Part shown: piece after piece, positions 1-64,000 of the stretch
Numbering within the stretch: position 1 is the first letter of the stretch
How the letters are laid out: each line of letters starts with the position of its first letter
Origin: Candidatus Hydrogenedentota bacterium
GTDB lineage: Bacteria; Hydrogenedentota; Hydrogenedentia; Hydrogenedentales; SLHB01
Length of the DNA: 64,000 bases
Direction of reading: 5' to 3'
Assembly: GCA_016215105.1 (NCBI GenBank)
Contig: JACRLJ010000022.1
Span: 3,407 to 67,406 of the forward strand
Translations under genes and position numbers: made by a program
The notes under the pieces: generated by a model
What the model was told of the DNA's origin: nothing
Databases searched by the model: none
The model's input: the letters and a program-made list of their open reading frames with translations, nothing else

Positions 1-353
1 TGCCAGTATCCCGGCACCCATACCGCATTCTCGGCCGGGCGTGTTTCAATACGCATGACCTCTTTCTTGACCTCGGGGGGCGCCACTTTCACAAGGATTG
101 AGTCGATGATGTTGCCGGCGGAGTCCATGAGCGCCTCATGGCGGAATTGCGCCGGTTTGGTTGTCTCCTTCACAACCGTGACCTCCTTCGCCGCCGGAGT
201 TTCCACTGTCGTCTGCGTAACGACGGTTGCCGTTTCACCTGGCGCGGCGGGAGCCACGACGACCGTAGTCTCTGCCGACCAAGCGCTTACACAGGCGGCT
301 GAGCCCAAGGAAGCGGCGCACAAAATGGAACGAATCGATCTAAACCTCTTCAT
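1..353 (-). CDS. Secreted W-x-P-G-Y-W repeat protein, N-terminal part (gene runs off the left edge); paralog of 2149..3873
   Basis: Own translation from ATG at 353..351: MKRFRSIRSILCAASLGSAACVSAWSAE... (signal peptide), reaching VWVPGYW at the window edge. This is the same unit repeated in the 574-aa protein at 2149..3873. It is absent from the ORF track because no stop lies in the window. Confidence 0.6.
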   Translation of the reverse strand, partial: MKRFRSIRSILCAASLGSAACVSAWSAETTVVVAPAAPGETATVVTQTTVETPAAKEVTVVKETTKPAQFRHEALMDSAGNIIDSILVKVAPPEVKKEVMRIETRPAENAVWVPGYW

Positions 354-834
354 ACCTGTTCTCCTTTGTGACTGCGTCGGGAGAAAGTCATCACATAACC
401 TCTCCGGAACAACAGCACGATTTTGGGATTCAAAAACACGACACTTTTTCGATGCAAGCACGGGCTTCAAACGAGCGCGCCGCCCGTCGGCGCTTAGAAC
501 GATTAGAACGAAGGGTTGTCTCTAGTGAGCCGGTTTTTTCCGCGTTACCGAAATGTTGCTCGTGCGGCTTTCGCAATCTGACCTTGAGTCACGGGCGCTG
601 TAGCGTCGAGCGCAAAAGCGGCGCTCTTGGCCCGTGGAGCCTTTCGATATTCATCAACATTATTAAAGCAAACCCAGACATACCTTGGGTGAAGGGACGG
701 CAAAGATTTGGCAAGGAATCCATAATCCGCGCTGGCGCTCGTCATGGAAATCGCAGCGGCGACGGCCTATCGAGAGCCGTCCGCTGCGTTAGCAGGAGCC
801 CGACAGCGCCGTCCCGAAGCCGCGTCTATCTGCA

Positions 835-1056
835 TTAGCGTTTCAGGAGTGGAAAGGCCAACAACCCGGCGCCCACAACAATGGAGCCGGCGCCGACCCA
901 GACGGGGACATTGACCGTCTGTTTGTCTTTAATCGTCAGTTCGAGGGGGCCCAGCTTGGTCTCATGGGTTTCTTTGGTGTAGCTGAACTGGCCATACACC
1001 AGCCCCAGGATGCCGGCCACGATTAGCACGGCCGCCACTATGATATTTCCCTTCAT
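835..1056 (-). CDS. Small two-helix membrane protein (family not recognised with certainty)
   Basis: ORF 835..1089. The internal ATG gives MKGNIIVAAVLIVAGILGLVYG...VWVGAGSIVVGAGLLAFPLLKR: two hydrophobic helices around a polar loop. Confidence 0.5.
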   Translation of the reverse strand: MKGNIIVAAVLIVAGILGLVYGQFSYTKETHETKLGPLELTIKDKQTVNVPVWVGAGSIVVGAGLLAFPLLKR

Positions 1057-1130
1057 CTCTTCTCTCCAGTAGAGAATTCTACGAAACACTAACGTGGTCT
1101 ACACAGTGGGGACAGACGGGACAACGGCCA

Positions 1131-1257
1131 CTAGAGGTGCGGCCAGAAAGCCTCCACAAAGCAAAACTTCGCACGAACCAGCGCTGGTATTGAAAAACTT
1201 GCGGGTGCTTTCTGGCCGCGCCGCACCAAGAAGCCGACTCTTTGGCCGGATTCCTAG
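1131..1257 (+). repeat. CTAG-bounded MITE-like intergenic repeat, copy A (full length)
   Basis: CTAGAGGTGCGGCCAGAAAGC ... GCTTTCTGGCCGCGCCGCACCAAGAAGCCGACTCTTTGGCCGGATTCCTAG. Internal inverted repeat GGCCAGAAAGC (1141..1151) / GCTTTCTGGCC (1207..1217). Alignable to copies at 18030, 23769, 45163 and 58491. Confidence 0.8.
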
Positions 1258-1311
1258 TTACAGCGAGGTTACTCCGCCTGGCGCCCCGCGGCGCTCAACA
1301 TTCCATTGTCG

Positions 1312-1461
1312 CTACGCGATCCTTCGGCCTTGAATCACGCGAACCAGTATCACGATGACCGCGAGGACCAGAAGCGCGTGAATCAGACCGCCCATCGTGT
1401 ACGACGTGACCATGCCGAGGAGCCACATGATGATCAGGATAACCACTAATGTCTCTAACAT
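1312..1461 (-). CDS. lmo0937-family small membrane protein (49 aa, below ORF-track cutoff)
   Basis: Own translation: MLETLVVILIIMWLLGMVTSYTMGGLIHALLVLAVIVILVRVIQGRRIA, stop TAG 1314..1312. It has the characteristic GGLIH..L.V.AVIV...R..QGRR pattern. RBS AAAGGAG lies upstream. Confidence 0.8.
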   Translation of the reverse strand: MLETLVVILIIMWLLGMVTSYTMGGLIHALLVLAVIVILVRVIQGRRIA

Positions 1462-1593
1462 CGTTCTTCTCCTTTACCTGAATATATGTAATCCGAAGAG
1501 TCTCTGTGCCTCTTGAAGTTGGCTCAACGGACCGGTCGTCCGTGGCTTCAAAGGGCTTTCCGCCGATGCGTACTGCTATAGTCTTCCGTGTTT

Positions 1594-2001
1594 TCAACGA
1601 TTCGGATTTCCGCTAAACGACGCAGAAATGGTGTGACTTGTAGTCACTTTGGTGAACGTATAACGGCTCACGGCGCCCACGGACTTTCCGTCAACGAGCA
1701 CGTCCGCCACATGGTAGCCGCCGTTTGCATTGACCGTGAACGTCCGGCTGGCGCCGTATGGCACGCTTGTGCTGCCCGACGGATTAATTGAACCGCCCGC
1801 CTCCGCTGACGCCATGATCGAGTGCTGCCGTACTTCTCGATTGCCTTTGTCGTGCTGCGCGTTGTCAGCCGCGTTTTCAACGGCATGGCCGCCACTCTGT
1901 ATGTCTTTTCCCGCGCCCCTAAAGGTGTTACATCCGAGGGCGCCAATGCTTGTGATCGCGCATACCGCCAGCGCCACGGCCAATGCATTCAATGTCTTCA
2001 T
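1594..2001 (-). CDS. Lipoprotein: entericidin-like N-terminus fused to an InlB-B-repeat-like beta domain
   Basis: The N-terminus MKTLNALAVALAVCAITSIGALGCNTFRGAGKDIQSGGHAVENAA parallels the entericidin gene at 34921. The C-terminus GGSINPSGSTSVPYGASRTFTVNANGGYHVADVLVDGKSVGAVSRYTFTKVTTSHTISASF fits the divergent B-repeat pattern. Confidence 0.75.
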   Translation of the reverse strand: MKTLNALAVALAVCAITSIGALGCNTFRGAGKDIQSGGHAVENAADNAQHDKGNREVRQHSIMASAEAGGSINPSGSTSVPYGASRTFTVNANGGYHVADVLVDGKSVGAVSRYTFTKVTTSHTISASFSGNPNR

Positions 2002-2148
2002 CTTGATGTTCCTCTCATGTTGGGGCTAACCGCAGCCGTTGTCCTGCCAGGTAGCAACTCACCGGATGAAACGGACGCAACTTGTTCATCCGGCGATGTA
2101 GCGGCGATCAATTGGCGGCAAATTCCCGAGTGACTAAACGCAGTCACG

Positions 2149-3873
2149 TTACTTCCCGTTGGCTTTACCGCCTTTGTTGTCTTCTTTGTCAGGCGCCTGA
2201 CCCTGCTTGCCCTGTTTCTTTTTGCTGTTGTCAGACTGAGGCGCTTGGGTCTTGCTGTCCGGCTTCTGCGATTTCACCGCCTGATTCGGCGGCCCAGTTT
2301 TGGTTGGCTCGCGCTTAGGTTCCACCGCCTTTGGCCTGCCTTGAACCTGCGGGGGTTTGGAGGACTTGGCGTCCGGGGACTTAGAATTGTCTCTTAGCGC
2401 GATATTTGCTTGCGGAGCCGTTTTTCCCTGCTTCTTTTGGGATGCGGAGGTATCAGTCTTCGCCTCGACCTTCTGCGGCTTTACCTGCCGTTCCTTACCT
2501 GCTACTTGCGGTTTCGGCGCGACTGGTGCGGGCGGTGGAGTCTTCGCTCCCTGCGTCCTCTCCGTCAGCCTGGCGGCGACGGGCGACGCGGGCAACTGCA
2601 GTTTAACTGGCCGCGCGGTTTCAGGGGTCTCTTTTGTCTTTCCGGAGGCCGCCGGTAGCTTCTCCGCTATCGCGCGCTGGAATTGGAGTCCAATGACCTC
2701 TCGTCCGCGCGTCTGAAGCTGTTTGCGCTCGTCCATATTGACAGGCGTGAAACGCAGGGGCTGCGTCTTGCTCAGTACGGCGTCGGCGAGGCTTCTTCCG
2801 ATGATAACGTTCGCCGGGGCGCCAGCGGGTTGATTGTTGATGAAGTTGATCTGCAGAGCCAGCGTTTGGGGCGGGCGGGCGTCCACGTGCTCGCGGCGAT
2901 ATCTGAACAGATCGTTCGTATGCACGTCCCAGTCCGGGTCGCGCCGCATTTGTGTCGAGCGGTAGTGCATGTAAATGGGATCATCGCCGTACTGCATCGC
3001 CAACTTCGAGTGCCACGGATAGTAACCACGCCCTTCGTAGCGCGCGTCGTAGTAGTCCCCATAGTAATAACGGTTCGATCTCGGCTGCACGAAAAGGCTC
3101 GCGGCGATCGCGGCTAAGTCAATGATGGTGTTCGGCGAGTAGTAATAGCCGGAACGCGCGTAGACAGGCTGCTCATAGTACACTGGCGCGAACATGACAC
3201 CGCGATGGGTGATATCGTAATCCCAGTATCCCGGAACATAGACGTAACCTCTCGGTGTCCATGTGTAATGCGCGGGAGTCCAGACCCAGTCCGGCTGCTG
3301 CGCGACCCAATTCCCGGGCTGCCAGTCGTAGCGAGTCTGCTGCCAGACCCAGCAACCCGGCGTCCAAATGTGGCCTGGCCCCGGTGTGGGAGAACTGGGA
3401 CCGGCTTCGAGCGCTTTGGGTGGTGACGGCAAGTAGTCTACTTCGGTCCGGGCGGCGTCTCCCCAAAACCCCGAAATCCATTGCGAGCCGTTTCCGGCGG
3501 ACGCCCAATACCCGGGGACCCATTGGCGGCCTGGAGGAATGTCCCGCCAGACTCCGCTCGCCCATATGAAATCGCTTCGATCATCATCCCAGCTCCAATA
3601 TCCGGGAATCCACGCCACGTTGGCGCCTTCAGGCCGCTGGTCCGGAGGCAATTCCACAATGGGGTCGGGCGGGGCCTTTGTTATTACGACACTAGCCGAG
3701 GTCCCCGTCAGAGACGCCTCTGCGAAGGCCTCGTGAACCGGGCCGCGCGTCAGCACCTGTACGCCGGCTTCGGTTGTGGCTTCGCCCTGGGCAAAGGCTG
3801 CTACTCCCAGCAACAGGAGAGGTACAACCCATATTCCGAGGGCCGGTACGGCTATTCTCCTAGACGCTTTCAT
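2149..3873 (-). CDS. Secreted W-x-x-G-Y-W repeat protein with Lys/Pro/Gln-rich low-complexity C-terminus
   Basis: 574-aa ORF with a signal peptide (MKASRRIAVPALGIWVVPLLLLGVAAFAQGE). Repeated units: WIPGYWSW, WVPGYWAS, WISGFWG, WTPGCWVW, YVPGYWDY. The last ~200 aa are K/P/Q/A-rich. Confidence 0.8.
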   Translation of the reverse strand: MKASRRIAVPALGIWVVPLLLLGVAAFAQGEATTEAGVQVLTRGPVHEAFAEASLTGTSASVVITKAPPDPIVELPPDQRPEGANVAWIPGYWSWDDDRSDFIWASGVWRDIPPGRQWVPGYWASAGNGSQWISGFWGDAARTEVDYLPSPPKALEAGPSSPTPGPGHIWTPGCWVWQQTRYDWQPGNWVAQQPDWVWTPAHYTWTPRGYVYVPGYWDYDITHRGVMFAPVYYEQPVYARSGYYYSPNTIIDLAAIAASLFVQPRSNRYYYGDYYDARYEGRGYYPWHSKLAMQYGDDPIYMHYRSTQMRRDPDWDVHTNDLFRYRREHVDARPPQTLALQINFINNQPAGAPANVIIGRSLADAVLSKTQPLRFTPVNMDERKQLQTRGREVIGLQFQRAIAEKLPAASGKTKETPETARPVKLQLPASPVAARLTERTQGAKTPPPAPVAPKPQVAGKERQVKPQKVEAKTDTSASQKKQGKTAPQANIALRDNSKSPDAKSSKPPQVQGRPKAVEPKREPTKTGPPNQAVKSQKPDSKTQAPQSDNSKKKQGKQGQAPDKEDNKGGKANGK

Positions 3874-4092
3874 GTTTATGTTCCTTTCATTGTGCGCCTG
3901 ATGGCTTGTCCGCCATCATTCAAATCCCAACCAGGGTGCAAGGACGCGGCCAAGTCCCAGCCATCGCATTCTTCCATCCTGTCCTCTTGTGAGCGAGCAA
4001 AAAACCAAAGCACCCTTTGCAGGTTGCGGGCTTCTTCTTCCTTGGTAAACGACTTAGCCAACGTCATTCCTGGTTCCTTTCGGTCCGTTGGT

Positions 4093-4545
4093 CTAGCACG
4101 ACGTTCGGTTATGCGCCATCCAGTATTGGCCAACGGTTTCCACAACGGTCTGAAAGTCGGGATAGCTCAGGGGCTTTATGATGTAGCTGTTTGCGCCGCA
4201 GCGATAGCTCTTTGAAATATCGCCGGCGGATTGGGAATCCGTGAATATGACCACGGGCGTGAGTGTAAGGGCGTCTTGCGGCTCGATGGACCGTATTTGG
4301 CCGAGTACAGAAAACCCGTCCGCTCCCGGCAGCGCCAAGTCCAGTAGGATCAGTCTGGGGGGATCCTCCCCAGCACGATCCGTCCACGCTTTGCGACTAA
4401 AAAGGAAGTCGAGCGCCTCTGTCCCGTCCTTAACAGCGATAACCAGTACGTCGGGTATGGCCTTTTGCAGCGTGTGTACGATTGATGCGCGCTGGCTGTC
4501 GTTATCTTCCACGACGAGGATGTCTACCGGCTCAAGTTGTGTCAC
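4093..4545 (-). CDS. Single-domain response regulator (receiver only)
   Basis: DILVVEDNDSQ ... LILLDLALPGADGF ... PVVIFTDS ... ANSYIIKP: acidic pocket, phospho-Asp and conserved Lys context. No output domain. Confidence 0.9.
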   Translation of the reverse strand: MTQLEPVDILVVEDNDSQRASIVHTLQKAIPDVLVIAVKDGTEALDFLFSRKAWTDRAGEDPPRLILLDLALPGADGFSVLGQIRSIEPQDALTLTPVVIFTDSQSAGDISKSYRCGANSYIIKPLSYPDFQTVVETVGQYWMAHNRTSC

Positions 4546-4622
4546 GAGAGTTGCCTTGTCTGTTTGAGGAACCTGCTGACATCATTCTTCTGCGTGTTCA
4601 TATCATGAAGGTAGCAGTCCGA

Positions 4623-4662
4623 GATAAAGATTTGGCAAAGCTGCGGCAAAGGTTAGGCAATC
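4623..4662 (-). promoter_or_regulatory. Phased 11-bp direct-repeat array (4 units) upstream of receiver gene 4545
   Basis: Minus-strand units start at 4662, 4651, 4640, 4629: GATTGC, CTTTGC, CTTTGC, CTTTAT, with exact 11-bp spacing. A -10-like TGATAT (minus, 4605..4600) follows. Confidence 0.6.
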
Positions 4663-4799
4663 TACGCGCGGCGCCGGAAGAATCCTTCCGCCACAGACGC
4701 GGATGCGTGTTTTTCACGACGACGAACTCCTGACCGTGATTGATTCCGGCGCTACGCGGGCCACGCTCGTCTGGGAAGAGGCTCCGAGTTATACGAAAG

Positions 4800-4821
4800 C
4801 TTTACTGTCACTTTGCCTGCG
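4800..4821 (+). promoter_or_regulatory. Phased direct repeats (2 units) upstream of small ORF 4928
   Basis: CTTTAC at 4800 and CTTTGC at 4811, 11 bp apart. Confidence 0.4.
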
Positions 4822-4927
4822 CGACTTGTTGTGTTGCTATCCTCGAGAGGTGCTTGGCATGCCGCCAACACACAAAGATGGACGCTCGGGCGCGATAGCG
4901 CCTCAGCGCAAGCATAGGAGAAAGCAG

Positions 4928-5029
4928 ATGAGACACCTAAAGTCAGTCGCAATCGCGAAGGCCAACTCATGGAATGATTTCTGGAACAGCGTTGGAGACA
5001 CGTGGCGGAACATCTTTGGCAAGAACTGA
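4928..5029 (+). CDS. Candidate 33-aa protein
   Basis: ATG is preceded by AGGAG with a 7-nt spacer. Product: MRHLKSVAIAKANSWNDFWNSVGDTWRNIFGKN. Bracketed by a repeat array upstream and a 12-bp-stem hairpin downstream. No family recognised. Confidence 0.35.
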   Translation: MRHLKSVAIAKANSWNDFWNSVGDTWRNIFGKN

Positions 5030-5074
5030 TAGACGCGCCGGGTTAGTTCTCATAGAACGGTCCTGGCGCTTTTC

Positions 5075-5114
5075 CAACGGCTGCCGCCGCTGGCGTTTGC
5101 GACGGCAGCCGTTG
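5075..5114 (+). terminator. Stem-loop after small ORF
   Basis: CAACGGCTGCCG (5075..5086) pairs with CGGCAGCCGTTG (5103..5114). A short T-containing tail follows. Confidence 0.4.
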
Positions 5115-5140
5115 TGAGTTTCGGTCCGTTGCATTGATGT

Positions 5141-5190
5141 CTTTGCTAAAGCTTTACCAGGCCTTTGCCTAAGTCTTACGTGAACTTGCC
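5141..5190 (+). promoter_or_regulatory. Phased 11-bp direct-repeat array (4-5 units) upstream of DUF3309 gene
   Basis: Units at 5141, 5152, 5163, 5174: CTTTGC, CTTTAC, CTTTGC, TCTTAC, then CTTGCC at 5185. -10-like GATACT at 5196..5201. Confidence 0.65.
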
Positions 5191-5280
5191 AAGCTGATAC
5201 TGAAGAAGTTGCCAATGGTGGCTGTGGTGTTCACGGCGGCCGGGTTTACGGGGTATTGACCCCGAAAAGGAGTTTTTGCC

Positions 5281-5445
5281 ATGGGTTTGATCTTGCTAAT
5301 CATCGTGATCGTGCTGCTCGTGGGCGCTGCACCCACTTGGCCGCACAGCCGGAGTTGGGGCTATGGCCCCAGCGGCGGTTTGGGACTCGTGTTGGCGATT
5401 GTGGTGGTGCTCTTGCTCTTGGGATACCTCCCTCGTAGCTTCTAG
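5281..5445 (+). CDS. DUF3309-family small membrane protein (54 aa, below ORF-track cutoff)
   Basis: Own translation: MGLILLIIVIVLLVGAAPTWPHSRSWGYGPSGGLGLVLAIVVVLLLLGYLPRSF. It contains the typical P.W..SR.WGY.PSGGLG core. Confidence 0.8.
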   Translation: MGLILLIIVIVLLVGAAPTWPHSRSWGYGPSGGLGLVLAIVVVLLLLGYLPRSF

Positions 5446-5646
5446 ATGGGGTATATCGCATGCGGTCCGGGTAGCGCTTGCCTCATCCACGCAGGGATGG
5501 CAGTACGCCCGGATCGCTTCCCGAGTTGCCTACGATGAGGCGAATTCAGCCGACGCAGGCCGGAACGAGTGCCACGGTTTCATCATCGCTTTCGTTGCTC
5601 GATAGCCGAGCTTACGGTGTCACATTGCCAGACAAGGTAACTAGAA

Positions 5647-6048
5647 ATGAAACACATCTGCGCCGCTATCGTGATTGGAGCATTGGCAGTCCTGGTGGGC
5701 TGCGATCAGGGCGTCTTGGGTGGCTTTGGCGCTTCGAAGACGCGTCCCAAGCAAGACACGGCGGCCTTGAGCGACGCCTCCAAGGCAAAGTGGAACGATT
5801 ACGCGAGCGAGATGCAGAAGCGGTTGGAGCAATTCTCGGCACAATACGCGGAACTGAGGGATCGCGCCGCCAAGGCCGAGGGGCAAGCCAAGACGGATCT
5901 CGATACGAAACTCGCGGAAGCGAAGACGAAGCGGGACGCGGCCGCCATCAAGCTTGACGAACTGAAATCAGCTGGCGCTGACCGCTGGGAAAAGGTCAAG
6001 GTAGGAGTCGAGGCGGCTTTCGACGACCTGAAAAAGATTTTTGAATGA
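5647..6048 (+). CDS. Coiled-coil lipoprotein, unknown function
   Basis: Lipobox MKHICAAIVIGALAVLVGC, followed by a charged helical sequence. Confidence 0.6.
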   Translation: MKHICAAIVIGALAVLVGCDQGVLGGFGASKTRPKQDTAALSDASKAKWNDYASEMQKRLEQFSAQYAELRDRAAKAEGQAKTDLDTKLAEAKTKRDAAAIKLDELKSAGADRWEKVKVGVEAAFDDLKKIFE

Positions 6049-6239
6049 CCGTCCTGGGAAGGGCGACACCGACAAGGATCCATGGAAGAAGTGTGGAGCG
6101 TAAAGAAGAGCAATTGCGGGATCATTGGTCGCTTATGAATATTGGAATTCGCGTCGCGGTCATGCCATTCGCTCATGACTTCCCATGCGGTTACAGGCCG
6201 GTCCACCCGGAATATCCCGGCGTCAGGTAGAGGCTAAGC

Positions 6240-9176
6240 ATGTCTACAATTACTCTCGATCCATCCACTTTCGACCACGCCGGCCCGGAGGATATTGTTA
6301 CCGAGGTCAGGCACGAAGAGGCCTTGCTCAAGACCGGGGCCCTGCAAAACGCCATTTTCAACAGCGCCAACTTCTCGAGTATCGCCACCGATGAAAAAGG
6401 CGTCATTCAACTGTTCAACGTCGGGGCCGAGCGCATGCTGGGTTACACGGCCGCCGATGTGGTGAATAAGATCACTCCCGCGGACATCTCCGACCCGCAG
6501 GAAGTCGTGGCACGCGCCAAGGCGTTGAGCTTGGAGCTCGCCACCCCGATCACGCCGGGCTTCGAGGCGTTGGTTTTTAAGGCCTCACGCGGCATCGAAG
6601 ATATTTACGAGCTGACCTACGTCCGCAAAGATGGCAGCCGCTTTCCGGCGGTCGTGTCGGTTACGGCGCTCCGCGACGATCAGGGCGGAATCATCGGCTA
6701 TTTGCTGATCGGCACCGATAACTCCGCGCGCAAGCAGGCGGAAGAGGCGCTGCTGAAGGCAGGCGCCCTGCAGAACGCTATCTTCAATAGCGAGAATTTC
6801 TCGAGCATCGCCACCGACGCGAAAGGCGTAATCCAAATCTTCAACGTCGGCGCCGAGCGGATGCTTGGCTACACAGCGGCCGAAGTGATGAACAAGATCA
6901 CTCCGGCAGACATTTCCGATCCTCAGGAGTTGATAGCGCGCGCCAAGTCGTTGAGCGTCGAGCTCGGAACCCCGATTACGCCGGGGTTCGAGGCGCTGGT
7001 TTTCAAGGCCTCACGCGGCATCGAGGATATTTACGAACTGACCTATATCCGCAAAGACGGAAGCCGATTTCCGGCGGTCGTATCGGTCACGGCGCTGCGC
7101 GACGCCCAGGACGCCATTATCGGCTATCTGCTGATCGGCACCGAACTCAAAGCCGGGGCTCTGCAGAGCGCGATCTTCAACAGCGCCAACTTTTCAAGCA
7201 TCGCCACCGACGCTAAAGGCGTAATCCAGATCTTCAATGTCGGCGCCGAGCGGATGTTGGGCTACACGGCGGCCGAAGTGATGAATAAGATCACCCCGGC
7301 CGACATCTCCGATCCTCAGGAGCTGATCGCGCGCGCTAAGGCATTGAGCATCGAGCTTGCAACGCCAATATCGCCGGGCTTCGAGGCCCTGGTTTTCAAG
7401 GCCTCGCGCGGTATCGAGGACATTTACGAGCTGACCTATATCCGCAAGGATGGTAGCCGCTTCCCAGCTGTCGTGTCGGTCACGGCGCTGCGCGACGCTC
7501 AAGGCGCAATCATCGGCTATCTGCTTATCGGCACCGATAACACCGCGCGCAAGCAGGTCGAGGCGGAGCAGAAACAACTCAGTCAGCGCCTACACGACCA
7601 GCAGTTCTACACGCGCTCGCTGTTCGAATCCAACATTGACGCGCTGATGACCACCGATCCGCTCGGCATCATCACCGACGTCAACAAGCAGATGGAAGCG
7701 CTTACCGGCTGTACGCGCGACGAGTTGATTGGCGCGCCTTTCAAGAACTACTTCACGGATCCCGAGCGGGCCGAGACGAGCATCAAACTGGTGTTAAGCC
7801 AGAAGAAGATCACCAACTACGAGCTTACCACGCGCGCCAGGGATGGCAAGGAAACCGTGGTGTCCTATAACGCTACGACATTCTACGACCGGGACAGAAG
7901 ACTGCAGGGCGTGTTCGCCGCGGCGCGCGACGTTACCGAGCTCAAGCGCTTTGAACAAACACTGCAGCAGACGAACGCCGAACTCGAGAGCGCAACCTCC
8001 GTGGCGGAAAAGGCGAACCTCGCGAAATCGGATTTCCTTTCCAGCATGAGCCACGAACTGCGTAGCCCGCTCAACGCCATTCTTGGTTTTGCCCAGTTGA
8101 TGGAATCCGACTCCCCACCGCCAACGGCTGGTCAGAAGGAAAGCATAGCCCAAATTCTCCAGGCGGGATGGCATCTGCTGAAATTGATCAACGAGATTCT
8201 CGACCTTGCGCAAATCGAGTCCAGAAAGGCGCCGCTCTCACAGGAACCGGTGTCGCTGGCCGAGGTCATGCTCGAATGCCAGGGCATGTTCGAGCCACTA
8301 GCGCAACGGCATGGCATCCGCGTGTCCTTTCCTCAGTTCGATGCTCCGTGTTTCGTTCACGCGGATCGGACTCGGGTGAAGCAGGTTCTCATTAACCTGC
8401 TTTCCAACGCGATCAAATACAACTGCGAGCAGGGGACTGTCGAGGTGCAATGCGCCATGAGCGCCCCGGGACGCATTCGTGTCAGCATCAAAGACACCGG
8501 CGCGGGACTGTCCGCGGAACAGTTGGCGCAGCTATTCCAGCCGTTCAACCGGCTCGGACAAGAAGCCGGCGGCGAAGAAGGTACGGGCATCGGCCTCGTG
8601 GTCGCCAAGAAGCTCATTGAACTGATGGAGGGTGTAATTGGCGTGGAAAGCTCCGTCGGGGCGGGAAGTGTGTTCTGGTTCGAACTCAACGCGACCAATG
8701 CGCCAGAATTGTCCCTTGAAGGAAATGAACCCCTGGCGTCGGCCGAATCACATGTTCAGACCGGCGCGCGCCTCCGCACTGTGCTCTGTATAGAGGATAA
8801 CCCGGCTAACCTGGAATTGATTGGGCAACTCGTCGCGCGTCGCCTCGATATTACCCTGCTGTCCGCGGTCAACGGGAATAGCGGTATCGAACTTGCCCGC
8901 GCCTCGCAGCCGGAAGTGATTCTTATGGACATCAATTTGCCTGATATCAGCGGCTTCGAAGCGTTGAATCTCCTGCGCGACGACCCGGCGACGGCGCGCA
9001 TTCCCGTCGTTGCTATCAGCGCAAATGCAATGCCACGCGACATTGAGAACGGAATGAAGGCTGGATTCTTCCGGTATCTCACAAAACCGATTAGGGTCAA
9101 TGAGTTCATGGGCACATTGAATGACGCTTTAGCACTCGCGGAAACGGTCGCCAAAGACGTTACTGGGGACCAATAG
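6240..9176 (+). CDS. Hybrid sensor histidine kinase (4 PAS, HisKA, HATPase_c, receiver)
   Basis: H-box FLSSMSHELRSPLN; N/G boxes LLSNAIKYN and DTGAGL...GTGIGL; C-terminal receiver VLCIEDNPANL...ILMDINLPDISGF...LTKP. Confidence 0.95.
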   Translation: MSTITLDPSTFDHAGPEDIVTEVRHEEALLKTGALQNAIFNSANFSSIATDEKGVIQLFNVGAERMLGYTAADVVNKITPADISDPQEVVARAKALSLELATPITPGFEALVFKASRGIEDIYELTYVRKDGSRFPAVVSVTALRDDQGGIIGYLLIGTDNSARKQAEEALLKAGALQNAIFNSENFSSIATDAKGVIQIFNVGAERMLGYTAAEVMNKITPADISDPQELIARAKSLSVELGTPITPGFEALVFKASRGIEDIYELTYIRKDGSRFPAVVSVTALRDAQDAIIGYLLIGTELKAGALQSAIFNSANFSSIATDAKGVIQIFNVGAERMLGYTAAEVMNKITPADISDPQELIARAKALSIELATPISPGFEALVFKASRGIEDIYELTYIRKDGSRFPAVVSVTALRDAQGAIIGYLLIGTDNTARKQVEAEQKQLSQRLHDQQFYTRSLFESNIDALMTTDPLGIITDVNKQMEALTGCTRDELIGAPFKNYFTDPERAETSIKLVLSQKKITNYELTTRARDGKETVVSYNATTFYDRDRRLQGVFAAARDVTELKRFEQTLQQTNAELESATSVAEKANLAKSDFLSSMSHELRSPLNAILGFAQLMESDSPPPTAGQKESIAQILQAGWHLLKLINEILDLAQIESRKAPLSQEPVSLAEVMLECQGMFEPLAQRHGIRVSFPQFDAPCFVHADRTRVKQVLINLLSNAIKYNCEQGTVEVQCAMSAPGRIRVSIKDTGAGLSAEQLAQLFQPFNRLGQEAGGEEGTGIGLVVAKKLIELMEGVIGVESSVGAGSVFWFELNATNAPELSLEGNEPLASAESHVQTGARLRTVLCIEDNPANLELIGQLVARRLDITLLSAVNGNSGIELARASQPEVILMDINLPDISGFEALNLLRDDPATARIPVVAISANAMPRDIENGMKAGFFRYLTKPIRVNEFMGTLNDALALAETVAKDVTGDQ
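6324..7559 (+). repeat. Three tandem near-identical PAS-encoding units inside the kinase gene
   Basis: Units cover roughly 6324..6749, 6750..7145 and 7146..7559. The protein blocks LLK(T/A)GALQ(N/S)AIFNS.NFSSIATD.KGVIQ(L/I)FNVGAERMLGYTAA.V.NKITPADISDPQE... are almost identical. The unit 2/3 junction lacks the ~10-aa linker DNSARKQAEEAL. Confidence 0.9.
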
Positions 9177-9177
9177 C

Positions 9178-10134
9178 ATGGTGACCGCAATCGACATTCT
9201 CAACGCCAAAATCCTGCTTGTGGATGATCTGGAAGCCAATGTCCGGCTTCTCGAGCGTACGCTGCGTGGCGCCGGCTACGTCTCGGTCGCTTCCACAATG
9301 AATCCACGTGAAGTCTGCGAACTCCACCGAAAGAACCGTTACGACTTGATAATGCTCGATCTACAGATGCCTGGCATGGATGGATTCGAGGTGATGGCGG
9401 GCCTTAAAGAGATCGAGGCCGGCGGCTATCTTCCGGTTCTCGTGGTCACGGTAAATCCGGGTCACAAGCTGCACGCTCTGCAAGCCGGCGCAAAGGATTT
9501 TGTCAGCAAGCCGCTTGAGTTGGTCGAGGTCCAGGCGCGCGTTTACAACATGCTCGAAGTGCGGCTCCTCCACCAGGAAGCGCGCAATTACAGTAAGGCG
9601 CTGGAATCCTTGGCGCTGCATGACCCGCTTACAGGGCTTGCGAATAGACGACTTCTGGTCGAGAAGGCGTCGCTGGCCATTGCCCATGCGCGAAGAAATA
9701 AGAGCAGCATGGCGGTAGTGTATGTGGATTTAGATGGATTCAAGTCGATCAACGACACTTGGGGCCACGACGCTGGGGATATTCTGCTGAAAATGACGGC
9801 AGAACGCCTTGTGGCCGCCGTGCGTCAAGAGGACACCGTGTCACGCCTGGGCGGTGATGAGTTCGTGATAGCTCTGTGGCAAATTCGGAATGCCGACGAC
9901 GCAGCCAGGGTGGGGTCCAAATTGATGGAGGCGATGTTGCCGCCCTTTAGCATCCAAGGGCGCGTGGTAGACATTACCGCGAGCGCAGGCCTCGGCATCT
10001 ACCCTGCCCACGGCGAGGACGTGGAGACGCTAATGAAGAGCGCGGATCTGGCCTTGTACGATGCGAAGCGCGCGGGCAAGAACGCCTATCAGGTCTCCGA
10101 ACGCACGAACCTATCCGCTACAGTGAGCTGTTGA
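9178..10134 (+). CDS. Response regulator with GGDEF diguanylate cyclase output
   Basis: Receiver (LLVDDLEANV...IMLDLQMPGMDGF...FVSKP). GGDEF motif RLGGDEFVIAL, with an RQED I-site-like RxxD five residues upstream. Confidence 0.95.
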   Translation: MVTAIDILNAKILLVDDLEANVRLLERTLRGAGYVSVASTMNPREVCELHRKNRYDLIMLDLQMPGMDGFEVMAGLKEIEAGGYLPVLVVTVNPGHKLHALQAGAKDFVSKPLELVEVQARVYNMLEVRLLHQEARNYSKALESLALHDPLTGLANRRLLVEKASLAIAHARRNKSSMAVVYVDLDGFKSINDTWGHDAGDILLKMTAERLVAAVRQEDTVSRLGGDEFVIALWQIRNADDAARVGSKLMEAMLPPFSIQGRVVDITASAGLGIYPAHGEDVETLMKSADLALYDAKRAGKNAYQVSERTNLSATVSC

Positions 10135-10226
10135 CATGACCGATCCCGATCTAGCGGGCCATGAATTGTACGCCGGGATCTACAAAAGAAGGTGGAAGCC
10201 TGAGTTCATGACGCAGGGCCAGTTTC

Positions 10227-11417
10227 ATGGTTGATTCATCCGGCATTCACAACGCCAAAATCCTGATCGTTGATGATCTGGAAGCCAACGTCCGCCTGCT
10301 CGAGCGCACGCTACGCGGGGCCGGCTATGCTTCCGTCGTGTCCACGATGGACCCGTACGAGGTCTGTGAGCTCCACCGAAAGAACTGCTACGACTTAATC
10401 CTGCTGGATCTGCAGATGCCAGGCATGGATGGATTTCAGGTAATGGAAGGCCTCAAAGAAATTGAGACCGGTGGCTATCTCCCTGTTCTCGTGGTCACGG
10501 CTCAGCCGGGTCACAAGCTGCGCGCGCTGCAAGCCGGCGCGAAGGATTTCGTCAGCAAACCGTTTGATCTGGTCGAGGTCCAGGCGCGCGTCTACAACAT
10601 GCTCGAAGTGCGCCTGTTGCACACGGAAACGAAGAACCACGCCAAAGTGCTGGAGCAGACGCTGCGGGAGGTTGAGGAAAGCCGTGAGCTGATCCGCCTC
10701 CAGAACTGCGAGCTCAAGGGCCTCTACGATGACATCGTAATTGAGCAGAAGCTGTCAGAGAGACTCCTGCTCAACGTACTGCCCCGCGCTATTGCCGAGC
10801 GCCTGAAAGGGCGCCGCGAGGACATTGGTGACAGCTTTCCGGAGATTATTGCGGATAGCTTTCCGGAGGTGACCGTATTGTTCGCCGATATCGTTGGGTT
10901 TACGAAGTTTTCCACCGGTGTAAGTCCTGAGCGGCTCGTAGTTCTCCTTAATGAGATTTTCTCTGATTTTGACACCATCGCGGATACCCGTGGCCTCGAA
11001 AAAATAAAGAGTATTGGCGATGCCTACATGGCCGCCGCTGGACTGCCCGCACCCGTGGACGATCACGCGGCGCGGGCTGCACACATGGCGCTGGATATGC
11101 TTGACGCGCTGGACTGCTTTAATAAGCGTAGCGGCTACCGGTTACAAATTCGCATCGGCATCAACAGTGGCGCGGTGGTGGCGGGCGTCATTGGCAAACG
11201 GAAGTTCATATACGACTTGTGGGGCGCTACGGTGAACACCGCCAGCCGAATGGAATCCCATGGCGTTGCAGGACGTGTGCAAATCTCTCAGGCCACCCGG
11301 TCGCGCCTCGGCGACCCCTTCCTGTTCGAGGATCGTGGCGCCATCGACGTCAAGGATATCGGCGAACTCCGAACTTGGTTCCTGACCGGCAGGGCGCAAC
11401 GCGCCGTGGCCATGTGA
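10227..11417 (+). CDS. Response regulator with class III adenylate/guanylate cyclase output
   Basis: The receiver is nearly identical to that of 9178..10134. Cyclase motifs: VTVLFADIVGFT, KSIGDAYMAAAG, IRIGINSGAVVAGVIG, YDLWGATVNTASRMES. Confidence 0.95.
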   Translation: MVDSSGIHNAKILIVDDLEANVRLLERTLRGAGYASVVSTMDPYEVCELHRKNCYDLILLDLQMPGMDGFQVMEGLKEIETGGYLPVLVVTAQPGHKLRALQAGAKDFVSKPFDLVEVQARVYNMLEVRLLHTETKNHAKVLEQTLREVEESRELIRLQNCELKGLYDDIVIEQKLSERLLLNVLPRAIAERLKGRREDIGDSFPEIIADSFPEVTVLFADIVGFTKFSTGVSPERLVVLLNEIFSDFDTIADTRGLEKIKSIGDAYMAAAGLPAPVDDHAARAAHMALDMLDALDCFNKRSGYRLQIRIGINSGAVVAGVIGKRKFIYDLWGATVNTASRMESHGVAGRVQISQATRSRLGDPFLFEDRGAIDVKDIGELRTWFLTGRAQRAVAM

Positions 11418-11427
11418 GGTAATTTCC

Positions 11428-11706
11428 ATGAAGCAAGCGACACAAGTGGAATCGTTCGAACGCGCCCTACTCGCGCACGTGGAGGTGTGCTATTCAGTTG
11501 CGCTTGCGCTTACCCGCGATCCCTACGACGCGCGAGACCTAACACGAGACGTAGTCACATGGGCGTGGAATCGCCGGAAGAGTGCGGACGGCAATACTGG
11601 CATCAAGAGGAAGCTTCTTACGGCATTGCGCGCGAGATTCCTTCAAGACTACCGGCGCCGCGCGTTTGGTCTTGGGAACCAAGCGCCCTTTGCTGAAAGG
11701 AGTTGA
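11428..11706 (+). CDS. Sigma-70 region-2-like protein lacking region 4 (92 aa)
   Basis: CYSVALALTRDPYDARDLTRDVVTWAWNRRKS...KRKLLTALRARFLQDYRRR resembles ECF sigma region 2.1-2.4. The ORF ends before any region 4. Confidence 0.45.
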   Translation: MKQATQVESFERALLAHVEVCYSVALALTRDPYDARDLTRDVVTWAWNRRKSADGNTGIKRKLLTALRARFLQDYRRRAFGLGNQAPFAERS

Positions 11707-11707
11707 C

Positions 11708-12046
11708 GTGTATTGTCCGAGTTGTAGAACGGAGTACCGAGAAGGCTTCACCCGATGTTCAGACTGCGGCGTGGAGCTTGTAAATGACCTGCCATTGGAG
11801 CAGGAACCCGAATACGTGGACTTGGTAACCATTTACAAGGGCAACTCGAACAGCGCAGCGGTGACCAGCGCTAGATTGACCAGCCTCGGAATCGAGTCGT
11901 GGATCAAAGATGAGGGGATCCAATGTGTTTTCCCTAACTTGGGACCTGCCGAGGTCCAAGTGTGCATGCAGGACAAAGAGTTGACGCTGCAAGCTCTCGG
12001 AACGACAACTACGGGCGCGGAGTCGCTCGACGAGGAAACGGTGTGA
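11708..12046 (+). CDS. Zinc-ribbon plus DUF2007-like small protein
   Basis: GTG start one nt after the previous stop. VYCPSCRTEYREGFTRCSDCGVEL is followed by LVTIYKGNSNSAAVTSARLTSLGIESWI (the putative signal-transducing fold pattern). Confidence 0.5.
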   Translation: MYCPSCRTEYREGFTRCSDCGVELVNDLPLEQEPEYVDLVTIYKGNSNSAAVTSARLTSLGIESWIKDEGIQCVFPNLGPAEVQVCMQDKELTLQALGTTTTGAESLDEETV

Positions 12047-12067
12047 ACGGCCCCTTAAGAGGCGGGC

Positions 12068-12331
12068 ATGAAGGATAGAACGCAAAGGAAGCTACACGAG
12101 GTGGTGTATATGACGAAGCAATGTTGTGTGTGCAAGAAAGTGAACACCGGCGCCACGTGGATTACCGTAGCCTATCCGGAATCGGCGGCCGCTCACGCCA
12201 GCCACGGGTACTGCCCCACCTGCGCCGCGGTAGCGTTTGCGGAAGTCGAGCAGTTCGCCGCCGAGCGGGATATCCTTCGAACGGTTGTTTCGCAGGCTAG
12301 TCCGTCACGGGAGCTTTGGCCTTCCACTTAG
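12068..12331 (+). CDS. Small Cys-motif protein (CCVCKK ... SHGYCPTC)
   Basis: An alternative start at 12110 has RBS GAGGTGG. The motif C.VCKK...W......SHG.CP.C resembles a recurrent, unnamed zinc-binding module seen at the ends of signalling proteins. Confidence 0.45.
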   Translation: MKDRTQRKLHEVVYMTKQCCVCKKVNTGATWITVAYPESAAAHASHGYCPTCAAVAFAEVEQFAAERDILRTVVSQASPSRELWPST

Positions 12332-12361
12332 TGTGAGGGGCTGGAGAAAGGGCTGAATCAG

Positions 12362-12571
12362 ATGCATTACTATGCTCATTTGGATCGGAGCGCCTCGGAA
12401 GCAACCGGACCAGACGCAACCTTTCAGGTTATCTCCATCGAGGACGACGACGACAACAACTACACGGAGTCCATTGGGCTCGATCAAAGCGTATATTTTC
12501 ATTCCTTGGAAGAATTCGAAAACGAAATAGAGCGTCTAATCGGTGAACCCGCGGAATCTGACGAAGCATGA
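12362..12571 (+). CDS. Acidic 69-aa hypothetical protein
   Basis: ORF only. Asp/Glu-rich; no recognisable family. Confidence 0.3.
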   Translation: MHYYAHLDRSASEATGPDATFQVISIEDDDDNNYTESIGLDQSVYFHSLEEFENEIERLIGEPAESDEA

Positions 12572-12720
12572 TTACCCCCGCGGCGCCTTCCAGAGACGCA
12601 TTTCAGGGTGGCGCGAATGACCCGTCAAGCGAAAGCGAAGGACGACAGAAGCAACGTCCATTCATTCTCGGTGATTGCGCGTTGCCGCAAGTGGCCAGCT
12701 ACTCACGCAACAAGGTGCGT

Positions 12721-13152
12721 CTATGCTGAGTCGAGGACTGCGGAAACAAGCCTATCGACGTTTCGTAACATTTCGCTTCGAACATACGCGGGCGCATGCA
12801 ATAGAGGGAGCGCATCTTCCACGACGCTCGACTCGGTGTCAAGTGCATCGTTCAGCGTATCGGCCCTGAATCGGTAGCAGATTCGCCACGATCCATCCAC
12901 CTCTGTGTATCCCAGTTCGTAGCTATAGCGTGCGATCTCGCCCGTCACCGATGCGGAGTAATCAACACCGAACCGGCCCCACCATACTGTCCTGACGAGT
13001 TCAGCCTTCCACAATTCTCGCTCAACGGAAGCGAGGTAGGCTTGTGCGTTCTGATCGTCTATCACCTTTTCCACCGCTTGGATTGCTTTGGCTCTAGGAA
13101 CATACGCGGCTGTTGTCCTCTGAACGATTCGTGATTGGACACTTGTTGTCAT
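12721..13152 (-). CDS. Hypothetical protein (143 aa)
   Basis: Internal ATG at 13152 with RBS GAGGTGA, 16 nt after the J-domain gene stop. No family recognised. Confidence 0.45.
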   Translation of the reverse strand: MTTSVQSRIVQRTTAAYVPRAKAIQAVEKVIDDQNAQAYLASVERELWKAELVRTVWWGRFGVDYSASVTGEIARYSYELGYTEVDGSWRICYRFRADTLNDALDTESSVVEDALPLLHAPAYVRSEMLRNVDRLVSAVLDSA

Positions 13153-13168
13153 GGCATTCACCTCACAG

Positions 13169-13330
13169 TTAGGCCTGGGTCTGGCTATCCTCGGAACCTT
13201 TGTGTCCGCCCGTCTTATCTGGGTGGTGCTTCCGAGCGAGCGCGAGCCACGCCTTTCGCAGGTCACCCTGCGAAGCGTCCTTCGGCACGCCGAGGACATC
13301 GTAGAAGGTTTTTGCTCCGTTTAGCGGCAT
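13169..13330 (-). CDS. Minimal J-domain protein (53 aa)
   Basis: MPLNGAKTFYDVLGVPKDASQGDLRKAWLALARKHHPDKTGG contains the DnaJ helix I-II pattern and the HPD tripeptide. Confidence 0.6.
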   Translation of the reverse strand: MPLNGAKTFYDVLGVPKDASQGDLRKAWLALARKHHPDKTGGHKGSEDSQTQA

Positions 13331-13473
13331 GGCCCGCGACACCTTAAGACCAGCTGGCCCGGCGCCACATGGAGACGAACCAGCCATCAATTCGTTGCCG
13401 TTTCTCGAACAGCCATTGCACTAGTTCTTCTTGCTATCACGCTCGGCGGTGGTATGCATCGCCCGGCGGATTG

Positions 13474-13722
13474 TTACCTCGTGCCGCCGCCTTGTTGGTT
13501 CTGCTCTCCGATGAGCGCGCCGCCCAAGGCTCCTGCGGCGCCACCAATGAGGGCGCCTTCGCCGGCATGATGGGATTGATTACCGATGATGGCGCCGGCG
13601 CCCGCTCCTAACACGCCACCTTGCAGAGCGCCGTTCTGAGCCGGTGTAGTTTCACAACCCACAACGCCAACAAGCGTCGCCAATGCTATCGCGACTGCCG
13701 CAAACTTCATTCTCATTTTCAT
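13474..13722 (-). CDS. Glycine-zipper outer-membrane lipoprotein (17-kDa antigen/SlyB-like)
   Basis: MKMRMKFAAVAIALATLVGVVGC lipobox, then GGVLGAGAGAIIGN...GALIGGAAGALGGALIG. RBS GAGGAG. Confidence 0.75.
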   Translation of the reverse strand: MKMRMKFAAVAIALATLVGVVGCETTPAQNGALQGGVLGAGAGAIIGNQSHHAGEGALIGGAAGALGGALIGEQNQQGGGTR

Positions 13723-13956
13723 CTCTATCTCCTCGGAGTATCTACTCCATTTCTTTGACTGCCAGAATCGGCTTGGGGCGCCAAAATAGTCACCCCGAGC
13801 ACCCATGACTCCTCCCGCAGTGTTGAGGACGGCCAGGGATGCCCGGGGTGCGTCTTATAGCATCTCGTCTTCGCGGTCGTCGGTCGGTCGAACCGATTCC
13901 TTCTTTTATGAGCACTTTCGATTCACGAGAAGCGAAGGTAGAAGGAATCGCGCAGA

Positions 13957-14430
13957 CTACTTGGCGTCATGTCTATCGCTGTCTTCACGCCCATCGTTGT
14001 CTTGGCGCCGGTCATTGTCCTCGCGGCGCTGGTCGTTGCCGTCGTGCCAATGGTCGTTACCGTCGTGCCGCGCTCGCGCTTCGCGTCTGGCTGCTTCCTC
14101 GAGCCGTGCCCTTTCCTCGATTCGGGCTCGTTCTGCAAGCCGGGCGGCCTCCTCACGATGGGCTCGCGCTTCGCGCCGGGCCATTTCCTCGCGCCGGGCC
14201 ATTTCTTCGCGCATGGCTCTCTCTTCGCGCCTGGCGTTGTCGTACCGTGAGCGGTCGTGCTCTGGGAAAACAATGGTGACCCCGTCGCTCGCCACAGGGG
14301 GGTCGTGCCAGACATGAGACCGTTGTTCAGATGGGTAGCTCGCACATCCCGCCAAGACAAGCGCTGATGCAGCCACCCCCGATGCGCCAATTCCGAGTCT
14401 GAGTAGGTTTCGCATGCGCATATCGTTCAT
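13957..14430 (-). CDS. Lipoprotein with Arg/Glu-rich repeats
   Basis: MNDMRMRNLLRLGIGASGVAASALVLAGC lipobox. Repeats: REEMARREEMARREARAHREEAARLAERARIEERARLEEAARREARA. Confidence 0.55.
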   Translation of the reverse strand: MNDMRMRNLLRLGIGASGVAASALVLAGCASYPSEQRSHVWHDPPVASDGVTIVFPEHDRSRYDNARREERAMREEMARREEMARREARAHREEAARLAERARIEERARLEEAARREARARHDGNDHWHDGNDQRREDNDRRQDNDGREDSDRHDAK

Positions 14431-14623
14431 CCTTTCTTCCGTCACCAGGAGTCCGCTGTTCGAGAATGTCGTGGCCGCATTCTTCCGCAGCTTCATATCA
14501 CAACAGTACCTGTCCGAGGTGAAGTTCTGGCAAACGGCGGGTGAAGCTTTGCTACTGGCCTTACAGCGCGTGTGCCCGGTGAGAGAAGCAGGCAAAGTCG
14601 TGGTCGTGCATGCACTTGGAGGG

Positions 14624-14667
14624 GTTTACCAGAAATTTACGCGCTCTTTACCCCCGGATTACGCTCA
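14624..14667 (+). promoter_or_regulatory. Phased 11-bp direct-repeat array (4 units) upstream of radical SAM gene
   Basis: Units at 14624, 14635, 14646, 14657: GTTTAC, ATTTAC, CTTTAC, GATTAC. -10-like TAAATG at 14674..14679. Confidence 0.65.
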
Positions 14668-14779
14668 ACGGGCTAAATGATCGTAAGGTGGCCGCGCCAC
14701 CGGAGAAGAGGGGGCGAGTTATACGGCCTCGCGCGTGTGTAATGGATGTCTTGAATGGCATTTTCAGGGAGACAAACCC

Positions 14780-16876
14780 ATGAAGCGCTTGCATGTGGTG
14801 TTTATCCGTCCGTCGCGCTATGACGACGAGGGTTACGTAGTACGCTTTGCGCGCGGCGTGTTGCCGTCAAACACCCTGTGTTGTCTCGAGAGCTTGACCG
14901 AGCGGGTGGCGGAACGCCGCGATCTCGGTCCGGACGTACAAGTAACCGTGGACGTGTTTGACGACACGGTGCAGAGGATACCCGTCCACCGTATCGCGAA
15001 ACTCAGCCGTAGGACGGACACTACCGTTGTCGTGGGCTTTGTGGGTGTTCAGAGCAACCAGTTTATGCGCGCGTCGGACCTCGCCCTGGAACTGCGCGAG
15101 CACGGTGTACAGGTCATGATCGGCGGGTTCCACGTCAGCGGCGTATTGACGCTGTTTGAAAAGCCTTCCTATGAACTCCAGCGGCTGCTGGACCACGGGG
15201 TGACGCTGGTGAAGGGCGAAGTGGAAGCGGAGGGCGTCATGGCCATGCTGCTCGGCGATGCCATCAATCGAGCCATGAAGCCCATCTACAACATCACGGA
15301 GTGGCCGGATCTGGCGGCGGCGCCCGTGCCGCGCGCCAGCAAGAAACTGCAGGGCCGTTACGTCGGGAAACAAATGGCGACGATTGACACCAGCCGAGGC
15401 TGCCCGTTTAATTGCTCGTTCTGCACCATTATCAACGTTCAAGGCCGGAGGATGCGCTATCGCTCATCCGCCTTGGTGCTGAAGGCCATTGAAGAGAACT
15501 ACGCGCATGGGGTTCGCTTCTACTTCTTCACGGACGATAACTTTTCACGGAACCCCGTTTGGAATGAAATCTTCGAAGGACTGATCGCGCTGCGGAATCG
15601 GGGTATCAAGGTCCAATTCATGATGCAGACCGACACTCAGGCGCATCGCATCCCGAACTTCGTGGAGAAAGCGGCCGAAGCAGGATGCTACCTCGCCTTC
15701 ATTGGCATGGAGAGTGTGAACCCGGAAAATCTCAAGGCCGTCGGTAAACGGCAAAACCACACGCACGAGTATGTGCAAATGGTGGAGAACTGGCACAACC
15801 ACGGTATCCTGGTGCATGTAGGCTATATCATCGGCTTGCCGTTCGACTCACAAGAGTCCGTCCGCCACGACATGGACTACCTGCGCAACCAAATCAAAGT
15901 GGATCTGGCGTCCTTGTTCATGTTGACGCCTCTTCCGGGCTCCCGTGACCACTGGCAGATGATTCAGGACCACGTCCCCGTCGATGGAGACTATAACGAG
16001 TACGACGGGCTTCACGAGACCTTCCGCCACGAGCTCATGCCAAACGGCGCCTGGCGCGCCGCCTATGACGAGGCCATGAACATCCTCTACAGTAAAGAGA
16101 ACATCATTGCCGCGCTGTTGCGCACCACGCCCCAGCGCTATTGGGAAATTCTTGGATTCTCGATCTGGTACCGCTACAGCGCGTTGATAGGCGCGCACCC
16201 GATGGCGACTGGCATCTTCCGCCTCAAGGATCGGCGTTCCCGGCGCCCGATCTTCCCGCGCGAAAACGTACTTCAGTATGGTTGGCGCCGCATGAAGGAC
16301 TCGTACCACGGCCTCATGACCTATCTCGGCCTCTTCTTCGAGTTCCAGGAGGTCTGGATGCTCACTCGAAAGCCGAGCGATCCACGCTGGGCCACCCTCG
16401 CCGACCTGCGCGAAAGATGGTCCGGCGTTCAGCGGCGTATTGCGGAGTACGACCTGCAAGGGCGTTATGCCGACGCCGCCCAGGAACTCAAAGTGATGCT
16501 GTCAAGCACTGCGGATCGACTGCGCCAGTTGAGCCGGGCAAGCGGCCATGTCAGCTTTTTCGTCCGGCGCAATCTGCAAAAGAAGGCTGCGGAAGTGGAG
16601 AGCTATCTGAGAACCTTCGATGTCCAAATGCCGGGCTGGAATCATGTCGCCGATGCCGAGCGCTTTGTCAGCCAGACCGTCATTGCCGGCTACGAAGAGA
16701 TCGCAATCCGCTATGTGGCGAAGCGCCGCCAATTCAACGCCTTTCGCCGAGATTCATTCGAGCGGATCAAGGCAGGGCGGCTGCTGAGTGTTAACCTGCT
16801 TCGAGTCCCGTATGCGATGGTGTGTGAGATCTTCTTCGCCTCTCGATTTGCCATGCATTTCCTTGCCCGCATCTGA
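14780..16876 (+). CDS. B12-binding-domain radical SAM protein with long C-terminal extension
   Basis: The N-terminus MKRLHVVFIRPSRYDDEGYVV...VVGFVGVQSNQ resembles a B12-binding Rossmann-like domain. Cys triad DTSRGCPFNCSFCT. About 230 further residues follow with no recognised family. Confidence 0.9.
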   Translation: MKRLHVVFIRPSRYDDEGYVVRFARGVLPSNTLCCLESLTERVAERRDLGPDVQVTVDVFDDTVQRIPVHRIAKLSRRTDTTVVVGFVGVQSNQFMRASDLALELREHGVQVMIGGFHVSGVLTLFEKPSYELQRLLDHGVTLVKGEVEAEGVMAMLLGDAINRAMKPIYNITEWPDLAAAPVPRASKKLQGRYVGKQMATIDTSRGCPFNCSFCTIINVQGRRMRYRSSALVLKAIEENYAHGVRFYFFTDDNFSRNPVWNEIFEGLIALRNRGIKVQFMMQTDTQAHRIPNFVEKAAEAGCYLAFIGMESVNPENLKAVGKRQNHTHEYVQMVENWHNHGILVHVGYIIGLPFDSQESVRHDMDYLRNQIKVDLASLFMLTPLPGSRDHWQMIQDHVPVDGDYNEYDGLHETFRHELMPNGAWRAAYDEAMNILYSKENIIAALLRTTPQRYWEILGFSIWYRYSALIGAHPMATGIFRLKDRRSRRPIFPRENVLQYGWRRMKDSYHGLMTYLGLFFEFQEVWMLTRKPSDPRWATLADLRERWSGVQRRIAEYDLQGRYADAAQELKVMLSSTADRLRQLSRASGHVSFFVRRNLQKKAAEVESYLRTFDVQMPGWNHVADAERFVSQTVIAGYEEIAIRYVAKRRQFNAFRRDSFERIKAGRLLSVNLLRVPYAMVCEIFFASRFAMHFLARI

Positions 16877-16959
16877 CGCCAAGAGCCCGGCCAGCTACCG
16901 CGTCTGGCTCGATCCGACTGGAAGGAATAAACGAGCCTGGCTGCCGTTAGGGTTACATT

Positions 16960-17931
16960 ATGAAATCGTATCTGACAATTGCGCGCGCGCGCTTGACACG
17001 CCATCACGTGACAGGTTTGTTCGCGCTTGCCGCGGCTTGTGCCCTGCTTTTCACCGGGCAAGTTGAGAGCGCCGAACCCGCAAACGGCGCGGATACTGCC
17101 GCCGGCGCGCCCGGCGCCAAAGGCGGCGCCGTTGCCGGGAGTAGCAGCGGCCCAACCGTATTGTTGAGCTTTCGCGAAGAGGTGTTTGTGAAGAATCCCA
17201 TTTCGTCCTTCATGTATTTTGTTCCGCTGATATCTCCGACTTCCGTCGACAGGCAAACCAGCGCCAACAACGACGTCGAGGTCGCTGTCATCTCATATGG
17301 ACAGAAGATCGGCGCAAAATCCTTTCGTGTGGCTTGCGAGTTCGAAACACGCGGAAGGGGTTTTCAGAAGTACATATTCAATTCGGCGGGGATGATAGCG
17401 GCGCACACCGCTGACCTAAAGGAGAATGAGCCGCTGACAACTACGCTGGACTTCATCAACTTTGAGGGAGAAGGATTTATTCGCATCGAAGTTGAAGGAA
17501 CGATTAACGACTCCACCGAGACGGTTATGGAGGTGAACTTGCAGTTCAACGCGCGAGGGCGGAGAAGTCCAGTAACCATTGGTCTCTATGACATCAAGCC
17601 CAAGGACGGAAAGTACGAGTACGAGAATAGAACCAACGAGTGTGTGGCTCGGGTGAACACACTCGCATTCAAGAAGTGCGATACGACACCGAGGATGGGG
17701 GTAAGTGTCGCGTCGATCACTACGGCAGCCGCATCGGAGGGTTTCGTAGCCCGCTTCAAGGGGCTGATTGCGAATCTGCTGATAAGGCCACCGAAGATCG
17801 CCGAGCTCGGCAACGAGACAATGCTCGACTTTGGATATGCGATACTCAAGCAGAAGCCTGAGTTTACGTTCCCAAAAGCGAAGAATATTACGGAAGACAG
17901 AACCGTTACCATTCCCGCCCGCAATTCCTGA
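16960..17931 (+). CDS. Secreted hypothetical protein (323 aa)
   Basis: Signal-like N-terminus LFALAAACALLFTGQVESAEP. No family recognised. Lies 83 nt after the radical SAM gene, same strand. Confidence 0.55.
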   Translation: MKSYLTIARARLTRHHVTGLFALAAACALLFTGQVESAEPANGADTAAGAPGAKGGAVAGSSSGPTVLLSFREEVFVKNPISSFMYFVPLISPTSVDRQTSANNDVEVAVISYGQKIGAKSFRVACEFETRGRGFQKYIFNSAGMIAAHTADLKENEPLTTTLDFINFEGEGFIRIEVEGTINDSTETVMEVNLQFNARGRRSPVTIGLYDIKPKDGKYEYENRTNECVARVNTLAFKKCDTTPRMGVSVASITTAAASEGFVARFKGLIANLLIRPPKIAELGNETMLDFGYAILKQKPEFTFPKAKNITEDRTVTIPARNS

Positions 17932-18029
17932 CATGCTCAGCGCCATGGCCCGTCTGGTACTTCTTGCATGAACTGCGGAGGGCGCCGAGGCCAACCCAAC
18001 GGGTTTTCTGATCGCCACCGCTGGCACGG

Positions 18030-18068
18030 GCGCCGCGTCAAAAAGCCGACTCTCGGCCGGATTCCTAG
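18030..18068 (+). repeat. CTAG-bounded repeat, copy C (3-prime module only)
   Basis: GCGCCGCGTCAAAAAGCCGACTCTCGGCCGGATTCCTAG. Its terminal CTAG contains the TAG stop (minus strand, 18067..18065) of the OmpR-type regulator. Confidence 0.75.
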
Positions 18069-18790
18069 GCGGGGGTGTCCTCGAAACGGTAGCCGGTACC
18101 GCGCACGGTGATGATGAAGGACGGGGCGCTCGGGTCGTCCTCGATTTTCTTTCGGATGTGGCCGATATGGACATCAACGACTTTCGGAATGCTGCAACTC
18201 GAGTCCTTCCAGGCGAATTCAAGAAGCTTCTCGCGCGTGAACACATGTTCGGGACGCCGCGCGAGCGTGTAGAGCAGGTCGAACTCCACCCCGGTCAAGT
18301 CGATGGGTACATCGTCTTTCCAGACGCGCCGTTCACCCGGGTCCAATCGCAGGCGCCGGAAACTCAGCGTCTTGTCCGCCTGGACCACGTCCCTGGACCT
18401 GCGCAGAATCGCCTCGACTCGGGCGCCCAGTTCCTGCAGGTCGAACGGCTTGGAAACGTAGTCGTCCGCGCCTAGAGCTAGCGTCATTACTTTCACAGCC
18501 GAGATGTTCGTAGAACTCAGCATGAGAATAGGTACGCTGTCCGAATCGCGCAGTGTGCGAAGCACTTCGATCCCGTCTAGAGAACGTTCTTTCTTTGTTG
18601 TGATGTCCGGAAAGTTGATGTCGAGCACAACAAGGTCGAACGCCATGGACTTGGCGGCGGCCAGCGCGGAACGCCCATCCGCGGCAGTCGCCACCTCGTA
18701 GCCCAGCTTTTCGAGATGCGTCTGGACGGCCCGCAGCAGTTTGGAGTCGTCATCGACGATAAGGATCTTGCTTTTCAGAGGCTTTGTCAC
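18065..18790 (-). CDS. OmpR/PhoB-family response regulator (receiver plus winged helix)
   Basis: GTG start at 18790 with RBS AAGGA. ILIVDDDSKLL...VVLDINFPD...YVSKP. The C-terminus LTGVEFDLLYTLARRPEHVFTREKLLE...VDVHIGHIRKKIE...TVRGTGYRF is the OmpR-type trans_reg_C pattern. Confidence 0.9.
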   Translation of the reverse strand: MTKPLKSKILIVDDDSKLLRAVQTHLEKLGYEVATAADGRSALAAAKSMAFDLVVLDINFPDITTKKERSLDGIEVLRTLRDSDSVPILMLSSTNISAVKVMTLALGADDYVSKPFDLQELGARVEAILRRSRDVVQADKTLSFRRLRLDPGERRVWKDDVPIDLTGVEFDLLYTLARRPEHVFTREKLLEFAWKDSSCSIPKVVDVHIGHIRKKIEDDPSAPSFIITVRGTGYRFEDTPA

Positions 18791-18830
18791 GACCAAAAAT
18801 CCTTGTGGTAGCCCACGGTAACCCAAGCGG

Positions 18831-21080
18831 CTATTCGCCCAGGGTGAAGTAGAACGTCGCACCATGATCGGTCTGACCTTCGGCCCATATGCGGCCGCCG
18901 TGGCGCTCGACGATACGTTTGGCAAGCGCCAGGCCAACCCCCGATCCCTCGACGTCTTGAGATCGATGAAGCCGGTGAAACGCTAAGAACATCGATTCCG
19001 CGTGGCTCATGTCAAAACCCATGCCATTGTCGCGGACAAAGTAAATCGTCTCGCCGTCGAGCTGCGCGCATCCTACATGAATCTCCGCCCGCTCGCGCTG
19101 ACGCGTAAACTTCAAGGCATTCGCCAACACGTTCAAGTAGACTTGCTTCAGTAGCGCGCGATCCGCAATGCACGGAGGCAGCTCGTCAATCACGACCTCC
19201 ACGTCGCGGCCTTGACGTTCGTCCTGCAGTTCCTCCAGCGCTTCCTGCGCCAGCCGGCCTATATCAACACGCCGCTTCTTCATGGGTTCACGGCTTAATC
19301 GCGAGAACGCGAGCAGATCCTCGATGAGTTTGCCCATCTGGTGAGTGCTGTCCAGAATCATCCGAACTTTTTCCACCGCCCCGTGCGGGAGCTGGGCGCC
19401 GTGCTCCTGAAGCAGCAAGTGCGCGATCTTGTTCGTGAGCCGCAAGGGAGTTCGCAAGTCATGGGACACCGAATGACTGTACGAATCAAGCTCTTCGTTG
19501 ATTTCCTCCAGAGCGGCGCTATGCTGTTGGAGTACTTCGTTCAACTTCTGGACGCGCAGTTCGGTGTCCTTCTTTTCCGTTATATCAAGCAGCATGCTGA
19601 ACGATCGAACGGCCTTACCGCTGTCATCGCAATCAAATCCGCCGAGCGCCCATAGCCAATGTACGGTTCCGTCCGGCCAACGCGTTCTAAACTCGGTGCT
19701 GTATTCCCACCCCTCGCTCATAGCGGCGTGAAACGCCTCTTCGAGGGCCACCCGATCATCGGCGTGTACCCGGTTGATCCACGCTTCGTAGCTGGGTTTC
19801 ACGGAGCCAACTTCGTACCCGAACTCACGGTAGCACTCATCATTCCAAGTCATCTCGTTGTCGGGAATATTCCACTCCCAAGTTGCCATCTTCACCGCTT
19901 GCAGGGCCAGCCGCAGGCGTTCCTCGCTTCTGCGCAGCGTCTCGGATTTCTCGCGCAACAGTTCGTTGGCCTCAGCCATCTCCTCGCCTTGTTCATGCAG
20001 TTGTTCATTGGCGGATTGCAGTTGCTCATTGGCGGATTGCAGTTGCTCATTGGCGGATTGCAGATCACTAGTCTTTACGGACAGTTCAAGGGTCCGTTGC
20101 TCGACCAATTCCTCCAGATGATGGCGGTGTTCTTCCAGTTCCGCTTGGGCCTTCTTCCGCTCCGTAATATCGCGCGCGATTATGGAGATTCCATTCGTCT
20201 TGCCAGCCGCGTCCATCAACGGGGAAATCGTCAGTGCTACATGTATGGCTATTCCCGACTTGGTGATCTGGCTCGTCTCATAGCCTTTGATTTGCTGTCC
20301 AAGGCGCGTTTGCTCGGTGAACATTGCGACATCGGAGATGCGGTTGCGGGGCACGATGATGGAAATCGGCTGGCCAACCGCCTCTTCCGCGGAAAAGCCG
20401 TAGATGCGTTCAGCGGCGGCGTTCCAAGTCAAGATTGTGCCGTCGAGGGCATTGCTGATGATGGCGTCGCTGGACGTTTCAACGATCGATGCCAACCACA
20501 TGCGTGTCTTGGCCGCGTCAAACACCTCGGACAGGTTGGTGACGACAACGCAGAGCGCGTGTAGTCCTCCCACCTCGAATGCGGCGGCGGAGAGATTCGC
20601 GGGCATGGTCGTCCCGTCTGCGCGTGCCAGGCAAATGGTAATGATTCCGGATTCCGCGGCCACTTCACTTAGAAAAGCGCTCAGTCTCGGCGCGTCTTCT
20701 TGGGTTATAAAATCCGCAAGCGGTCTGCCCAGTATTCGCTCGCTCGTCATTCCTATGAACGTGACGAATCGGTTGTTACAGGATAGGATAGCGCCGTTAG
20801 CGCCAAGGGTCACGACGCCTTCGTTAAGGACATCCAGTATGACACGATAGGGGTAATCCGCCCCTTCCAGAGCAAAGACTCTTTCGCCATCCGGTCCGGA
20901 GACAACGAGCGCGTCGACCCCACCGCTTTGAATTGCCTGGATAGTGGCCTCGGCCTCCTCGAGGCGGGCGCGCAGTACTTCTATCTCGCGAAGCAAATCG
21001 CCGCTCTTCCTGGCTGCGGAAGTTGATCTGTCCGGCGCGGGGGAACTCGATTTGCCGGTCTTGGCCGTTGTCATACCCAT
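18831..21080 (-). CDS. Multi-PAS sensor histidine kinase
   Basis: Several PAS/PAC blocks; coiled coil with (SANEQLQ)x3; H-box YSHSVSHDLRTPL; HATPase LANALKFT...DNGMGF...GSGVGLA. Confidence 0.95.
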   Translation of the reverse strand: MGMTTAKTGKSSSPAPDRSTSAARKSGDLLREIEVLRARLEEAEATIQAIQSGGVDALVVSGPDGERVFALEGADYPYRVILDVLNEGVVTLGANGAILSCNNRFVTFIGMTSERILGRPLADFITQEDAPRLSAFLSEVAAESGIITICLARADGTTMPANLSAAAFEVGGLHALCVVVTNLSEVFDAAKTRMWLASIVETSSDAIISNALDGTILTWNAAAERIYGFSAEEAVGQPISIIVPRNRISDVAMFTEQTRLGQQIKGYETSQITKSGIAIHVALTISPLMDAAGKTNGISIIARDITERKKAQAELEEHRHHLEELVEQRTLELSVKTSDLQSANEQLQSANEQLQSANEQLHEQGEEMAEANELLREKSETLRRSEERLRLALQAVKMATWEWNIPDNEMTWNDECYREFGYEVGSVKPSYEAWINRVHADDRVALEEAFHAAMSEGWEYSTEFRTRWPDGTVHWLWALGGFDCDDSGKAVRSFSMLLDITEKKDTELRVQKLNEVLQQHSAALEEINEELDSYSHSVSHDLRTPLRLTNKIAHLLLQEHGAQLPHGAVEKVRMILDSTHQMGKLIEDLLAFSRLSREPMKKRRVDIGRLAQEALEELQDERQGRDVEVVIDELPPCIADRALLKQVYLNVLANALKFTRQRERAEIHVGCAQLDGETIYFVRDNGMGFDMSHAESMFLAFHRLHRSQDVEGSGVGLALAKRIVERHGGRIWAEGQTDHGATFYFTLGE
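20000..20062. repeat. 3 x 21-nt perfect/near-perfect tandem repeat inside the kinase CDS
   Basis: GTTG(T/C)TCATTGGCGGATTGCA x3, encoding the heptad SANEQLQ on the minus strand. Confidence 0.9.
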
Positions 21081-21092
21081 TTTGGCTGCACT

Positions 21093-21458
21093 CTATTTCT
21101 TCGGAACCAAGTCGAGACCGAGAAGCACACTATCCCGTTGAGAAAGGTCCCCGACCAAGCGGCGTAGTGGCAGCGGTAGTACTTTTACCAGCGTCGGCGT
21201 GGCCACGATTTGCTCGCCCTTCGCCAAGGACGGCTGCTTATAGACGTCAATGATCTCAACGTCATAGCGCCCATCTAGATACTCCGCGCATATGGATTTG
21301 ATATTCTGAATCGCACGAACCGAGTTGGGGGTTGCGCCCGTGACATACAAACGGAGCGAGTACCGGTCTTCGGGTGTTTTCTGCCAGTCCGGGGCCGCGC
21401 CTGCAATTGTCGTTTTCGGCTTGGCCTTTGTCACCTTCTTCTTGCCATTCGAGCGCAT
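21093..21458 (-). CDS. kaiB: KaiB (second copy) with basic N-terminal extension
   Basis: YSLRLYVTGATPNSVRAIQNIKSICAEYLDGRYDVEIIDVYKQPSLAKGEQIVATPTLVKVLPLPLRRLVGDLS is the KaiB thioredoxin-like core. It is preceded by the K-rich MRSNGKKKVTKAKPKTT. Confidence 0.9.
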   Translation of the reverse strand: MRSNGKKKVTKAKPKTTIAGAAPDWQKTPEDRYSLRLYVTGATPNSVRAIQNIKSICAEYLDGRYDVEIIDVYKQPSLAKGEQIVATPTLVKVLPLPLRRLVGDLSQRDSVLLGLDLVPKK

Positions 21459-21464
21459 CGATCT

Positions 21465-21845
21465 CTACTCCAGGCCCCGCGGACGCAATTGAAGTCCCAC
21501 GAGCACCTTGTCGGTGTCGGATAGGTGGCCGATGATTTTTCGGACGGGCTCGGGTAATCGGCGGACCAGGGTCGGTACGGCAACAATTTGATCGCCCTTG
21601 GCAAGCTGCGGGTTCTTGAGGAGGTCTATGACCTCGATATGATATTTCCCCGCCAAGTGCTCTTCACAGATACCCTTGAGATTCGCGAAGGCGGTCAGGG
21701 ATCGGGGCGTTTGGCCCGCCACGTAGAGGCGCAACTCCCAAAGCTCCGGGCTCCGATGCGTGTCCTCTCCGGAAGCTCTCTTGGACTTTGTTCGTGACTG
21801 TGTTTTGTTGCGTCCATCGGGTCCGTTCTTGGTCGCCTTTTTCAT
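21465..21845 (-). CDS. kaiB: KaiB (first copy) with basic N-terminal extension
   Basis: [74 protein letters not shown]. Overlaps the kaiC stop by 4 nt. Confidence 0.9.
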
Positions 21846-23587
21846 TTCCCGTCGTCCTTAACCGGGGTGAACCGTCTTGACCTTTCAGTTCGCGACTGAA
21901 CGAGCCGTGAGCGCTGTGCCTGCGCGTGTTTTTCACGTAATCCTTCCTGCTCGATATCCGTCATCACGGCATTTGCCTCGGCGTCAAATTCGGACTGAAG
22001 CGCTTTGAGACGCGCGAGCAAGGCGGTGTGCTTGTGGTCTAGGCTTCGGCGTCTGCTTTGGCGCGACTGCTCATTGGCAATGCCATTGGACTTTTCGCGC
22101 GCCTGAAGGGCCTCGCGAGAGGAACCGGTAACGATTCCGTCAGGTCCGATGGCGACCTTAATCAGTCTTGCGCCATGATTCGTCAGCACGAATTCGCGGA
22201 TTTGATTGGAATGGGGCATTCCACGCGATTTCAAAATATACAAGCTTCGGTTGCGTTCGCCAGCCTGTTCCAAGTTGCGCAACAGGAGCCAGGTATCGAT
22301 CAGGGAAGAGATTCCCACTTCCGCTGCGCCCGGCGTGGTGTCTTCTGAAATCAGGCTGGTGAAAACGGCGGTAATCTGCCGGGATTTCAGGAAATCCACT
22401 ATCCGCAGGAGCATCGTCTTGGCGTCACCATGCGAGCCTACGGCCTCAAAGTCGGTGATGGGGTCTATAACGACATTTCGAGGTCTGAACTGCTCGATCT
22501 CCTGGTGTACGGTGACCAAATGCATCTCGAGCCCCAGCAGTGTGGGGCGGGAGGCCTTGATTTGCAGCAGTCCCTTTTTCAGCCATTGCCCGAGGTCGAG
22601 TCCAATGGATCTCATATTGCGAAGAATTTGGCTTTCGGATTCCTCGAACGCCAGGAATGAGCAACGCTCGCCGCGGCGGCAGGCGGCATCCACAAAATGA
22701 GCCGCCATGCTCGTCTTGCCTGTGCCTGGCGTGCCGGTAATCAGGACGGTGCTCCCGCGGAAATATCCCTTTCCGCCCAGCATGGCGTCCAGCTCGGGAA
22801 TGCCGCTCGACAGCCGGGCGGATGTCGCCTGGTGCTCCAAACTTAGCCCGGTGACCGGTAGTACGGAGAACCCCTGCTTATCGATCAGGAAGGGGTACTC
22901 GTTGGTTCCATGGATCGTTCCCCGGTACTTGACCACGCGCATCCGGCGCGTCGCCATCTGGTCGATCACGCGGTGATCGAGCAGTATCACGCAATCCGAG
23001 ACATATTCCTCGAGACCTTGCCGAGTGAGTGTACTTACGCCGCGCTCCGCGGTGATGACGGCCGTAAGACCCTCATCCTTGAGCCAGCGAAACAGCCTGC
23101 GCAGTTCTCCGCGCAGGATGAAGTCGTTGGACAGGCCGGCAAAGAGAGCTTCAACGGTGTCCAGGACGATGCGTTTCGCGCCGATGGATTTGACGGCGTG
23201 CGCGATGCGTATGAAGAGCCCTTCCAAATCATACTCGCCCGATTCCAGAATCTCGCAGCGTTCCACGTGGACGTAGTCAATCGCCAGCTTCTTCTGCCGG
23301 GAGAGTTTGTCGAGATCAAACCCCAGAGATCGAACGTTCTTGGCCAGTTCGTCGGCGGTTTCCTCGAACGCGATGAAGACCCCCGGTTCGCCGAACTCGA
23401 CCGCGCCGCGGACGAGGAATTCGATGGCGAACAGCGTCTTCCCGCTGCCCGCGCCCCCGCATACCAGCGTCGGGCGGCCCCGGGGAATCCCGCCATTTGT
23501 AATTTCATCCAGGCCGGCAATTCCCGTAGGGGACTTGGCCAATCCATTACCTGAGCGCGTTTCCGTCTTCCGTTTCTTTCTCAACAT
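21842..23587 (-). CDS. kaiC: KaiC with ~60-aa C-terminal helical extension
   Basis: Two RecA-like halves with Walker A GGAGSGKT and [29 protein letters not shown] and [22 protein letters not shown]. The phospho-site region reads [12 protein letters not shown]. The tail is ...[41 protein letters not shown]... Confidence 0.95.
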
Positions 23588-23698
23588 GCTGGCGCCAAGC
23601 CCTCCGATTGTTCTTACTCCAAGCCGTCACTGACGAGTACCCAGAAAGAACTCTTTGGCGTTCATAGGTACACCTTGACTCAATCGAACCACTCCAAG

Positions 23699-23726
23699 AT
23701 GAAGTTTTGGTAAAGGGCGGGTAAAG
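23699..23726 (-). promoter_or_regulatory. Phased direct repeats (2 consensus units plus 1 weak) upstream of kaiC
   Basis: Plus-strand GGTAAAG at 23709..23715 and 23720..23726 gives minus-strand CTTTACC twice, 11 bp apart. A weaker CTTCAT is in phase. About 120-140 nt before the kaiC start. Confidence 0.5.
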
Positions 23727-23768
23727 ATTCACTATACAACGTTGGCGCCCGGAGAGTTCCGCCTACGA

Positions 23769-23878
23769 CTAGAGGCGTGGCCAGAAAGCCTCCGCACGAG
23801 CCAGCGCTGGTATTGAACAACTTACAGATGCTTTCTGGCCGCGCCGCGTCAAGAAGCCGGCTTTCCGGCCGGAAACCC
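23769..23878 (+). repeat. CTAG-bounded repeat, copy B (near full length, degenerate 3-prime end)
   Basis: CTAGAGGCGTGGCCAGAAAGCCTCCGCACGAGCCAGCGCTGGTATTGAACAACTTACAGATGCTTTCTGGCCGCGCCGCGTCAAGAAGCCGGCTTTCCGGCCGGAAACCC. Confidence 0.75.
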
Positions 23879-24084
23879 ACGTGAGGATTGGCGGGCGCCC
23901 GTACTATGGATTCGGCGATTCTCATGGCTCCTGGCAACGTCCTCAGATTACGCCCGCGATGGCCTGCCCCGTAGACGGTCCGTTCCGGTGTCCTACTCAG
24001 CAGTATACATCAATCCCCAGAGTATGGATACACCCTGATACTGCCCGCCTCACACCGCGAGTGAGCGTGGGCAGTGCCCGCGGG

Positions 24085-24128
24085 ATTTACCAAATTTTTA
24101 CCGGTCTTTTGCCGGGAAATTACGTAAC
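24085..24128 (+). promoter_or_regulatory. Phased 11-bp direct-repeat array (4 units) upstream of 24234
   Basis: Units at 24085, 24096, 24107, 24118: ATTTAC, TTTTAC, TTTTGC, AATTAC. Confidence 0.65.
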
Positions 24129-24233
24129 TCCGGCTCAATAGAGGCGTTGGCGCGGTCCAGGCCGGACGCAGGGGCCACAAGGATTCCATCGTGCGGCCAA
24201 ACGATCAATCGAAAAAGGAAAGGGTGGACACCG

Positions 24234-24785
24234 ATGAGAACAAACTGCATCGCTGCGATCATAGTACTGGCGGCCATTGTCCTGCCGACGGTCGTACTCG
24301 GTATAACGTCACCGAACGCGCAAGCAGACCAGCCCGGCGCGGCGCAAACGAACGCGCCAGCAGGTACCGCGCCGGTTAAGGCGCCGATGTCGGCCTGTCC
24401 CATGTGCTCTATGGCGGAAGGCGTGGCAACAAGCAAAGACATGCCTCCGGCCATGAAGCAGCACTGCGACATGATGATAAAAGCCGAACTGTCGAAGGAC
24501 GACGCGTCGTGCCTTCTTGCGCTCAAGCAGGAGCTGAAGCTCACGCCGGAGCAGGTTCAACAGCTCGACCAGATCCTCAAGGAGAGCAGGGAAAAGGCGG
24601 CCGCCCTGCTTACGCCCGAGCAGCAGAAATCCCTGGTGGAATGCACAGGGCAGCCGATGTCCATGAAGACAATGCACTCAAGAATGCACGGGACGACGAT
24701 GCAGAAGATGGATAGTCCCGCCAAGATGACACCGAAGGATAAGGAGGCGGAGAAGCCGGAAGGCGCCGCTTCGTCTGCTAAGTAA
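24234..24785 (+). CDS. Met-rich periplasmic protein with Spy/CpxP/ZraP-like LTPEQ helices
   Basis: Signal MRTNCIAAIIVLAAIVLPTVVLG. Met/Cys cluster MSACPMCSM...MPPAMKQHCDMM. LKLTPEQVQQLDQILKESREKAAALLTPEQQKSL. Confidence 0.6.
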   Translation: MRTNCIAAIIVLAAIVLPTVVLGITSPNAQADQPGAAQTNAPAGTAPVKAPMSACPMCSMAEGVATSKDMPPAMKQHCDMMIKAELSKDDASCLLALKQELKLTPEQVQQLDQILKESREKAAALLTPEQQKSLVECTGQPMSMKTMHSRMHGTTMQKMDSPAKMTPKDKEAEKPEGAASSAK

Positions 24786-24810
24786 CCGTTTCAGTGCGAG
24801 AGGAGAAAGA

Positions 24811-25203
24811 ATGAACCCGAAGACACAAGATAACCTGTTGAAAGCGATGCACGGCGAGGCGTTTGCTTTCGTGAAATATACGCTGTTTGCCCAGAAAGCC
24901 CGGCAGAACGGCCGCGAAGAACTCGCCGCTCTGTTCGAGACTACGGCCCAGATCGAGCGCCTCGAGCACTTTGCCGAAGAGGCCGAACTGGCCGGGTTGG
25001 TGGGCAACGATGACGACAACTTGCGCGACGCGATCCAAGGCGAGTCGTATGAGGTGGACACGATGTACCGCGAGTTCGCCGAGCAAGCTTCCGCCGCCGG
25101 GGACGCGGACGCTGCTGCCCGGTTCGCCGAGGTGGGCCGGGACGAGATGGGGCATCGCGACGCCTTCAAGGCCGCCCTGCAAAAGATCAAGCTCGCCAGG
25201 TAG
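24811..25203 (+). CDS. Rubrerythrin-family ferritin-like diiron protein (no rubredoxin domain)
   Basis: Two E...ExxH halves: GEAFAF...ERLEHF and GESYEV...DEMGHRDAF. Confidence 0.85.
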   Translation: MNPKTQDNLLKAMHGEAFAFVKYTLFAQKARQNGREELAALFETTAQIERLEHFAEEAELAGLVGNDDDNLRDAIQGESYEVDTMYREFAEQASAAGDADAAARFAEVGRDEMGHRDAFKAALQKIKLAR

Positions 25204-25331
25204 GTGAACGAAACAGTTGAATTCAAGACATGAACTACACGCCGCGTTTCTAGAGTACGCCTAGAGTACGCCCGTGAATACAGGGTTTATCCCGGACAGG
25301 AAGGCCGATCCGCGCCCTCTTCCCGACCCAA

Positions 25332-25374
25332 GTCCCTGCGCGATTCCCACCCCCAATCCCAATCGCGCAGGGAC
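25332..25374. other. 14-bp perfect inverted repeat with 15-nt C-rich loop
   Basis: GTCCCTGCGCGATT (25332..25345) and AATCGCGCAGGGAC (25361..25374). Confidence 0.7.
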
Positions 25375-25460
25375 ACCCTCTCTAAAGCTGGTGGGTCTGA
25401 AAGCCCGTATGGACTGCGGTGGTGTGGATGGACCTCGGCGTTTGCACGGGCTCGGCGAGT

Positions 25461-25515
25461 ATTTACCGAAGTCCTGCCGAGTTATTGCCGAAGATTTGCC
25501 GGAGTCTGGCCTACT
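25461..25515 (+). promoter_or_regulatory. Phased 11-bp direct-repeat array (3 strong plus 2 weak units) upstream of 25585
   Basis: Units at 25461, 25472, 25483, 25494, 25505: ATTTAC, TCCTGC, TATTGC, ATTTGC, TCTGGC. Confidence 0.55.
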
Positions 25516-25584
25516 GGTCGAAAACGGGCATGCGTCGCAAGCGAGACTGTCGCCGCTGGGCACGTTCTCAATAAGGAGAAAGTC

Positions 25585-25836
25585 ATGAGTGAATGCTATA
25601 AGCGCACTGGCGCCAGGTATGGAATCGACAATCGAGGGCTATGCTCGCACGCGGAGGCCAATGGATTGGGGGAAGTTCTTGCCGCGCTCAACTGGCATGT
25701 AGGAGAGGCCCGCGTAATCGACGGGCGGAGCCAGACCGTGGCCCTTGCCGGCACGGTAGACGAGGTGCAGAACTCGATAAGCGGTCTATCTCCATGCCAG
25801 GGAGTACCCGCCCGCGAGGCGGTCGAAAAGCGGTAG
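25585..25836 (+). CDS. Hypothetical protein (83 aa)
   Basis: Strong RBS AAGGAG 7 nt before the ATG. No family recognised. Confidence 0.45.
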   Translation: MSECYKRTGARYGIDNRGLCSHAEANGLGEVLAALNWHVGEARVIDGRSQTVALAGTVDEVQNSISGLSPCQGVPAREAVEKR

Positions 25837-25857
25837 CGTTCGAGAGTATGGGAGTTC

Positions 25858-26223
25858 ATGCACGAGCACGGGGAATCAGCCGATATGAGCGTCCGGTGTC
25901 TTGATGGAGTCAGGGATACGATCTATCGCGAAGAAGGTGTGGTCGCCACACGGTCAACGGCTGGATTCTGTATTCGAGTGCCTTACCCCGTTTCCTCGCA
26001 TCACCAATTTGGTATTGCCGGGGCACTGTGGGAAATTTGGGCCGCGATACGCGATCAAGTAGTGGATTCAGACCACGAGTGCATCGTGGATGTATCCGCG
26101 GTCGAGAACTTGCCGCTCCCGCTCATCTACGTCTTGGCGGCGATGGACGGCGATATGAATCAAGCCGGCCGCAAACTCATTTCCGTTGGCGCAAGACAGG
26201 GAGACCATCAGCGGTACACATGA
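25858..26223 (+). CDS. Hypothetical protein, weakly STAS/anti-sigma-antagonist-like
   Basis: IVDVSAVENLPLPLIYVLAAMDGDMNQAGRKLISVGAR resembles the STAS C-terminal pattern. This is a weak call. Confidence 0.3.
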   Translation: MHEHGESADMSVRCLDGVRDTIYREEGVVATRSTAGFCIRVPYPVSSHHQFGIAGALWEIWAAIRDQVVDSDHECIVDVSAVENLPLPLIYVLAAMDGDMNQAGRKLISVGARQGDHQRYT

Positions 26224-26290
26224 GAACTCCGGTGGCGGATGCGCGTGGCGAAACATCCGCGTCAACACAAAGAACGAAAGGATACGCAAC

Positions 26291-29005
26291 ATGTTTACAC
26301 GAAAAGCGCTGAGAGTGGGAGCGTCTGTCTTGGGATGTGCAGCATTGATTGTCGCCTTGGGCGGATGTCCGCGCGCGAGCGCGCCCACCGTGAGTTCCAC
26401 CGACCCCGCGAGTGGCGCGATCGGCGTACCGGTCAACAGGAACCTTGCCGTAACCTTCAGTGAGGCGATGAACCCTGCAACGATCACCCCAACGACATTC
26501 ACGTTGACGCAAGGAACAACGCCCGTACCAGGCACAGTGACCTACTCGGGCGTGACCGCGATCTTTAATCCCACCAACACCCTGGAGTCCAATACGCAGT
26601 ATACGGCCACGATTACCACCGGGGCCCAGGCCCAGCGTCGAATGTGCAAGGGTGACGAGGGTATTGCGCTCTTCCTCGTGGGCTTTCTACTTGCAGGACA
26701 TGCAAGTCAGGCACGAGCGGATAGCGCATTGGCAGAGAACTTTGTGTGGACCTTTACCACGGGTGAGTCCACAGACACCACGGCGCCGGCCGTCAGTTCC
26801 ACCGATCCCGCAAACGGAGCCACTGGCGTGCCGCCCGGCAGAAACCTCTCCGCCACTTTCAGCAAGGCAATGAACCCTCTGACGATTACCACTGCAACAT
26901 TCACCTTGAGGCACGGGACGACGCCCGTTGCAGGCACAGTGAGCTATGCGGGCATCACTGCGGTCTTTAACCCCACAGGATCGCTGCCCTCTAGTACCTT
27001 GTATACGGCCACAATTACGAGCGGAGCCACCGACCTGGCTGGGAATGCGCTGGCCAGTGATCACGTGTGGACCTTCACCACCGGCGCTTCTGCAGACACC
27101 ACAGCGCCCACCGTGAGTTCCACCAACCCTGTGAATGGCGCGATAGGTGTGCCGGTCAATATGAAGATCGCCGCTGCCTTCAGCGAGGCGATGGACCCAT
27201 TGACGATCAGCACGGCAACTTTTACCGTGATGCAAGGAACAACGCGCGTCGCGGGTACGGTGACCTATGCGGGCGTGACCGCGATCTTTACACCCACAGG
27301 CGGTCTGGCGTCCGGGACCCAATATACCGCCAGGATTACGAGCGCGGCAGAGGACTTGGCTGGGAACGCACTGACAGGTGGCCACGTGTGGACCTTTACC
27401 ACAGGCGGCGGCGCCGACACCACGGCGCCGGCGGTAAGTTCCACCGACCCTGCGAATAGCGCCACAGGCGTGCCTATCAATAAGAACCTCTCCGCTACCT
27501 TCAGTGAAGCGATGGCCCCCTTGACGATCTCCACCGCAACATTCACCTTGGAACAAGGGACGACGCCCGTCACTGGCACGGTGACCTACGCAGGAGTTAC
27601 CGCGGTCTTTAATCCCGCGAGCCCTCTCGCGGCCGACACTGAATACACCGCCACGATTACGAATGAGGCCGATGACCTCGCTGGAAACGCACTGGCGAGT
27701 GAACACGTGTGGAGCTTTACCACCGGAACCACCGCAGACACCACGGCGCCCACCGTGAACTCTACCGATCCCGCGGGTGGCGCGATAGACGTGTCCGTCA
27801 ACAAGAAGATCGCCGCCACCTTCAACGAGGCGATGAATCCCCTGACAATCACCACGACAACATTCACCCTGAAACACGGGACGACACCCGTTGCTGGCGC
27901 GGTCGGCTATGCAGGCGTTACCGCGACCTTCACACCCGCAACAACTCTGGCGCCCAACACGACCTATACGGCCACTGTTTTGATGGAAGCGACGGACGTG
28001 GCTGGGAACGGGCTGGCCGGTGACCATGTATGGACCTTCACCACCGGCGCCACGGCTGACGCCACCGCTCCCACAGTGAGTTCCGCCGATCCTATAGATA
28101 GCGCGATAGGCGTTCCGCTCAATAAGAAGGTCGCCGCCACCTTCAGCGAGGCGATGGACCCCTTGACCATTACCACGGCAACGTTCACCTTGGAGCAAGG
28201 GACGACGCCCGTTGCAGGCGCGGTAACCTATATGGGCATGACCGCGACCTTTACGCCGGCTGCCGCGTTGACAGCAGGTACAGAATATACCGCCACGATT
28301 ACGACCGGCGCCGAGGACCTGGCGGGGAACGCAGTCGCAAGTGACCACGTGTGGACCTTCACCACGGGAACAACGACGGCTCAAGTGGAGATAGACTTGG
28401 GATCGGCGAACGCGTTCGCGATACTGGCGGGCTCCACGGTCACCAACACTGGTCCTAGTATAGTCACCGGAGATCTGGGCGTGAGCCCTGGTACCGCCGT
28501 GGTGGGATTTCCGCCCGGAATACTGAACGGGGCTATATTCACAGGCGTTGCTTCCGCTGCTGGCCAAGCCAAACTCGACTTGACCGCCGCCTTTAACGAC
28601 GCCGCCGGACGCTCCGTAGGTCCGGTCTCCTTGCCGGGAGATCTAAGCGGGCTAACCCTATACCCTGGTCTCTACACTAACTCGACCTCGGTCATGCTAT
28701 CGGCTGGGAACGTCACTCTCGACGCGCAGGGTGACTCCAATGCGGTCTTTCTCTTCCAGATGGGTTCCACGCTCACCACGGGGGTTGGTACCCAAGTGGT
28801 CCTGAGCGGTGGCGCCAAGGCTGCCAACGTCTACTGGCAGGTTGGCGCGTCGGCGACGCTGGGAACGAATTCTATCTTCAAGGGAAACATACTGGCCAGC
28901 GCGTCAGTCACGTTGACTACCGGAACCGCGCTGGAAGGCAGAGCGCTGACACAGACTGCCGCGGTTACATTGGACGATTCCGCTATCACAGTTCCTGCCC
29001 CGTAA
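26291..29005 (+). CDS. Lipoprotein with six Ig-like (SbsA/Big_5-type) repeats and C-terminal ice-binding-like DUF3494 domain
   Basis: Lipobox VLGCAALIVALGGC. Six ~105-aa units. The C-terminal IDLGSANAFAILAGSTVTNTGPSIVTGDLGVSPGTAVVGFPPG matches the DUF3494 N-terminal signature. Confidence 0.9.
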   Translation: MFTRKALRVGASVLGCAALIVALGGCPRASAPTVSSTDPASGAIGVPVNRNLAVTFSEAMNPATITPTTFTLTQGTTPVPGTVTYSGVTAIFNPTNTLESNTQYTATITTGAQAQRRMCKGDEGIALFLVGFLLAGHASQARADSALAENFVWTFTTGESTDTTAPAVSSTDPANGATGVPPGRNLSATFSKAMNPLTITTATFTLRHGTTPVAGTVSYAGITAVFNPTGSLPSSTLYTATITSGATDLAGNALASDHVWTFTTGASADTTAPTVSSTNPVNGAIGVPVNMKIAAAFSEAMDPLTISTATFTVMQGTTRVAGTVTYAGVTAIFTPTGGLASGTQYTARITSAAEDLAGNALTGGHVWTFTTGGGADTTAPAVSSTDPANSATGVPINKNLSATFSEAMAPLTISTATFTLEQGTTPVTGTVTYAGVTAVFNPASPLAADTEYTATITNEADDLAGNALASEHVWSFTTGTTADTTAPTVNSTDPAGGAIDVSVNKKIAATFNEAMNPLTITTTTFTLKHGTTPVAGAVGYAGVTATFTPATTLAPNTTYTATVLMEATDVAGNGLAGDHVWTFTTGATADATAPTVSSADPIDSAIGVPLNKKVAATFSEAMDPLTITTATFTLEQGTTPVAGAVTYMGMTATFTPAAALTAGTEYTATITTGAEDLAGNAVASDHVWTFTTGTTTAQVEIDLGSANAFAILAGSTVTNTGPSIVTGDLGVSPGTAVVGFPPGILNGAIFTGVASAAGQAKLDLTAAFNDAAGRSVGPVSLPGDLSGLTLYPGLYTNSTSVMLSAGNVTLDAQGDSNAVFLFQMGSTLTTGVGTQVVLSGGAKAANVYWQVGASATLGTNSIFKGNILASASVTLTTGTALEGRALTQTAAVTLDDSAITVPAP
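26381..28379 (+). repeat. Six tandem ~315-nt coding repeats
   Basis: Each unit reads TAP.VSSTDP..GA.GVP.N....ATFSEAM.PLTI.TATFTL..GTTPVAGTVTYAGVTA.F.P...L...T.YTATIT..A.DLAGNALA.DHVWTFTTG. Unit 1 carries an extra in-frame ~28-aa insert. Confidence 0.9.
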
Positions 29006-29496
29006 GGCACGACGAATTCAGTTTGGAAGTAGGGAAGGTCCACCTCACGCGGACCTTCCCGCAGTGGAAAGAACTTGCGCCAATAGGAATGGGAACTCCG
29101 GTGGCGCCGCATTCAGCGGGCGCCGGTTCACATACAGGGCGCTTCTGCGCGGGACATTGGGCTGCCTGTCCCCGGACGCGCCCAGTCTCTGCGCGAACCC
29201 ACGCGGTTCGCGCAGGGGCGATCCTGTCAATGGAGCGGTACGTGGCTAGGGTTTGCTAAGGGCGCTTTTCAACACAACCAAATGAAAGGGACTACCACGT
29301 GGAACTCGAATCCTTGCGTGATTTGTTCGTGGTGGCGCAGAGGGCCAAACGGTACGACACAGCCGGGTTTGGGGGCGTGCGGACGCCGGCGCATGTGCGT
29401 CGGTTTGAAGAGACGGCCGGCTTACTTGATGAGACGCGCGAAATTCCACTGCTCACCACGTCGGAAAGGTCGGATCCACTTCCAGGGCCGTCGGAG

Positions 29497-29541
29497 GTTT
29501 AGTCAAAGCTTTACCAGTACTTTGCCCGAAATTTGTGTGCG
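29497..29541 (+). promoter_or_regulatory. Phased direct-repeat array (3-4 units) upstream of PEP-CTERM gene
   Basis: GTTTAG at 29497 (12-bp step), then CTTTAC at 29509, CTTTGC at 29520 and ATTTGT at 29531. -10-like TGAAAT at 29547..29552. Confidence 0.6.
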
Positions 29542-29657
29542 TGTGGTGAAATGTACGCCGACAAGAGAGGCGCTGGTGACCGATGTGGTTGCCGCAAAAT
29601 GGGTTTTGGCAGTGCGGATGCTTCTAGCGATCCGCAGGCCAGTGAAAGGAGCTAATT

Positions 29658-30218
29658 ATGGATTTGAGATTGCATTGTCGAAGCCGGGGCTACGTGCCCG
29701 CCGGCGTAATGGGATTGGCGCTAATCATCGCGGGCATTCTCAGTCCGACGGCGTTGGCCACGAGCATAACGGACGTATGGGCGCCGACAACGTCGGATAC
29801 CACGGAGGTGAACCTGTATCAGGTGTACAACAGTATCTTTGCAACGAGTTACGCGAGTAGCAATGCCATACCGCAAGTGAGCCCGGATGAGATCTTCAAT
29901 CTCCTCGGTGGCGCGGCGGTTGTCACGGCGCAAGCTCGGTATGCCGGCCTGGGTCAGCAATTTGGCTACTATCAGCCGACAGATAGCAGAAATGGCGAAG
30001 ACCACATGGTTACGCTAGCCACGGCCGATCCCAATACCTTCTTGCTGGCCTTTGAAGACCTGCCCTTCGCGCTCTCCGACCGTGACTTCAATGACTTGGT
30101 GATCGAAGTGACAGTCCGGCCTGGGAACATCGTTCCGGAGCCCGCATCTATTTCGCTCCTGGGAATCGGCATCGCCGGTATGGTTCTTCGGAAATATCGT
30201 GGTAAGAAGACCGCATAG
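29658..30218 (+). CDS. PEP-CTERM sorting-domain protein with DUF4114-like region
   Basis: C-terminus VPEPASISLLGIGIAGMVLRKYRGKK (PEP motif, TM helix, basic tail). LSDRDFNDLVIEV resembles DUF4114. RBS AAAGGAG. Confidence 0.85.
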   Translation: MDLRLHCRSRGYVPAGVMGLALIIAGILSPTALATSITDVWAPTTSDTTEVNLYQVYNSIFATSYASSNAIPQVSPDEIFNLLGGAAVVTAQARYAGLGQQFGYYQPTDSRNGEDHMVTLATADPNTFLLAFEDLPFALSDRDFNDLVIEVTVRPGNIVPEPASISLLGIGIAGMVLRKYRGKKTA

Positions 30219-30443
30219 CGCCATGCAATCGCGCGGACTCGTTGAAACTGGACGCGTGAAGCAAGTGTACTTCAGACGCTGTGAACGCAGACCTGCCTGG
30301 GTCTGCGTTCACGTTCCCATGCCGATCCCTTCAGCAGCGGGCACGAACCAGTTTCTGTTGTTCGGCAACAATCGCGAGGAATAACCCGCGTCCTACAGAG
30401 CACTGCTGAAATCGCAAAACGATATTGTTGAAGGAGAACCATC

Positions 30444-30704
30444 GTGAATTGGGATCGCATTCAGGGCAATTGGAAACAGATCGCCGGCAAGGCGAAGACG
30501 AACTGGGGCAAACTGACCCACGATGACCAGATTACCTCTAGCGGGAGGAGTGAACGGCGCGCCGGGAAACGCCAGGCGCAGTATGGCCGCGAAGAAGAGC
30601 AAGCGGCGAGAGAATTTGACGCGTTTCACGAGGCCACTAGGATCACGGGCCGAGCCAGTTTTCCGGCCACAGTGTCCGACGACGAAAGCGCGAGGAAGTG
30701 CTGA
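30444..30704 (+). CDS. CsbD-family stress protein
   Basis: GTG start with RBS AAGGAG. NWDRIQGNWKQIAGKAKTNWGKLTHDD is the CsbD signature. Confidence 0.8.
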   Translation: MNWDRIQGNWKQIAGKAKTNWGKLTHDDQITSSGRSERRAGKRQAQYGREEEQAAREFDAFHEATRITGRASFPATVSDDESARKC

Positions 30705-30721
30705 AGGAAAGGTTTCACATC

Positions 30722-31867
30722 ATGGCCGCACCAATGCCTATCAACCCGCCGGCGCCGCGAATCAAAGAGATCTCCCTGCGCAAGATTCTCGCCTATGCGC
30801 TCGAACATAGGGCGTCTGACATCCACTTGAAAGTGGCGCGGCCGCCCGCCATTCGGGTAGACAGCGTGCTGAAATTCACGCGCATACCCGAACTGACGGA
30901 CGACGACATGTTGCGATTCCTGGACGAGATTATGAATCCGCAGCAGAAACAGCGCTTCCTGGAATCCGGAGACGCCGACCTCGCGGTGACCGTTACGGAC
31001 CTGGGAAGGTTTCGCGCAAATTGCTACCGGCAGCGGGGCTCGATCGCCATAGCCCTCCGATGTGTCAAGTCCGATATTCCGGACTTTCAGGCGCTGAATC
31101 TACCTGAGAAGGCGATGGAACGCATCGCATCGCTTCCCCGCGGCCTGGTCCTCATCACTGGAACAACGAGCAGTGGAAAATCGACCACGCTGGCCGCGCT
31201 CATCGACCGAATCAACGCGACTCGCCAAAGCCACATCGTGACGCTTGAGGACCCCATCGAGTACTTGCACTCCGACAAACAGTGCAGCGTAAGCCAACGC
31301 GAGGTCTCGATAGATACAAAGGACTTCGCGACGGGACTGCGGGCCATCATGCGCGAAGACCCAAACGTGATCCTGATTGGCGAAATGCGCGATATGGAGA
31401 CGTTCCATACCTGCCTTGGCGCGGCGGAGACCGGTCACCTCGTATTCAGCACACTGCACACGACGAATGTCACTATGACTATTGACCGCATACTGGACAT
31501 GTTTCCTCCGGACCAGCACGGGCAGATTAGGTCGCAGCTTGCGGTACAACTCCGCGCCATCGTTTCCCTGCGCCTCTTGCCGGTTGCCGAAGGAAATGGC
31601 CGCGTTCCGGCTGTGGAGGTCATGTTCAACAGCCCGGGTATCGCGTCACTAATCCGCGATAACGATATTGACCGGATACCGAATGCCATCGCTGATGGCG
31701 CCGAAGACGGAATGCAAACCTTCAATATGGCTCTTGTCAATCTCGTAAAGGAAAAGACTGTTACGCTCGTGACAGCTGAACTGGCTTCGGACAACCCGGA
31801 TGCGCTCAAGATGAATCTTCAAGGTATCTTTGGGAGCAGGGACCGCGGTGGGATTTCCAAGAGATAG
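30722..31867 (+). CDS. pilT: PilT-family type IV pilus retraction ATPase (orphan)
   Basis: ASDIHLKV...; Walker A GTTSSGKSTT; IVTLEDPIEY; ILIGEMRD; His box GHLVFSTLHT. No other pil genes in the window. Confidence 0.9.
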   Translation: MAAPMPINPPAPRIKEISLRKILAYALEHRASDIHLKVARPPAIRVDSVLKFTRIPELTDDDMLRFLDEIMNPQQKQRFLESGDADLAVTVTDLGRFRANCYRQRGSIAIALRCVKSDIPDFQALNLPEKAMERIASLPRGLVLITGTTSSGKSTTLAALIDRINATRQSHIVTLEDPIEYLHSDKQCSVSQREVSIDTKDFATGLRAIMREDPNVILIGEMRDMETFHTCLGAAETGHLVFSTLHTTNVTMTIDRILDMFPPDQHGQIRSQLAVQLRAIVSLRLLPVAEGNGRVPAVEVMFNSPGIASLIRDNDIDRIPNAIADGAEDGMQTFNMALVNLVKEKTVTLVTAELASDNPDALKMNLQGIFGSRDRGGISKR

Positions 31868-31901
31868 GTCAGATGCTTGCCGAAGACAAGGGAGATACTC
31901 A

Positions 31902-32039
31902 ATGGGTGACAGAAGTCAAAAAGACAAGAACAAGGGGCAGAAACAAAAAGCCGTAAAAGTGGCGGAGAAAGTGCAGAAGAAGAAGGATAAACAAGAGGCC
32001 GCGCCGCGTCAAAAAAACTTCGTCCTCGTCGGCTTCTGA
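31902..32039 (+). CDS. Candidate 45-aa Lys-rich protein
   Basis: RBS GGGAGA. Product: MGDRSQKDKNKGQKQKAVKVAEKVQKKKDKQEAAPRQKNFVLVGF. No family recognised. Confidence 0.3.
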   Translation: MGDRSQKDKNKGQKQKAVKVAEKVQKKKDKQEAAPRQKNFVLVGF

Positions 32040-32212
32040 GATAGCCTCGGAAAACGCCTCCGCCATGCCGATCTCGTTCACGACCCGTCCAGAATATTCG
32101 CGTTTTCCAAACGCGCCTGAGTCTTTGTCAAACAAGTACACCTGTTGACGTTCGCCGTCGTGCCGCGACGACGTGGAGACTCCGTCAATCGTAAGGCGAG
32201 TCTCGTAGATAA

Positions 32213-32256
32213 GTTTACTAAGGCTTTACGAGTTCTTTGCCCGGCGTCTACGTTAG
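32213..32256 (+). promoter_or_regulatory. Phased 11-bp direct-repeat array (4 units) upstream of the CsbD/DUF883 run
   Basis: Units at 32213, 32224, 32235, 32246: GTTTAC, CTTTAC, CTTTGC, GTCTAC. -10-like TTAATG at 32263..32268. Confidence 0.65.
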
Positions 32257-32269
32257 TCTGGCTTAATGA

Positions 32270-32500
32270 CTAGTAGTTGAACGGACGCGCACGCACGTGT
32301 ACGGCATTTGTCAACGGATTGCCGGTCATGGCGAATATGAAGGCTGAATTGCTGAATTCCGAAGCGTCAACAGCTTCTTTGTCCGCAACTTCCACGTTGT
32401 TCGCGTAGATGTTGCGGACAAAGAAGTCATACCAATGACTCTGCCGTTGCGGCCGGGCCGCCTTAGGGTCTTTCGATGACTTAGATAGCGTCGCCTTCAT
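32270..32500 (-). CDS. Hypothetical protein (76 aa), uncertain
   Basis: ORF only, with no convincing RBS. It lies between the repeat array and the CsbD gene on the opposite strand, so it may instead be a long 5-prime UTR. Confidence 0.3.
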   Translation of the reverse strand: MKATLSKSSKDPKAARPQRQSHWYDFFVRNIYANNVEVADKEAVDASEFSNSAFIFAMTGNPLTNAVHVRARPFNY

Positions 32501-32565
32501 ACGACGGCGACTTGGTGAGTTGGATGCAGGAGAACCGGAGGCCGCTAACTCCGAGGAGGTACGTC

Positions 32566-32763
32566 ATGAACTGGGATCAAATCAAGGGCAACTGGAAACA
32601 GTTGAAGGGCAGAGCCAAAGAGAAATGGGGCAAAGTGACGAATAGCGACCGGACCATCATCGCCGGGCAGCGCGACCAGCTTACGGGCAACCTTCAGCAC
32701 GGCTACGGTGTCGGGAAGGAAAAGATCGAAGAGGCGGTAGACAAACTTACCGGATCGATGTAA
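32566..32763 (+). CDS. CsbD-family stress protein
   Basis: ATG at 32566 after RBS GAGGAGG. MNWDQIKGNWKQLKGRAKEKWGKVTNSD. Confidence 0.85.
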   Translation: MNWDQIKGNWKQLKGRAKEKWGKVTNSDRTIIAGQRDQLTGNLQHGYGVGKEKIEEAVDKLTGSM

Positions 32764-32853
32764 TCGCGGAAATGTTTCCGTGAAATATCTACGTGAACCA
32801 TGGCGCAACCCCCGCGAGCCTGCACGCGCCGGCCAGGGAGTTCCCACACAGTT

Positions 32854-33255
32854 ATGAAAGGGTATTCGCTGATGAAACACATACCGGGCGGTCCCGGGGC
32901 ATCCCTCGCGCCCGACAAGCAGGCCAAGGTCGGGCTGAAAGCGGACACATTCACTCTGGATACGCCCATGATGTCCACGAAACTGGCCCAAGGCGAGTCC
33001 AAGTCCTTAACGATTGGCATCAAGCGGGGCAAAGATACCGATGAGGACGTCACGCTCAAGTTCAACGACCTGCCCAAAGGAGTGACAATCGATCCGATGA
33101 ACCCGGTCATTAAGCACGGCGACATGGACGCAAAAGTGATGTTGATCGCCTCGGACGATGCCGCCCTCGGCGATTTTACGGCCAAGGTCTTGGGCCACCC
33201 GGCGAAGGGTCTTGACTCCTTCTCCGATCTCAAGCTCACCGTAGACAAAAAGTAA
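32854..33255 (+). CDS. Hypothetical protein, probably beta-sandwich
   Basis: ORF 32800..33255; start uncertain (32854 or 32872). Followed by a strong GC hairpin at 33268..33300. Confidence 0.45.
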   Translation: MKGYSLMKHIPGGPGASLAPDKQAKVGLKADTFTLDTPMMSTKLAQGESKSLTIGIKRGKDTDEDVTLKFNDLPKGVTIDPMNPVIKHGDMDAKVMLIASDDAALGDFTAKVLGHPAKGLDSFSDLKLTVDKK

Positions 33256-33317
33256 CTACGAGCGACGGGCGGCGTGGCGCCGTAATCGGCGCCCGCCGCC
33301 TGCCTTCGCACTTTGAA

Positions 33318-33890
33318 ATGAAAAGGAATACTACCTTGGACAACACGACGAACCCGACAAAAAAACAGATCGGCGAGAACATGGTTGATCTCGCCCCGAT
33401 CCGCGCTGACGCGGCCCAACGAACTCGCAATGCGGGACCCCTCCTCGATGAGAAAGCCGACGACACGGGCTCTCATTTAGCGTCGAACACCGACGACATT
33501 GCGTCGTATGTCGGTCGCAAGACCGAAGACGCCGTGTCGTACGTAGGTCATAAGGTGGAAGACGCAGCATCCTACGTCGGCCAAAGGGCAGATGACGCGG
33601 CTTCCTTTGTCAGCCAAAAAACCGACGACGCAGGCGCCGCGGTGGGCAGTGGCCTCCGGTCGCTTGGCCAAAGCGTCCGCGACCGTGGACCAGAAGGCGG
33701 CATCGCGGGCGACGCTTCCTCGGCCGTGGCCGACGGCTTGGAAAACAGCGGACGCTACATCCAAGAGGAAAAACTCAAAGATATCGCCGAGGACGTGACG
33801 AACTTGATACGCCGCAACCCCATACCGGCCCTGCTGATCGGTGTCGCCGCTGGTTACCTGGTCGGAAGGATTACGACGCCTCGGAGCTAA
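33318..33890 (+). CDS. DUF883 (YqjD/ElaB-like) membrane-anchored stress protein with internal 11-mer repeats
   Basis: Repeats: TDDIASYVGRK, TEDAVSYVGHK, VEDAASYVGQR, ADDAASFVSQK. The C-terminal LIRRNPIPALLIGVAAGYLVGRI is the DUF883 anchor. Confidence 0.8.
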   Translation: MKRNTTLDNTTNPTKKQIGENMVDLAPIRADAAQRTRNAGPLLDEKADDTGSHLASNTDDIASYVGRKTEDAVSYVGHKVEDAASYVGQRADDAASFVSQKTDDAGAAVGSGLRSLGQSVRDRGPEGGIAGDASSAVADGLENSGRYIQEEKLKDIAEDVTNLIRRNPIPALLIGVAAGYLVGRITTPRS

Positions 33891-33894
33891 TACC

Positions 33895-34287
33895 ATGTCG
33901 AATGATCTGGAAACGCGGCCCGAAGTCCGTGTCACGGAGTTGGTAAATGACATCATCACCGATGTCCAGGTACTCATCACGCAACAACTGGCCCTCTTTC
34001 GGCACGAGATCAAAGGCGAAATCGGCCGCGCCAGGGAGGCCGGTTCCTTGGTGGTTGTCGGCTTGGGCATCGTCGTAATGGGATGCCTCTTGCTCTGCGG
34101 GATGCTGGTTCACCTGCTGGCGCAGATCGCGCCGGACCTCCCCTTGTGGGCATGCTACGGAATTGTGGGCGCCCCCATCGCGGCCCTGGGAGGAATCCTG
34201 TGCCTGCTTGGGATTCAACGGTTTGGATACTTCAATCGCGGGACCGTTGAGTTGGCTCACGATCTCAAGGAGAAAGTCGATGGATAA
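33895..34287 (+). CDS. YqjE-like (holin-X/phage_holin_3_6 family) membrane protein
   Basis: LVNDIITDVQVLITQQLALFRHEIKGEI, followed by two TM helices. Position after a DUF883 gene matches the yqjD-yqjE arrangement. Confidence 0.7.
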   Translation: MSNDLETRPEVRVTELVNDIITDVQVLITQQLALFRHEIKGEIGRAREAGSLVVVGLGIVVMGCLLLCGMLVHLLAQIAPDLPLWACYGIVGAPIAALGGILCLLGIQRFGYFNRGTVELAHDLKEKVDG

Positions 34288-34924
34288 CAAAGCGACCGCA
34301 ATGCGGCAAGAGATGGATGAGACGCGAGCTGGCTTGGCCGACAAGCTCGGAGAGTTGGAGCACCAGATTTCGGGAACAGTGAGGACTGTCAAGGATTCCG
34401 TGAATGCGGTCCTGGATACCTTTGACCTGAAACTTCACGTGCGGCGGCGGCCCTGGACCCTCATGGCCGGGGCGACGGCGCTGGGGTATCTCGGTGGCTT
34501 CCTTTCGAGCGGCTATGGAGCCGCCCGCACCAGGCGGATCGGAAAAAGCGCTGGGACGACTCCCGTCCGCACGGCTGCCGCGGTGCGCCCGCACTCCGAG
34601 GACGTCGACGCCACGAGCGACGCTCAAGTGGCGCAACTCTCCGCCGTGGCGACGCCTAGTTGGCTTGCCAACTTGGGCGAAACGTTCCAGCCGGAGATCG
34701 CCGAATTGAGGGGGATTGTAATTGGCGCGTTACTCGAACTTGCCCGCGACATCATCACGAAAAAGGCGCCCCAGCCAATGGAGCGGTCAGCGGGAAACGG
34801 CAAACCTGGCTCCAACGGCGACGCGCGCAATCTACACCTGCGAACCGAGCCACTCCATCAAGACAGCACAACCTCGGCTCACTCTATAGCCGAAGAACAG
34901 ACAACAGGAACCAAAGGAGAATGA
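34280..34924 (+). CDS. DUF3618-like protein
   Basis: MRQEMDETRAGLADKLGELEHQISGTV...RRRPWTLMAGATALGYLGGF. Overlaps the previous stop by 8 nt. Confidence 0.6.
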   Translation: MDNKATAMRQEMDETRAGLADKLGELEHQISGTVRTVKDSVNAVLDTFDLKLHVRRRPWTLMAGATALGYLGGFLSSGYGAARTRRIGKSAGTTPVRTAAAVRPHSEDVDATSDAQVAQLSAVATPSWLANLGETFQPEIAELRGIVIGALLELARDIITKKAPQPMERSAGNGKPGSNGDARNLHLRTEPLHQDSTTSAHSIAEEQTTGTKGE

Positions 34925-35079
34925 AAATGAAGACGTACCAGAAACTCGTCGCTGCATTGGCAGCGATCTCCCTACTGAGTGTCGCGACCCTCGGTTGCAA
35001 CACCGTTGGAGGCGCCGGCAAGGACATACAAAAAGGCGGCAAGACCGTAGAGAACGCCGCCGAGGGAGCCAAGAAGTAG
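34921..35079 (+). CDS. Entericidin EcnA/B-family lipoprotein (52 aa, below useful ORF-track resolution)
   Basis: MKMKTYQKLVAALAAISLLSVATLGCNTVGGAGKDIQKGGKTVENAAEGAKK. ATGA overlap with the preceding gene. Confidence 0.8.
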   Translation: MKMKTYQKLVAALAAISLLSVATLGCNTVGGAGKDIQKGGKTVENAAEGAKK

Positions 35080-35378
35080 CCAAGAAGTAGCAAGAGGTGG
35101 CGCTCGCTCCATCGACCGGAAACGCGGTTTCTCATGAGCGGCTTCGGGGTGTGGGTTCTTGGGCCAGACTCCCGGGAGTCCTATCCACTTCTTGGCCTGA
35201 TCTTGCCTGCCGGTTTGGTAGACGACAATGGCAAAGATGGCGTGCATCGAACGGACCTTCAGTAGGGCGCGTGCGCTTCGCGGTGGAGTCCGGACCGACT
35301 TGATTGGCGGTGTAGTGGCTGGGGCTGTCCCTCTGATCGCGCGAGCGATCTCGTGACCCGAGTGCGCCCCGTTGCGGC

Positions 35379-37334
35379 ATGCCGCAGTCAGCCCTTCGCC
35401 GCTGTAACTCTTGGGAGGTTTTGAGCGTGGCGAAATTGTCCCTTGCCCCCGTTTGCCCGGGGACTTTGACCATCCTGACGAGCGCCATTGTCGGCGTCGT
35501 CTTGATCGGCGCCTTGTACTGGGCTCAGACGGTGTTCATTCCGGTCGCCTTGGCCGTGTTTCTGGCGTTTCTACTTGCCCCGATCGTCACCGCGCTTCAA
35601 CGATGGCGCTTGGGCCGACGGCCCTCGGTTGTTGTCGTCGTCCTGCTCGCGGCCTTGGTGCTAGGCGGCGTTGTATGGATGGTCAAGGTGGAACTTACGA
35701 ACTTGGCCCACGAGCTGCCCACCTACACCCAAAACATCCAAGATAAGGTCAAGTATTTGCGGCAGTTGGGGCATGGCGTCGGCATGGAACGCCTGGGAAA
35801 ACTGACCGCGGATATCGCCGAGGAGTGGGAAAAGACGCTGTCGAACTCGACAGGGGAAGAAACAGTTTCGCAGGACGGAGTGCTTCCCGCAGTTCCTGAG
35901 AAGTCGTCTACAGCGGCGGCCCCGTTGGAAAGCTCCGTGCCCGCCCTTCTGACTCATTCGGCGAGCCCAACGTGGCCCTCGCGATTGATGGACTTTTTCA
36001 GCCCCGTGATGCCGTCGCTCGGTAGTCTGGGTCTGGCGTTGGTCCTGGTCGTGTTCATGCTCTTGGAGCGCGAGGCCCTGCGCAATCGTTTGATCCGGTT
36101 GGTGGGTCACGGGCGCATGACCGCGACGACCAAAGCCCTGGACGATGCGGGAGGCCGCATCAGCCGCTACTTGTTCCGGCAGCTCACGGTGAACGGTACG
36201 TACGGCTTGGCGTGGGGCCTGGCCTTGTACTTCATCGGCGTGGATTACGCCCTGCTTTGGGGATTTCTGGCTGCCGTCCTGCGCTACGTTCCGTACGTCG
36301 GGGCGCCCTTCGCGTCGCTGCTTCCGATCGCCCTCAGCCTGGCCCAGTTCCCCGGTTGGTGGCTTCCGATCGCGGTGATCGGGCTCTTCATCGTTCTGGA
36401 ACTCGTTTGCAGCAACGCCGTGGAGCCATGGCTGTACGGTCAGACCATTGGCGTCTCGGCGGTGGCCATGCTGATCGCCGCCGCGTTTTGGACCTTCCTG
36501 TGGGGACCTATCGGCTTGGTCCTGTCTGGCCCGCTGACAGTCTGCCTCGTGGTCCTCGGAAAGCACGTACCCGAGTTGGAGTTTTTCGCCGTGCTCCTTG
36601 GTGACGCCCCGGCGCTGGACGCGGATGTGAGCTACTACCAGCGTCTGCTGGCGCGAGATCAGGATGAGGCCGCGCAGTTGGTCCTGAAACAGGTCAAGGT
36701 TTCTCCTCCTGAACAGGTCTATGACGAACTGCTGGTCCCGGCGCTGGTCTACACCAAGCGGGATCGCGGGCGGGACTTCCTCACGGAATCCGACGAAGAG
36801 TTTGTCTTCCAGGCAACGCACGAGGTTATGGAGGACTTGGGCGAGCGCCGATCGGCCGCGACGTTGGCGGCGACAAAGAAGACGCCGGTCAGCGCAGGCC
36901 AAGCGCCGCCCTCTAGGGTTCACATCCTCGCATGTCCGGCTCGCGACCATGCGGATAGGCTGGCGATCGAGATGTTGCGCCAACTGCTCAACCCGGCCGA
37001 CTGGGATATGGAGATAACGGCGTTGGAGACGTTGACCGCCGAACTGGTGGCGCACGTGACCGAGGAGAAGTCCGCGCTCATTTGCATCGGCGCGCTGCCC
37101 CCGGGCGGCTTGGCCCACACCCGCTACCTGTGCAAGCGGCTGCGGGCGCGACATCCGGATCTCAAGATCATCGTCGGTCGATGGGGACTCACAGACAATG
37201 TGGACACAAACCGCGAACAACTTCTGGAGGTAGGGGCGGACCTGATGGCGACGACCTTGCTGGAAACGCGCAAACAGTTGAATGACTGGTTGCCGGTCCT
37301 GGCGTATGAAGAGCGAAAGACTGGCACAATGTGA
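35379..37334 (+). CDS. AI-2E (PerM/UPF0118) family transporter with ~200-aa cytoplasmic C-terminal extension
   Basis: Multiple TM helices with the typical ...FIPVALAVFLAFLLAPIV... and ...VEPWLYGQTIGVS... The tail VHILACPARDHADRLAIEML...SALICIGALPPGG...IIVGRWG looks like a B12-binding-type flavodoxin-like fold. Confidence 0.85.
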   Translation: MPQSALRRCNSWEVLSVAKLSLAPVCPGTLTILTSAIVGVVLIGALYWAQTVFIPVALAVFLAFLLAPIVTALQRWRLGRRPSVVVVVLLAALVLGGVVWMVKVELTNLAHELPTYTQNIQDKVKYLRQLGHGVGMERLGKLTADIAEEWEKTLSNSTGEETVSQDGVLPAVPEKSSTAAAPLESSVPALLTHSASPTWPSRLMDFFSPVMPSLGSLGLALVLVVFMLLEREALRNRLIRLVGHGRMTATTKALDDAGGRISRYLFRQLTVNGTYGLAWGLALYFIGVDYALLWGFLAAVLRYVPYVGAPFASLLPIALSLAQFPGWWLPIAVIGLFIVLELVCSNAVEPWLYGQTIGVSAVAMLIAAAFWTFLWGPIGLVLSGPLTVCLVVLGKHVPELEFFAVLLGDAPALDADVSYYQRLLARDQDEAAQLVLKQVKVSPPEQVYDELLVPALVYTKRDRGRDFLTESDEEFVFQATHEVMEDLGERRSAATLAATKKTPVSAGQAPPSRVHILACPARDHADRLAIEMLRQLLNPADWDMEITALETLTAELVAHVTEEKSALICIGALPPGGLAHTRYLCKRLRARHPDLKIIVGRWGLTDNVDTNREQLLEVGADLMATTLLETRKQLNDWLPVLAYEERKTGTM

Positions 37335-37524
37335 GGAGGAGCTCTATCCACTCGAGCGTGACACCCATCCAAGTCCGTCGGGCGTTCTCGTGTGGGTCCG
37401 TTCTTCTAGTATTATGTCGAACGTGAAAACCGAAGGTGATAGCGTAGTTCACAGCGTCTAGCGATTGTCGAAAACTGCATAATAGTGATAGTGCGCATAT
37501 GTTACTTAAGCTGTTACTTACGAA

Positions 37525-37554
37525 TTGACAAACATGGTAGACATGGGATATATG
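37525..37554 (+). promoter_or_regulatory. Sigma-70-type promoter for the tRNA-like RNA
   Basis: TTGACA (37525..37530), an 18-nt spacer, then TATATG (37549..37554). Two 9-nt direct repeats TGTTACTTA (37500, 37512) lie immediately upstream. Confidence 0.55.
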
Positions 37555-37558
37555 GGAA

Positions 37559-37685
37559 GGTAGTGGTCAACGGGCGTATCTCGTTGCGTTGAGGTAAGTT
37601 ATTGATTTTACAGGTGGTTATGAACTTGGGTGAAATCCAGATCATAACCCAAAGGTCGCAGATTCAAATCCTGCCCCCGCTACCA
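37559..37685 (+). ncRNA. Structured tRNA-like RNA candidate (not a canonical tRNA)
   Basis: The 3-prime end GCAGATTCAAATCCTGC-CCCCGCT-ACCA looks like a T-arm plus acceptor strand plus CCA. The 5-prime GGTAGTGG (37559..37566) pairs with CCGCTACC (37677..37684). There is a long hairpin GGTTATGA..TTGG-GTGAAAT-CCAG..TCATAACC (37616..37649). A promoter lies upstream and a terminator downstream. Confidence 0.5.
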
Positions 37686-37694
37686 TTGATAATC

Positions 37695-37727
37695 AAGGAC
37701 TTACGCAGACGCGTAAGTCCTTTCTTC
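37695..37727 (+). terminator. Rho-independent terminator
   Basis: AAGGACTTACGC-AGAC-GCGTAAGTCCTT followed by TCTTC. Confidence 0.75.
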
Positions 37728-37986
37728 ATGTCAAAACGGCCAGATGTGCCACTTGGTGTGTTACGTGTGGCCGGGAAGCATGGTCGCTTGGGTACTTAGG
37801 CCGGCCCCGGGACTCCCACTTCGGGCTGCACCTGCGGCTCGACGTTTCGTGTGTCGCCCGACAGAATCGTTGCTCGCGCAGTGGATCTGGACGGGATCTG
37901 CCGCCAACCACATTACCTAAAAGGAGTTTGGTCCCAGCGGTCTTGAATTCGTATCTGAAGAAGCGGGCGCACGTCCATTACCTCCA

Positions 37987-38697
37987 CTAAGCCGTGGCGC
38001 CTCCTGCGCGCGCAGTTACTCCCCCGAATCCAAAGATCCCCAACAGCGCGGCGAGAATCCGCGACACAGTATAGAGAATGCGCGTCAGCAGCGGCATGGG
38101 CTCGCCACTAACCTCATGAAACGCGCGAACCTTGACTATGATGTCGGAAAAACTGAGTATATCCTCGAAACCAAATTCCTCGGCCCGGCCAATTGACACC
38201 CAGAGCTTTCCGGAAATTCCATCCGGGTCGTAGGCAACGACGTAGTATTGACCGGTCTCCAGAGCCGCGCGATCCGATTCGCGCAGTATCCATGACTGGG
38301 TACCCGTAAAGGGTTCGTCGAAGAACGCGGGTTTATCGACCGATTGCAGCAGAACTCCACCGAGCCCGCTTGGGACCTCGAACGGAAGATCGATGCTTGG
38401 CAAGCCGGGCCCAAGCAGCGCGAGGACCGGCCGATAGTCTTTTAGCGTGTTGATCGCGGGCACGCCAAGTTGAAGGTAGATATTGTCTCCGTTCGATGCG
38501 TCGAATGTCAGCCATAGTCGCGCAGCGTCGAGGGTGACTTCGTGGTAAACAACTTGCGAGACATTAGGCTCTTCGATCAGGAGCGCGCTCTCCGCGTCAA
38601 TGTGGGTGCCGTCGTCAAATACGGGGCGATGCGCCCATGCGGGCAGCGCCGCGGCCGCAACCACGCCCAAGCACGCAACAACTCTTCTGAGGTCCAT
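37987..38697 (-). CDS. Secreted hypothetical protein with C-terminal TM anchor
   Basis: ATG at 38697 with RBS AAGGAG. Signal MDLRRVVACLGVVAAAALPAWA. C-terminal LLTRILYTVSRILAALLGIFGF. Confidence 0.6.
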   Translation of the reverse strand: MDLRRVVACLGVVAAAALPAWAHRPVFDDGTHIDAESALLIEEPNVSQVVYHEVTLDAARLWLTFDASNGDNIYLQLGVPAINTLKDYRPVLALLGPGLPSIDLPFEVPSGLGGVLLQSVDKPAFFDEPFTGTQSWILRESDRAALETGQYYVVAYDPDGISGKLWVSIGRAEEFGFEDILSFSDIIVKVRAFHEVSGEPMPLLTRILYTVSRILAALLGIFGFGGVTARAGGATA

Positions 38698-38792
38698 CGC
38701 AACTACACTCCTTTCCTCTCCCAACGCCTTCCTCTCCCCGTCGGACACGTCTGAACCAGACACATCGACGGACAATAGGCTCAACTTTGATA

Positions 38793-40328
38793 TCACTCTA
38801 ATGGGGGCAATGATTGGTGATTCGGGCCGACTCTTACCGCGCGACTGACACCGCCCAGCGAATCGGCGTCGGAAGCGCGCCGTGCGATACCTCGCAGCAT
38901 ACCTCTGAACACAAGTTCATGAATCGGATACAGCAAGTACCAATAGAGGATTCCCATAACACCCTGGGGATCATAAACGGCTGTTTGTCGAATCTCCGTC
39001 TGGGAGCCTCGGCGATCAATCTCAAACTGCAACCACGCGCTGCCAAAGACCTTCATCTCTGCGCGCAGCAGCAGTTTCCTTGGGCGCTCGATGGCTTCGA
39101 CGCGCCAGCAGTCGACAATGTCGCCCGTGCGAAGATGATTCGGATCGCGGCGACCTCGCTGCATACCTACACCACCGACCATTCGATCGAGGAACCCGCG
39201 AACTTGCCAGAGCCCGTCGCCGTAGTACCATCCGTTAGGCCCTCCAATCCGTTCGATACACTCGAACACGCGCTCTGATTGGGCGTCCACCTCGATCACG
39301 CGCGAATCGACAATTCGTGGGCCGTGGCGCCGACCACCATATGTGGATGTGCCGGTCGAGCTGGACAAGGCGTCTGACCAATGCGTCTCCCGAAACGTCT
39401 CATCTTCCTCGCACAGGGCGCGCCGAATGGCCTCACTCACGTTCATCGGGCGGACGCTGAAGTCGCTCAATGCCTTGTCATCAGCGACAACGCTGGCGAC
39501 GCGGATACTGTCAATGAGTTTTCGGCCAACCTTTGCGAACAGCGGAGTCACGAGATTCAGCCACAGGCTGGACAGCCAAGGGGTTAGAAAAGGCACGTTG
39601 ATGTACAGGCGTCGCAATCCAGCGCTTTCCCCAAATCGCTTCATCAAGTCAAGATAGGACAGCTGCTCCTCGCCGCCGATTTCGTACACGGTGGAATTAG
39701 ACAGGGGAAGATCGATGGCTTGAACGAGGTACTCAAGCACATCGTCGATTGCGATTGGCTGCGCTTTCACTCGAACCCATTTTGGGACGACCATCACCGG
39801 CAGCCTTTGCACCAGGCTTCGGATGAGTTCGAAGGAAAGACTTCCCGGTCCGATAATGATGGAAGCTCGAAACTCCAGGGTGGGAACGCCGGATTCACGG
39901 AGTGCCTGACCCACCGCATGTCGGCTCCGCATGTGCGCCGATGTGGAGCTTTCCGAATCACCAAGACCGCCCAAGTAGATGATGCGGTTCACACCAGCCC
40001 TCTTGGCGGCAGCAGCAAAATTGCGGGCTCCGGCGAGTTCCGTTGATTCGAAGTCCCCGATCGATGCGAGCGCGTGAACCAGATAGAAGGCAATATCAAT
40101 TCCGCGGAGCGCCTCATCGAGTGTCGCAGGTTCCATTACGTCCCCGCGCACCACCTCTACATTTGGCGCAACGTGGCGCGTGAGATTCGACGGCGTTCGT
40201 GCCATGCAGCGGATCTGGATACCAATGGCCCGCAGGCGCGTTACCAATCTGCCTCCTACGTAGCCGGTAGCGCCCGAGACCAATACGCTTCTGGACTCCA
40301 ATTCTCTCCTTTCCAATGCCGAACTCAT
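38793..40328 (-). CDS. NAD(P)-binding SDR/NmrA-like domain fused to DUF2867
   Basis: VLVSGATGYVGGRLV Rossmann motif. The C-terminal GDIVDCWRVEAIERPRKLLLRAEMKVFGSAWLQFEI is typical of DUF2867. Confidence 0.85.
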   Translation of the reverse strand: MSSALERRELESRSVLVSGATGYVGGRLVTRLRAIGIQIRCMARTPSNLTRHVAPNVEVVRGDVMEPATLDEALRGIDIAFYLVHALASIGDFESTELAGARNFAAAAKRAGVNRIIYLGGLGDSESSTSAHMRSRHAVGQALRESGVPTLEFRASIIIGPGSLSFELIRSLVQRLPVMVVPKWVRVKAQPIAIDDVLEYLVQAIDLPLSNSTVYEIGGEEQLSYLDLMKRFGESAGLRRLYINVPFLTPWLSSLWLNLVTPLFAKVGRKLIDSIRVASVVADDKALSDFSVRPMNVSEAIRRALCEEDETFRETHWSDALSSSTGTSTYGGRRHGPRIVDSRVIEVDAQSERVFECIERIGGPNGWYYGDGLWQVRGFLDRMVGGVGMQRGRRDPNHLRTGDIVDCWRVEAIERPRKLLLRAEMKVFGSAWLQFEIDRRGSQTEIRQTAVYDPQGVMGILYWYLLYPIHELVFRGMLRGIARRASDADSLGGVSRAVRVGPNHQSLPPLE

Positions 40329-40331
40329 GGA

Positions 40332-41138
40332 TCAACAATCTCCCAACCGTTGACTCCGGAGACTATGCTCGATTTCAGTCAGCCTCGTTCGAATTTCCGT
40401 GAGGCGGTTCATGATTGAATTGGCGTCCGTATGTACTTCCACCCGAACTTCATTCTTGACCGACTCGAGGTTGTTGATCACGATAGCGATGAACAGGTTT
40501 ACGACTACAAAGACTGCGAACACCACAAAGCTCACGAAGTACATCCAAGCCCAGGGGTTTGTGGTCAACACGGCAGCCTGCACCTCCACCCATCCTTCTA
40601 GCGTTAGGATTTGGAAGAGGGTAAGCCCCGCACGTCCGAGACTCCTCCAGTGCTCCGGGTCAATGCGCCCGAAGAGATGTACCCCCAAGACTGCATAGAC
40701 ATACAGCATTAGGCCAAGCAATAGTAGGACGTTCGCGAGCGACGGGATGGATCGGAGCAGTGTATTGACGATGAGGCGCAGTTCAGGAATTGCGGAGACG
40801 ACGCGTAGCGCGCGCAGCAACCGGGCCAGGCGAGCAACGGTGGCGAAGGAGCCAGCCGCAGGAAGTAAAGACAAACCGACGATGAGGAAGTCGAAGACGT
40901 TCCAGCCGTCGCGGAAGAAAGACCAGACACGGGGAGCGTGCGCCAGGACCCGAATAACGATCTCGAGCAAGAAAACGGCCTGCACGGCGGTATTCAAGAT
41001 GCCGAAAAACGTCGCGTGTCGTGCCATTAGCTCCGCGTTAGTCTCTATCCCGATGAGAATCGCATTTCCGACGATGATGACGAGAATGCCTTTCTGGAAT
41101 ACGGGATTCTCGACGAAGCGGCGACAGGCGTAAATCAT
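40332..41138 (-). CDS. Single-domain voltage-gated cation channel (BacNaV/NaChBac-like)
   Basis: S4 has Arg every third residue: VARLARLLRALRVV. Pore LTLFQILTLEGWVEV (filter TLEGW versus TLESW in NaChBac). C-terminal coiled coil. The start overlaps the TerC stop as ATGA. Confidence 0.85.
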   Translation of the reverse strand: MIYACRRFVENPVFQKGILVIIVGNAILIGIETNAELMARHATFFGILNTAVQAVFLLEIVIRVLAHAPRVWSFFRDGWNVFDFLIVGLSLLPAAGSFATVARLARLLRALRVVSAIPELRLIVNTLLRSIPSLANVLLLLGLMLYVYAVLGVHLFGRIDPEHWRSLGRAGLTLFQILTLEGWVEVQAAVLTTNPWAWMYFVSFVVFAVFVVVNLFIAIVINNLESVKNEVRVEVHTDANSIMNRLTEIRTRLTEIEHSLRSQRLGDC

Positions 41139-42166
41139 TCGTGTGCAGTCCCCAGCGACCGGACTTTCCGCGGGAAGATCAGCGAAAGTACAACCGATAT
41201 TGCCACGACAGAGAGGATGATTCCGAGAGACCAGGTGATGGGAAACTTGCCCCCGAAAGCGTCATTCAACCATACCATCTTCAGGCCGACGAACATCAAC
41301 ACGAGTGCGAGTCCAAATTTGAGCATATGGAACTTGTCCACGGCGCCGGCAAGCATGAAATACATTGCCCGAAGACCGAGAATGGCAAACACGTTCGAGG
41401 TGTAGACGATCAAAGGCTCGCGTGTCAGCGCGAAGATCGCCGGCACAGAGTCCACGGCAAAGATGACATCAGTCATTTCGAGAAACAGCAGCGCCACAAA
41501 GAGCGGAGTGGCGCAGAGACGGCCGTCGATACGAATGAAGAAACTCTGACCGTGTACCTTCGGCGTGACCGGCATGAAACGTTTGAAAAGGCGTATCGCC
41601 GGGTTCTTCTCAGGGTTGATGCCCTTTTCCGGCGCGAAGATCATCTTGACCCCTGTGAGAATGAGCAGCGCGCCGAAAAAGATCACAATCCAGGAGTACT
41701 GCATCAGGACGGAACCCATCGCGATGAAGATCGCTCGGAAGATGAGAGCGCCGATGATGCCGTAGAACAGCACACGGTGCTGGTACTTCGGCGGAATCGA
41801 GAAGAACGAGAACACAACGACGAAGACAAAGATGTTGTCAACTGAGAGTGATTTTTCGACGATATAGCCGGTGAGAAATTCCAGCCCCACCTGCTTGGCG
41901 GCGGCGTTTGGTTCAAAGCCCGACACTGCGGTCAAACGCGCGTCTATCGCGAAATTGTTCGTCGCATAGAGGTAGAACCCGTAGTTGAAAGCTAGGGCAA
42001 GTCCAACCCAGATCACGCTCCAAACTGCCGCTTCCTTGAAAGACACTGCGTGCGCTGTTCGATGGAACACGCCAAGGTCGAGAGCCAGCATGAACAGGAC
42101 GCATGCTGTGAAACCTGCATAGAACCACCAGTACTCCACGAATGGAAAGAACAGAAGTTCAGCCAT
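41135..42166 (-). CDS. TerC-family integral membrane protein
   Basis: MAELLFFPFVEYWWFYAGF...LEFLTGYIVEKSLSVDNIFVF...DSVPAIFALT is the TerC pattern. Confidence 0.9.
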   Translation of the reverse strand: MAELLFFPFVEYWWFYAGFTACVLFMLALDLGVFHRTAHAVSFKEAAVWSVIWVGLALAFNYGFYLYATNNFAIDARLTAVSGFEPNAAAKQVGLEFLTGYIVEKSLSVDNIFVFVVVFSFFSIPPKYQHRVLFYGIIGALIFRAIFIAMGSVLMQYSWIVIFFGALLILTGVKMIFAPEKGINPEKNPAIRLFKRFMPVTPKVHGQSFFIRIDGRLCATPLFVALLFLEMTDVIFAVDSVPAIFALTREPLIVYTSNVFAILGLRAMYFMLAGAVDKFHMLKFGLALVLMFVGLKMVWLNDAFGGKFPITWSLGIILSVVAISVVLSLIFPRKVRSLGTAHE

Positions 42167-42289
42167 TGATACAACCCTCTATTACTGTGTAGTTGCCGGC
42201 TGCGAGTCTGGAAACGAACAAACCGGAAAGCGTACGTCGTGGTAGTGCGACGTGCAGCGATATGGCGACCGGCTGGAGGCCATCTCCCA

Positions 42290-42724
42290 TCACCGTTGTG
42301 TATCCAGGCGCTCACGCTCTTGCGCCGCAATCGTTACCAGGAAGTTGCCTGCCCGTTCGTAACTTAGTACGTATGGATCGAGCTTCTCGCCTCGTGTGAA
42401 CGCCAGAAGAGTGTTGGGGTCGATTTCCGCTCTCTTGATAAATGCCATCTTCCAGTTCCCAAATCCCCGCTCCTGAACACCCTTGTACCCGAGCAGCAGC
42501 GCGTCCGAGGGGCGGTCATCTCGTAGTATGCGCCGGTAAAGCGCATTTACTTCGTTCTTCGGCCCTTCCCGGCATTGAAGAACGAACAGGGGATCGTAGC
42601 AGAGAATAACGGTGATGTTTCTTGCGGCGTTATTCTCTCGCGACTTTTCCAGGATATCGTGAATGGCTTCCATTTCGCGCGCATCCGTCATGCGACTCAC
42701 ATAAATTAGCCGGGCCATTTCCAC
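42290..42724 (-). CDS. Short BLUF-domain blue-light photoreceptor
   Basis: ARLIYVS (conserved Tyr), DILEKSRENNAARNITVILCY, FVLQCREG (conserved Gln), FGNWKMAF (Trp/Met pair). Aligns along its length with the AppA BLUF core from memory. Start is GTG 42724 or ATG 42718. Confidence 0.85.
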   Translation of the reverse strand: MEMARLIYVSRMTDAREMEAIHDILEKSRENNAARNITVILCYDPLFVLQCREGPKNEVNALYRRILRDDRPSDALLLGYKGVQERGFGNWKMAFIKRAEIDPNTLLAFTRGEKLDPYVLSYERAGNFLVTIAAQERERLDTQR

Positions 42725-43338
42725 GTCAAGTTCTCCTGGTCGTCATCAAACGCGCCGCCCACACAAGAGTATAGTTCCATAGCACAGTTACGGACGAGGC
42801 CGTATGCTGCGATTACTTTCGCCACTTCCCTATTTGCACTGACTGCCCATCAGCCGCGACCTCCCCGATGCAATGTCCTAAGCACTAGCCATTGGAACGT
42901 TCAAATGATGTCTAATTATTCCTGGACATGAGAATGCACGGTTGAGAGCCACCGCTTGTAACTTTGTCGATCACGCATGAAATCATAAGTCAATATATTA
43001 CAATGTATTATATCAACAACACGTCTTCATCCCTAGTCTTGATTCTTCTTTGTGCCACAGCTCACTGCCACAAAACCCCGCGCCGATTGAGAAGAACTCG
43101 TTACCGGAAATCGCTGCTGGGAGACCGACTGGCAGTCGCATAAGAGTCTTATAACTACCTGTAACATAAAGTGTTATAGCTACTGATTCTTGACGTATAT
43201 TGCGGTAGAGCCGTGTTGTAAAGAAAAAAACTTATGTCTAAGAAATATTCGACACATGTCTTCGGTTACATAGACAACAGCAGAAAACGGCTAAACAGGC
43301 AGGCAAGGCAGTCATGAAGCCAGATAAGAAACGGGTGT

Positions 43339-44283
43339 ATGAACGAAGAAACGCCAGGATATCCAATCAACTACGTAGCGCGAATGACGGGTCTGACGCC
43401 GCATGCAATACGTAAGTGGGAACGACGATACGAACTTATCCAGCCCCGTCGGACAGCTTCCGGGCGCCGGATTTACAGTGATGCGCACATCGACAGACTG
43501 CGGCTGCTGAGACGGGCGACCGCGGCCGGCTATTCGATAGGCAAGCTCTCCAGGTTAGCGGAAGCTGAGCTGCGAAACATCGTGCGGGGCACTTTCGAGC
43601 CGGTAGCTACTTCAGTTTCTTCGGAATCGAAAGACGAGAACTCGTCGCTGCCGTGGTCCGATCTTCTGGAGAAGTGCCGCGTTGCCGTTCGGCAGATGGA
43701 CTGGGATCAACTAGATGCGCTGCTTGCGAAGAGCGGGGCAAGGATGGGTTGTCTCGAAACGATAGAACACGTGGTGACGCCACTCATGCGCTGGGTGGGG
43801 AGCCAGTGGCATGAAGGAAGACTCCGGGTTGCTCATGAACACATGGCGACATCAAGCGTTCGAGCCCACTTGGAACATGTTTACACTTCGGTCCGGAGTG
43901 AAGCTGCGGGTCCGGGTGTCGTACTTGCCACGTTGCCGCAGCAACGCCACGAAATTGGAATCTTGATGTGCGCCGTGGTTGCCGTGTTGGAGGGTTGGCG
44001 CGCTCACTATTTTGGGCTTGAGCTGCCGGTGGCCGATATCGCCGTGGCCGCGAGCCATGTGCGGGCAGAGTTGGTCGCATTGGGCCTGTCGACGATTGGC
44101 GATGGACAAGAACTGCTCGAACAACTGGCAGAACTTCGCGACGCACTTCCGGTCGGGACTCGTCTTGTCGTGGGCGGGCCAGCCGCGATGAACGTCAATG
44201 AGGATGTGGAGCGATTGGGAATCCAGTGCTTGGAGCGCATCGATCAATTCCAGGAGTTGCTGAGGGAGTACGGAACAAAATGA
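43339..44283 (+). CDS. CarH/LitR-type MerR-family regulator with B12-binding domain
   Basis: MerR HTH INYVARMTGLTPHAIRKWERRY...SGRRIYS. W-x9-EH motif WHEGRLRVAHEH. His-on-type motif QRHEIGILM, followed by a Rossmann-like B12 domain. Confidence 0.85.
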   Translation: MNEETPGYPINYVARMTGLTPHAIRKWERRYELIQPRRTASGRRIYSDAHIDRLRLLRRATAAGYSIGKLSRLAEAELRNIVRGTFEPVATSVSSESKDENSSLPWSDLLEKCRVAVRQMDWDQLDALLAKSGARMGCLETIEHVVTPLMRWVGSQWHEGRLRVAHEHMATSSVRAHLEHVYTSVRSEAAGPGVVLATLPQQRHEIGILMCAVVAVLEGWRAHYFGLELPVADIAVAASHVRAELVALGLSTIGDGQELLEQLAELRDALPVGTRLVVGGPAAMNVNEDVERLGIQCLERIDQFQELLREYGTK

Positions 44284-44305
44284 GTGACCGATTGGATGCT
44301 AAGCG

Positions 44306-45028
44306 ATGAGAATGAGGAGCACGTTGTTTTCTTTCTTCATAATAGGAGGCTTACTAATGGTTGGCTTGACCATTTGGATTGCTGTGGGAGTTGTGTCGGT
44401 GGCCGGTATTGAAACGCCGAAGTACGAGGTGATCGCCAAACACGATGGGTATGAAGTGCGGCAATACGCCCCACAAATTGTCGCCGAGGTCACCATGGGT
44501 GGCGAATTCCGGGAAGCTATGAATGGTGGTTTCCGAAAACTAGCCGACTATATTTTCGGAAACAATACGAAAGTGATCGATGGTCCTGCGTCGGGTTCCG
44601 AGAAAATCGAGATGACCGCGCCCGTGCTGGAGCAAGAAGTCAGCTCCGAGAAAATCAAGATGACAGCGCCAGTTCTGGAGCAACAAAGCAAGACTGACAC
44701 TCGAGTCGTTTCGTTTGTCATGCCGAGCAAGTACACTTTGGACACGTTGCCAAAACCAAATAACGCGGACGTAAGAGTTGTGGAGGTGCCCGCGAAACGC
44801 TATGCCGTCAATCGCTTTTCTGGAACCGCAACGCAAGACAAAGCCGCAAAAAAGAAGCAGGACTTGCTCGACGCGCTGAAGCGGGACAAGATTGAAGCGG
44901 TGGGCGCACCGCTCCTCGCACAGTATAACCCTCCGTGGACACCGCCCCTGATGCGCCGCAACGAAGTCATGGTTGAGATAGCCACTGAGCGAGCGGGTAA
45001 TGCGGCAACCGGGCAATCTTCAGAGTAA
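44306..45028 (+). CDS. SOUL heme-binding-family protein with N-terminal TM anchor
   Basis: ETPKYEVIAKHDGYEVRQYAPQIVAEV...GGFRKLADYIFGNN...IEMTAPV...YNPPWTPPLMRRNEVMVEI. Internal duplication EKIEMTAPVLEQE / EKIKMTAPVLEQQ. Confidence 0.8.
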   Translation: MRMRSTLFSFFIIGGLLMVGLTIWIAVGVVSVAGIETPKYEVIAKHDGYEVRQYAPQIVAEVTMGGEFREAMNGGFRKLADYIFGNNTKVIDGPASGSEKIEMTAPVLEQEVSSEKIKMTAPVLEQQSKTDTRVVSFVMPSKYTLDTLPKPNNADVRVVEVPAKRYAVNRFSGTATQDKAAKKKQDLLDALKRDKIEAVGAPLLAQYNPPWTPPLMRRNEVMVEIATERAGNAATGQSSE

Positions 45029-45030
45029 GT

Positions 45031-45053
45031 ATCCCCCGGCTTTGCCGGGGGAT
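45031..45053. terminator. Bidirectional-looking GC hairpin
   Basis: ATCCCCCGGC-TTT-GCCGGGGGAT, 3 nt after the SOUL gene stop. Confidence 0.6.
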
Positions 45054-45162
45054 CGCTGAGCCTGTGCAGACGTGGGTATCGTAACTTTATACGGAGCAAT
45101 GCCCCTGCCGTCTTGGATACGGGGCTGCTCTCTTGGGCAGCCCCGCAGCGTACCGCCGGGTT

Positions 45163-45215
45163 GCCAGGAATCCGGACGAAAAGCCGGCTTTTTGACGCGG
45201 CGCGGCCAGAAAGCG
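45163..45215 (-). repeat. CTAG-bounded repeat, copy D (partial, reverse orientation)
   Basis: CCAGGAATCCGGACGAAAAGCCGGCTTTTTGACGCGGCGCGGCCAGAAAGC. Lies just outside the stop of the 1767-aa gene. Confidence 0.7.
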
Positions 45216-45231
45216 TCTGTATGAGGTGCGG

Positions 45232-48200
45232 CTATAACTCAGCGCCCACCGCAAACGGTCCGCCTTGGATACCCAGATCGTTTCGCGATCCATCCGGATC
45301 GTTGTATTCCGGCGCAGGGTCGCCCGCATCACACAAGGACGATTCCGGCGCCAGGTACAGGTTCAGAGACAACACATCGACGAACAGCGGATTGTCGTTC
45401 CGGTCGGTCGCCGACGTCATCGCGCCGACGAGATCGGCGCCATTGGAGTAGTAGTCGTTATAGGCGCTGGACGAGTTTGGCCCGAGGCCTATCGAGCAAC
45501 CGGAGGTGTTGAACGCGAAGATGTTGTTGCGCATCCGCACCCCGGCTGTCGGGTCGCCGGAGACGCCGAGATCGTTCAGGACGACAGCGTTGTTTGCAAA
45601 CGAGATCGAGGCCCGTTCTTGGACGTACACGGCCGTTGCGCTCGAATGGAGCGTACAATTTGAGATTTCCGCGCTGACGTCCGCAGGCACAGTGATCGCA
45701 GGAGCGCCGGGTCCGCTCAGCGAGAAGCCCCGGATCGAGGAGCCGGCCGCCAGGGTTACCACTGTCTGCAGGGTGTCCGGGCCGGCCAGTATTGTGGTTC
45801 GCGCTCCGCCGGAACTGCAGAGCGCGACCCTGGCCTTGAGGATGACATGTTCCGTGTAGACGCCCGGTAAGACGACGATGGTATCTCCGCGGCCGGTCAG
45901 GCTAGAGGCCATTGCTTCGGCGATCGTGTTGTAAGGATTGGCTGACGAGCCGCTCTCAGTCCCGTGATACGACGCATCAACGTAGATCGTCTCCGCGGCG
46001 CCGGTCAGTTGATTGATCGATCCCGCAATGTTCAACCCCAACGCCGCGTTAGTGACCAGTTGAACGTCAGTGGCGTCGATGCGTCCGTCGCCGTTGATAT
46101 CCTCGAGAGTGTTGGGGGCGCCGCCGCGCAACGCGGCGTTGACCAGACGCTGTACGTCCATCGCGTTCACGAGTTCATCTCCAGTGACATCGCCGAAAGC
46201 CGGCATATCGAGCGAAGACAGCGGGTCCTTGCCGCGGGAGACTTCGAATCCGTCCAGCGCGCCATCGCCGTCGGTGTCTTGATTGCACGGATCCGAGCCG
46301 ATACGGAACTCGTTACTATCGGTCAGCGCATCGCCGTCGGAATCGTCATCGAGATAGTTGGGCACGCCGTCGCCGTCGGGGTCGTCCGTACCTTCCTCGC
46401 CGTCCGTAAAACCATCCTTATCCGTGTCAAAGCCGGGAATGTAGGTAACGACAATCGTTGCGGGGGCGCTGGCGTTCAGCGAATCGTCAAAGGCGACGAC
46501 TTCGAAGAGTTGGGCGCCCAGTTGAAGTGATTTCGGCGATTGCCACACGCCATTCACGGGCGCGAGGTCAATCTTGGCTCCGTTCACTTCGACCAGAGTG
46601 ACGTCCGAGTCCACCGTCCCTTGCAGCAGCACGGCCGGAATTCCGGTAGTCAGATCGGCGCCGCCGTTGGTGGTGATAGCGGGGGGCGCGGGCGGTGTAG
46701 TGTCGGCAAGGTTGACGTAGATCGCCTGGATCTGCTTGTGTCCGGTCATTTGGACCGTGGTGCGGGCGGAGGTATCGAGGGATTTCAGCACGTGGCCGGA
46801 GGGGTCCGCCCAACGTTCGAAGGCATAGGTGCCGTAGGTCGCGGGGGCCTCCAACACCACGGCGTCGCCCCGATTGAACGTCCGAACAAAGTCGCCGCGC
46901 CCGTCGCCACGGCCATTTACATCCTGCTTGAGGGCTTTGGCTACCGGCTCGATGAAGATTGTGGGCGTCAAACCTTCGGAGATCCGCACGTCGAGTTCGC
47001 TTTGGTCGGACCGCTTCTCGAAGTAGTCATATTGGACCTCGATTCGCAGGCCGTCGATCATCATATCGACACCGGTACCGGTGACCGATTCCTTCGTGAT
47101 CAGGATGTCGCCCCAGGCGGCAGGGCGCGAATACAGCATCAGGTCCGGGTTGACATATCCCAAGGCGTCTTCGAGCAGGAACCGCAGGAGTGACTGGCTC
47201 GCGGCGCTGATAGTCGTCTCCTGAGTCGTATGCCGTATGCCGTCATACACGGTCTTCCAGGAGATGGGATTCACCGCGGCATTGCGATAGTGCGCGAAGC
47301 GATAGGTGGCGCCGCGGGAGCTGAGCAGCGAGAGGCCGGTGTGCTCATACTTGAGACGCAGTATGGCCGTGCCGCCGTAGTCCGACCCTTCGCTCGGGTG
47401 GACGTCGAGCGACTGCGTTCGCAGATCCACGATTCGGAGGTTCTCTTCGGTCACGCCGAAGATATTCCGTTTCTTCATGTTGATGTACACATACCCATCC
47501 CGATTCAGCTTCTCCAGTTCTTGTGGATTCAACGCGAAGGAGATGGGCGCCGATCGTTCCGGAGCGTTCACATTGAGTTCGTCGAAGATCTCCGCGGTGA
47601 CGCGGCTAAGCTCGTCGATGTAGAGCGACTTGAGCGTCTGGAACTCGTCCTGGGTGAGCAGGTGGTTGCGTCCGCTCGGCGCCGCGAGGGTCTGGAACGC
47701 GTCGAAAAGGGCGTTGAGGTTCAGTTCCCCTCCGTACGCCCGGAGCATGCGGTACTCGAAGGCCTTGGCCATGTAGTATTGATACTTGAGCAAACGGTCT
47801 TTGGCGCGGCGTTCCATTTCCTTGATGTACATGAACGCCCGCTCGTTAATTCTCTCGGAGTTCTCGGCGATATTCTCGTTGAGCGCCACGACGCCCAGCA
47901 TGGTCTGATCAACCTGGGCCGCGGCCGAGGTGAGGGTCTGCAAGGTGTCGGTGATGCGTTCGGCGAGCAGCTCTTTTTGTTCGGCCAACTCGAGGATATC
48001 CCCGGATATTTCTTGAAACGCGGGATCGGTGGCCTTCAGCCGTTGAATTTCGGCTTCCATCTCGTCTTTTGGCGCCTGAGTGCCTTTGATTGAGGATATC
48101 AGCGGCCCGAGGCCTTCGGCCAATTGTTTGGAGTAGACTTGCAGGCTGGTGACTTCAACGTGGTACGCGCCCTCGTTTTCCTTGTTGAGTTCCTTCAGTT

Positions 48201-50535
48201 TCCGATTCAGTTGGTCCGACTTTCGGGCCATATCCGCCTGCCGGAACGTGTAGGCGAACTCGCCCGCTTGGGCCAAGGAGTCGATATCGTCCCACGAGGT
48301 CTCGGAATCGACGGTGGCCAGGATGTTGAGTCCACCGCCCAGGGCGCCGAGGACCGGCTGGTAGGCGGGCGCCATCTTGAGGCCGGCGCCGACGACCTTC
48401 AGCGCCTTTTCCCACCACGGCGGCTCCAAATTCTCTTCCGCTTTGGCTTTCAGGCGCTCCTCGATTTCCTGCAATTGCGTTTGCAGTTCGGTCATGTGGG
48501 TGGTGAGATTCGCCGCCTGAAGTTCCAGGCCGGGCATCGCCAACTGCGCGGTATTGAAGGTTTCTATGGCGGTATCGAGGTCGTTCTTGAGTTCGGCCTT
48601 GGCGTAGGTCATGGCGTCCCGCTTGTCCAAGGCGGTGTCGGCCAACGATCCCAGCCAGTAGGTCAGGTACAGTACGCGCAGTGAGCGGTCGACCTCACCC
48701 TCGAAGGCCGCGAGATTGGCCTCGAAGGACAGCATCGGGACCCAGCCCGCGGGGTTGCCGAAATAGTCCAGATTGTAGGACGCGCGGTGATGCAGCACCT
48801 CCATTTCCTGACGAATCTGTTCGAAGTCCGCCGCGTCGGCCTCGGACACCGGCCCCAATGCGCCGAGCAGATCGAGATATTCGGTCAACATGGCGCGCGC
48901 TTCTTCGATATGGCCGTTCAGGTACGTGTCTCTTATGTCGAGCAAGACGTTGCGTGCAGCGGCCGGAGTTAGCCAGTCATCGACAGTGCCTGCGACTTGG
49001 TCAACGTTGCCCGAAGGGCCGGCCACATTGCTGGGGCCAGACTTGCTTTCGCCTTCTAGAATGTCAAACGTGGTAACCGTCCAGACGGCTGGCGCGCAAT
49101 TCTCGAAGTACCAGAGGAAAGGAGGTATGATCCACACGAATTGGGACCGAAACCAGCCATCTACCCAATAGGCGGGATTGGGAGTCCCTGCCGCGCCCCC
49201 TGCTGCGGACGCGCCTTGGGCTCCCGGGCTTCCGCCTGCGGCATCCACTAGCGGTTTCAGATCACAAACCGCAGGGTCCAGCGTGGAATAGAACTCACCG
49301 GCTGCGCCGCCGATGCCGGGCGTTCCCGGCGCCACGGCGGGGCCACCGTTACCGGGGACGACCGCGGACCCGGAGCTCCAGTCATCATCGGCGTGACCCA
49401 AATCGTTACCGCCGCCGCAGTTTCCACACTTGTTCTCGTGGAGATGATACGAGAGAATCTTGGCCGAAGGGACCCCTGGAACGTACATCGGGGACACGGT
49501 GCATGGCGTTTGACTTATGCCTTGCGCGCCAGCGTGACCTGGGCCGGGAACTTGGCCTTGCCCGCCCCGAGCAACGAACCGCGGTGTCGCGCTCTTGAGC
49601 GGGGTTGGCGTGGCGAAGAATGACGCGATCTTCACCGCAATATCTCCCGCTTTCAACCCGGCCACGCCATTGGCAGCGGGAACGTCATCTGCGGCGCTAT
49701 AGATGTTTGGCCCGAGTTGAGCGCCGCTGGGAATCTGCTCGTTCGTCAACGGTGTGGTGATCAGGCGCGCCCGCTGATCTTCGGTCACGCCGTCCTTGTC
49801 CTCGAACCGGAGTTCGCGGGCCCGTATCGTCACATTCGTCTGGGGAAAATGAAGCGGGTCGCGAATAATCAGGGTTTCGGCCGAAATCGTCAATTCGGCG
49901 ATGTCCGTGCGATCATTATGAACTGCGTACAGATTGCCGGAATCCTTGTCGAACACGACCGTCTTCCCGGAAATCTGCAGGCGTTTCGCGAAGCGCTGCT
50001 CGGAACCGACGGTCCGGGGAAACGAAAGGTAATTGAGTTCCACGTTTTCGTAGATGTTTTCCTCGACAACGGTGGTATAGGCGGTGGGATCCGGGATGGG
50101 ACGGACATAGGTGATGATGTCCGCCTCGGGGGGGAAGTCGGCGACGGGCTCCATGGTGATGGTTTCCGACGCAGTTGTTCCAGCGGCCTGTGCCGTAAAG
50201 GCAATGGTGAACGGTTTGCGGTCTTGACTATCGGGTGTGTACTCGAATAGGCCGGTGAGGCCGTCTAGCGTTATTGGACCGACGGGCATGGGGGACACGT
50301 TCATCGAGTAGGCCGCTCCGGCGCCGAGGGCGGTCGAATACACCTGAAAGGTTCGCGTGTGTCCATAGTACGCGGCTTGTTCGCCAATCTCGCCGATATC
50401 GTACCGGGTGACCTCCGCTCCCGCCACGACAGCGGCGAGGGATAAGAGCGACAGCGTCATCCAGCGCCGGATCGAGGGACTATGAGTCAAGGTGCTAATC
50501 CGAAGGTGTGACACGTTCATGGCGGCGCCCTCCAT
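45232..50535 (-). CDS. Giant secreted multidomain protein (1767 aa)
   Basis: N-terminal signal. The C-terminal ~450 aa carry thrombospondin-type-3 Asp repeats (DTDKDGFTDGEEGTDDPDGDGVPNYLDDDSDGDALTD), a dockerin-like pair (DVTGDELVNAMDVQRLVN / DINGDGRIDATDVQLVTN) and a parallel beta-helix (NosD/pectate-lyase-like). The central ~900 aa are Gly-rich then helical/coiled-coil, and unrecognised. Confidence 0.9.
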   Translation of the reverse strand: MEGAAMNVSHLRISTLTHSPSIRRWMTLSLLSLAAVVAGAEVTRYDIGEIGEQAAYYGHTRTFQVYSTALGAGAAYSMNVSPMPVGPITLDGLTGLFEYTPDSQDRKPFTIAFTAQAAGTTASETITMEPVADFPPEADIITYVRPIPDPTAYTTVVEENIYENVELNYLSFPRTVGSEQRFAKRLQISGKTVVFDKDSGNLYAVHNDRTDIAELTISAETLIIRDPLHFPQTNVTIRARELRFEDKDGVTEDQRARLITTPLTNEQIPSGAQLGPNIYSAADDVPAANGVAGLKAGDIAVKIASFFATPTPLKSATPRFVARGGQGQVPGPGHAGAQGISQTPCTVSPMYVPGVPSAKILSYHLHENKCGNCGGGNDLGHADDDWSSGSAVVPGNGGPAVAPGTPGIGGAAGEFYSTLDPAVCDLKPLVDAAGGSPGAQGASAAGGAAGTPNPAYWVDGWFRSQFVWIIPPFLWYFENCAPAVWTVTTFDILEGESKSGPSNVAGPSGNVDQVAGTVDDWLTPAAARNVLLDIRDTYLNGHIEEARAMLTEYLDLLGALGPVSEADAADFEQIRQEMEVLHHRASYNLDYFGNPAGWVPMLSFEANLAAFEGEVDRSLRVLYLTYWLGSLADTALDKRDAMTYAKAELKNDLDTAIETFNTAQLAMPGLELQAANLTTHMTELQTQLQEIEERLKAKAEENLEPPWWEKALKVVGAGLKMAPAYQPVLGALGGGLNILATVDSETSWDDIDSLAQAGEFAYTFRQADMARKSDQLNRKLKELNKENEGAYHVEVTSLQVYSKQLAEGLGPLISSIKGTQAPKDEMEAEIQRLKATDPAFQEISGDILELAEQKELLAERITDTLQTLTSAAAQVDQTMLGVVALNENIAENSERINERAFMYIKEMERRAKDRLLKYQYYMAKAFEYRMLRAYGGELNLNALFDAFQTLAAPSGRNHLLTQDEFQTLKSLYIDELSRVTAEIFDELNVNAPERSAPISFALNPQELEKLNRDGYVYINMKKRNIFGVTEENLRIVDLRTQSLDVHPSEGSDYGGTAILRLKYEHTGLSLLSSRGATYRFAHYRNAAVNPISWKTVYDGIRHTTQETTISAASQSLLRFLLEDALGYVNPDLMLYSRPAAWGDILITKESVTGTGVDMMIDGLRIEVQYDYFEKRSDQSELDVRISEGLTPTIFIEPVAKALKQDVNGRGDGRGDFVRTFNRGDAVVLEAPATYGTYAFERWADPSGHVLKSLDTSARTTVQMTGHKQIQAIYVNLADTTPPAPPAITTNGGADLTTGIPAVLLQGTVDSDVTLVEVNGAKIDLAPVNGVWQSPKSLQLGAQLFEVVAFDDSLNASAPATIVVTYIPGFDTDKDGFTDGEEGTDDPDGDGVPNYLDDDSDGDALTDSNEFRIGSDPCNQDTDGDGALDGFEVSRGKDPLSSLDMPAFGDVTGDELVNAMDVQRLVNAALRGGAPNTLEDINGDGRIDATDVQLVTNAALGLNIAGSINQLTGAAETIYVDASYHGTESGSSANPYNTIAEAMASSLTGRGDTIVVLPGVYTEHVILKARVALCSSGGARTTILAGPDTLQTVVTLAAGSSIRGFSLSGPGAPAITVPADVSAEISNCTLHSSATAVYVQERASISFANNAVVLNDLGVSGDPTAGVRMRNNIFAFNTSGCSIGLGPNSSSAYNDYYSNGADLVGAMTSATDRNDNPLFVDVLSLNLYLAPESSLCDAGDPAPEYNDPDGSRNDLGIQGGPFAVGAEL

Positions 50536-51172
50536 TCAGCAAGGTTTCCCACGCGCGTTGAGATTGACATCGGGGTGCGGAAGAGAAATATGACAAGGGT
50601 TCGGGGATGATACCGTGGATGGGGAGGCGGCGTAAGGGCCGGAAATCACCGTGCCGTCTCGGCCATCGCCGAGTTCGCAAGGAATTCCGTACGCCTTCCC
50701 GTTGTCCGTACACGCCCACCATCTGTACTTCCCCACAACTGCGACATCGGGCGAGGCCTCGCTTGATCCATGGCCCGAGCGCGAATCAGATGCGCACTCT
50801 CGAGTCGAGCGCGTCTTGCGGTTAGTTTCCCGCGGTGCTTTCGCTGGGAGCTCCCGCCGGCGCCCAGTCAGAACCGCACGTCAGACGCGCGGCAAAAACA
50901 CTCCGGTTGCGAATGCGGGCCACCATGCAGGCCTTCTCCAACTATCACCCCGCGGAGAATTGCGTAAACACAGGAGTATCGTCGCCCGAACGACTCGCGA
51001 ACCCCGATTCCCCGAATGGACCCGCTTGCGACCAACGCAACCGGTTCGTTCCCCATAATAGCCCCATTGTTCGGGACCGTCAACACCTATTTTGCTGTAT
51101 TCGTTTCCGCGCGAACCGGGAACTCATGAGATCGCCCTGCAGACCTCAATTATCGAGGACGCGAAAGGGCGC

Positions 51173-51937
51173 TCATTTGAGATAGCCGGCGATGGGTAGA
51201 TTTTGCTTCCTGATTTCGGCCACAGCCAGTTTGGCGACTTCCCGGGCGCCGGCTTCGCGAAGGTGAGTACTGTCCTCCTTGCCCTCGGGATAGTTTGGCG
51301 ATTCTCCTTTCTTGAGGTAGAGAAACAGGCCTTTGACCTTCTCTGGACCGAGGGACTGAAACAGCTCGCGGGTTTTCATTTCGAGATCGATGAGCGTAAC
51401 GCGCATGTCTTCGGCGAGCTTCCGTGTCACGGCTGGGTATTCTCCGAGGCCTTCCTTGAGGGTGCGTGAGTCATCAGCCCATTGGTTTCTATTGATGGAG
51501 GTGACCAGGACCGGTATCGCTCCCTTGGCGCGGGCGTCGTCCACATAACGCTTCATGAATTCGCGGTAGGTCGTCTCAGGCTCCGTGAATCGTTTGGGGT
51601 CAGCCTTTGTCGCGTCGTTGTGGCCGAACTGGATAAAGACGTAGTCCCCCTTCTTGAGGCCGTCGCGAACTGAATCCCATGCGCCTTCTTCGATGAAACT
51701 TTTCGAGCTGCGCCCGGAGCGGGCTTTGTCTTCCACAATTAGCTTCGTGGCGTCGAAGTACTCTTGAAGGTCCTGCGCCCAACCGGTGAGCGGCGCTCGA
51801 TCGGGCGTGTATGAGGCCGCCGTCGAATCACCGATAACGTAGAGCCGGGTCACATCGGGTGACGGGGATTGCTGGGCGTTGGCCATGAGAGCTTGAAACA
51901 GGAAGAACGTTACAACGTACCCAATACTTCGTAGCAT
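51173..51937 (-). CDS. SGNH/GDSL hydrolase (rhamnogalacturonan acetylesterase-like)
   Basis: Blocks YVIGDSTA, GRSS, FIQFGHND, DSTHL. Signal peptide present. Confidence 0.85.
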   Translation of the reverse strand: MLRSIGYVVTFFLFQALMANAQQSPSPDVTRLYVIGDSTAASYTPDRAPLTGWAQDLQEYFDATKLIVEDKARSGRSSKSFIEEGAWDSVRDGLKKGDYVFIQFGHNDATKADPKRFTEPETTYREFMKRYVDDARAKGAIPVLVTSINRNQWADDSRTLKEGLGEYPAVTRKLAEDMRVTLIDLEMKTRELFQSLGPEKVKGLFLYLKKGESPNYPEGKEDSTHLREAGAREVAKLAVAEIRKQNLPIAGYLK

Positions 51938-52272
51938 CGGCTCTTAACCCTCCTGACCAGCAATACTCTTGAGCGCAGTTTGGCGATCCGTCCGTTATCC
52001 TGGCGAAAAAGTTTCTGATAGCGCAGCGTGTCTTCGTCTCCGTGTGCGGCCAGCGTACCAGTGGTTCCCTGCGCGGTCAAGTCTGTAAGGAGCACGGAAT
52101 TAGCCAGGAATCCGGCCAGAACGCCGGTTTTTTCAACGCGCCTCCAGTCGTATCGCGTTCGGACAGGCGCTCGAAGTACGCAATTGCTTGACGCTCCCGG
52201 CGGTTCATTCCACGAGATTCCTCGATCTTCGATCTGGTTGCATATCCCCCAAGGAGACGGTAATCTGGCGCG

Positions 52273-53541
52273 GTGAAGATGAGGGTACGACTGTCTATCT
52301 CCGTATGGGTTTGCCTGCTTTGGTTGGTGGCGACATCGGCCGAAGCTGGCGACTGGCCTTCGTTCCGCGGGCCTGACGGAAGCGGTGTGGCTCGCGAGAT
52401 CCATGCGCCGTTGCGTTGGGGACCTGCGGAGAACGTTCGTTGGAAGATTGCGTTGCCAGGCCCGGGCAATAGCAGTCCGATTGTCGTGGGCGGGCGCGTG
52501 TTCGTCACGTGCGCGGAGAATCAGGGGAAGAAACGTCACCTGTACTGCTGCGACAGCGACAAGGGTACCATCCTTTGGGTACGAACGGTTGAAGTCGACT
52601 ACGTAGAACCGACCCATCCTACCAACCCGTACTGCGCCTCTACACCGGTGGCCGACTACTCGCATGTCATTGTCTGGCACGGATCCGCAGGCGTGTTTTG
52701 TTACAGTCCCGATGGCGCCCTGATTTGGCAGCGGGACCTGGGCGCTATTCGTCATGATTGGGGTTATGCCTCGTCCCCCATTCTCCATCGTGGCAGAGTC
52801 TTCCTCAATTTCGGTCCCGGATCGCGGACCTTTCTGGCCGCTCTCGATCTGCGTACCGGCGGCCTGCTTTGGAAGTACGAGGAACCGGGTGGATCGGACA
52901 CTACAGATAAGAAGATGATCGGTTCCTGGAGTACACCGGTGATCGTCAAGGTTGAAAACCGGGATCAGGTTCTCTGCGTCATGCCCACGCGAGTCATCGC
53001 ATGTGACGCGGAGACCGGCGCGCTTCGATGGTTCTGCGCCGGCTTGGCGGACGAGAAGGCCAGTTTGGTCTACCCTTCGGCATTGGTGTGGAAAGGATTC
53101 GGTATCGCCGTTACCGGTTGGGTCAATGGCCCAACCATGGGATTCAAGCTCGGCGGCGCCGGCGATGTAACGACGCCGAACCGGCTGTGGCAGGCGCGCC
53201 AGCCACAGCAGATTGGTACGGGCGTGATGGTCGATGGCTTCGCGTATAGTGCGATCGGAAGTCCCGGTAGCGTGCAGTGTTTGGAATGCCAAACCGGCAA
53301 AGTGCGTTGGAGTGAGCGTCTCGATAGTGGGGAGATATGGGGATCGCTCGTGCTGGCGGCCGGCCGGTTCTATGTCACCAGCCGGAGAGGCGTTACAAGT
53401 GTCTTTCGGGCGTACCCGGACAGGTTTGAACTTCTTGCGCAGAACGATCTGGGAGAACCCAGCAACGCCACGCCCGCCATCGCTGAAGGGCAAGTCTTCC
53501 TCCGCACCGACCAACACCTCTATTGCATTTCAGATCAGTGA
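52273..53541 (+). CDS. PQQ-like beta-propeller repeat protein (BamB-like fold)
   Basis: Signal, then GDWPSFRGPDGSGV...SSPIVVGGRVFV and repeated W/G propeller blades. Start is GTG 52273 or ATG 52279. Confidence 0.8.
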   Translation: MKMRVRLSISVWVCLLWLVATSAEAGDWPSFRGPDGSGVAREIHAPLRWGPAENVRWKIALPGPGNSSPIVVGGRVFVTCAENQGKKRHLYCCDSDKGTILWVRTVEVDYVEPTHPTNPYCASTPVADYSHVIVWHGSAGVFCYSPDGALIWQRDLGAIRHDWGYASSPILHRGRVFLNFGPGSRTFLAALDLRTGGLLWKYEEPGGSDTTDKKMIGSWSTPVIVKVENRDQVLCVMPTRVIACDAETGALRWFCAGLADEKASLVYPSALVWKGFGIAVTGWVNGPTMGFKLGGAGDVTTPNRLWQARQPQQIGTGVMVDGFAYSAIGSPGSVQCLECQTGKVRWSERLDSGEIWGSLVLAAGRFYVTSRRGVTSVFRAYPDRFELLAQNDLGEPSNATPAIAEGQVFLRTDQHLYCISDQ

Positions 53542-53740
53542 AGAAGCGCTATCGCTGCCATTGGCGCGTCAGTGCGTCCTGAGGGTCACAGCAGAGTGGG
53601 GGAGTGTCCAATCCGGCGATCTACGCCCAGGATTCCGTTCTCAATCCGCCGGTCGCAGCCGTGAAGATCTCCACCCGCGCCGTGTGAACCGGCGTGCGAC
53701 GGAGCGGTCCATCTCGAACAACTTGCTCAAGCAGTTTTCG

Positions 53741-54835
53741 CTAATTCCTACCCGGGTCCCAGATCGTAGCGGAGATATAGCGCTCGGGTTGGTTGGCGTG
53801 GTGGTAATAGTAGATCGTGACGCATTTACCGTCCGCCCGCTGGACCGTGCGCGGATACCCGAGGTCCCAACTTGCTCCATCATGCCGCAGGATAATTTCC
53901 TGGCCCCAAGTCTGCCCATCATCCGTAGAAATCCTTGCGCGTATGCCGCAAGGGTCGATGCGCCAACCGTAGGTCAATGCGATACGTCCATCCTTGAGTT
54001 TGATCATACTTGCAGGGTTCCCTCCGGTAACGATATTCGGCTCCGCAAGCAGGTACCATGAACGTCCCTTATCCGGAGAGAGAAAAGCTTCGAGCCACCA
54101 GCGGCGTTCGCCATCGAACACCCCGGCCCTTCGTATGACGCTCAAGTAGGCGCCGCTATCGAGACGTACTGTCGATGGCATAATCGCGTACCCGTATGCC
54201 TCCGGGGGCTGCTTTCCGATCCAACCGGCGACATTCCAGTTCTTTCCGCCGTCTGTTGTGCGAATGCACAGGGGCTGGCCTTCTTTTCCGTTATCCTTTG
54301 TTGCTGCGATGAATGCCGTCAACGTTCTCTTGTCTTCCACGATGTAATCCGTTCGAGCAAGGAGTCCCTTGCGGCCAAAGGCCGGCAACATGTACGGACC
54401 TTGCCACGTCTTACCGCGATCGAGCGAATAGAAGACGCGGTCATCTCGGAACCGTACCGCCAAGTCCGGCTTGGAAAAATCGATTCCTTTTCTCATCTCG
54501 ATCGGCTCACGCTCGTTGTCCTTATCGTCCAGGTAGTCCGGTGTCTCAATCGCCCAGGTTTCGCCACCGTCCAAACTGCGCGCCTGCCGCACGCTCGATG
54601 GACGGTCTCGGTCAATTGCATGTCCTCCCTGCGGATTCAGTTTGTAGTATCCCAAACTGAATCCGACAACGATTTCATTTCCCCACGACCAAGCGCCGTT
54701 ATTCGCGGGCCACCCCGCGAACCGCCCCGCCTCCTTGTACACCACCACGTCGCGCGGAGTTTCTGACGCAGTTTCCGCCCACGCTGAACCAAGCAGCGCA
54801 CTTCCACCAGCGAGCAACGCAATGATTATTCTCAT
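53741..54835 (-). CDS. BNR/Asp-box repeat glycosidase (sialidase-like)
   Basis: Five Asp boxes: SLDGGETW, SLDRGKTW, TTDGGKNW, SPDKGRSW, STDDGQTW. Signal MRIIIALLAGGSALLGSAWA. Confidence 0.85.
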   Translation of the reverse strand: MRIIIALLAGGSALLGSAWAETASETPRDVVVYKEAGRFAGWPANNGAWSWGNEIVVGFSLGYYKLNPQGGHAIDRDRPSSVRQARSLDGGETWAIETPDYLDDKDNEREPIEMRKGIDFSKPDLAVRFRDDRVFYSLDRGKTWQGPYMLPAFGRKGLLARTDYIVEDKRTLTAFIAATKDNGKEGQPLCIRTTDGGKNWNVAGWIGKQPPEAYGYAIMPSTVRLDSGAYLSVIRRAGVFDGERRWWLEAFLSPDKGRSWYLLAEPNIVTGGNPASMIKLKDGRIALTYGWRIDPCGIRARISTDDGQTWGQEIILRHDGASWDLGYPRTVQRADGKCVTIYYYHHANQPERYISATIWDPGRN

Positions 54836-55174
54836 TGGACGTTTCCTTTCTCTTGCCCAGGTTCGATCCCCCACCCAGAGCGCCGAGCGAAACCGACTGT
54901 GTCAGCGTTCTCTCTCTGGCGTCAATGTTAGCGCAAGAGGGCCGGCCGGACACAATTAGCATGACCGGCCCCTCTTTCGGCCCGACGCCCCAACCCTGGG
55001 TCTTGACGGACCACATTGTAACGGAATGGGTGTGAATTGCGCTTGCCTATCGGGCGGTACAGCTCGGCGCATGGTCCACCACGGAGGCGCACGCGAAGCA
55101 AAACTGGCGATGACCCAGGAAAAAACGGATAATGCCGTTCCAGTCATCGAGCGAAACGAACAGGAAAACGGGTT

Positions 55175-56701
55175 GTGAGATTTGCCGAGCCGCAGTTTGC
55201 CGTGGTGTTCCTTCTGTCTACCGTGTTAGGTTTCTCCTCTGCCATTGCGCGGGGCGAAGCATATAACGCGGATCGACCACCCGCTGCTGTCGAGAAGCAG
55301 ATTCGTGTTGACTTGGGGCCGTACACTCCTGGAACAATCCCCGGTGGAATCGGCGAGCCGGTGGCGGAGTCGCGCCACATCGCTGATGAGTGGGAAAAGA
55401 ACCATCCCGGCCGCCGCATCAATTATCAGATGATGATTAGCACGGGGACGACGGAAGGGGAGTGGCTGAAGACCCAGTTGCTCGGCGGGATCGCGCCGGA
55501 AATCGTCACGATGAATACGGAGGTAGCTTGGCAGGCGGTCGACAAGGACTGGTTCATTCCCTTGGATGAATTCCTCCAGCGGCCCAATCCGTACATTCCT
55601 GGGAATACGCACTGGCTGGATAGTTTTGCAAATCTGGCGCTAACGAACTCGAAACGGGCGCCGAATGGCAAACTGTATTGCATTACGCTGGATACTGTTG
55701 AGACGGGTCTGTTTTACAACATGACGCTGCTCAAGAAACTCGGCATTGCCAAGCCTCCGGCGACGTGGAGCGAGATGCTCGAAGCGTTCAAAGTAATCCG
55801 CGGCGCCGGTATCACTCCCATGACGGCGCAAGGCAACCTGGCTTCCGATTGGGGACAGGACATCGTGTTCGAGATGGTCTACCACGACCTGTTGCCCATG
55901 CTGGATCCCGTTCCTTCGCCCTCCGACATTAAGGATTACCAGACCTACTTTCTTGACCCGCCCGAAGGCGGCTTTCTGTTCACGAAGGGATTCTTCTCGA
56001 GCCGCGATCCCCGATGGCGCGAAGTGAACCGCCTCGTGAAAGAGTGGCGGCAATACTGGGCGCGAGAACTCAAGTTCAGCGATCCGCTGAGACTATTCTT
56101 TACGGACCGTCTGGCAATACTGTGGGACGGCTCGTGGACCATTCGCCGGCTTGCGAAAGATCCCTACATCAACTTCGAATGGGGTGTCAGCTATATTCCA
56201 TCGATCGGGCGGGAAACGAGCCCGTTTGCCTCGGGTTCGCCCGCCACCTTGATCGGTGGCGCCGCCACGCAGATCCACATTACCAATAGCGCGGTGCGCA
56301 ATGGCGCGCTGGAGGACTGCGTCGATTTCCTTATGTTCCTGTCCGCGCCGCAAAATGTGGAACGGGTTACGAACGAAGCGCTCCTGTTCATGCCGAATGT
56401 ACGAGGGGCGAAAATGGACGAGCATCTCGAGCCGTTCGCGGAAATCTTCAAACGAAAGAGCTGCGCTATCCAATGGATGGAGGCCATGGACCCGGAATAC
56501 AAGAAGGTTTGGCGCCGGTGGCTGGACTACTATCTGGAAGATGGGTTCAGCCTGGAGGAGTATCTGAGGGTGCTGGATGACAATTTTGCGGCATGGGTCA
56601 AGTCTCACGAGAAAGACGCCGCGTGGGATTTCTCGGCTATGGAAGCGACGTGGCAGCAACGCAAGGAGGCATTGCTTCGTGAACTCGACCCCGTTCCGTA
56701 G
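55175..56701 (+). CDS. ABC transporter extracellular solute-binding protein (carbohydrate type)
   Basis: Signal plus a ~500-aa family-1 SBP-like sequence. Immediately precedes two permease genes. Confidence 0.8.
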   Translation: MRFAEPQFAVVFLLSTVLGFSSAIARGEAYNADRPPAAVEKQIRVDLGPYTPGTIPGGIGEPVAESRHIADEWEKNHPGRRINYQMMISTGTTEGEWLKTQLLGGIAPEIVTMNTEVAWQAVDKDWFIPLDEFLQRPNPYIPGNTHWLDSFANLALTNSKRAPNGKLYCITLDTVETGLFYNMTLLKKLGIAKPPATWSEMLEAFKVIRGAGITPMTAQGNLASDWGQDIVFEMVYHDLLPMLDPVPSPSDIKDYQTYFLDPPEGGFLFTKGFFSSRDPRWREVNRLVKEWRQYWARELKFSDPLRLFFTDRLAILWDGSWTIRRLAKDPYINFEWGVSYIPSIGRETSPFASGSPATLIGGAATQIHITNSAVRNGALEDCVDFLMFLSAPQNVERVTNEALLFMPNVRGAKMDEHLEPFAEIFKRKSCAIQWMEAMDPEYKKVWRRWLDYYLEDGFSLEEYLRVLDDNFAAWVKSHEKDAAWDFSAMEATWQQRKEALLRELDPVP

Positions 56702-57617
56702 GGCAAGACCGCGCTACTCCGGGCGCGCGGCCGGACAGCCGCCCCTGTGGCTCATCTATGCGCTTCTGTTCGTGCCCATTGCGCTCTTGATAGTGTTCAA
56801 TTACGTTCCAGCGGCTTCAGCGTTGTTTCATGCGTTCACCCACTGGGATCCGGGGAGGCCGTCCGCGTGGGCGGGATTGGACAACTTCCAACAGTTGCTC
56901 GATGACCCGGTATTCCTGAAATCCCTCAAGAACCTGTGCAAACTCGGAATATTCGTGTTCATCGTTAACCTTACGGCGCCGTTTCTGGTTGCGGAGATGA
57001 TTTTCCACCTTCGTTCGGAACGATGGAGCTACGCGTCGCGCGTCGCACTGGTCTTGCCAATGATCGTGCCGGGCGTTGTCGTCTTCATGATCTGGCAGTA
57101 CATTTATTCTGATGCAGGCATACTCACGGCCTTTCTCGAAGGGCTGGGCTTGAATAACTGGATCTACGGGTGGCTCTCGCATCCCAAGACGGCCCTGTGG
57201 GCGGTTGCTTGCGTCGGTTTCCCATTCGCCCATGGATTCAACGTTCTGGTCTACTACGCCGGCCTGACTAACATTCCGGTGAGTATCCTCGAGGCCGCCG
57301 AAGTTGATGGCCTGGGCGCGGCAGGCAAGATAATGCGGCTCCATGTTCCTTTGATCTTGAGCCAAATTCGTCTTCTTACGATAGTCACTATGATCGGAGT
57401 CACGAACGGATTCGAATCGGTCTACATTCTGACGCGCGACGGCGGGCCCGGATACGAAACGATGGTTCCCGGATTGTATATGTTCTTGAACGGCTTTGTA
57501 TTCGACCGAATGGGCTATGCCGCCGCCATAGGCCTGCTGCTGCTAGTCTTTCTGTTGACGTTCACAGTCCTTTTCAACCGCCTTGTCCGGACCGAGGATT
57601 ATGACCCTGGAACCTAG
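56679..57617 (+). CDS. Carbohydrate ABC transporter permease (MalF-like)
   Basis: GTG at 56679 after RBS AAGGAGG. EAA loop LEAAEVDGLGAAGKIMRLHVPL. Confidence 0.85.
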   Translation: MNSTPFRRARPRYSGRAAGQPPLWLIYALLFVPIALLIVFNYVPAASALFHAFTHWDPGRPSAWAGLDNFQQLLDDPVFLKSLKNLCKLGIFVFIVNLTAPFLVAEMIFHLRSERWSYASRVALVLPMIVPGVVVFMIWQYIYSDAGILTAFLEGLGLNNWIYGWLSHPKTALWAVACVGFPFAHGFNVLVYYAGLTNIPVSILEAAEVDGLGAAGKIMRLHVPLILSQIRLLTIVTMIGVTNGFESVYILTRDGGPGYETMVPGLYMFLNGFVFDRMGYAAAIGLLLLVFLLTFTVLFNRLVRTEDYDPGT

Positions 57618-58494
57618 CATTTCCGAGCAGATCGAAACGGCCATCGCCCCGCATCACGTTCAGCCTAGGGGGATGTCCAGAATCTACCTCTGGAGTGTCA
57701 CATGGCGTCTGGGGTTCATCCTCATCCTCTTCTTAACCTTCTTCCCATTTGTCTTTCTTGTCATAACCTCCTTGAAAGACACACACCAGTTCTACCATAC
57801 GTTCTGGCTGCCTGCATGGCCCATGACGTGGAGCAACTATACGCAGGCGTTCACCGATCTCAACGGCTACATTCTCAACAGCATTTTCGTGACTGCTACC
57901 AGCATATTCGGTATTGTCGTGTGCTCCACCATCACGGGGTTTCTGTTCGCCCGCTACCGTTTTCCGGGACGCGAACTCCTCTACTACATGATGCTGGCCA
58001 TGCTCATGGTCCCGGGTGCGCTGATGCTGATCCCGCAGTTTGTCTGGGTACAGCAATTGGGCCTGTTAAATACGTATTCCGTTATGGTTCTGCCTTACAT
58101 CGCCGGTATGCAGGTCATGGGTATGTTTCTACTTCGCAGCTTTTTTTCACAGATCGACCAAGCCCTGTTCGAGTCCGCACAAGTGGACGGCGCGGGAGTA
58201 TTCCGCGAGATCTGGCACATCGCTCTTCCTTTGTCGAAGCCCGTTCTAGGCGTCGTGGCCATTATGAGCGCGCTCGGTGTTTGGAACAGCTTCCTGTGGC
58301 CGTTGGTAACGGTCTCGGGCGAGGACGTCATGGTCTTGACCGTGGGAATGCTCCGTTACAACGGCCGCGTCGCACACCAATACGGTCCCATGTTCGCGGG
58401 CTATGTCATTTCGGCCATTCCTTTGGGAATCCTTTTCGTTTTCTTCACCCGCGCTTTCATGAGAGGTATCACCAGCGGCGCCCTGAAGGCCTAG
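57601..58494 (+). CDS. Carbohydrate ABC transporter permease (MalG-like)
   Basis: EAA loop FESAQVDGAGVFREIWHIALPL. The stop TAG lies inside the CTAG end of repeat copy E. Confidence 0.85.
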   Translation: MTLEPSISEQIETAIAPHHVQPRGMSRIYLWSVTWRLGFILILFLTFFPFVFLVITSLKDTHQFYHTFWLPAWPMTWSNYTQAFTDLNGYILNSIFVTATSIFGIVVCSTITGFLFARYRFPGRELLYYMMLAMLMVPGALMLIPQFVWVQQLGLLNTYSVMVLPYIAGMQVMGMFLLRSFFSQIDQALFESAQVDGAGVFREIWHIALPLSKPVLGVVAIMSALGVWNSFLWPLVTVSGEDVMVLTVGMLRYNGRVAHQYGPMFAGYVISAIPLGILFVFFTRAFMRGITSGALKA

Positions 58495-58564
58495 GAATCC
58501 GGCCAGAAAGCCGTCTTCTTGACGCGGCGCGGCTAGAAAGCCGGCTGTCTGGCCGCGCCTCTAG
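58491..58564 (-). repeat. CTAG-bounded repeat, copy E (short form, CTAG to CTAG, reverse orientation)
   Basis: CTAGGAATCCGGCCAGAAAGCCGTCTTCTTGACGCGGCGCGGCTAGAAAGCCGGCTGTCTGGCCGCGCCTCTAG. Confidence 0.8.
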
Positions 58565-58995
58565 CCATGGGACTTCGCGCGCGGCCGGCGACGTATATGT
58601 GTCTATGCGCCAACTGCCGCGGAACTTGATAGACCGGCCCACCACCCCATTTTGGAGTTCGGCGAATGCGGTTGACGCCAGCGTTAGCGCAAGACATCGA
58701 ACGATTGTGGCTGGCGATACCCCGCGCGAAGTGTGCTTGACTTGCGGCGGCAGAGTGCGGGAGAATTCACTGAGGCAGTTCGGCCGCGGCGACTGTTCAT
58801 TCGTGTTGTTCGAATGATAGCCGCGACGTAGCGATGAGGCGAGTATTCTAAACCGAATTCCAGACTTGGTTCCATGTTCTGTTCTTCTGCTTACGCTGAA
58901 GCTATTGCTCTTGACTATGGTCGTCCCGTCATGGACTCTATCGTTCTGAACGGCTATGAAACGTGCGAGCGAAGCGCTCCTGGAGCTGGCGCCCT

Positions 58996-60198
58996 ATGAT
59001 ATCGGTTACCGAGGCGGCTCGTCACGTGATTGCGCATTTCCCCGCAATCGGGAGTGAGTCGTGTCCCTTGGTAGACGCGCATGGGCGCGTATTGCGCGAA
59101 GATATCACCGCAGATCGTGATCATCCGCCCTACAACCGCGTGACGATGGACGGAATCGCGGTGTCCCTTGAACGAGGGGGCGTGGCTCGGGGCCGGTTCG
59201 TGATCGAAGCAGTTCAAAAAGCAGGGGAACCCCAAAAGTCGCTGAAGGATCCCGGCGGTTGTCTCGAGGTGATGACCGGCGCGGCGCTGCCCGTAGGAAC
59301 GGATTCGGTGATACGAGTCGAGGATCTCGACATTGCGGACGGCGCAGCCACTTTGCGCGATGGAACTGAAGTATCGATCGGCCAGTACGTACACCGGCAG
59401 GCATCGGACCTGCGTCAGGGAGCGGTGATCGTCAAGTCTGGGATTCGATTGCTTGCGCCGCAGATTGCCGTGGCGGCGTCCGAGGGTATGAAGACGCTGC
59501 TCGTTGCACGGCGCCCATCGGTAGCAATAGTGTCTACCGGAGATGAGCTCGTGGACGTGGGCGAGACTCCGCTGCCGCATCAGATACGGAGGTCCAATCC
59601 GTACGCCATCCGCGCCGCGCTGTCGCAGCGACAGCTTCACGACATCCAAATTCATCACGTCAACGATGATCTGGATGGGCTTCGAGTTCTGCTTGGAGAA
59701 GTACTGCAACGCGTCGAGGTGTTGGTAATCACCGGTGGAGTGTCGATGGGCAAGTTCGATTTTGTGCCGGAGGTCTTGCGGGAATTGGGCGTTGCGCAAG
59801 TGTTTCATAAAGTGAGGCAGCGGCCCGGAAAGCCGCTGTGGTTCGGGCGAGGACCATCGGGCCAGGCAGTGTTTGGACTTCCTGGAAACCCGGTCTCCGC
59901 AGTGGTGTGCGCGTATCGGTACCTAATTCCTGCACTGGATATCGCAATGGGGCTCCCGAGCGCGCAGGAGTCAGCCGTCCTGGCGGAGACGGTTCATTTT
60001 CGATCTCCGCTGACGTATTTCCTTCCGGTACGCTTGAAGTGGAGTGGGTCGGGCCAACTCGAAGCCGTTCCCGCTCCGACAAACGGATCTGGAGATCTTG
60101 GCGCACTGACGCACAGTGACGGGTTCGTAGAACTGGACGCTGAACGTGACGACTTTTCCGCGGGATCTGTAGCTCCCGTTTACCGATGGAGCGGATGA
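58996..60198 (+). CDS. moeA: Molybdopterin molybdotransferase MoeA
   Basis: ISVTEAARHV...PYNRVTMDGIAV...VITGGVSMGKFDFV...FGLPGNPVSAVV. Confidence 0.9.
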   Translation: MISVTEAARHVIAHFPAIGSESCPLVDAHGRVLREDITADRDHPPYNRVTMDGIAVSLERGGVARGRFVIEAVQKAGEPQKSLKDPGGCLEVMTGAALPVGTDSVIRVEDLDIADGAATLRDGTEVSIGQYVHRQASDLRQGAVIVKSGIRLLAPQIAVAASEGMKTLLVARRPSVAIVSTGDELVDVGETPLPHQIRRSNPYAIRAALSQRQLHDIQIHHVNDDLDGLRVLLGEVLQRVEVLVITGGVSMGKFDFVPEVLRELGVAQVFHKVRQRPGKPLWFGRGPSGQAVFGLPGNPVSAVVCAYRYLIPALDIAMGLPSAQESAVLAETVHFRSPLTYFLPVRLKWSGSGQLEAVPAPTNGSGDLGALTHSDGFVELDAERDDFSAGSVAPVYRWSG

Positions 60199-60353
60199 CG
60201 GATCTGGTTACCTGCGCTGTGGACCCTCATGCAGGTCACCGGCAGTTCTGAAGGAATTAATCATGTCTGATTGCCGGCGATGACTGCATTGGTTCTTGCT
60301 ACCGCCGTGAGATCTATTCGGTTGGTGAACGACCCATTAGGAAATGATGTGAG

Positions 60354-60836
60354 ATGACACTTACCCACGTGTGTGGCGCGCCACGAATCCGGCATATCTA
60401 TATCTCGCCAGGCCATAATTTCAGAGGACACCACGGCCGCGAGCCAAGTGTTCACCCTGTGCTTGAATTGGATGAAGTTGAGTGCGTTGCGGGAAAGGGG
60501 CTTGTCGGCGACAGATACTTCGGGTACAAAGAAGACTACAAAGGGCAGGTGACTTTCTTTGACTGGCTGGTGTACCTGGAACTCTGTCGGCGCCTTGGCG
60601 TCACCGACACGCCGCCTTCGGCGCTGCGGCGCAATATTATCCTGGAGGGACTTGACCTTTCTGCGCTGATCGGCCGTGAGTTCGCCATCCAGGACGTGAA
60701 ATTCTTTGGCATGGAAGAATGTTCTCCCTGTTACTGGATGGACCGCGCCATTGGGCCCGGCGCTGAAGAAGCTCTCCGATCAAGGGGCGGCCTTCGCGCC
60801 AAGGTCCTAACGAACGGGCGGCTAAGAAGGAATTAG
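60354..60836 (+). CDS. MOSC-domain protein
   Basis: ISPGHNFRGHHG...VECVAGKGLVGDRYF...CSPCYWMD...GGLRAKVLTNG resembles a YiiM-type MOSC domain. Confidence 0.75.
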   Translation: MTLTHVCGAPRIRHIYISPGHNFRGHHGREPSVHPVLELDEVECVAGKGLVGDRYFGYKEDYKGQVTFFDWLVYLELCRRLGVTDTPPSALRRNIILEGLDLSALIGREFAIQDVKFFGMEECSPCYWMDRAIGPGAEEALRSRGGLRAKVLTNGRLRRN

Positions 60837-60974
60837 GCAAGGTTGCGCTCGATATCGGTATTGGCAAATGAAGCGACAAATCCACGAGAAGACCCAACGC
60901 TCGGTAAATCCGATATTCTGCGTTCGGCCCCTGCGGATTGTGCAATACCGGCGCGCCGATGGAATGAGTGACCG

Positions 60975-62012
60975 ATGAGTTTACCCGCATTGAGAGCAGG
61001 CGTATGCGATGTCTTGGGACGCCGCCTGCACGATCTTCGAATTTCGGTGATTGATATGTGCAATCTCCGATGCACGTACTGTATGCCTGCAGGCGCGTAC
61101 CACGAGCGCTTTGCATTTCTGAAAGAAGAAGAGCGCCTCACTCTTGAAGAGATTGCCAGGTTGACGCGCTTGTTCGCCACGCTTGGTGTGTCCAAGGCGC
61201 GTATTACGGGTGGCGAACCCTTGCTGCGCAAGGATCTGCCCCGGCTCATCGCGATGCTCAGGGAAATTGACGGAGTCGGGGACCTTGCCTTGACGACGAA
61301 TGGAGTCTTACTGGCTCAGCACGCTGAAGCCTTGAAAGAGGCCGGGCTGGAACGAGTGACCGTGAGTTTGGATACCCTGGACGAGCGCGTGTTCGATGCG
61401 ATGAGCGGGCGCTCGGGACGATACTCGGCGGTGCTTGAAGGAATCGCGGCGGCCGAGGCCGTAGGGTTGGCGCCCATCAAGATCAATGCGGTGGTCGAGC
61501 GCGGTATCAATGACCATACCGTCATGGACCTGGTGGAGCGGTTTCGCGGCACAGGACACGTGGTCCGATTCATCGAGTTCATGGACGTGGGAAACTGCAA
61601 TCACTGGGGCCGGGAACAAGTCGTCGCTTCGCGCGAGATATTGGAGATGATTCAAGAGCGGTATCCCCTGCGCGCGCTGGAGGAGAATTACCACGGCGAA
61701 GTGGCGTCCCGATATGAGTTTTGCGACGGCGCGGGCGAGATTGGGTTCATATCGTCCGTGACCGAACCGTTCTGCGGAAGTTGTACGCGCGCGCGTCTCT
61801 CCACAGATGGTAGACTTCTCACGTGCCTATTCGCCGGCTCGGGCATAGATTTGCGCGGCCCAATGCGGGACGGCGCCACGGATGATGATTTGCTAGGTCT
61901 GATCGCGGGAGTGTGGGGGAACCGCACTGACCGGTATTCTGAACTGCGCGCCACGTTGGCGCCGAGCGACGGATCAAAGCGGAAGATTGAGATGTACCAG
62001 ATTGGGGGATGA
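60975..62012 (+). CDS. moaA: GTP 3',8-cyclase MoaA
   Basis: LRISVIDMCNLRCTYCMP radical SAM cluster. The C-terminal FCGSCTRARLSTDGRLLTCLF contains the second cluster. Confidence 0.95.
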   Translation: MSLPALRAGVCDVLGRRLHDLRISVIDMCNLRCTYCMPAGAYHERFAFLKEEERLTLEEIARLTRLFATLGVSKARITGGEPLLRKDLPRLIAMLREIDGVGDLALTTNGVLLAQHAEALKEAGLERVTVSLDTLDERVFDAMSGRSGRYSAVLEGIAAAEAVGLAPIKINAVVERGINDHTVMDLVERFRGTGHVVRFIEFMDVGNCNHWGREQVVASREILEMIQERYPLRALEENYHGEVASRYEFCDGAGEIGFISSVTEPFCGSCTRARLSTDGRLLTCLFAGSGIDLRGPMRDGATDDDLLGLIAGVWGNRTDRYSELRATLAPSDGSKRKIEMYQIGG

Positions 62013-62016
62013 GACC

Positions 62017-62493
62017 ATGCTTTCCCATATAACACCGGAAGGCCAGCCCGGGATGGTGGACGTCGGCGCGAAATCGATCACGCATCGAACGGCGCACGCG
62101 CGCGCAGTGGTGACATTACCGGAATCCCTGACAGCGCAATTGGCCGATGGAGAGATTCGCGGGAAAAAGGGTCCGGTGTTTCAAACCGCGATCATCGCGG
62201 GAGTGATGGCGGCGAAAAGGACATCGGAGTTAATCCCATTATGTCACCCGATTGGATTGGATGACTGCAAGATCGAGATTCACCTGAACGAGCGTGGTGA
62301 CGCGGTGATCGATTGCCGCACTTCGGTGCATCATAAGACGGGCGTGGAAATGGAAGCGATGACCGGCGCAACAGTGGCGGCGTTGACGATTTACGATATG
62401 TGTAAGGCTGTATCGCACGGAATCGTAATCAAGGAGATTCATCTCGTTGAAAAGCGAGGCGGAAAAAGTGACTACCAACTGCGACAAGACTGA
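62017..62493 (+). CDS. moaC: Cyclic pyranopterin monophosphate synthase MoaC
   Basis: MLSHITPEGQPGMVDVGAKSITHRTA...LIPLCHP...GVEMEAMTGATVAALTIYDMCKA. Confidence 0.95.
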   Translation: MLSHITPEGQPGMVDVGAKSITHRTAHARAVVTLPESLTAQLADGEIRGKKGPVFQTAIIAGVMAAKRTSELIPLCHPIGLDDCKIEIHLNERGDAVIDCRTSVHHKTGVEMEAMTGATVAALTIYDMCKAVSHGIVIKEIHLVEKRGGKSDYQLRQD

Positions 62494-63580
62494 GGCGAAG
62501 AGCCGAAGACCCGCGTATCTGGTGAATCCCTACGAGATTGCTTTTCGTGGATTCTGGGGCACGGACTGGATGAGTCTCTCGCAGGAGTTGGCGCTGGACC
62601 TAGGGAGCGTCAAGGTTGCGGTGGTGATTCACGGCGAGGCGAAGGGGGCTAAAGAAGTGGCGCCGGACTACACGTTTGCGCGGTTAGGCCAGCACGTGCG
62701 CCGGACGGTGTCGTCGGCCGTAGGTCAAGAGTTGGTCCGTTCCCAAGTTATCTTGGACGCGGACGTGGCCTTCATAGACAGTCGAACCGGCCTGGGTATC
62801 GCCCAGGTCGTTTGCGCCCACGCGTCCGATCCCGGCGATACGAATGTAATCGCCTACGTCGGAGGCGATGAGTCGGAGGAAGACTTTGTTGCGCCGCCTG
62901 GCGTTCCGTTCTGCAATATTGAGAAGAGTATTGCCCGGCTGAGGACGCACATCCTGGCGCATTTTGAAGCCGTTGCGAAGACAGTTCCGTTATACGGCCT
63001 GGTGCTGGCTGGCGGAAAGAGCACCCGAATGAACCGGGACAAGGCGAGTCTCACGTATCACGGGAAGCCGCAGGTTGAACACTGTTACGATTTGCTGTCC
63101 GGGTTTTGCGCCAAAGTGTTTGTCTCGAATCGAGTGGAACAAGCGAATGACACCGGACAGGGGGCGTTTCCGCAGATTCATGACACCTTCTTGGACATGG
63201 GGCCTCTGGGCGGAATCTTGTCCGCGCAGCGAGCGCACCCGCATGCGGCGTGGCTGGCGCTGGCCTGCGACTTGCCCTTTGTGGATGAGAGTGCTATCGA
63301 GACGCTGCTAAAGGGGCGAAACCCGTATAAGCTGGCGACGGCGTTCATTAGCGAAAGAGACGGCCTTCCTGAGCCGCTTTGCGCCGTGTACGAGCCGAAG
63401 AGCGTGTTTCGGCTGCTGCATTTTCTGGGGCTGGGTTACAACTGTCCGCGGAAAGTTCTGATCAATTCTGACACATGTTTGCTGCGGCAACCCAGTGCGC
63501 GCGTGATGACCAATGTAAACTCACCGGACGAGTACGCGGAAGCGTGCCGTTCGCTGGCGGCGGAAGGAAGTGCAACGTGA
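62468..63580 (+). CDS. mobA: Molybdenum cofactor guanylyltransferase MobA with ~170-aa unrecognised N-terminal domain
   Basis: The C-terminal half LYGLVLAGGKSTRMNRDK...GPLGGILSA...LACDLPF is MobA. Start uncertain (GTG 62468, TTG 62447 or a later ATG). Confidence 0.7.
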   Translation: MTTNCDKTEAKSRRPAYLVNPYEIAFRGFWGTDWMSLSQELALDLGSVKVAVVIHGEAKGAKEVAPDYTFARLGQHVRRTVSSAVGQELVRSQVILDADVAFIDSRTGLGIAQVVCAHASDPGDTNVIAYVGGDESEEDFVAPPGVPFCNIEKSIARLRTHILAHFEAVAKTVPLYGLVLAGGKSTRMNRDKASLTYHGKPQVEHCYDLLSGFCAKVFVSNRVEQANDTGQGAFPQIHDTFLDMGPLGGILSAQRAHPHAAWLALACDLPFVDESAIETLLKGRNPYKLATAFISERDGLPEPLCAVYEPKSVFRLLHFLGLGYNCPRKVLINSDTCLLRQPSARVMTNVNSPDEYAEACRSLAAEGSAT

Positions 63581-63834
63581 TGAAGGAACACGGGCGCACG
63601 GTGCACGTGCACTATTACGCCCTATTGCGTGAACAGAGCGGGATTTCGGATGAGACGGTACACACTGAAGCCGAGACCGTGCTGGACTTATTCGTGGAGT
63701 TGAATGAACGGTATCATTTCGCGGCGCGCCCGGAACGCTTGAAGGTGGCTCTTAACGCCGAGTTCAGGAATTGGGACGACAAGATCAGTCACGGTGATAC
63801 CATCGTATTCTTACCACCGGTGGCGGGAGGCTGA
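63580..63834 (+). CDS. moaD: Molybdopterin synthase sulfur-carrier subunit MoaD
   Basis: 84-aa ThiS/MoaD fold ending in ...FLPPVAGG. The ATG overlaps the previous TGA. Confidence 0.85.
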   Translation: MKEHGRTVHVHYYALLREQSGISDETVHTEAETVLDLFVELNERYHFAARPERLKVALNAEFRNWDDKISHGDTIVFLPPVAGG

Positions 63835-63837
63835 ACG

Positions 63838-64000
63838 ATGTTCCTGCTGAGCGCTGAACGTATCGATACCGCACAGTTGAAGCGCGCGCTCGAGAATCCT
63901 GGCGCCGGAGCGTGCGTCACCTTTGAAGGCTGGGTCCGCAATAATAATGAAGGCAAGACCGTATTGCGCCTGGAGTACGAGGCGTATGAAGATCTCGCGT
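63838..64000 (+). CDS. moaE: Molybdopterin synthase catalytic subunit MoaE (5-prime part, runs off the right edge)
   Basis: MFLLSAERIDTAQLKRALENPGAGACVTFEGWVRNNNEGKTVLRLEYEAYEDLA matches the MoaE N-terminus. Confidence 0.85.
   Translation, partial: MFLLSAERIDTAQLKRALENPGAGACVTFEGWVRNNNEGKTVLRLEYEAYEDLA

Follow-up and report, generated by a model that had tools for sequence, protein, structure and literature searches.

Four-unit arrays of 11-bp direct repeats as probable operators of an OmpR/PhoB-family regulator and a general-stress-like gene set in a Candidatus Hydrogenedentota bacterium

Described systems with comparable sites

In the pho boxes of E. coli PhoB and cyanobacterial SphR, an 8-bp box and a 3-bp linker form 11-bp direct repeats, of which the promoter-proximal box stops 10 bp short of the -10 element and substitutes for the -35 element (PMC1906773). 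In CarH operators, an 11-bp direct repeat (nnnnTnnACAn) occurs three or four times in tandem over the -35 or the -10 element (PMC9304148). In Pseudomonas and other Proteobacteria, operons that encode KaiC homologues also encode a histidine kinase and, in many cases, a single-domain receiver; these KaiC-like modules have been linked with stress resistance and in some cases with an EPS sortase (10.1101/2022.01.26.477890).

We analyzed a 64,000-nt stretch (the window) of contig JACRLJ010000022.1 from a Candidatus Hydrogenedentota bacterium, which carries 11 arrays of direct repeats (Table 1). These arrays share with pho boxes the 11-bp repeat, the gap to the -10 element (measured here from unit 4) and the pairing of an OmpR/PhoB-family regulator with a PAS kinase, and the SphR box CTTAACCT is one base off the array unit CTTTACC (PMC1906773). 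Unlike pho boxes, however, the arrays always have four units with a unit-specific consensus and an extended -10, the regulator and kinases score well under the cutoffs of the PhoB and PhoR models, and there are no pst, pho or phosphatase genes among ~85 array targets. CarH/LitR operators resemble the arrays in lining up three or four 11-bp repeats along one face of the DNA close to the -35 position, but the array core is T-nn-RCC rather than T-nn-ACA and the promoters here lack a -35. As in the KaiC-SasA-RpaA system, genes for a histidine kinase and a DNA-binding regulator of the OmpR family accompany a Kai module; among NCBIfam families the regulator comes closest to RpaB, below cutoff, and RpaA is among its nearest solved structures, with no RpaA model among the best 25 of 90 NCBIfam families. 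In contrast to the cyanobacterial clock, KaiC here is of the KaiA-independent Rhodobacter sphaeroides type, the kinase has PAS domains and lacks a KaiB-like domain, and the Kai linkage of the array system was seen only in this window and one related locus (L002). The array period of 11 also differs from the HLR1 repeat spacing, which is 10 bp. The array regulon, too, includes a single-domain receiver, REC150, along with a PEP-CTERM protein that recalls the EPS sortase of some proteobacterial KaiC modules, whereas the Pseudomonas KaiC-associated regulators are non-DNA-binding, with no known cis-element, and here a DNA-binding regulator accompanies candidate sites. The alphaproteobacterial PhyR-NepR-EcfG and E. 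coli RpoS general stress regulons include CsbD, DUF883/ElaB-like and entericidin proteins, single-domain receivers and PAS kinases. The content of the array regulon overlaps with theirs, but what we propose is a two-component activator with direct-repeat sites and no alternative sigma factor. No account of such a regulon was found in the literature searched.

Table 1. Arrays and associated genes of the window (positions counted from its first nucleotide; unit 1 starts are signed by strand)
Feature	Position	Strand	Unit 1 start	Description
Array 1	662..716	-	-716	CCTTGCC/CTTTGCC/CTTCACC/GTATGT plus TTTGCTTTAAT; PWM 46.8, outside training set
Array 1 target	~353 to 1	-		ORF; secreted protein gene truncated by window start
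REC150	4093..4545	-		Single-domain receiver; most conserved target
Array 2	4608..4662	-	-4662	Promoter of REC150
Array 3	4789..4843	+	+4789	Divergent from array 2; small ORF (4859/4928..5029) downstream
Array 4	5141..5195	+	+5141	Promoter of DUF3309 (5281..5445); also kept before DUF3309 orthologues
Array 5	14503..14557	-	-14557	Weaker, PWM 30.9; before lipoprotein with charged repeat tail (13957..14430)
Array 6	14624..14678	+	+14624	Promoter of radical SAM protein (14780..16876), then conserved 323-aa protein (16960..17931)
Regulator	18065..18790	-		OmpR/PhoB-family response regulator; receiver and winged-helix domain (Pfam); proposed array binder
Kinase	18831..21080	-		Soluble multi-PAS histidine kinase, cognate kinase of regulator
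kaiB copy 2	21093..21458	-		Pfam KaiB, 3.7e-27
kaiB copy 1	21465..21845	-		Pfam KaiB, 1.7e-26
kaiC	21842..23587	-		Pfam; R. sphaeroides type, coiled-coil C-terminal tail
Array 7	23683..23737	-	-23737	Promoter of kaiC-kaiB-kaiB-kinase-regulator operon
Array 8	24085..24139	+	+24085	Divergent from array 7; Met-rich secreted protein (24234..24785), rubrerythrin (24811..25203)
Array 9	25461..25515	+	+25461	Promoter of 83-aa and 121-aa proteins; kept before orthologues of the 83-aa protein (p83)
Array 10	29498..29552	+	+29498	Promoter of DUF4114/PEP-CTERM protein (29658..30218)
Array 11	32213..32267	+	+32213	Promoter of run from CsbD (32566..32763) to ~35079: CsbD, 151-aa protein (p151), DUF883/ElaB-like protein, holin-like protein, entericidin-like lipoprotein

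Array anatomy and promoter register

The hexamers reported in an initial annotation, made from the sequence alone, were all present in position and strand, and its judgment that in-phase units are unlikely by chance was borne out. NTTTRC triplets (≥14/15 matches) number 12 at a period of 11 bp, with none at periods 9, 10, 12 and 13 and none across 30 dinucleotide shuffles, and perfect NTTTRC pairs at period 11 were observed 12 times against a shuffle mean of 0.13. The count of at least nine array-bearing units rises to 11, the arrays at 716 and 14557 having been missed. Those described as having two or three units (before the 33-aa ORF, kaiC and the PEP-CTERM gene) really have four, unit 1 and/or unit 4 being degenerate, and a weaker array placed at 35190 finds no support, with no PWM match above 8 there and a maximum score below 0 in 33001-64000.

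Every window array follows the consensus gTTTACCgAAa / cTTTACC / cTTTGCC / nTTyaC, of which unit 4 is weaker than units 1-3; at the final position of units 1-3, C occurs in 82-93% of cases (85 arrays, 340 units). The units start at about -61, -50, -39 and -28, with centers near -58, -47, -36 and -25, and are followed at constant spacing by an extended -10 (TGnTAnAAT), whose distance from the array keeps one register throughout 85 promoters. In 60 sites found via the repeat part only, with downstream columns unscored, the columns past the repeats read T46 G47 g48 T49 A50 n A52 A53 T54, with T54 in 90%. The -10-like element noted initially is more regular than described; GATACT at 5196 falls outside this register, in which array 4 has TGcCAAGCT. 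A -35 hexamer is absent from the 85 arrays (best match ≤3/6 positions), and an independent sigma-70 scan returned no complete promoter across six arrays. The fixed distance to the extended -10 and the lack of a -35 agree with the earlier proposal that the arrays stand in place of the -35. Their reported position outside coding regions also held: all 11 window arrays are intergenic and point at a gene, three pairs lying back-to-back within divergent intergenic regions, and 0/14 arrays fall inside called genes in four related loci whose genes had been called independently.

That the repeats reflect chance, low-complexity DNA or a mobile or REP-type element devoid of regulatory role has almost no likelihood. 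Unrelated metagenome contigs commonly contain 11-base microsatellites sharing this core, but the arrays here have no counterpart in shuffles or at other periods, always comprise exactly four units with a unit-specific consensus and fixed -10, are always intergenic and facing a gene, and have no Rfam match. Array conservation and position refute the chance and mobile-element explanation.

We consider it probable that the arrays are operators of regulator 18065-18790, activating a stress regulon that in this genome includes the KaiC/KaiB timer operon. The PAS kinase would phosphorylate the regulator, which would then bind as two head-to-tail dimers on one DNA face, with the promoter-proximal protomers filling the -35 region and recruiting sigma-70 RNA polymerase, like PhoB at pho boxes. 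Extended -10 promoters are able to function without a -35. The extended -10 of the arrays could likewise act alone, leaving room for the same regulator to bind as a repressor or dual regulator of otherwise constitutive promoters, and a protein bound at unit 4, which occupies spacer positions -28 to -22, could get in the way of polymerase. Such a role appears improbable: the rigid spacing seen across 85 promoters, whose strongest units are those at -61 to -33, matches the published geometry of activation by PhoB, and many array promoters would be weak on their own because TG occurs in only 45/85 arrays and their -10 hexamers depart from the ideal.

Conservation and candidate binding proteins

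A PWM trained on the window arrays and then used to scan related loci detected 52 arrays near regulator orthologues (361 kb scanned) and 0 near paralogues (846 kb scanned), the orthologue and control loci being of different phyla; same-lineage control DNA (L201-L206 plus window 33001-64000), only ~66 kb in all, had none. Array-regulator co-localization is in part a product of the sampling, as the regulator gene served to retrieve most of the related loci. REC150-seeded loci carried an upstream array in 4/4 cases, array-seeded loci with full anatomy contain regulon genes, and the sole long contig among the latter (L104) carries the kinase-regulator pair. Conservation before orthologous genes, which the initial annotation had proposed as a check, was found in >20 related genomes (REC150, DUF3309, radical SAM, rubrerythrin and CsbD genes), the arrays being preserved although their flanks diverge; these relatives are uncultivated bacteria, mostly Candidatus Hydrogenedentota. 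Orthologues of REC150 have an upstream array in 11 sampled loci, counterparts of array 6 are kept before the radical SAM orthologues, array 8 is conserved in L001 and L003, and in L129 an array precedes the CsbD and p151 orthologues.

The regulator has >120 orthologue clusters at 66-83% identity, with a near-invariant recognition helix, PKxVDVH[IV]GHIRKK, and among its best 25 of 90 NCBIfam families it is below every named equivalog cutoff, including PhoB, RpaB and MtrA. Among proteobacterial paralogues, T[TA]TACC arrays directly follow the regulator gene in 3/6 with an H[IV]GH helix vs 1/45, an association spotted post hoc in three mutually related loci. The kinase and regulator genes are kept as neighbors in relatives. 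The kinase is chimeric, joining a Kai-linked-type sensor region to a short-kinase-type catalytic core.

Another OmpR-family paralogue or winged-helix factor encoded elsewhere might instead bind the arrays as real regulatory sites, which we regard as unlikely. At least one bin (L018 and L023) combines regulators of two paralogous subfamilies, at 61-83% and 49-56% identity, 11-bp-period TTTACC repeats serve other regulons in other lineages, and our view of the source genome is limited to 64 kb. Against this, the regulator-array-REC150 order recurs across loci, REC150 often being the very next gene behind the regulator in relatives, the regulator gene in this window lies within an array-driven operon, and non-systematic inspection of the flanks of 85 arrays showed no other recurring DNA-binding protein. 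Arrays in L208 and L210, where the regulator is absent within 10 kb, fit a trans-acting factor but lend no support from proximity.

The CarH-like B12 photoreceptor (43339-44283), the other binder suggested initially, has a MerR plus B12-binding architecture, and the layout of CarH operators, repeating every 11 bp (PMC9304148), resembles the arrays, whose T-nn-R-C-C is a single base from T-nn-ACA. Repression by this protein in the dark is nonetheless very improbable, and we reject it as the array binder. Just 6/340 units obey the T-nn-ACA rule and no strict T-nn-ACA array occurs in the window; tblastn found no CarH-like gene in 200 regulator-seeded and pattern-seeded loci; the protein has ~7 relatives at ≥54% identity, as against the >120 clusters of the regulator; and arrays are absent around its orthologues and upstream of its gene, which is preceded by its own conserved palindrome, TGTCTAA-N6-TTAGACA. 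The wrong core, the lack of co-distribution and this candidate operator largely refute the CarH explanation. The CarH-like gene has a conserved light-related neighborhood.

Regulon content and the Kai operon

The earlier proposal of a small stress- and envelope-protein regulon under an OmpR/PhoB-type regulator is supported by arrays that travel with regulator and kinase orthologues. Its proposed members form a general-stress-like group: REC150, rubrerythrin, the Met-rich secreted protein and proteins of the DUF3309, CsbD, DUF883-like and entericidin-like types, joined by a radical SAM enzyme akin to B12-dependent ones, PAS signaling proteins and surface proteins. Array 9 probably also drives a Big_5/ice-binding-like surface protein, its genes spanning 25585..29005, and transcription from array 4 possibly reaches the hybrid kinase, REC-GGDEF and REC-cyclase genes (6240..11417).

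The KaiC product aligns with 8dba over its full length, tail included (E 8e-194), and its R. sphaeroides-type assignment follows PMC10076222. The suggestion of a timing regulon is plausible for this genome and for L002, where an array lies upstream of REC150-kaiC-kaiB-kaiB-kinase, but does not extend to most regulon-bearing genomes, in whose sampled 10-kb flanks no kai genes were seen. In this genome the KaiA-independent KaiC/KaiB timer probably gates the array regulon. The regulator and chimeric kinase genes are the last of the array-bearing kaiC-kaiB-kaiB operon, and the system would therefore feed back positively on itself; REC150 is probably a feedback or phosphate-sink element.

Four-unit arrays in place of the -35 element

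The arrays mark a conserved regulon in whose promoters a pho-box-like array of four units replaces the -35 element, and these arrays are most likely bound, to judge from sequence comparison, by the OmpR/PhoB-type response regulator encoded in the window. The initial annotation, which had read phased hexamers as the sites of a regulon with this regulator as a candidate binder, was right in its main reading, and each of its hexamers proved to be present, in place and on the right strand. The 11-bp phasing it described is not random, because a purposely plain test, which asked for 14 or more matching positions out of 15 across three NTTTRC units, returned 12 matches when the period was 11, none when it was 9, 10, 12 or 13, and none in 30 dinucleotide-preserving shuffles. 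Displayed in an 11-base register, the sites have four units each, the first or last sometimes degenerate, with a conserved block of about GGCTnAAT one more turn downstream; this is a fuller structure than the initial annotation gave. A PWM trained on nine window sites recovered two arrays outside the training set and nothing further above background in the 64 kb, and a weak array proposed at 35190 found no support in the PWM scans. With the supported sites and the two recovered ones the total is therefore 11, all within the first 33 kb. All 11 are intergenic and aimed at a gene, as had been claimed of their position and orientation, and three pairs stand back-to-back in divergent intergenic regions. 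An Rfam gathering scan of the whole window gave no match.

As a guard against circularity, sites in related loci were found with the repeat columns only, and the unscored downstream columns were then inspected. Over 60 sites these columns read T46 G47 g48 T49 A50 n A52 A53 T54, with T54 in 90%, a predicted extended -10 (TGnTAnAAT) at fixed distance. With its hexamer set at -12 to -7, the unit starts fall at -61, -50, -39 and -28. The consensus over 74 arrays outside the window is G-TTTACC-gAAa for unit 1, C-TTTACC for unit 2, C-TTTGCC for unit 3 and c-TTTAC-g for unit 4, followed by nnTGgTAnAAT. With the spacer set at 16-18 bp, no array agrees with TTGACA at more than three of six positions, and an independent consensus scan found no complete sigma-70 promoter over six arrays. 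The unit 4 hexamer occupies offsets 33-38 and the -10 hexamer offsets 49-54, leaving a 10-bp gap, so that the proximal repeat lies about 10 bp upstream of the sequence-inferred -10 and stands in for a -35; the E. coli pho box is likewise placed '10 bp upstream of the -10' (PMC1906773). Tandem direct repeats about one helical turn apart, as in pho-box-like promoters, recur across 85 arrays in all. The array-promoter mechanism is of a well-known kind; no description of such a regulon was found in the literature searched.

The promoters of REC150, a single-domain receiver, carry additional conserved sequence in the window and in the related loci L015, L207 and L210 (CTTCATCnCGG ACAGGTACCnT, then (G/C)ATATGAA or ACATGGA), which points to a further site in the most conserved target, or to a -10 context of its own.

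Target genes and their conservation

Gene identities were assigned with Pfam and NCBIfam. The 'first downstream ORF' heuristic picked wrong frames for several arrays in this GC-rich DNA, and downstream genes were accepted only in clusters backed by homology or independent gene calls.

Array-preceded genes and other features of the window
Feature	Coordinates	Strand	Remark
kaiC	21842-23587	minus	first of run behind array 23737
kaiB	21465-21845	minus	same run as kaiC
kaiB (second)	21093-21458	minus	same run as kaiC
Soluble multi-PAS histidine kinase	18831-21080	minus	same run as kaiC
OmpR/PhoB-type regulator	18065-18790	minus	same run as kaiC; Pfam Response_reg + Trans_reg_C
REC150, single-domain receiver	4093-4545	minus	array-preceded
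Small ORF	4859/4928-5029		array-preceded
DUF3309			array-preceded
Lipoprotein			array-preceded
Radical SAM enzyme			array-preceded; sub-threshold matches to B12-dependent radical SAM families
Met-rich secreted protein + rubrerythrin			array-preceded
83-aa + 121-aa proteins, then Big_5/ice-binding-like surface protein			array-preceded
DUF4114/PEP-CTERM protein			array-preceded
CsbD, 151-aa protein, DUF883/ElaB-like, holin-like, entericidin-like lipoprotein run			array-preceded
Secreted protein at window edge			array-preceded
PWM-recovered array	716	minus	outside training set
PWM-recovered array	14557	minus	outside training set
REC150 promoter with additional conserved sequence	4590-4662	minus	
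WXXGXW-repeat protein	2149-3873	minus	after REC150
Hybrid PAS kinase, receiver-GGDEF, receiver-adenylate/guanylate cyclase	6240-11417	plus	after DUF3309
AI-2E family transporter with C-terminal B12-binding domain	35379-37334	plus	no array upstream
Palindrome TGTCTAA-N6-TT(A/C)GACA	43235-43254		upstream of CarH-like/fasciclin unit
CarH-like protein	43339-44283		MerR + B12-binding architecture

The regulon would provide a shared context for several widespread proteins of unknown function, namely DUF3309, CsbD, DUF883-like, the 83-, 121- and 323-aa proteins and the radical SAM enzyme. PAS-domain proteins are array-preceded in five further loci, and the signalling genes after DUF3309 lie on its strand; the regulon may therefore feed into second-messenger signalling. 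The succession of REC150 and, on the same strand, the WXXGXW-repeat protein recurs in L207 and L210, where REC150 is followed by entericidin and the WXXGXW protein, and REC150 and the WXXGXW protein are thus probably a conserved transcription unit; L208 has DnaK and DnaJ genes after REC150 instead.

Orthologues of the regulator at 66-83% identity form more than 120 clusters, nearly all metagenomic, and a scan of species-representative genomes split sharply into 29 orthologue loci at 49-80% identity and 51 paralogue loci at 40% identity or less from other phyla. The orthologue loci come mostly from Candidatus Hydrogenedentota MAGs, with some bins labelled Nitrospirales, Rhodothermaeota, Omnitrophota or FCB group. 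The simple three-unit scan at period 11 found 48 arrays in the orthologue loci (361 kb), with 0-1 at other periods, and 5 in the paralogue controls (846 kb); the window-trained PWM gave 52 and 0 for the same DNA. The arrays lie upstream of REC150, DUF3309, radical SAM, rubrerythrin/Met-rich and 83-aa orthologues. Two same-lineage controls, the neighbourhoods of CarH-like orthologues (about 35 kb non-redundant; maximum PWM score 1.6) and window positions 33001-64000, contained no arrays; at the regulator-locus density (52 per 361 kb) about 9.5 would be expected in these 66 kb.

Five of the sampled loci (L002, L009, L010, L014, L015), which have typical arrays and a regulator orthologue 64-79% identical to that of the window, come from bins with Nitrospirales or Nitrospiraceae labels; either these are mis-binned or mis-labelled, or the system extends beyond Hydrogenedentota.

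Two further samples were drawn by routes independent of the regulator gene. A metagenome pattern scan seeded with the array returned mostly unrelated 11-bp microsatellites in low-GC DNA, and this reciprocal sample is therefore small: full-anatomy arrays occur in five contigs (L104, L129, L133, L151, L165) and probably in L084. Four of the five (L104, L129, L151, L165) carry regulon genes (radical SAM, CsbD with the 151-aa protein, PilT, REC150), L133 gave no homologue match, and L104, the only long contig of this sample, also has the kinase-regulator pair. Seeding with REC150 gave 338 relatives, from which four long-contig loci were taken; an array lies 116-221 nt upstream of REC150 in 4/4, and the observation that arrays avoid coding DNA held there too, with none of 14 inside a called gene. 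As a dispersed regulon would predict, L208 and L210 have arrays and no regulator within 10 kb.

The candidate regulator, its kinase partner and the CarH alternative

Co-distribution points to the OmpR-type candidate of the initial annotation: the 52 arrays near regulator orthologues, against 0 near paralogues, are joined by those of L104 and L209, and the kinase-regulator pair is itself conserved. Immediately upstream of the regulator gene, nearly every orthologue locus has a homologue of the kinase's catalytic core, usually as a soluble PAS-HisKA-HATPase protein of 364-436 aa, and REC150 often follows the regulator gene directly with the array between them. The recognition helix, PKxVDVH[IV]GHIRKK, is nearly invariant among the orthologues. 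Among the paralogue controls, three proteobacterial loci whose regulators share the H[IV]GH helix carry arrays of four T[TA]TACC units, which start 47-213 bp past the end of the aligned regulator gene. The resulting association of helix with array (3/6 H[IV]GH loci vs 1/45 other-helix loci, Fisher p = 0.004) is suggestive; since the three loci are mutually related and the comparison was post hoc, we count it as one supporting observation.

In the proteobacterial bins L045, L065 and L067 (about 10705-10915), a membrane kinase accompanies an OmpR-type regulator 32-37% identical to that of the window; these regulators share its VDVH[IV]GHLR helix, and the T[TA]TACC array stands directly behind the regulator gene, followed in L045 by the gene of a large surface protein. 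A second four-unit class, GTTTACCAAAA TTTTACCTTTA GTTTACCnnnn GTTTACC, in several cases followed by a TAnnTTTG-like element, occurs in metagenome contigs of GC 0.37-0.49 (L081, L103, L111, L146, L148, L166, L191, L196, L198). Its downstream ORFs, where found, encode an efflux adaptor, a membrane sensor-like protein and other membrane or secreted proteins, and it appears to be a different regulon of another lineage with the same repeat and spacing.

The cyanobacterial SphR box, CTTAACCT (PMC1906773), is one base apart from the array unit here, and membership of named systems was for this reason tested against curated models. The regulator scored 173 bits against PhoB TIGR02154 (cutoff 296), 158 against Bacteroidota PhoB (270), 193 against the RpaB equivalog (330) and 186 against MtrA (300); against PhoR TIGR02966 (cutoff 334) the window kinase scored 126.5 bits and the kinase of L001, a related locus, 122. 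Phosphate-acquisition genes (pst, phoA and the like) were absent from the window targets and related loci. On model cutoffs and target content we reject the pair as this lineage's PhoR-PhoB. Orthology to RpaA or RpaB is rejected likewise, with RpaB below cutoff, no RpaA model among the 25 best NCBIfam families listed and a match to the RpaA structure of only E 5e-34; the nearest solved structures, MtrA, PrrA, RegX3, KdpE and RpaA, are all only distant family members. SasA kinase has an N-terminal KaiB-like domain (PMC6769508); the kinases examined have none (the window kinase comprises PAS, HisKA and HATPase only in Pfam), and a SasA-like kinase is rejected. Because of these sub-cutoff scores, the absence of phosphate targets, the distant structures and the lack of a KaiB-like domain, the pair is an unnamed OmpR/PhoB-family member that would work like PhoB and is not PhoB. 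The outcome is a candidate regulator family, a promoter architecture defined precisely over 55 bp, a set of conserved targets and, for an uncultivated candidate phylum without a cultured model, a readable regulatory code.

The second binder put forward initially, the CarH-like protein, has the fitting MerR plus B12-binding architecture, and the arrays share with CarH/LitR operators the arrangement of three or four tandem 11-bp direct repeats; CarH operators consist of 3-4 such repeats, nnnnTnnACAn, near the -35 (PMC9304148). The proposal nevertheless fails on every count. The T-nn-ACA core is present in only 6/340 units, compared with 186 for T-nn-RCC, and a scan of the window for CarH-type T-nn-ACA arrays found none. 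Nor does the protein co-distribute with the arrays: tblastn of 200 regulator-seeded and pattern-seeded loci returned no CarH-like gene, its own relatives number only about 7 at 54% identity or above, and no arrays occur near its orthologues or upstream of the window gene. Its conserved neighbours are instead light-related (fasciclin, SOUL haem-binding, BLUF and photolyase-related), with GTP cyclohydrolase I also conserved, and in three genomes a palindrome precedes the CarH-like/fasciclin unit (ahead of the fasciclin gene in L201 and L204). The whole resembles an independent B12/light-responsive unit that has a candidate operator of its own. The fusion of an AI-2E family transporter to a B12-binding domain is kept in the closest relative (L207 18103-19998).

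A proposed link to the KaiC/KaiB timer

The window KaiC matches the R. sphaeroides KaiC structure 8dba over its full length (residues 14-568, E 8e-194), in an alignment that covers the coiled-coil tail and the GISSL phospho-site segment; an exact-sequence look-up found no match on record. The 8dba protein is a KaiA-independent timer, of a type recognized by a double-domain KaiC with a C-terminal coiled-coil extension and a Ser-Ser phospho-site (PMC10076222), and, with two adjacent kaiB genes, the window set is at the level of sequence of this type. Among the sampled loci kai genes occur only in the window and in L002, and no kaiB remnant was found at the edge of L011. In L002 an array precedes REC150-kaiC-kaiB-kaiB-kinase, with a separate short kinase-regulator pair nearby; as an array precedes the kai run in both, the two genomes share the kai operon as an array target, and with its fusion to the regulator gene here it offers a concrete candidate output pathway for primitive KaiC/KaiB timers.

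The window kinase looks like a fusion, a putative chimera. Over its first 520 residues it shares 65% identity with the Kai-linked long kinase of L002; in the catalytic core it shares 81% and 72% with the short regulator-adjacent kinases of L001 and L002, respectively, versus only 60% with the core of the L002 long kinase. The cores fall into two clades, both found directly upstream of regulator orthologues, which supports the idea that Kai-linked kinases may signal to the regulator. Binding, activation and Kai control are inferences; a primitive KaiC/KaiB timer would then be hard-wired to a DNA-binding output in this genome. A fuller model, which we advance tentatively and hold to be less likely than not, has an hourglass KaiA-independent KaiC/KaiB timer acting through the chimeric PAS kinase on a DNA-binding regulator whose sites and targets can be read from sequence, the same family serving as general-stress master switch across Candidatus Hydrogenedentota. 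If true, it would be the first complete predicted Kai output path (timer, kinase, regulator, cis-element and regulon) outside cyanobacteria. In Pseudomonas, KaiC homologues are accompanied by a kinase and a single-domain receiver and, in one group, by an EPS sortase, and their study reports a link to stress resistance and no DNA-binding output (10.1101/2022.01.26.477890); neither that study nor PMC10076222 reports an output regulator that binds DNA, or a cis-element, for primitive KaiC/KaiB timers. A search ahead of the kinase-regulator pair in other genomes found no arrays, so positive autoregulation seems special to the kai-fused arrangement and a consequence of the fusion here.

Follow-up and report, generated by a model that had tools for sequence, protein, structure and literature searches.

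The 64-kb stretch of DNA analyzed here (the window) originates from a bacterium related to Candidatus Hydrogenedentota and carries a kaiC gene followed by two kaiB genes and by genes for a histidine kinase and a response regulator. This gene set raises the question of whether it encodes a complete KaiA-independent timer with its own route to gene expression, and which of its components, if any, distinguish it from the Kai systems already described. The positions of the features discussed below are given in Table 1.

Organization of the kai gene cluster

An ORF check of the window reproduced the layout proposed in the first-pass annotation: five ORFs, all on the minus strand, with the same coordinates, overlap and gaps. 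The ATG codon of the first kaiB gene overlaps the kaiC stop codon by 4 nt (ATGA), and the subsequent gaps comprise 6 nt (first to second kaiB), 12 nt (second kaiB to kinase gene) and 40 nt (kinase to regulator gene). The Pfam domains identified in the predicted products were (i) two KaiC ATPase domains in KaiC, (ii) a KaiB domain in each KaiB, (iii) three PAS domains, HisKA and HATPase_c in the kinase and (iv) Response_reg and Trans_reg_C in the regulator. The hairpin located past the regulator gene is the sole minus-strand terminator-like site within positions 17900-24200 and likely marks the end of the operon. Consensus scans for sigma-70 promoters and terminators inside the operon gave matches at chance level only. 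The 4-nt overlap, the short gaps, the one terminator-like site at the end and the lack of above-chance internal promoters all argue for a single operon. No KaiA family match was obtained for the 35 window ORFs scanned against Pfam, in agreement with the earlier statement that kaiA is missing from the window, and an Rfam scan of the whole window gave no match at gathering scores. Judged from the nucleotide sequence, the five genes form a real operon, composed of a KaiA-independent KaiC/KaiB module together with its own kinase and DNA-binding regulator.

Table 1. Features of the kai operon and of associated sites in the window.
Feature	Position	Strand	Description
Single-domain receiver, 150 aa	4093..4545	-	Pfam Response_reg; own CTTTACC array at 4623-4651 (minus)
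Terminator-like hairpin and T-run	18046..18060	-	5 nt past the regulator stop codon; read from the sequence
OmpR/PhoB-family response regulator, 241 aa	18065..18790	-	Pfam Response_reg and Trans_reg_C; GTG start, AAGGA 9 nt upstream
PAS histidine kinase, 749 aa	18831..21080	-	N-terminal coiled coil and PAS module, PAS2, helical linker, PAS3, HisKA, HATPase_c
21-nt tandem repeat, (SANEQLQ)x3 in the PAS2-PAS3 helical linker	19996..20063	-	Tandem Repeats Finder: period 21, 3.2 copies, 97% matches
Kai-associated N-module of the kinase, residues 26-185	20526..21005	-	Helix LRxRLEEAEETLxAIxxGxVDALVV, then PAS fold
kaiB-beta (second position), 121 aa	21093..21458	-	Pfam KaiB, E 3.7e-27; 34-residue basic N-terminal tail with DWQKTP; Y-S-LRLYVTG
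kaiB-alpha (first position, KaiB_RS type), 126 aa	21465..21845	-	Pfam KaiB, E 1.7e-26; 37-residue basic N-terminal tail; W-E-LRLYVAG
kaiC, KaiC2 / Rhodobacter type, 581 aa	21842..23587	-	CI and CII ATPase domains, Ser427/Ser428, tail ~490-568
Putative kaiC core promoter	23661..23688	-	-35-like TTCGAT (23688-23683), 16-nt spacer, -10-like TATGAA (23666-23661)
Three direct CTTTACC-type units, 11-bp phase, toward kaiC	23698..23726	-	111-139 nt upstream of the ATG
Second array (ATTTACC, TTTTACC, TTTTGCC)	24085..24113	+	Same intergenic region; conserved in L164-L167

Comparison with 83 related loci revealed that kaiC-kaiB-kaiB is the commonest layout, found in 52 of them and in many phyla; 29 loci contain one kaiB, and in 73 a kinase-like gene follows kaiB. 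The full five-gene order is present again in two loci (L165 and L167), and two others (L164 and L166) have the same order with a single kaiB. The closest named relatives are Hydrogenedentota MAGs.

KaiC and the two KaiB paralogues

The predicted KaiC protein is matched twice by PF06745 (E 5.6e-111). As had been noted from the sequence, it comprises 581 aa with two Walker A motifs, GGAGSGKT (residues 44-51) and GTPGTGKT (285-292); the catalytic Glu pairs read FEET and FEES. It scored 716 against NCBIfam model NF006799 (cutoff 408), and 344 bits, below the cutoff of 546, against TIGR02655, the equivalog model of cyanobacterial KaiC1. The match to PDB entry 8DBA (E 8e-194) aligns KaiC residues 14-568 to residues 3-556, with an ungapped tail. 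By NF006799 and 8DBA, the protein is clearly assigned to the KaiC2 / Rhodobacter type; it shares ~53% identity with R. sphaeroides KaiC (KaiC_RS). The proposed Ser-Ser phosphosite within GISSLIDT corresponds to Ser427/Ser428, which align to S413/S414 of KaiC_RS and are invariant across 30 KaiC homologues. The position of Thr426 of the cyanobacterial protein is occupied by Ala422, i.e. there is no equivalent of this threonine.

The alignment with S. elongatus KaiC (519 aa) stops near residue 490, leaving ~65 extra residues in the window protein. The heptad-like pattern attributed to them has conserved registers in 30 homologues: hydrophobic residues are kept at positions 516, 523, 527, 530, 534, 541, 545 and 562, and Ala at 522, 525, 529 and 536. 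Between residues 503 and 568 there is one Gly only (549). Fourier analysis of the hydrophobicity of the tail gave peaks at periods of ~6.6 and 2.3 residues (near 7 and 7/3) and none at 3.5, which is suggestive only. The tail aligns without gaps, at only 24% identity, to that of KaiC_RS, which is described as a coiled coil in 8DBA and 8FWI (PMC10076222). From this alignment, it is predicted to be a homologue of the solved Rhodobacter coiled coil.

A tail of ~50 residues and a Ser-Ser pair are characteristic of the kaiC2 clade and enable its members to be phosphorylated without KaiA (PMC10076222). Since both are published hallmarks of this clade, neither is novel in the window, and the first-pass annotation overrated them, together with the downstream PAS kinase, as distinctive traits: all three are published for the KaiC2 clade or plainly common in it (PMC10076222). 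The 8DBA match and the homologous tail do bear out its broader reading of the locus, namely a Rhodobacter-type KaiBC module that lacks KaiA and lies next to the genes of a two-component pair.

The hourglass of R. sphaeroides KD131 (Pitsawong et al. 2023, PMC10076222; 8DBA, 8FWI, 8FWJ) resembles the window in having a KaiC2-type protein with the Ser-Ser site and C-terminal tail, and no KaiA. In pRSKD131A, the gene order kaiC-kaiB-kinase is the same. However, R. sphaeroides has one KaiB of 89 aa devoid of an N-terminal tail, whereas the window encodes a second paralogue, and both of its KaiBs have basic tails of 34-37 residues.

The two window KaiBs were matched by PF07689 with 92 and 94 bits (cutoff 27). 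Their scores against NF006798 (102.9 and 106.1) lie just under the cutoff of 110, and those against TIGR02654 are also under cutoff; they are therefore assigned to the KaiB family, and not to the equivalog KaiB. The first, KaiB-alpha, is of the KaiB_RS type, and its best PDB match is 8FWJ_M (KaiB_RS in the KaiBC_RS complex).

It might be argued that the second kaiB is a functionless recent duplicate and that the N-terminal extensions result from mis-called starts. The two copies are adjacent and 52% identical, and one kaiB has been lost in several relatives. However, the mean identity of the two KaiBs within one locus is only 50%, and all 50 second-position KaiBs, from many phyla, fall into one clade that excludes each of the 52 first-position copies. 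The first-position (alpha) clade contains the Rhodobacter KaiB as well as window copy 1. Each clade also has its own signature, W at position -2 with VAG in alpha and an invariant Y at -2 with VTG in beta. As second-position copies form their own clade across phyla, recent duplication was rejected as the origin of the pair. The extensions are not start-codon artefacts either: in copy 1 there is no ATG, GTG or TTG between the start ATG and strand beta-1, the sole alternative start of copy 2 still leaves 26 residues of extension, and the lengths assigned to hundreds of homologues by independent gene callers range from 105 to 140 aa. A useless duplicate with misplaced starts is therefore hardly credible. 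By their sequence grouping, KaiB-alpha and KaiB-beta are ancient, separate paralogues that occur in a fixed order and are widespread.

The Lys/Arg-rich N-terminal extensions noted earlier are thus genuine (37 and 34 residues). The pair had also been described as the least expected element of the operon, a view that did not hold, because it is the majority layout (52/83 loci), the paralogues are ancient and tails are the norm. Basic tails of 20-35 residues, of low complexity and variable sequence, are the rule in both clades. We asked, by AlphaFold2 runs for each KaiB with clade-specific alignments, whether one paralogue favors the fold-switched state. Both monomer models were of low confidence (pLDDT 56-60) with an identical, ground-state-like order of secondary-structure elements, and gave no distinction between the paralogues in fold-switch preference. 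In these low-confidence models, residues 1-32 of KaiB-alpha and 1-30 of KaiB-beta have pLDDT <50, i.e. the tails are predicted to be disordered.

In the searchable part of Schmelling et al. (2017, PMC5520375), KaiB2 and KaiC2 are reported to co-occur widely outside cyanobacteria, KaiB proteins are classed by best match to Synechocystis KaiB1/2/3, and the text contains no description of two adjacent KaiB paralogues or of short basic tails. The same text describes an elongated KaiB from Nostocales/Oscillatoriophycideae, with a conserved extension of ~150 aa, present in cyanobacteria only and on KaiB1-type proteins (PMC5520375). Both this protein and the window-type KaiBs have an added N-terminal segment, but that of the window type is short (20-35 aa), basic, variable and predicted to be disordered. 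Our literature search, which covered subscription journals thinly and is weak evidence, likewise found no description of adjacent KaiB paralogues or short basic KaiB tails. We therefore regard the KaiB pair as ancient, widespread and unstudied, and not as a local oddity.

Rhodobacter provides the only KaiA-less Kai timer understood at the atomic level, and it has one short KaiB. Most of the sampled related loci (52 of 83, many phyla) encode two old, tailed KaiB paralogues, and no solved structure specific to the beta clade was found in the PDB. Should the two KaiBs differ in function, the current 'primordial hourglass' model would describe a reduced version of the common system. KaiB-beta is closer than KaiB-alpha to cyanobacterial KaiB and to the SasA N-domain, and the single KaiB of a cyanobacterial KaiC2-type locus (L082) falls into the beta clade. 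A speculative and rather improbable extension is that the two KaiBs are not interchangeable and kaiC-kaiB(alpha)-kaiB(beta)-kinase is the ancestral, complete timer-plus-output unit. KaiB-alpha would then drive KaiC dephosphorylation, as in Rhodobacter, KaiB-beta, whose gene adjoins that of the kinase with its Kai-specific N-terminal PAS module, would be a free-standing KaiC-kinase adaptor (a 'split SasA', the cyanobacterial output kinase in its pre-fusion state), and the tails would tune binding or fold-switch kinetics.

Kinase, response regulator and CTTTACC arrays

The description of the kinase as a PAS protein with a (SANEQLQ)x3 segment and without the N-terminal domain of SasA was confirmed by the Pfam matches, the tandem repeat and the SasA model NF006800, which matches the kinase core (residues 504-747) only, with 133 bits against a cutoff of 342. 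In place of the KaiB-like (thioredoxin-fold) domain, the N-terminus consists of a coiled coil and a PAS fold. The linker with the repeat is, in the kinase alignment, 28 residues (4 heptads) longer than in most relatives. Of the 73 kinase-like ORFs that immediately follow kaiB, 71 contain the N-terminal module, as compared with 2 of the 31 remaining kinase-like ORFs of these loci and none of 59 control kinases. Its matches in Pfam and PDB are PAS families only. The R. sphaeroides kinase carries the same module (E 8e-30), although it is of HWE type, whereas the window kinase is of HisKA type with three PAS domains. The module thus appears to be specific to Kai-linked kinases and is newly recognised here; a Kai-specific kinase module was not found described in the literature, a weak argument given the thin coverage of subscription journals. 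It provides a testable handle on how the state of non-cyanobacterial KaiBC reaches gene expression.

The regulator was matched by PF00072 (92 bits) and PF00486 (84 bits). Its longest possible ORF would begin at 18937, overlapping the kinase gene. The receiver motifs DDD, LVVLD, LMLSS and SKPF were read from the sequence, and the phospho-acceptor Asp is followed by an insertion of ~7 residues (DINFPDITTKKERSLDG). The score against the RpaB model NF045944 was 193, below the cutoff of 330, and no RpaA model was among the best 25 of 102 NCBIfam matches. Orthologues with 71-76% identity, found via the KaiC relatives, occupy the same position in L164-L167. A metagenome scan with the regulator gave, among the matches listed, generic OmpR relatives of at most 43% identity with no kai genes nearby. 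In R. sphaeroides, by comparison, no response regulator is annotated within ~5 kb downstream of kaiC. The cyanobacterial KaiABC system with SasA/CikA-RpaA shares with the window a double-domain KaiC, KaiB and an output route, predicted for the window, from a histidine kinase to an OmpR-family regulator. It differs in having KaiA (none found in the window), a Ser-Thr phosphosite (Ser-Ser in the window) and the KaiB-like domain of SasA (absent in the window); the window proteins fail the cyanobacterial models TIGR02655, NF006800 and RpaB.

Besides this regulator, the window ORFs scanned include receiver domains in a GGDEF protein, an adenylate cyclase, a hybrid kinase and a 150-aa single-domain protein. 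The latter is the orthologue of a receiver encoded directly upstream of kaiC in L001-L003 and L065: it was aligned to the receivers of L001-L003, and phmmer matched it to those receivers only (168-235 bits). It is possibly a second phospho-acceptor of the Kai kinase.

Two consensus CTTTACC units had been noted upstream of kaiC. Both are real (minus strand, 23720-23726 and 23709-23715), and, with a degenerate third unit, CTTCATC (23698-23704), they belong to a set of promoter-proximal arrays in 11-bp phase. Ten such arrays, of three to four units at 11-bp spacing, were found in the 64-kb window, situated ~20 nt upstream of -10-like hexamers. Exact CTTTACC heptamers number 12 (3.8 expected) and phased pairs with <=3 mismatches 24 (2.5 expected), and neither number was attained in any of 100 shuffles. 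A coding artefact was rejected as the source of this excess: the phased triplets are located close to promoters and, in the cases checked, outside annotated genes. Three exact heptamers are located inside a Big_5 repeat gene (26752, 27394 and 27715). The kaiC array is placed one helical turn further upstream and is accompanied by a separate -35-like hexamer; the putative core promoter (Table 1) recurs before the kaiC genes of L165 and L167. The second array of the same intergenic region faces a divergent gene (~24234-24785), behind which lies a rubrerythrin gene. The genes behind the arrays encode two CsbD-like proteins, rubrerythrin, small secreted proteins and the 150-aa receiver, besides many unrelated products.

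In all nine loci of the lineage (the window and eight relatives), the spacer 5' of the kai genes contains an array; of the 79 further GTDB-derived loci covered by the array scan, none scored high enough to be listed. Among the loci sampled, both the arrays and the OmpR regulator were encountered in this Hydrogenedentota-like lineage alone. Regulators of the OmpR/PhoB family recognize direct repeats whose spacing approximates one turn of the helix. The arrays resemble PhoB/OmpR promoters (pho-box-like repeats replacing the -35 element) in that one-turn direct repeats end ~20 nt before a -10-like hexamer; they differ in using CTTTACC, in three to four units at 11-bp spacing, and in that their binding protein is only a candidate. 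It is plausible that the operon regulator binds the arrays, which would be its candidate sites.

There is nevertheless a real chance, if short of an even one, that the arrays belong to another regulator encoded elsewhere, in which case the operon regulator would have other targets and no autoregulatory loop would exist. In L001-L003 and L065, arrays of the same consensus precede the kai cluster and the retrieved sequence, with at most 8 kb of flank, encodes no OmpR regulator, for which reason the link between regulator and arrays is circumstantial. Moreover, in L164-L167, the four closest relatives with the same regulator, no array faces kaiC, the array in the spacer being directed toward the divergent gene, and the window has further arrays before many unrelated genes and before that of the unlinked 150-aa receiver. 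Against a foreign regulator, the window has ten arrays and no detected winged-helix response regulator apart from that of the operon, 11-bp direct repeats overlapping the -35 region are the classic OmpR/PhoB geometry, and arrays and regulator are confined to one narrow lineage. Furthermore, the relatives are known by short flanks, and the regulator may sit elsewhere in their genomes. With the operon regulator as the candidate binding protein, the lineage would offer an end-to-end circuit in one place, comprising timer, kinase, OmpR regulator and promoter motif, in a non-phototrophic candidate phylum.

Timer or stress switch

By analogy with the R. sphaeroides system, the operon probably encodes a KaiA-independent, KaiC2-type KaiBC timer, an 'hourglass' that would read the energy state of this relative of Candidatus Hydrogenedentota. 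We infer its protein-protein contacts, phosphotransfer, array-binding protein and time-keeping as follows. Pairing of KaiC hexamers via the C-terminal coiled coil would free the A-loop region, which would permit autophosphorylation at Ser427/Ser428 without KaiA. KaiB would then bind to the CI ring of phosphorylated KaiC, with faster ATP hydrolysis and dephosphorylation as ATP:ADP drops; both KaiB-alpha and KaiB-beta, each with its basic tail predicted to be disordered, may be available for this step. The downstream kinase may read the state of the KaiC/KaiB complex via its Kai-specific coiled-coil/PAS module and phosphorylate the OmpR-family regulator encoded in the same operon; the unlinked 150-aa receiver is a possible second target. 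The regulator would most likely act at promoters with three 11-bp-phased CTTTACC units, including those of its own operon and of nearby stress-type genes (CsbD, rubrerythrin and small secreted proteins).

Some KaiBC systems of non-phototrophs, such as that of Legionella, contribute to stress resistance and are not known to keep time. The set of KaiBC, kinase and regulator could similarly be a stress or energy-state switch, with no physiologically useful delay or hourglass behavior, an interpretation that we consider unlikely. It would fit the stress-type genes behind the arrays (two CsbD-like proteins, rubrerythrin and small secreted proteins) and an organism not known to be phototrophic, with the above MAGs as the nearest named relatives. 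Non-circadian functions have likewise been proposed for the KaiC2-KaiB2 pair of Synechocystis sp. PCC 6803, which, according to the searchable text of the survey, belongs to the same KaiC subgroup (PMC5520375). Yet, among solved systems, the R. sphaeroides hourglass is the nearest relative, all its mechanistic hallmarks appear to be kept in the window, and a switch is not exclusive of a timer, as an hourglass driven by ATP:ADP is also a metabolic switch. The hourglass thus remains the preferred reading. A further point in its favor is that genes for a BLUF protein and for a CarH-like MerR/B12 regulator are present in the window; as members of known light-sensor families, these proteins may make light-dark information available to the cell.

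Organization of the kai operon and affiliation of KaiC

All five co-directional ORFs described in the first-pass annotation were recovered on the minus strand (see the table), with the reported spacing: kaiC and the first kaiB share the sequence ATGA, and the subsequent genes are separated by gaps of 6, 12 and 40 nt. All domain assignments of the operon genes were borne out by Pfam and NCBIfam. The motifs listed previously are also present, i.e. both Walker A motifs, GISSLIDT, the SANEQLQ triplet and two exact CTTTACC units, and the reported absence of kaiA agrees with the lack of any KaiA family match in the 35 window ORFs scanned. The terminator-like hairpin downstream of the regulator gene is the sole minus-strand site of this type within 17900-24200, and promoter-like matches within the kai cluster are no commoner than expected by chance. 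Both observations fit a model, which we infer from the sequence, in which the five genes form one transcription unit. Homology provides good grounds for reading the operon as a KaiBC timer that lacks KaiA and has its own two-component output. The spacer between kaiC and the divergent gene (23740-24080) carries G+C-rich inverted repeats, e.g. ggtttccggccggaaagccggc, and contains no gene-like ORF and no Rfam match.

Features of the kai operon, a receiver gene, possible photosensory genes, and CTTTACC-type arrays
Feature	Position	Strand	Remarks
kaiC	21842-23587	minus	ORF, 581 aa; Pfam and NCBIfam domain match
First kaiB (alpha)	21465-21845	minus	ORF, 126 aa
Second kaiB (beta)	21093-21458	minus	ORF, 121 aa
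Histidine kinase	18831-21080	minus	ORF, 749 aa
Response regulator	18065-18790	minus	ORF, 241 aa; GTG start preceded by AAGGA
Terminator-like hairpin	18060-18046	minus	5 nt 3' of the regulator stop codon
150-aa single-domain receiver	4093-4545	minus	Orthologue of the receiver upstream of kaiC in relatives
BLUF blue-light sensor protein	42290-42724	minus	
CarH-like MerR regulator	43339-44283	plus	B12-binding domains
SOUL haem-binding protein	44306-45028	plus	
Arrays	688-716, 4623-4651, 14518-14546	minus	CTTTACC-like units, 11-bp phase
Arrays	4800-4817, 5141-5169, 14624-14663	plus	CTTTACC-like units, 11-bp phase
Arrays	24085-24113, 29509-29526, 32213-32241	plus	CTTTACC-like units, 11-bp phase

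By sequence, KaiC is a typical representative of the Rhodobacter-type (KaiC2) clade. Its best solved relative is the R. sphaeroides KaiC dodecamer (8DBA; E 8e-194), in an alignment which spans residues 14-568, including the entire C-terminal tail, and which places Ser427/Ser428 on S413/S414 of the R. sphaeroides protein (KaiC_RS). The score lies below the cutoff of the cyanobacterial equivalog model (344 vs 546) and above that of the broader KaiC model NF006799 (716 vs 408). The extended tail and the Ser-Ser pair had been correctly observed; their apparent novelty did not hold, since a tail longer by ~50 residues together with a Ser-Ser pair are marks of the large kaiC2 clade (Pitsawong et al., PMC10076222). 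KaiC2-type proteins of 575-600 aa number in the thousands in the database and occur in Planctomycetota, Acidobacteriota, Bacteroidota, Binatia, Eisenbacteria and other groups.

In R. sphaeroides, two KaiC hexamers are held together by a coiled coil made by the tail, which stands in for KaiA (PMC10076222). The window tail shares only 24% identity with it, in a gapless alignment that preserves the hydrophobic positions. Among 30 homologues, large hydrophobic residues are kept at positions 516, 523, 527, 530, 534, 541, 545 and 562, and a second register contains near-invariant Ala at 522, 525, 529 and 536. These two registers match the published packing of the coiled coil, which proceeds via Ala/Arg in one phospho-state and via Leu/Ile in the other.

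The KaiB alpha/beta pair

The comparison drew on 80 loci from species-representative genomes, collected by KaiC alignment, and on seven contigs of close relatives; gene content was determined by scanning six-frame ORFs with the window proteins as queries. In a set made up of the window and the first 83 loci (L001-L083), kaiC is followed by two kaiB genes in 52 cases and by one in 29, and a kinase-like gene then follows in 73. When the KaiB cores were arranged in a neighbour-joining tree, the 50 second-position copies that could be used all fell into one clade, which contained none of the 52 first-position copies; the two copies of one locus share a mean identity of 50%. The pair had been regarded as the least expected element of the operon. 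The shared layout and the tree contradict this: the two KaiBs are, on phylogenetic grounds, an ancient ordered pair of two clades (alpha, first position; beta, second position) and not a local curiosity.

The alpha signature begins W-[EQ], and that of beta reads Y-[VI]-LRLYVTGxTPxS, with an invariant Tyr. Many beta members also carry, 10-14 residues before the signature, a short F-E-x-A-L-like motif, which reads DW[QE]KTP in the lineage of the window. Of the solved structures, R. sphaeroides KaiB (KaiB_RS; 8FWJ) was the clear best match of the alpha-clade profile (135.6 bits; next 121.7), and the beta-clade profile found no specific solved member. The two-KaiB layout is visible in public annotation, since a cultured Pararhizobium entry in RefSeq displays it; our literature searches found no paper discussing the arrangement. 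Of this conserved pair, alpha alone has been studied so far.

The Lys/Arg-rich N-terminal extensions reported for both copies proved to be real and basic, although typical of homologues and not unusual. The first KaiB has no start codon between its ATG and beta-1, and the shortest alternative start of the second still leaves 26 residues before this strand. KaiB homologues are mostly 105-140 aa long by gene callers. In ~77 homologues per clade, a set skewed towards relatives of the window (genome-derived loci give the same range), the stretch N-terminal to beta-1 shows a median length of 27 (alpha) or 32.5 (beta) residues, a high content of Lys, Ala and Arg and a median net charge of +3. AlphaFold2 models from clade-specific alignments gave residues 1-30 a pLDDT <50 without secondary structure; the cores were also of low confidence, and their elements follow one another in the same order in the two proteins. 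On the basis of the start codons, the homologue survey and these models, the tails are real, common and basic, and probably disordered. R. sphaeroides, whose plasmid pRSKD131A has the order kaiC, kaiB, HWE kinase, differs in that its single, alpha-type KaiB (89 aa) has only four residues ahead of beta-1.

Among named relatives, MAGs of Candidatus Hydrogenedentota are the closest (74-76% identity). Both KaiBs are kept in three of eight related contigs (L001, L165 and L167). In L003, a 49-aa ORF (2490-2639) corresponds to KaiB-alpha minus its middle 77 residues, i.e. an internal deletion. The single KaiB (137-142 aa) of L164 (9749-10162) and L002 (9749-10177) consists of ~24 initial residues of the alpha tail fused to a beta protein. 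A single KaiB is also found in L166 and L065, the latter copy falling within the beta clade. Judged by their sequences, the ORFs of L003, L164 and L002 are remnants of KaiB-alpha loss and, together with the other single-KaiB relatives, point to alpha as the copy lost in the Hydrogenedentota-like lineage. Alpha is the sole KaiB in Rhodobacter, many Acidobacteriota and many Burkholderiales. That either type can stand alone argues that their core functions overlap and that, where both remain, the work is to some extent divided between them.

The kinase and the output proteins

Unexpectedly, residues ~26-175 of the window kinase are common to 80-100% of the kinases encoded downstream of kaiB, whereas its catalytic core is common to about half of them at the same threshold. 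This N-terminal part (N-module, residues 26-185) occupies the extreme N-terminus of 71 of the 73 kinase-like ORFs directly following kaiB. It occurs in two of 31 other kinase-like ORFs of the same loci, both located in kai clusters, and in none of 59 control kinases from 80 unrelated loci anchored on OmpR regulators. In the N-module, a helix bearing the motif LRxRLEEAEETLxAIRxGEVDALVV precedes a PAS fold. Comparisons with Pfam and PDB revealed only generic PAS similarity (best match, the DosP PAS region) and no match to the helix. The module is shared with the R. sphaeroides HWE kinase (E 8e-30) and with a Pararhizobium protein annotated as a "response regulator" (E 2e-53). Because the N-module is constant and the output domains vary, we infer from this association that it may be the KaiB/KaiC-sensing part of the kinase. 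A Kai-specific kinase module is common to the window and to the Rhodobacter model system.

The SANEQLQ triplet is encoded by a 21-nt tandem repeat and represents a window-specific lengthening of the helical linker between PAS2 and PAS3. The linker is 28 residues (four heptads) longer than in most relatives and differs by 14 from that of L001, which indicates length changes in whole heptads.

Two output architectures were distinguished among the relatives. In L001-L003 and L065, a 150-aa single-domain receiver is encoded directly upstream of kaiC, and no OmpR regulator was found in the stretch examined (up to 8 kb on each side). The window and L164-L167 have no receiver upstream of kaiC and encode an OmpR-family regulator after the kinase. 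These regulators share 71-76% mutual identity and an insertion after the phospho-acceptor Asp; by NCBIfam models, that of the window is no RpaA/RpaB orthologue. In the window receiver, the acidic pocket and the Asp, Thr and Lys residues are intact, and the C-terminus carries a TVGQYW motif. Its gene lies ~17 kb from kaiC, beside a gene for a WXXGXW-repeat protein (2149-3873), and L167 contains a similar pairing. In the Hydrogenedentota MAG L065 (~450-900), the receiver is divided over two reading frames, due to either a frameshift or an assembly error.

CTTTACC arrays and neighbouring genes

The window contains 24 phased pairs (CTTTACC, 4 nt, CTTTACC; at most 3 mismatches) against 2.5 expected; they group into ten arrays with three to four units each. 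Five of these stop ~20-21 nt before a -10-like hexamer (TATGAA, CTAAAT, CTCAAT or CTTAAT), which is the geometry of promoters where a PhoB/OmpR site takes the place of the -35 element. The genes located behind arrays encode KaiC, the 150-aa receiver, a radical-SAM protein, a CsbD-like protein, a secreted protein followed by rubrerythrin, and small membrane or secreted proteins. In sequence terms, the ten arrays look like one lineage-specific regulon. Among 84 sequences scanned, those listed with arrays belong to the Hydrogenedentota-like set only. When a second scan of four relatives is included, 9 of 9 members of this set carry an array in the spacer on the 5' side of the kai cluster.

At kaiC, the array is set back upstream by one more helical turn (31 nt), and between it and the ATG there are -35-like (TTCGAT) and -10-like (TATGAA) sequences, also found in L165 and L167. 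The operon regulator, the sole winged-helix response regulator detected in the window, is the best candidate for binding the arrays, with roughly even odds. Its suggested autoregulatory role is limited by two observations: in L164-L167 the spacer array faces the divergent gene, away from kaiC, and the receiver-type loci possess arrays and no OmpR regulator in the stretch examined. Along with the KaiB alpha/beta pair and the kinase N-module, the compact candidate circuit that would run from the timer to this promoter motif in the Hydrogenedentota-like lineage merits further attention.

The radical-SAM gene behind one array (14780-16876, plus strand) encodes 698 aa. A 939-aa secreted protein (26186-29005, plus strand), which combines six Ig-like repeats of the Big_5 type with an ice-binding-like domain at its C-terminus, has a homologue adjoining kaiC in L166; its repeats supply three of the 12 exact CTTTACC matches (T-F-T codons). 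Period-11 tandem repeats at 25250-25272 (CTAGAGTACGC x2.1) and 35067-35095 (AGCCAAGAAGT x2.7) are unrelated in sequence to the CTTTACC units.

The BLUF, CarH-like and SOUL genes are situated ~20 kb from the kai operon, which suggests that light may act as an input in a lineage not known as phototrophic. The region 6240-11417 (plus strand) encodes a hybrid PAS kinase of 978 aa, whose internal PAS duplications are very recent (tandem repeats of 426 and 393 nt with 83-86% matches), followed by receiver-GGDEF and receiver-adenylate/guanylate cyclase proteins; in L164 and L166, a receiver-cyclase gene and a large multi-PAS gene are also present close to the kai operon. The gene at 35379-37334 (plus strand) codes for an AI-2E-family transporter with a fused B12-binding-like domain.

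Follow-up and report, generated by a model that had tools for sequence, protein, structure and literature searches.

The BLUF protein BluF of Escherichia coli antagonises the MerR-like repressor BluR, and TerC/Alx proteins form an exporter family for divalent metals, chiefly Mn2+. TnnACA is the repeat signature of CarH (PMC9304148), and an inverted operator arrangement is known from class II LitR (PMC9758184). The gene of PmSB-LOV, a short LOV protein of Pseudomonas mendocina, neighbours that of the LitR-family regulator PmlR2 and a folM-folE-folX operon (PMC9758184). The channel CavMr has the filter TLEGWVD, in which Gly4 determines Ca2+ selectivity (PMC7041947). Here, we describe a locus within a 64-kb stretch of DNA from an uncultured Hydrogenedentota bacterium (hereafter, the window), which we consider with moderate confidence to be a light-response locus of CarH, a photoreceptor and repressor using coenzyme B12, with a light-inducible operon whose cargo is a lineage-specific mosaic.

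A CarH-type regulator and two palindromes

The plus strand encodes a CarH/LitR class I-type regulator (43339..44283) composed of a MerR HTH, a four-helix bundle and a B12-binding Rossmann domain. Its Pfam matches are MerR_1 (9.1e-18), B12-binding_2 (1.1e-10) and B12-binding (5.3e-07), and its match to the NCBIfam CarH model (1.3e-38) is under the equivalog cut-off. The protein aligned to Thermus CarH (3WHP/5C8D) at 3e-27, and the W-x9-EH and HxxG motifs are kept. On the same strand, 22 nt 3' of carH, lies the gene of a SOUL haem-binding family protein (44306..45028; Pfam SOUL, 2.1e-52), which is probably co-transcribed with carH. SOUL adjoins BLUF orthologues in L005, L008, L009, L025, L032 and L034.

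A region of 614 bp separates carH-SOUL from a divergent string of five minus-strand genes and holds both copies of a conserved palindrome, ATGTCTAA-N6-TTAGACAT, with the half-site TnnACA. Palindrome 1 (ATGTCTAAGAAATATTCGACAC; 43234..43255) comprises two inverted TnnACA half-sites 84 nt upstream of the carH ATG, while palindrome 2 (ATGTCTAATTATTCCTGGACAT; 42908..42929) lies on the BLUF-operon side, 184 nt upstream of the BLUF start; both are candidate CarH operators. The window has exactly two matches to this pattern (0.04 expected), both between carH and BLUF. Three or four other genomes have the palindrome at the corresponding position: the homologous divergent region has the pair in L005-7 and L008 and a single site in L019. 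With up to three mismatches allowed, 1.1 Mb of retrieved loci yielded only one further match. Between both palindromes, an AT-rich block (42977..43020) conserved with L005 may hold the core promoter or promoters; one sigma-70-like match was found on the plus strand at 42977-43004.

Two properties of the palindromes count against a CarH reading. Where AdoB12-CarH operators have been characterised, they consist of tandem 11-bp direct repeats, and the half-sites here are inverted pairs. Palindrome 2, at 184 nt from the BLUF start, is also far away for a classical repressor site.

Composition of the minus-strand gene string

In the order of reading, the five minus-strand genes encode a short PixD-like BLUF protein (42290-42724; 144 aa, GTG start; PF04940, 2.4e-23), a TerC/Alx membrane protein of a metal-homeostasis family (41135-42166; 343 aa; PF03741, 1.9e-50), a single-domain 6-TM voltage-gated channel that is CavMr-like (AnclNav) (40332-41138; Ion_trans, 2.9e-47), an atypical NmrA-like SDR fused to DUF2867 (38793-40328; Pfam NmrA/NAD_binding_10, and DUF2867 at 1.8e-32) and a secreted protein of an uncharacterised family with a C-terminal anchor (37987-38697). 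The BLUF stop is followed after 123 nt by the TerC ATG, the TerC stop overlaps the channel start as ATGA, the SDR ATG lies 3 nt past the channel stop, and 95 nt separate the SDR stop from the secreted-protein ATG at 38697, which is preceded by GGAAAGGAG. These junctions were read from the sequence, and L001, a Logan assembly made independently (SRR12113407), agrees at 100% identity across 37987-45028. The preliminary description had placed the same five ORFs at these coordinates, with spacings of 123 nt, ATGA, 3 nt and ~95 nt and a secreted, anchored protein downstream of the SDR/DUF2867, and all of this holds. Because no terminator is evident and neighbouring start and stop codons overlap or almost touch, we infer that BLUF, TerC, channel and SDR are co-transcribed, the secreted-protein gene probably with them, and that their products would be synthesised jointly in light. 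Across the 123-nt and 95-nt gaps, this co-transcription is putative and follows from the absence of terminator-like sites; a scan of the former gap detected neither terminator-like sites nor unusual RNA structure, and matched no Rfam family.

The 123-nt gap is no empty spacer, and opens with the 5' remnant of the classical SDR (adh_short) that follows BLUF in relatives. This remnant is a minus-strand ORF of 43 codons (42159-42290) recognised by its conservation with L003, L018 and L005. The remnant's start codon overlaps the BLUF stop as TGATG, and at the other end its stop codon runs over TerC codons 2-3. Conservation with L003 and L018 covers the first ~45 nt past the BLUF stop, and the N-terminal MGDGLQPVAI corresponds to MEPGKQRVAILAPRSTIGQ in the intact SDR of L005. 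The BLUF-TerC junction is a visible rearrangement scar.

TerC matches the TIGR03718 TerC/Alx model at 396.7 bits (cut-off 246.4), and a search upstream of it for a yybP-ykoY riboswitch found none. The translated channel has the S4 segment RLARLLRALR, the filter TLEGWVE and a heptad-like C-terminal tail, IMNRLTEIRTRLTEIEHSL; the four S4 arginines and TLEGW filter reported earlier can be read in the translation, with this tail at the place of the reported C-terminal coiled coil, and the filter comparison makes CavMr-like a better label than the earlier "NaChBac-type". Because TLEGWVE matches the CavMr filter, the channel is probably Ca2+-selective. The motif TLEGW[VI][ED] was present in 119/120 of the best channel homologues and was not found in one. 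TerC-channel pairs with overlapping codons also occur in L015, L130, L055 and L131/132, where the flanks differ from case to case, and the cassette was seen in at least five other contexts, all of them without BLUF. TerC lay near the channel in 8/74 informative loci and in 5/13 loci at an identity of at least 66%. The pair is an independent, self-contained, translationally coupled cassette, located here between the SDR remnant and the SDR/DUF2867 start codon. We infer that TerC/Alx and the probably Ca2+-selective channel are a functional pair of their own in divalent-cation traffic.

SDR/DUF2867 orthologues, 80-82% identical, follow BLUF in L003 and L018, and the fusion is also near BLUF in L025 and L028. 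The ORF of the secreted protein (37987-38796) matched no Pfam family and has 458 homologues. Its AF2 model (pLDDT 92) is a beta-sandwich, for which Foldseek returned a ColG collagen-binding/PPC domain match (1e-6, TMt 0.71). An invariant His lies past the predicted signal-peptide cleavage site, and an orthologue with 48% identity comes after SDR/DUF2867 in L003.

Gene order and the role of BLUF

Among ~38 BLUF-orthologue loci, TerC and the channel stand beside BLUF in this strain only. Neither was ever seen in the other neighbourhoods, which contain SDR/DUF2867, SOUL, CarH, Blc lipocalin, thiol peroxidase, folE and adh_short, and none of 88 channel-homologue loci had BLUF or DUF2867. In the related MAG GCA_019695095.1 the two halves are apart, BLUF-SDR/DUF2867-secreted being on its contig 195 and TerC-channel on its contig 89. 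In relatives, folE-p55-p31-BLUF-SDR is placed behind the same regulatory region; folE-p55-p31 is missing in this lineage. BLUF, TerC, channel and DUF2867 are not a conserved unit: the synteny check suggested in the preliminary description fails, their order having no match among the other BLUF-orthologue loci. The BLUF-TerC-channel-SDR arrangement is a patchwork of one lineage, the conserved part being the regulatory side. Since the TerC-channel cassette lies inside a conserved CarH locus, nothing suggests that BLUF controls the channel.

The BLUF protein, whose best solved relatives are TePixD (2e-18) and SyPixD (3e-14), keeps Y8, Q50, W91 and M93 (PixD numbering), which are the Tyr, Gln and Trp/Met residues earlier described as intact. 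It carries G39V, L52R and H72P at otherwise invariant or near-invariant positions. In a comparison of 137 diverse BLUFs, position 39 was Gly in 136/136, position 52 was L/I/V in 135, and position 72 was His in 134 and Asn in 3; V39, R52 and P72 were absent from all 137. Six substitutions at columns at least 95% conserved are unique to this BLUF, four of them radical (C16R, G39V, L52R, H72P), as against 0-4, mostly conservative, in the other 20 orthologues. Window-unique changes number 9-19 versus 3-7 in sister lineages, indicating faster evolution, with a relative-rate p of 0.002 to 0.29 depending on the outgroup. The neighbouring SDR has no acceleration (14 vs 11 and 11 vs 14). From these residues, the BLUF of this strain is atypical and possibly impaired.

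According to the reading that we favour, AdoB12-CarH would bind both palindromes in the dark and repress both divergent units. In light, the cofactor would be photolysed and both units derepressed, so that BLUF, TerC, channel and SDR, with the secreted protein probably among them, would be produced together. BLUF would belong to, or modulate, a photo-oxidative-stress regulon. Given such joint expression, light would be tied to ion flux through transcription, by a link of accidental origin, and not through a BLUF-channel signalling pair. The light theme of the preliminary description is real, and domains and motifs bear out its neighbouring CarH-type regulator. Of the two routes it offered for light control, the shared upstream region gains support from the two palindromes, while contact between BLUF and a partner is unsupported.

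Such contact, of the short BLUF with TerC, the channel C-terminal domain or the SDR, would place ion flux under blue-light control. The genes are co-directional and tightly packed, the remnant ORF bridges the BLUF stop and the TerC start, and short BLUFs work via protein partners (reviewed in PMC5899715). The acceleration of BLUF but not of SDR may just as well stem from adaptation to a new partner. However, the adjacency occurs in one strain among the BLUF and channel loci compared, the cassette works elsewhere without BLUF, the BLUF-TerC junction is a rearrangement scar, and V39, R52 and P72 are no less consistent with decay than with a new function. We consider this explanation very improbable, and find no indication of the action on membrane proteins proposed earlier.

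Decay itself would make BLUF a non-photoactive or degenerating relic, its constraint relaxed after loss of the ancestral downstream partner, in a cluster without BLUF-dependent function. The six unique substitutions, the three residues unseen in other BLUFs and the BLUF-specific acceleration all favour this, yet the ORF is full-length, the four signature residues and most other conserved residues are kept, the sequence is identical in the independent assembly, and the rate test varies with the outgroup; we regard a relic as unlikely. Equally doubtful is the idea that BLUF is a light-dependent anti-repressor of the adjacent CarH/LitR-family regulator, adding a flavin input beside B12, with the cargo as the regulon. 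E. coli BluF-BluR offers a parallel, and Hydrogenedentota loci have the same cast of CarH, folE, SDR and a short flavin photoreceptor. There is precedent in PmSB-LOV of P. mendocina, which inhibits DNA binding by PmlR2 in blue light (PMC9758184). Against it, only 3 of ~38 loci have CarH within 10 kb of BLUF, the CarH here, with its complete AdoB12 motif set, needs no helper, and the BLUF of the window is atypical.

Relation to described systems

The regulator resembles Thermus thermophilus CarH/LitR, Myxococcus xanthus CarH and Bacillus megaterium CarH in its MerR HTH and B12-binding module with W-x9-EH and HxxG. As in CarH/LitR class I loci, carH is divergent from its presumed target genes and the candidate operators contain TnnACA. 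Unlike in those loci, the cargo is BLUF, TerC, a Ca2+-type channel, SDR/DUF2867, a secreted protein and SOUL instead of carotenoid genes, and the putative half-sites are inverted pairs instead of tandem 11-bp direct repeats.

The BLUF protein shares its size and its Y8/Q50/W91/M93 numbering with the PixD (Slr1694/Tll0078) of PixD-PixE and the PapB of PapB-PapA, and differs from TePixD in V39, R52 and P72; the scanned ORFs between 26 and 64 kb included no PixE-like response-regulator or PapA-like EAL gene. The channel is like CavMr of Meiothermus ruber (AnclNav) in being single-domain and 6-TM, with Gly at filter position 4 and an acidic position 7 (PMC7041947). It differs in having Glu for Asp at position 7, its selectivity being predicted, and in its translational coupling to a TerC/Alx gene, which was not found described for CavMr. 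TerC, by passing the curated TIGR03718 cut-off, is like E. coli Alx and Bacillus subtilis MeeF/MeeY; it differs in being without the yybP-ykoY Mn2+ riboswitch and in being paired with a voltage-gated channel.

With respect to the PmlR2 (class II LitR)/PmSB-LOV/folM-folE-folX system, the photoreceptor here is a BLUF instead of a LOV protein, the AdoB12 motif set of the regulator is complete, and the window itself has lost folE and the classical SDR. As in that system, L005, L008 and L019 pair a short flavin photoreceptor with a LitR/CarH repressor, folE and SDR, and the candidate operators are inverted repeats (PMC9758184).

The gene string and its occurrence in relatives

The window carries five co-directional ORFs on the minus strand at 37987-42724, as the preliminary description stated. 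They encode a BLUF protein of 144 aa (42290-42724; Pfam BLUF, 2.4e-23), a TerC protein of 343 aa (41135-42166), an Ion_trans channel of 268 aa (40332-41138; 161 bits), an NmrA-type SDR fused to DUF2867 (511 aa; 38793-40328) and a secreted protein of 236 aa (37987-38697), which has a signal peptide, a C-terminal hydrophobic helix and no Pfam family. The junctions given in that description also hold: 123 nt separate BLUF from TerC, the TerC stop and channel start overlap as ATGA, and the next two gaps measure 3 and 95 nt. The Logan assembly of SRR12113407 was identical to the window across the whole cluster. Going by how its best protein matches are named, the window belongs to Hydrogenedentota. 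A CarH-type regulator gene diverges from BLUF across 614 bp and is directly followed by a SOUL-family gene. The flanks past 35 kb and 45 kb are not light-related; they hold genes for Ig-like, ice-binding-like, T2SS, ABC transport and Moco synthesis proteins and a dockerin-bearing giant protein. Two large surface/secreted proteins are encoded there, one at 26186-29005 (+) with six Big_5 Ig-like domains and an ice-binding-like domain, the other at 45232-50535 (-), of 1767 aa, with dockerin and beta-helix segments.

BLUF orthologues were traced into their contigs, and a BLUF-alignment scan of one genome per GTDB species gave 32 loci, mostly Hydrogenedentota MAGs. All window proteins were then compared with the BLUF loci by tblastn. 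BLUF, TerC, BacNaV and SDR/DUF2867 occurred together in 0 of ~37 other BLUF loci and 0 of 88 channel loci. No strain but the window's own had TerC and the channel beside BLUF; neither BLUF nor DUF2867 stood beside the channel in the loci of its closest homologues or in 80 metagenomic loci. The four-gene order, from which light-dependent control of membrane ion flux had been proposed, is thus unique to this genome among the loci compared, with no synteny elsewhere in them. The proposed system is a lineage-specific juxtaposition and not a conserved system, and the attractive, unsupported idea of a BLUF-gated bacterial ion channel is now removed. A literature search linking BLUF with TerC returned nothing relevant, nor did one on DUF2867.

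The two halves of the string can be seen apart in the Hydrogenedentes MAG GCA_019695095.1. Contig JAIBAQ010000195 carries BLUF, SDR/DUF2867 and the secreted protein, 76%, 82% and 48% identical to those of the window. Contig JAIBAQ010000089 carries TerC and the channel, 82% and 71% identical, with the ATGA overlap kept and a convergent CDF gene adjoining.

Other neighbours of BLUF do recur among the fetched loci (L-numbers). SDR/DUF2867 was found near BLUF in L003/4, L018, L025 and L028, SOUL in seven loci, and CarH in the window, L005 and L008 (3 of ~38 loci). Blc lipocalin, thiol peroxidase, folE with two tiny membrane ORFs, and a classical SDR complete the recurrent set. The neighbourhood of BLUF orthologues is one of light and photo-oxidative stress, not of ion transport. 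The light theme of the preliminary description is real.

For the secreted protein, whose family is uncharacterised, 458 homologues were retrieved at E up to 0.001. AF2 models it as a beta-sandwich (pLDDT 92) similar to the ColG collagen-binding/PPC domain, a generic fold match, and a sequence search against the PDB gave nothing significant. Three residues do not vary in the family: H194, E195 and the His that comes first after the predicted signal-peptide cleavage (AWA|H). This suggests an N-terminal-His metal site. Weak fold matches included the copper-binding proteins CorA and MopE, and CIA30 (PF08547) fusions occur among the homologues.

The BLUF-TerC junction and the TerC-channel cassette

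Just 3' of the BLUF stop, ~45 nt are conserved between the window, L003 and L018. This stretch starts at an ATG that overlaps the BLUF stop as TGATG; it encodes MGDGLQPVAI... in the window, MEHGIQRVAKLAHD in L003 and MEDGIQRVAILAARSTIGQAVVRWLTRNDCRCALSG in L018, the latter two ending in a stop. L005 has an intact classical SDR after BLUF (MEPGKQRVAILAPRSTIGQSVVERLGKSDCPFALIGRN...), and the peptide corresponds to its N-terminus. Since the remnant matches that N-terminus, the gene order of L005, L008 and L019, folE-p55-p31-BLUF-adh_short, is likely the ancestral one, judging from the sequences compared. In the window's clade the classical SDR is truncated and SDR/DUF2867 comes next. In the window alone, TerC and the channel follow the remnant and precede the SDR/DUF2867 start codon, and the right-hand boundary of this cassette lies at most 3 nt from that codon. 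The locus illustrates how a recent rearrangement can yield a tight, translationally coupled gene string. The p55 and p31 ORFs are tiny (55 and 31 aa), hydrophobic, highly conserved, without family match and always between folE and BLUF (L005 9693-9961; L008 9663-9931; L019 2104-2372); L018 has a decayed copy of the 31-aa ORF upstream of BLUF.

In the window the remnant ORF (42159-42290, minus strand) is open for 43 codons and ends within TerC codons 2-3, so that termination-reinitiation could possibly couple BLUF to TerC through it; the arrangement may also be due to chance. The 14-codon remnant of L003 likewise stops on the start of the next gene (TAATG). No terminator-like site was seen in the BLUF-TerC gap, where the preliminary description had asked whether one might separate BLUF from TerC, and across the region such sites were no more frequent than in shuffles. 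The gap showed no sign of structured RNA (z = -0.02), and an Rfam scan of 36-46 kb, gap included, had no hits with the E threshold set at 1. Direct or inverted repeats and tRNA genes, which would mark the cassette as a mobile element, were also searched for in its flanks and none was found.

TerC and the channel are paired elsewhere. The pair has an ATGA stop/start overlap in the window, L015, L130 and L055, and a TAATG overlap in L131/132; the flanking genes differ from locus to locus. TerC also occurs directly downstream of the channel (L096), convergent to it (L059) and upstream of it (L070). Altogether, TerC is close to the channel in 8 of 74 informative channel loci, and in 5 of 13 at an identity of at least 66%. 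As the rough expectation for chance adjacency of a one- or two-copy gene is ~0.1% per locus, the association looks real. TerC-channel is a self-contained unit.

The TerC protein scores 396.7 bits against TIGR03718 TerC/Alx, above the curated cut-off of 246.4. TerC/Alx proteins are described in the literature as divalent-metal (mainly Mn2+) exporters or metallochaperones. The same Rfam scan thus gave no yybP-ykoY (Mn2+) riboswitch leader, which is usual for many TerC/Alx members. No conserved leader emerged when five TerC-channel cassettes were compared with one another, and none was seen in the 790 nt that precede TerC in L015. L015 does have a ~45-nt element of REP-like look (GGCTGGAGTCTGCCG.GCCT.CGGCAC...AGAGAAAAG), repeated upstream of TerC at 6040-6130 and 6480-6560.

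The channel has a 6-TM Ion_trans fold, a positively charged S4 (RLARLLRALR, read from the translation) and the filter TLEGWVE, with Gly at position 4. In CavMr, the sole native prokaryotic voltage-gated Ca2+ channel characterised, the filter is TLEGWVD and Gly4 sets Ca2+ selectivity (PMC7041947). The motif TLEGW[VI][ED] is present in 119 of the 120 nearest homologues and was not found in one. By this filter and its spread, the channel classifies as an ordinary member of the large CavMr-like (AnclNav) clade and probably conducts Ca2+. The simplest reading of TerC plus channel would be a divalent-cation efflux/influx pair.

Candidate CarH operators and an atypical BLUF protein

The CarH-type regulator has an N-terminal MerR HTH and a C-terminal B12-binding module (Pfam). 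Residue-level alignment to Thermus TtCarH (3WHP) placed W-x9-EH and the lower-ligand His (HxxG) in it. A palindrome, ATGTCTAA-N6-TTAGACAT, came to light when the spacer between carH and BLUF was compared with its divergent counterparts in L005, L008 and L019. At up to 3 mismatches it matches exactly two places in the 64-kb window, 42908-42929 and 43234-43255, both in the spacer, against 0.04 matches expected by chance in the window; none of 100 shuffles had two matches. The two-site layout is shared with L005-7 and L008, and L019 has one site. Within 1.1 Mb of fetched loci there was just one other match at this threshold, and none in BLUF loci without a neighbouring carH. The half-sites TAGACA, TGGACA and TCGACA all fit TnnACA, the signature of CarH repeats (PMC9304148), and class II LitR uses an inverted layout, TGTACA-N12-TGTACA (PMC9758184). 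Because of this conservation, these half-sites and this precedent, we regard the two palindromes as candidate CarH operators for both divergent units. A consensus scan found no sigma-70 promoters overlapping them.

Beside the palindrome at 43234-43255 and before carH, a leader (43256-43338) is conserved with L005 8565-8645, where it precedes a fasciclin gene and then carH-SOUL. The match between the carH leader of the window and the fasciclin leader of L005 suggests loss of the fasciclin gene in the window's lineage. At the edge of the light locus, an AI-2E/PerM-family transporter (35379-37334, plus strand) has a C-terminal B12-binding-like domain at 24 bits, under the Pfam cut-off; a similar AI-2E+CBD fusion is HaAI-2E (PMC11796333). 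The palindrome was not found upstream of this gene.

The BLUF protein matches the whole of PF04940 (profile positions 1-92 of 92; 82.5 bits, cut-off 25 bits). Y8, Q50, W91 and M93 (PixD numbering) are all present; they are near-invariant across 137 BLUF representatives, and of the four only Y8 varies at all, and rarely, in the BLUF alignment A1. Three other invariant or near-invariant core residues are replaced: V39 stands for Gly39 of ITG, P72 for His72 of D-x-R-H, and R52 for a hydrophobic residue. Across 137 diverse BLUFs, Gly occupies position 39 in 136/136, His position 72 in 134 (Asn in the other 3) and L, I or V position 52 in 135. Against 20 orthologues, the window has six unique changes at columns at least 95% conserved (C16R, G39V, F48V, L52R, H72P, V75A), and the other 20 have 0-4 such changes each, mostly conservative. 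The BLUF literature checked made no mention of roles for His72, Gly39, Leu52 or Phe48.

In relative-rate tests, 9-19 BLUF changes were specific to the window vs 3-7 in sister lineages (p 0.002-0.29, by outgroup). The adjacent SDR/DUF2867 showed no such asymmetry (14 vs 11 and 11 vs 14), so that the acceleration is confined to BLUF; relaxed constraint or changed function may lie behind it. Synonymous sites are saturated at ~76% protein identity. Two adjacent BLUF genes were seen in L037 (10001-10962), L039 (10001-10870), L040 (1961-2809) and L047 (256-1999); a longer BLUF fusion, its C-terminal half EAL-like by eye, forms the second copy only at the distant loci L039 and L047.

A proposed light-response model and known systems

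The locus is a CarH/LitR light-response locus of a new form. Its gene identities, rearrangement history and conserved cis-elements are shown by the sequence comparisons; for its most likely working, we infer CarH binding, co-transcription and ion selectivities. Bound in the dark at the two palindromes, AdoB12-CarH would repress both the BLUF operon and carH-SOUL. Light would relieve this repression. All of the cargo would then be expressed at once, and with it the TerC-channel cassette that chance placed there in this lineage.

BLUF may also act on the regulator itself, a reading compatible with CarH control. In Pseudomonas mendocina, a short LOV protein modulates PmlR2 beside folM-folE-folX (PMC9758184), and CarH, folE, SDR and BLUF in L005, L008 and L019 parallel that cluster strikingly; however, CarH is close to BLUF in just the 3 of ~38 loci. 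We consider it very improbable that the fast-evolving BLUF (V39, R52, P72) came to regulate the cassette directly and in a light-dependent way after TerC-channel had landed next to it, or that the CarH-driven operon gives light-induced voltage-gated Ca2+/Mn2+ traffic in a photo-oxidative-stress response. Either, if true, would for the first time give a native bacterial voltage-gated calcium channel a physiological context.

Apart from these readings, the locus offers three leads. One is a CarH-type locus whose candidate operator is clearly conserved; it comes from Hydrogenedentota, which are represented here by MAGs only. Another is the recurrent TerC/Alx-CavMr-like cassette, a concrete clue to the purpose of native bacterial voltage-gated Ca2+ channels. 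The third, of use for structure-function work, is a natural BLUF variant in which the invariant Gly39 and near-invariant His72 are replaced.

Nothing specific was found in the literature on BLUF with CarH/LitR or on photoreception in Hydrogenedentota. The BLUF protein is PixD-like, with TePixD its best solved match (2e-18). The partner gene type of PixD-PixE and PapB-PapA, a PatA-type response regulator or an EAL phosphodiesterase, was not found near it; the larger ORFs scanned in window 26-64 kb held no Response_reg or EAL domain. In the AdoB12-CarH operators characterised so far the repeats run in tandem, whereas the window palindromes have inverted half-sites. The channel resembles CavMr in its filter, TLEGWVE vs TLEGWVD, with Gly4 common to both. 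The cargo of the window's relatives, finally, with folE, SDR and a short flavin photoreceptor, parallels the Pseudomonas LitR/LOV cluster.
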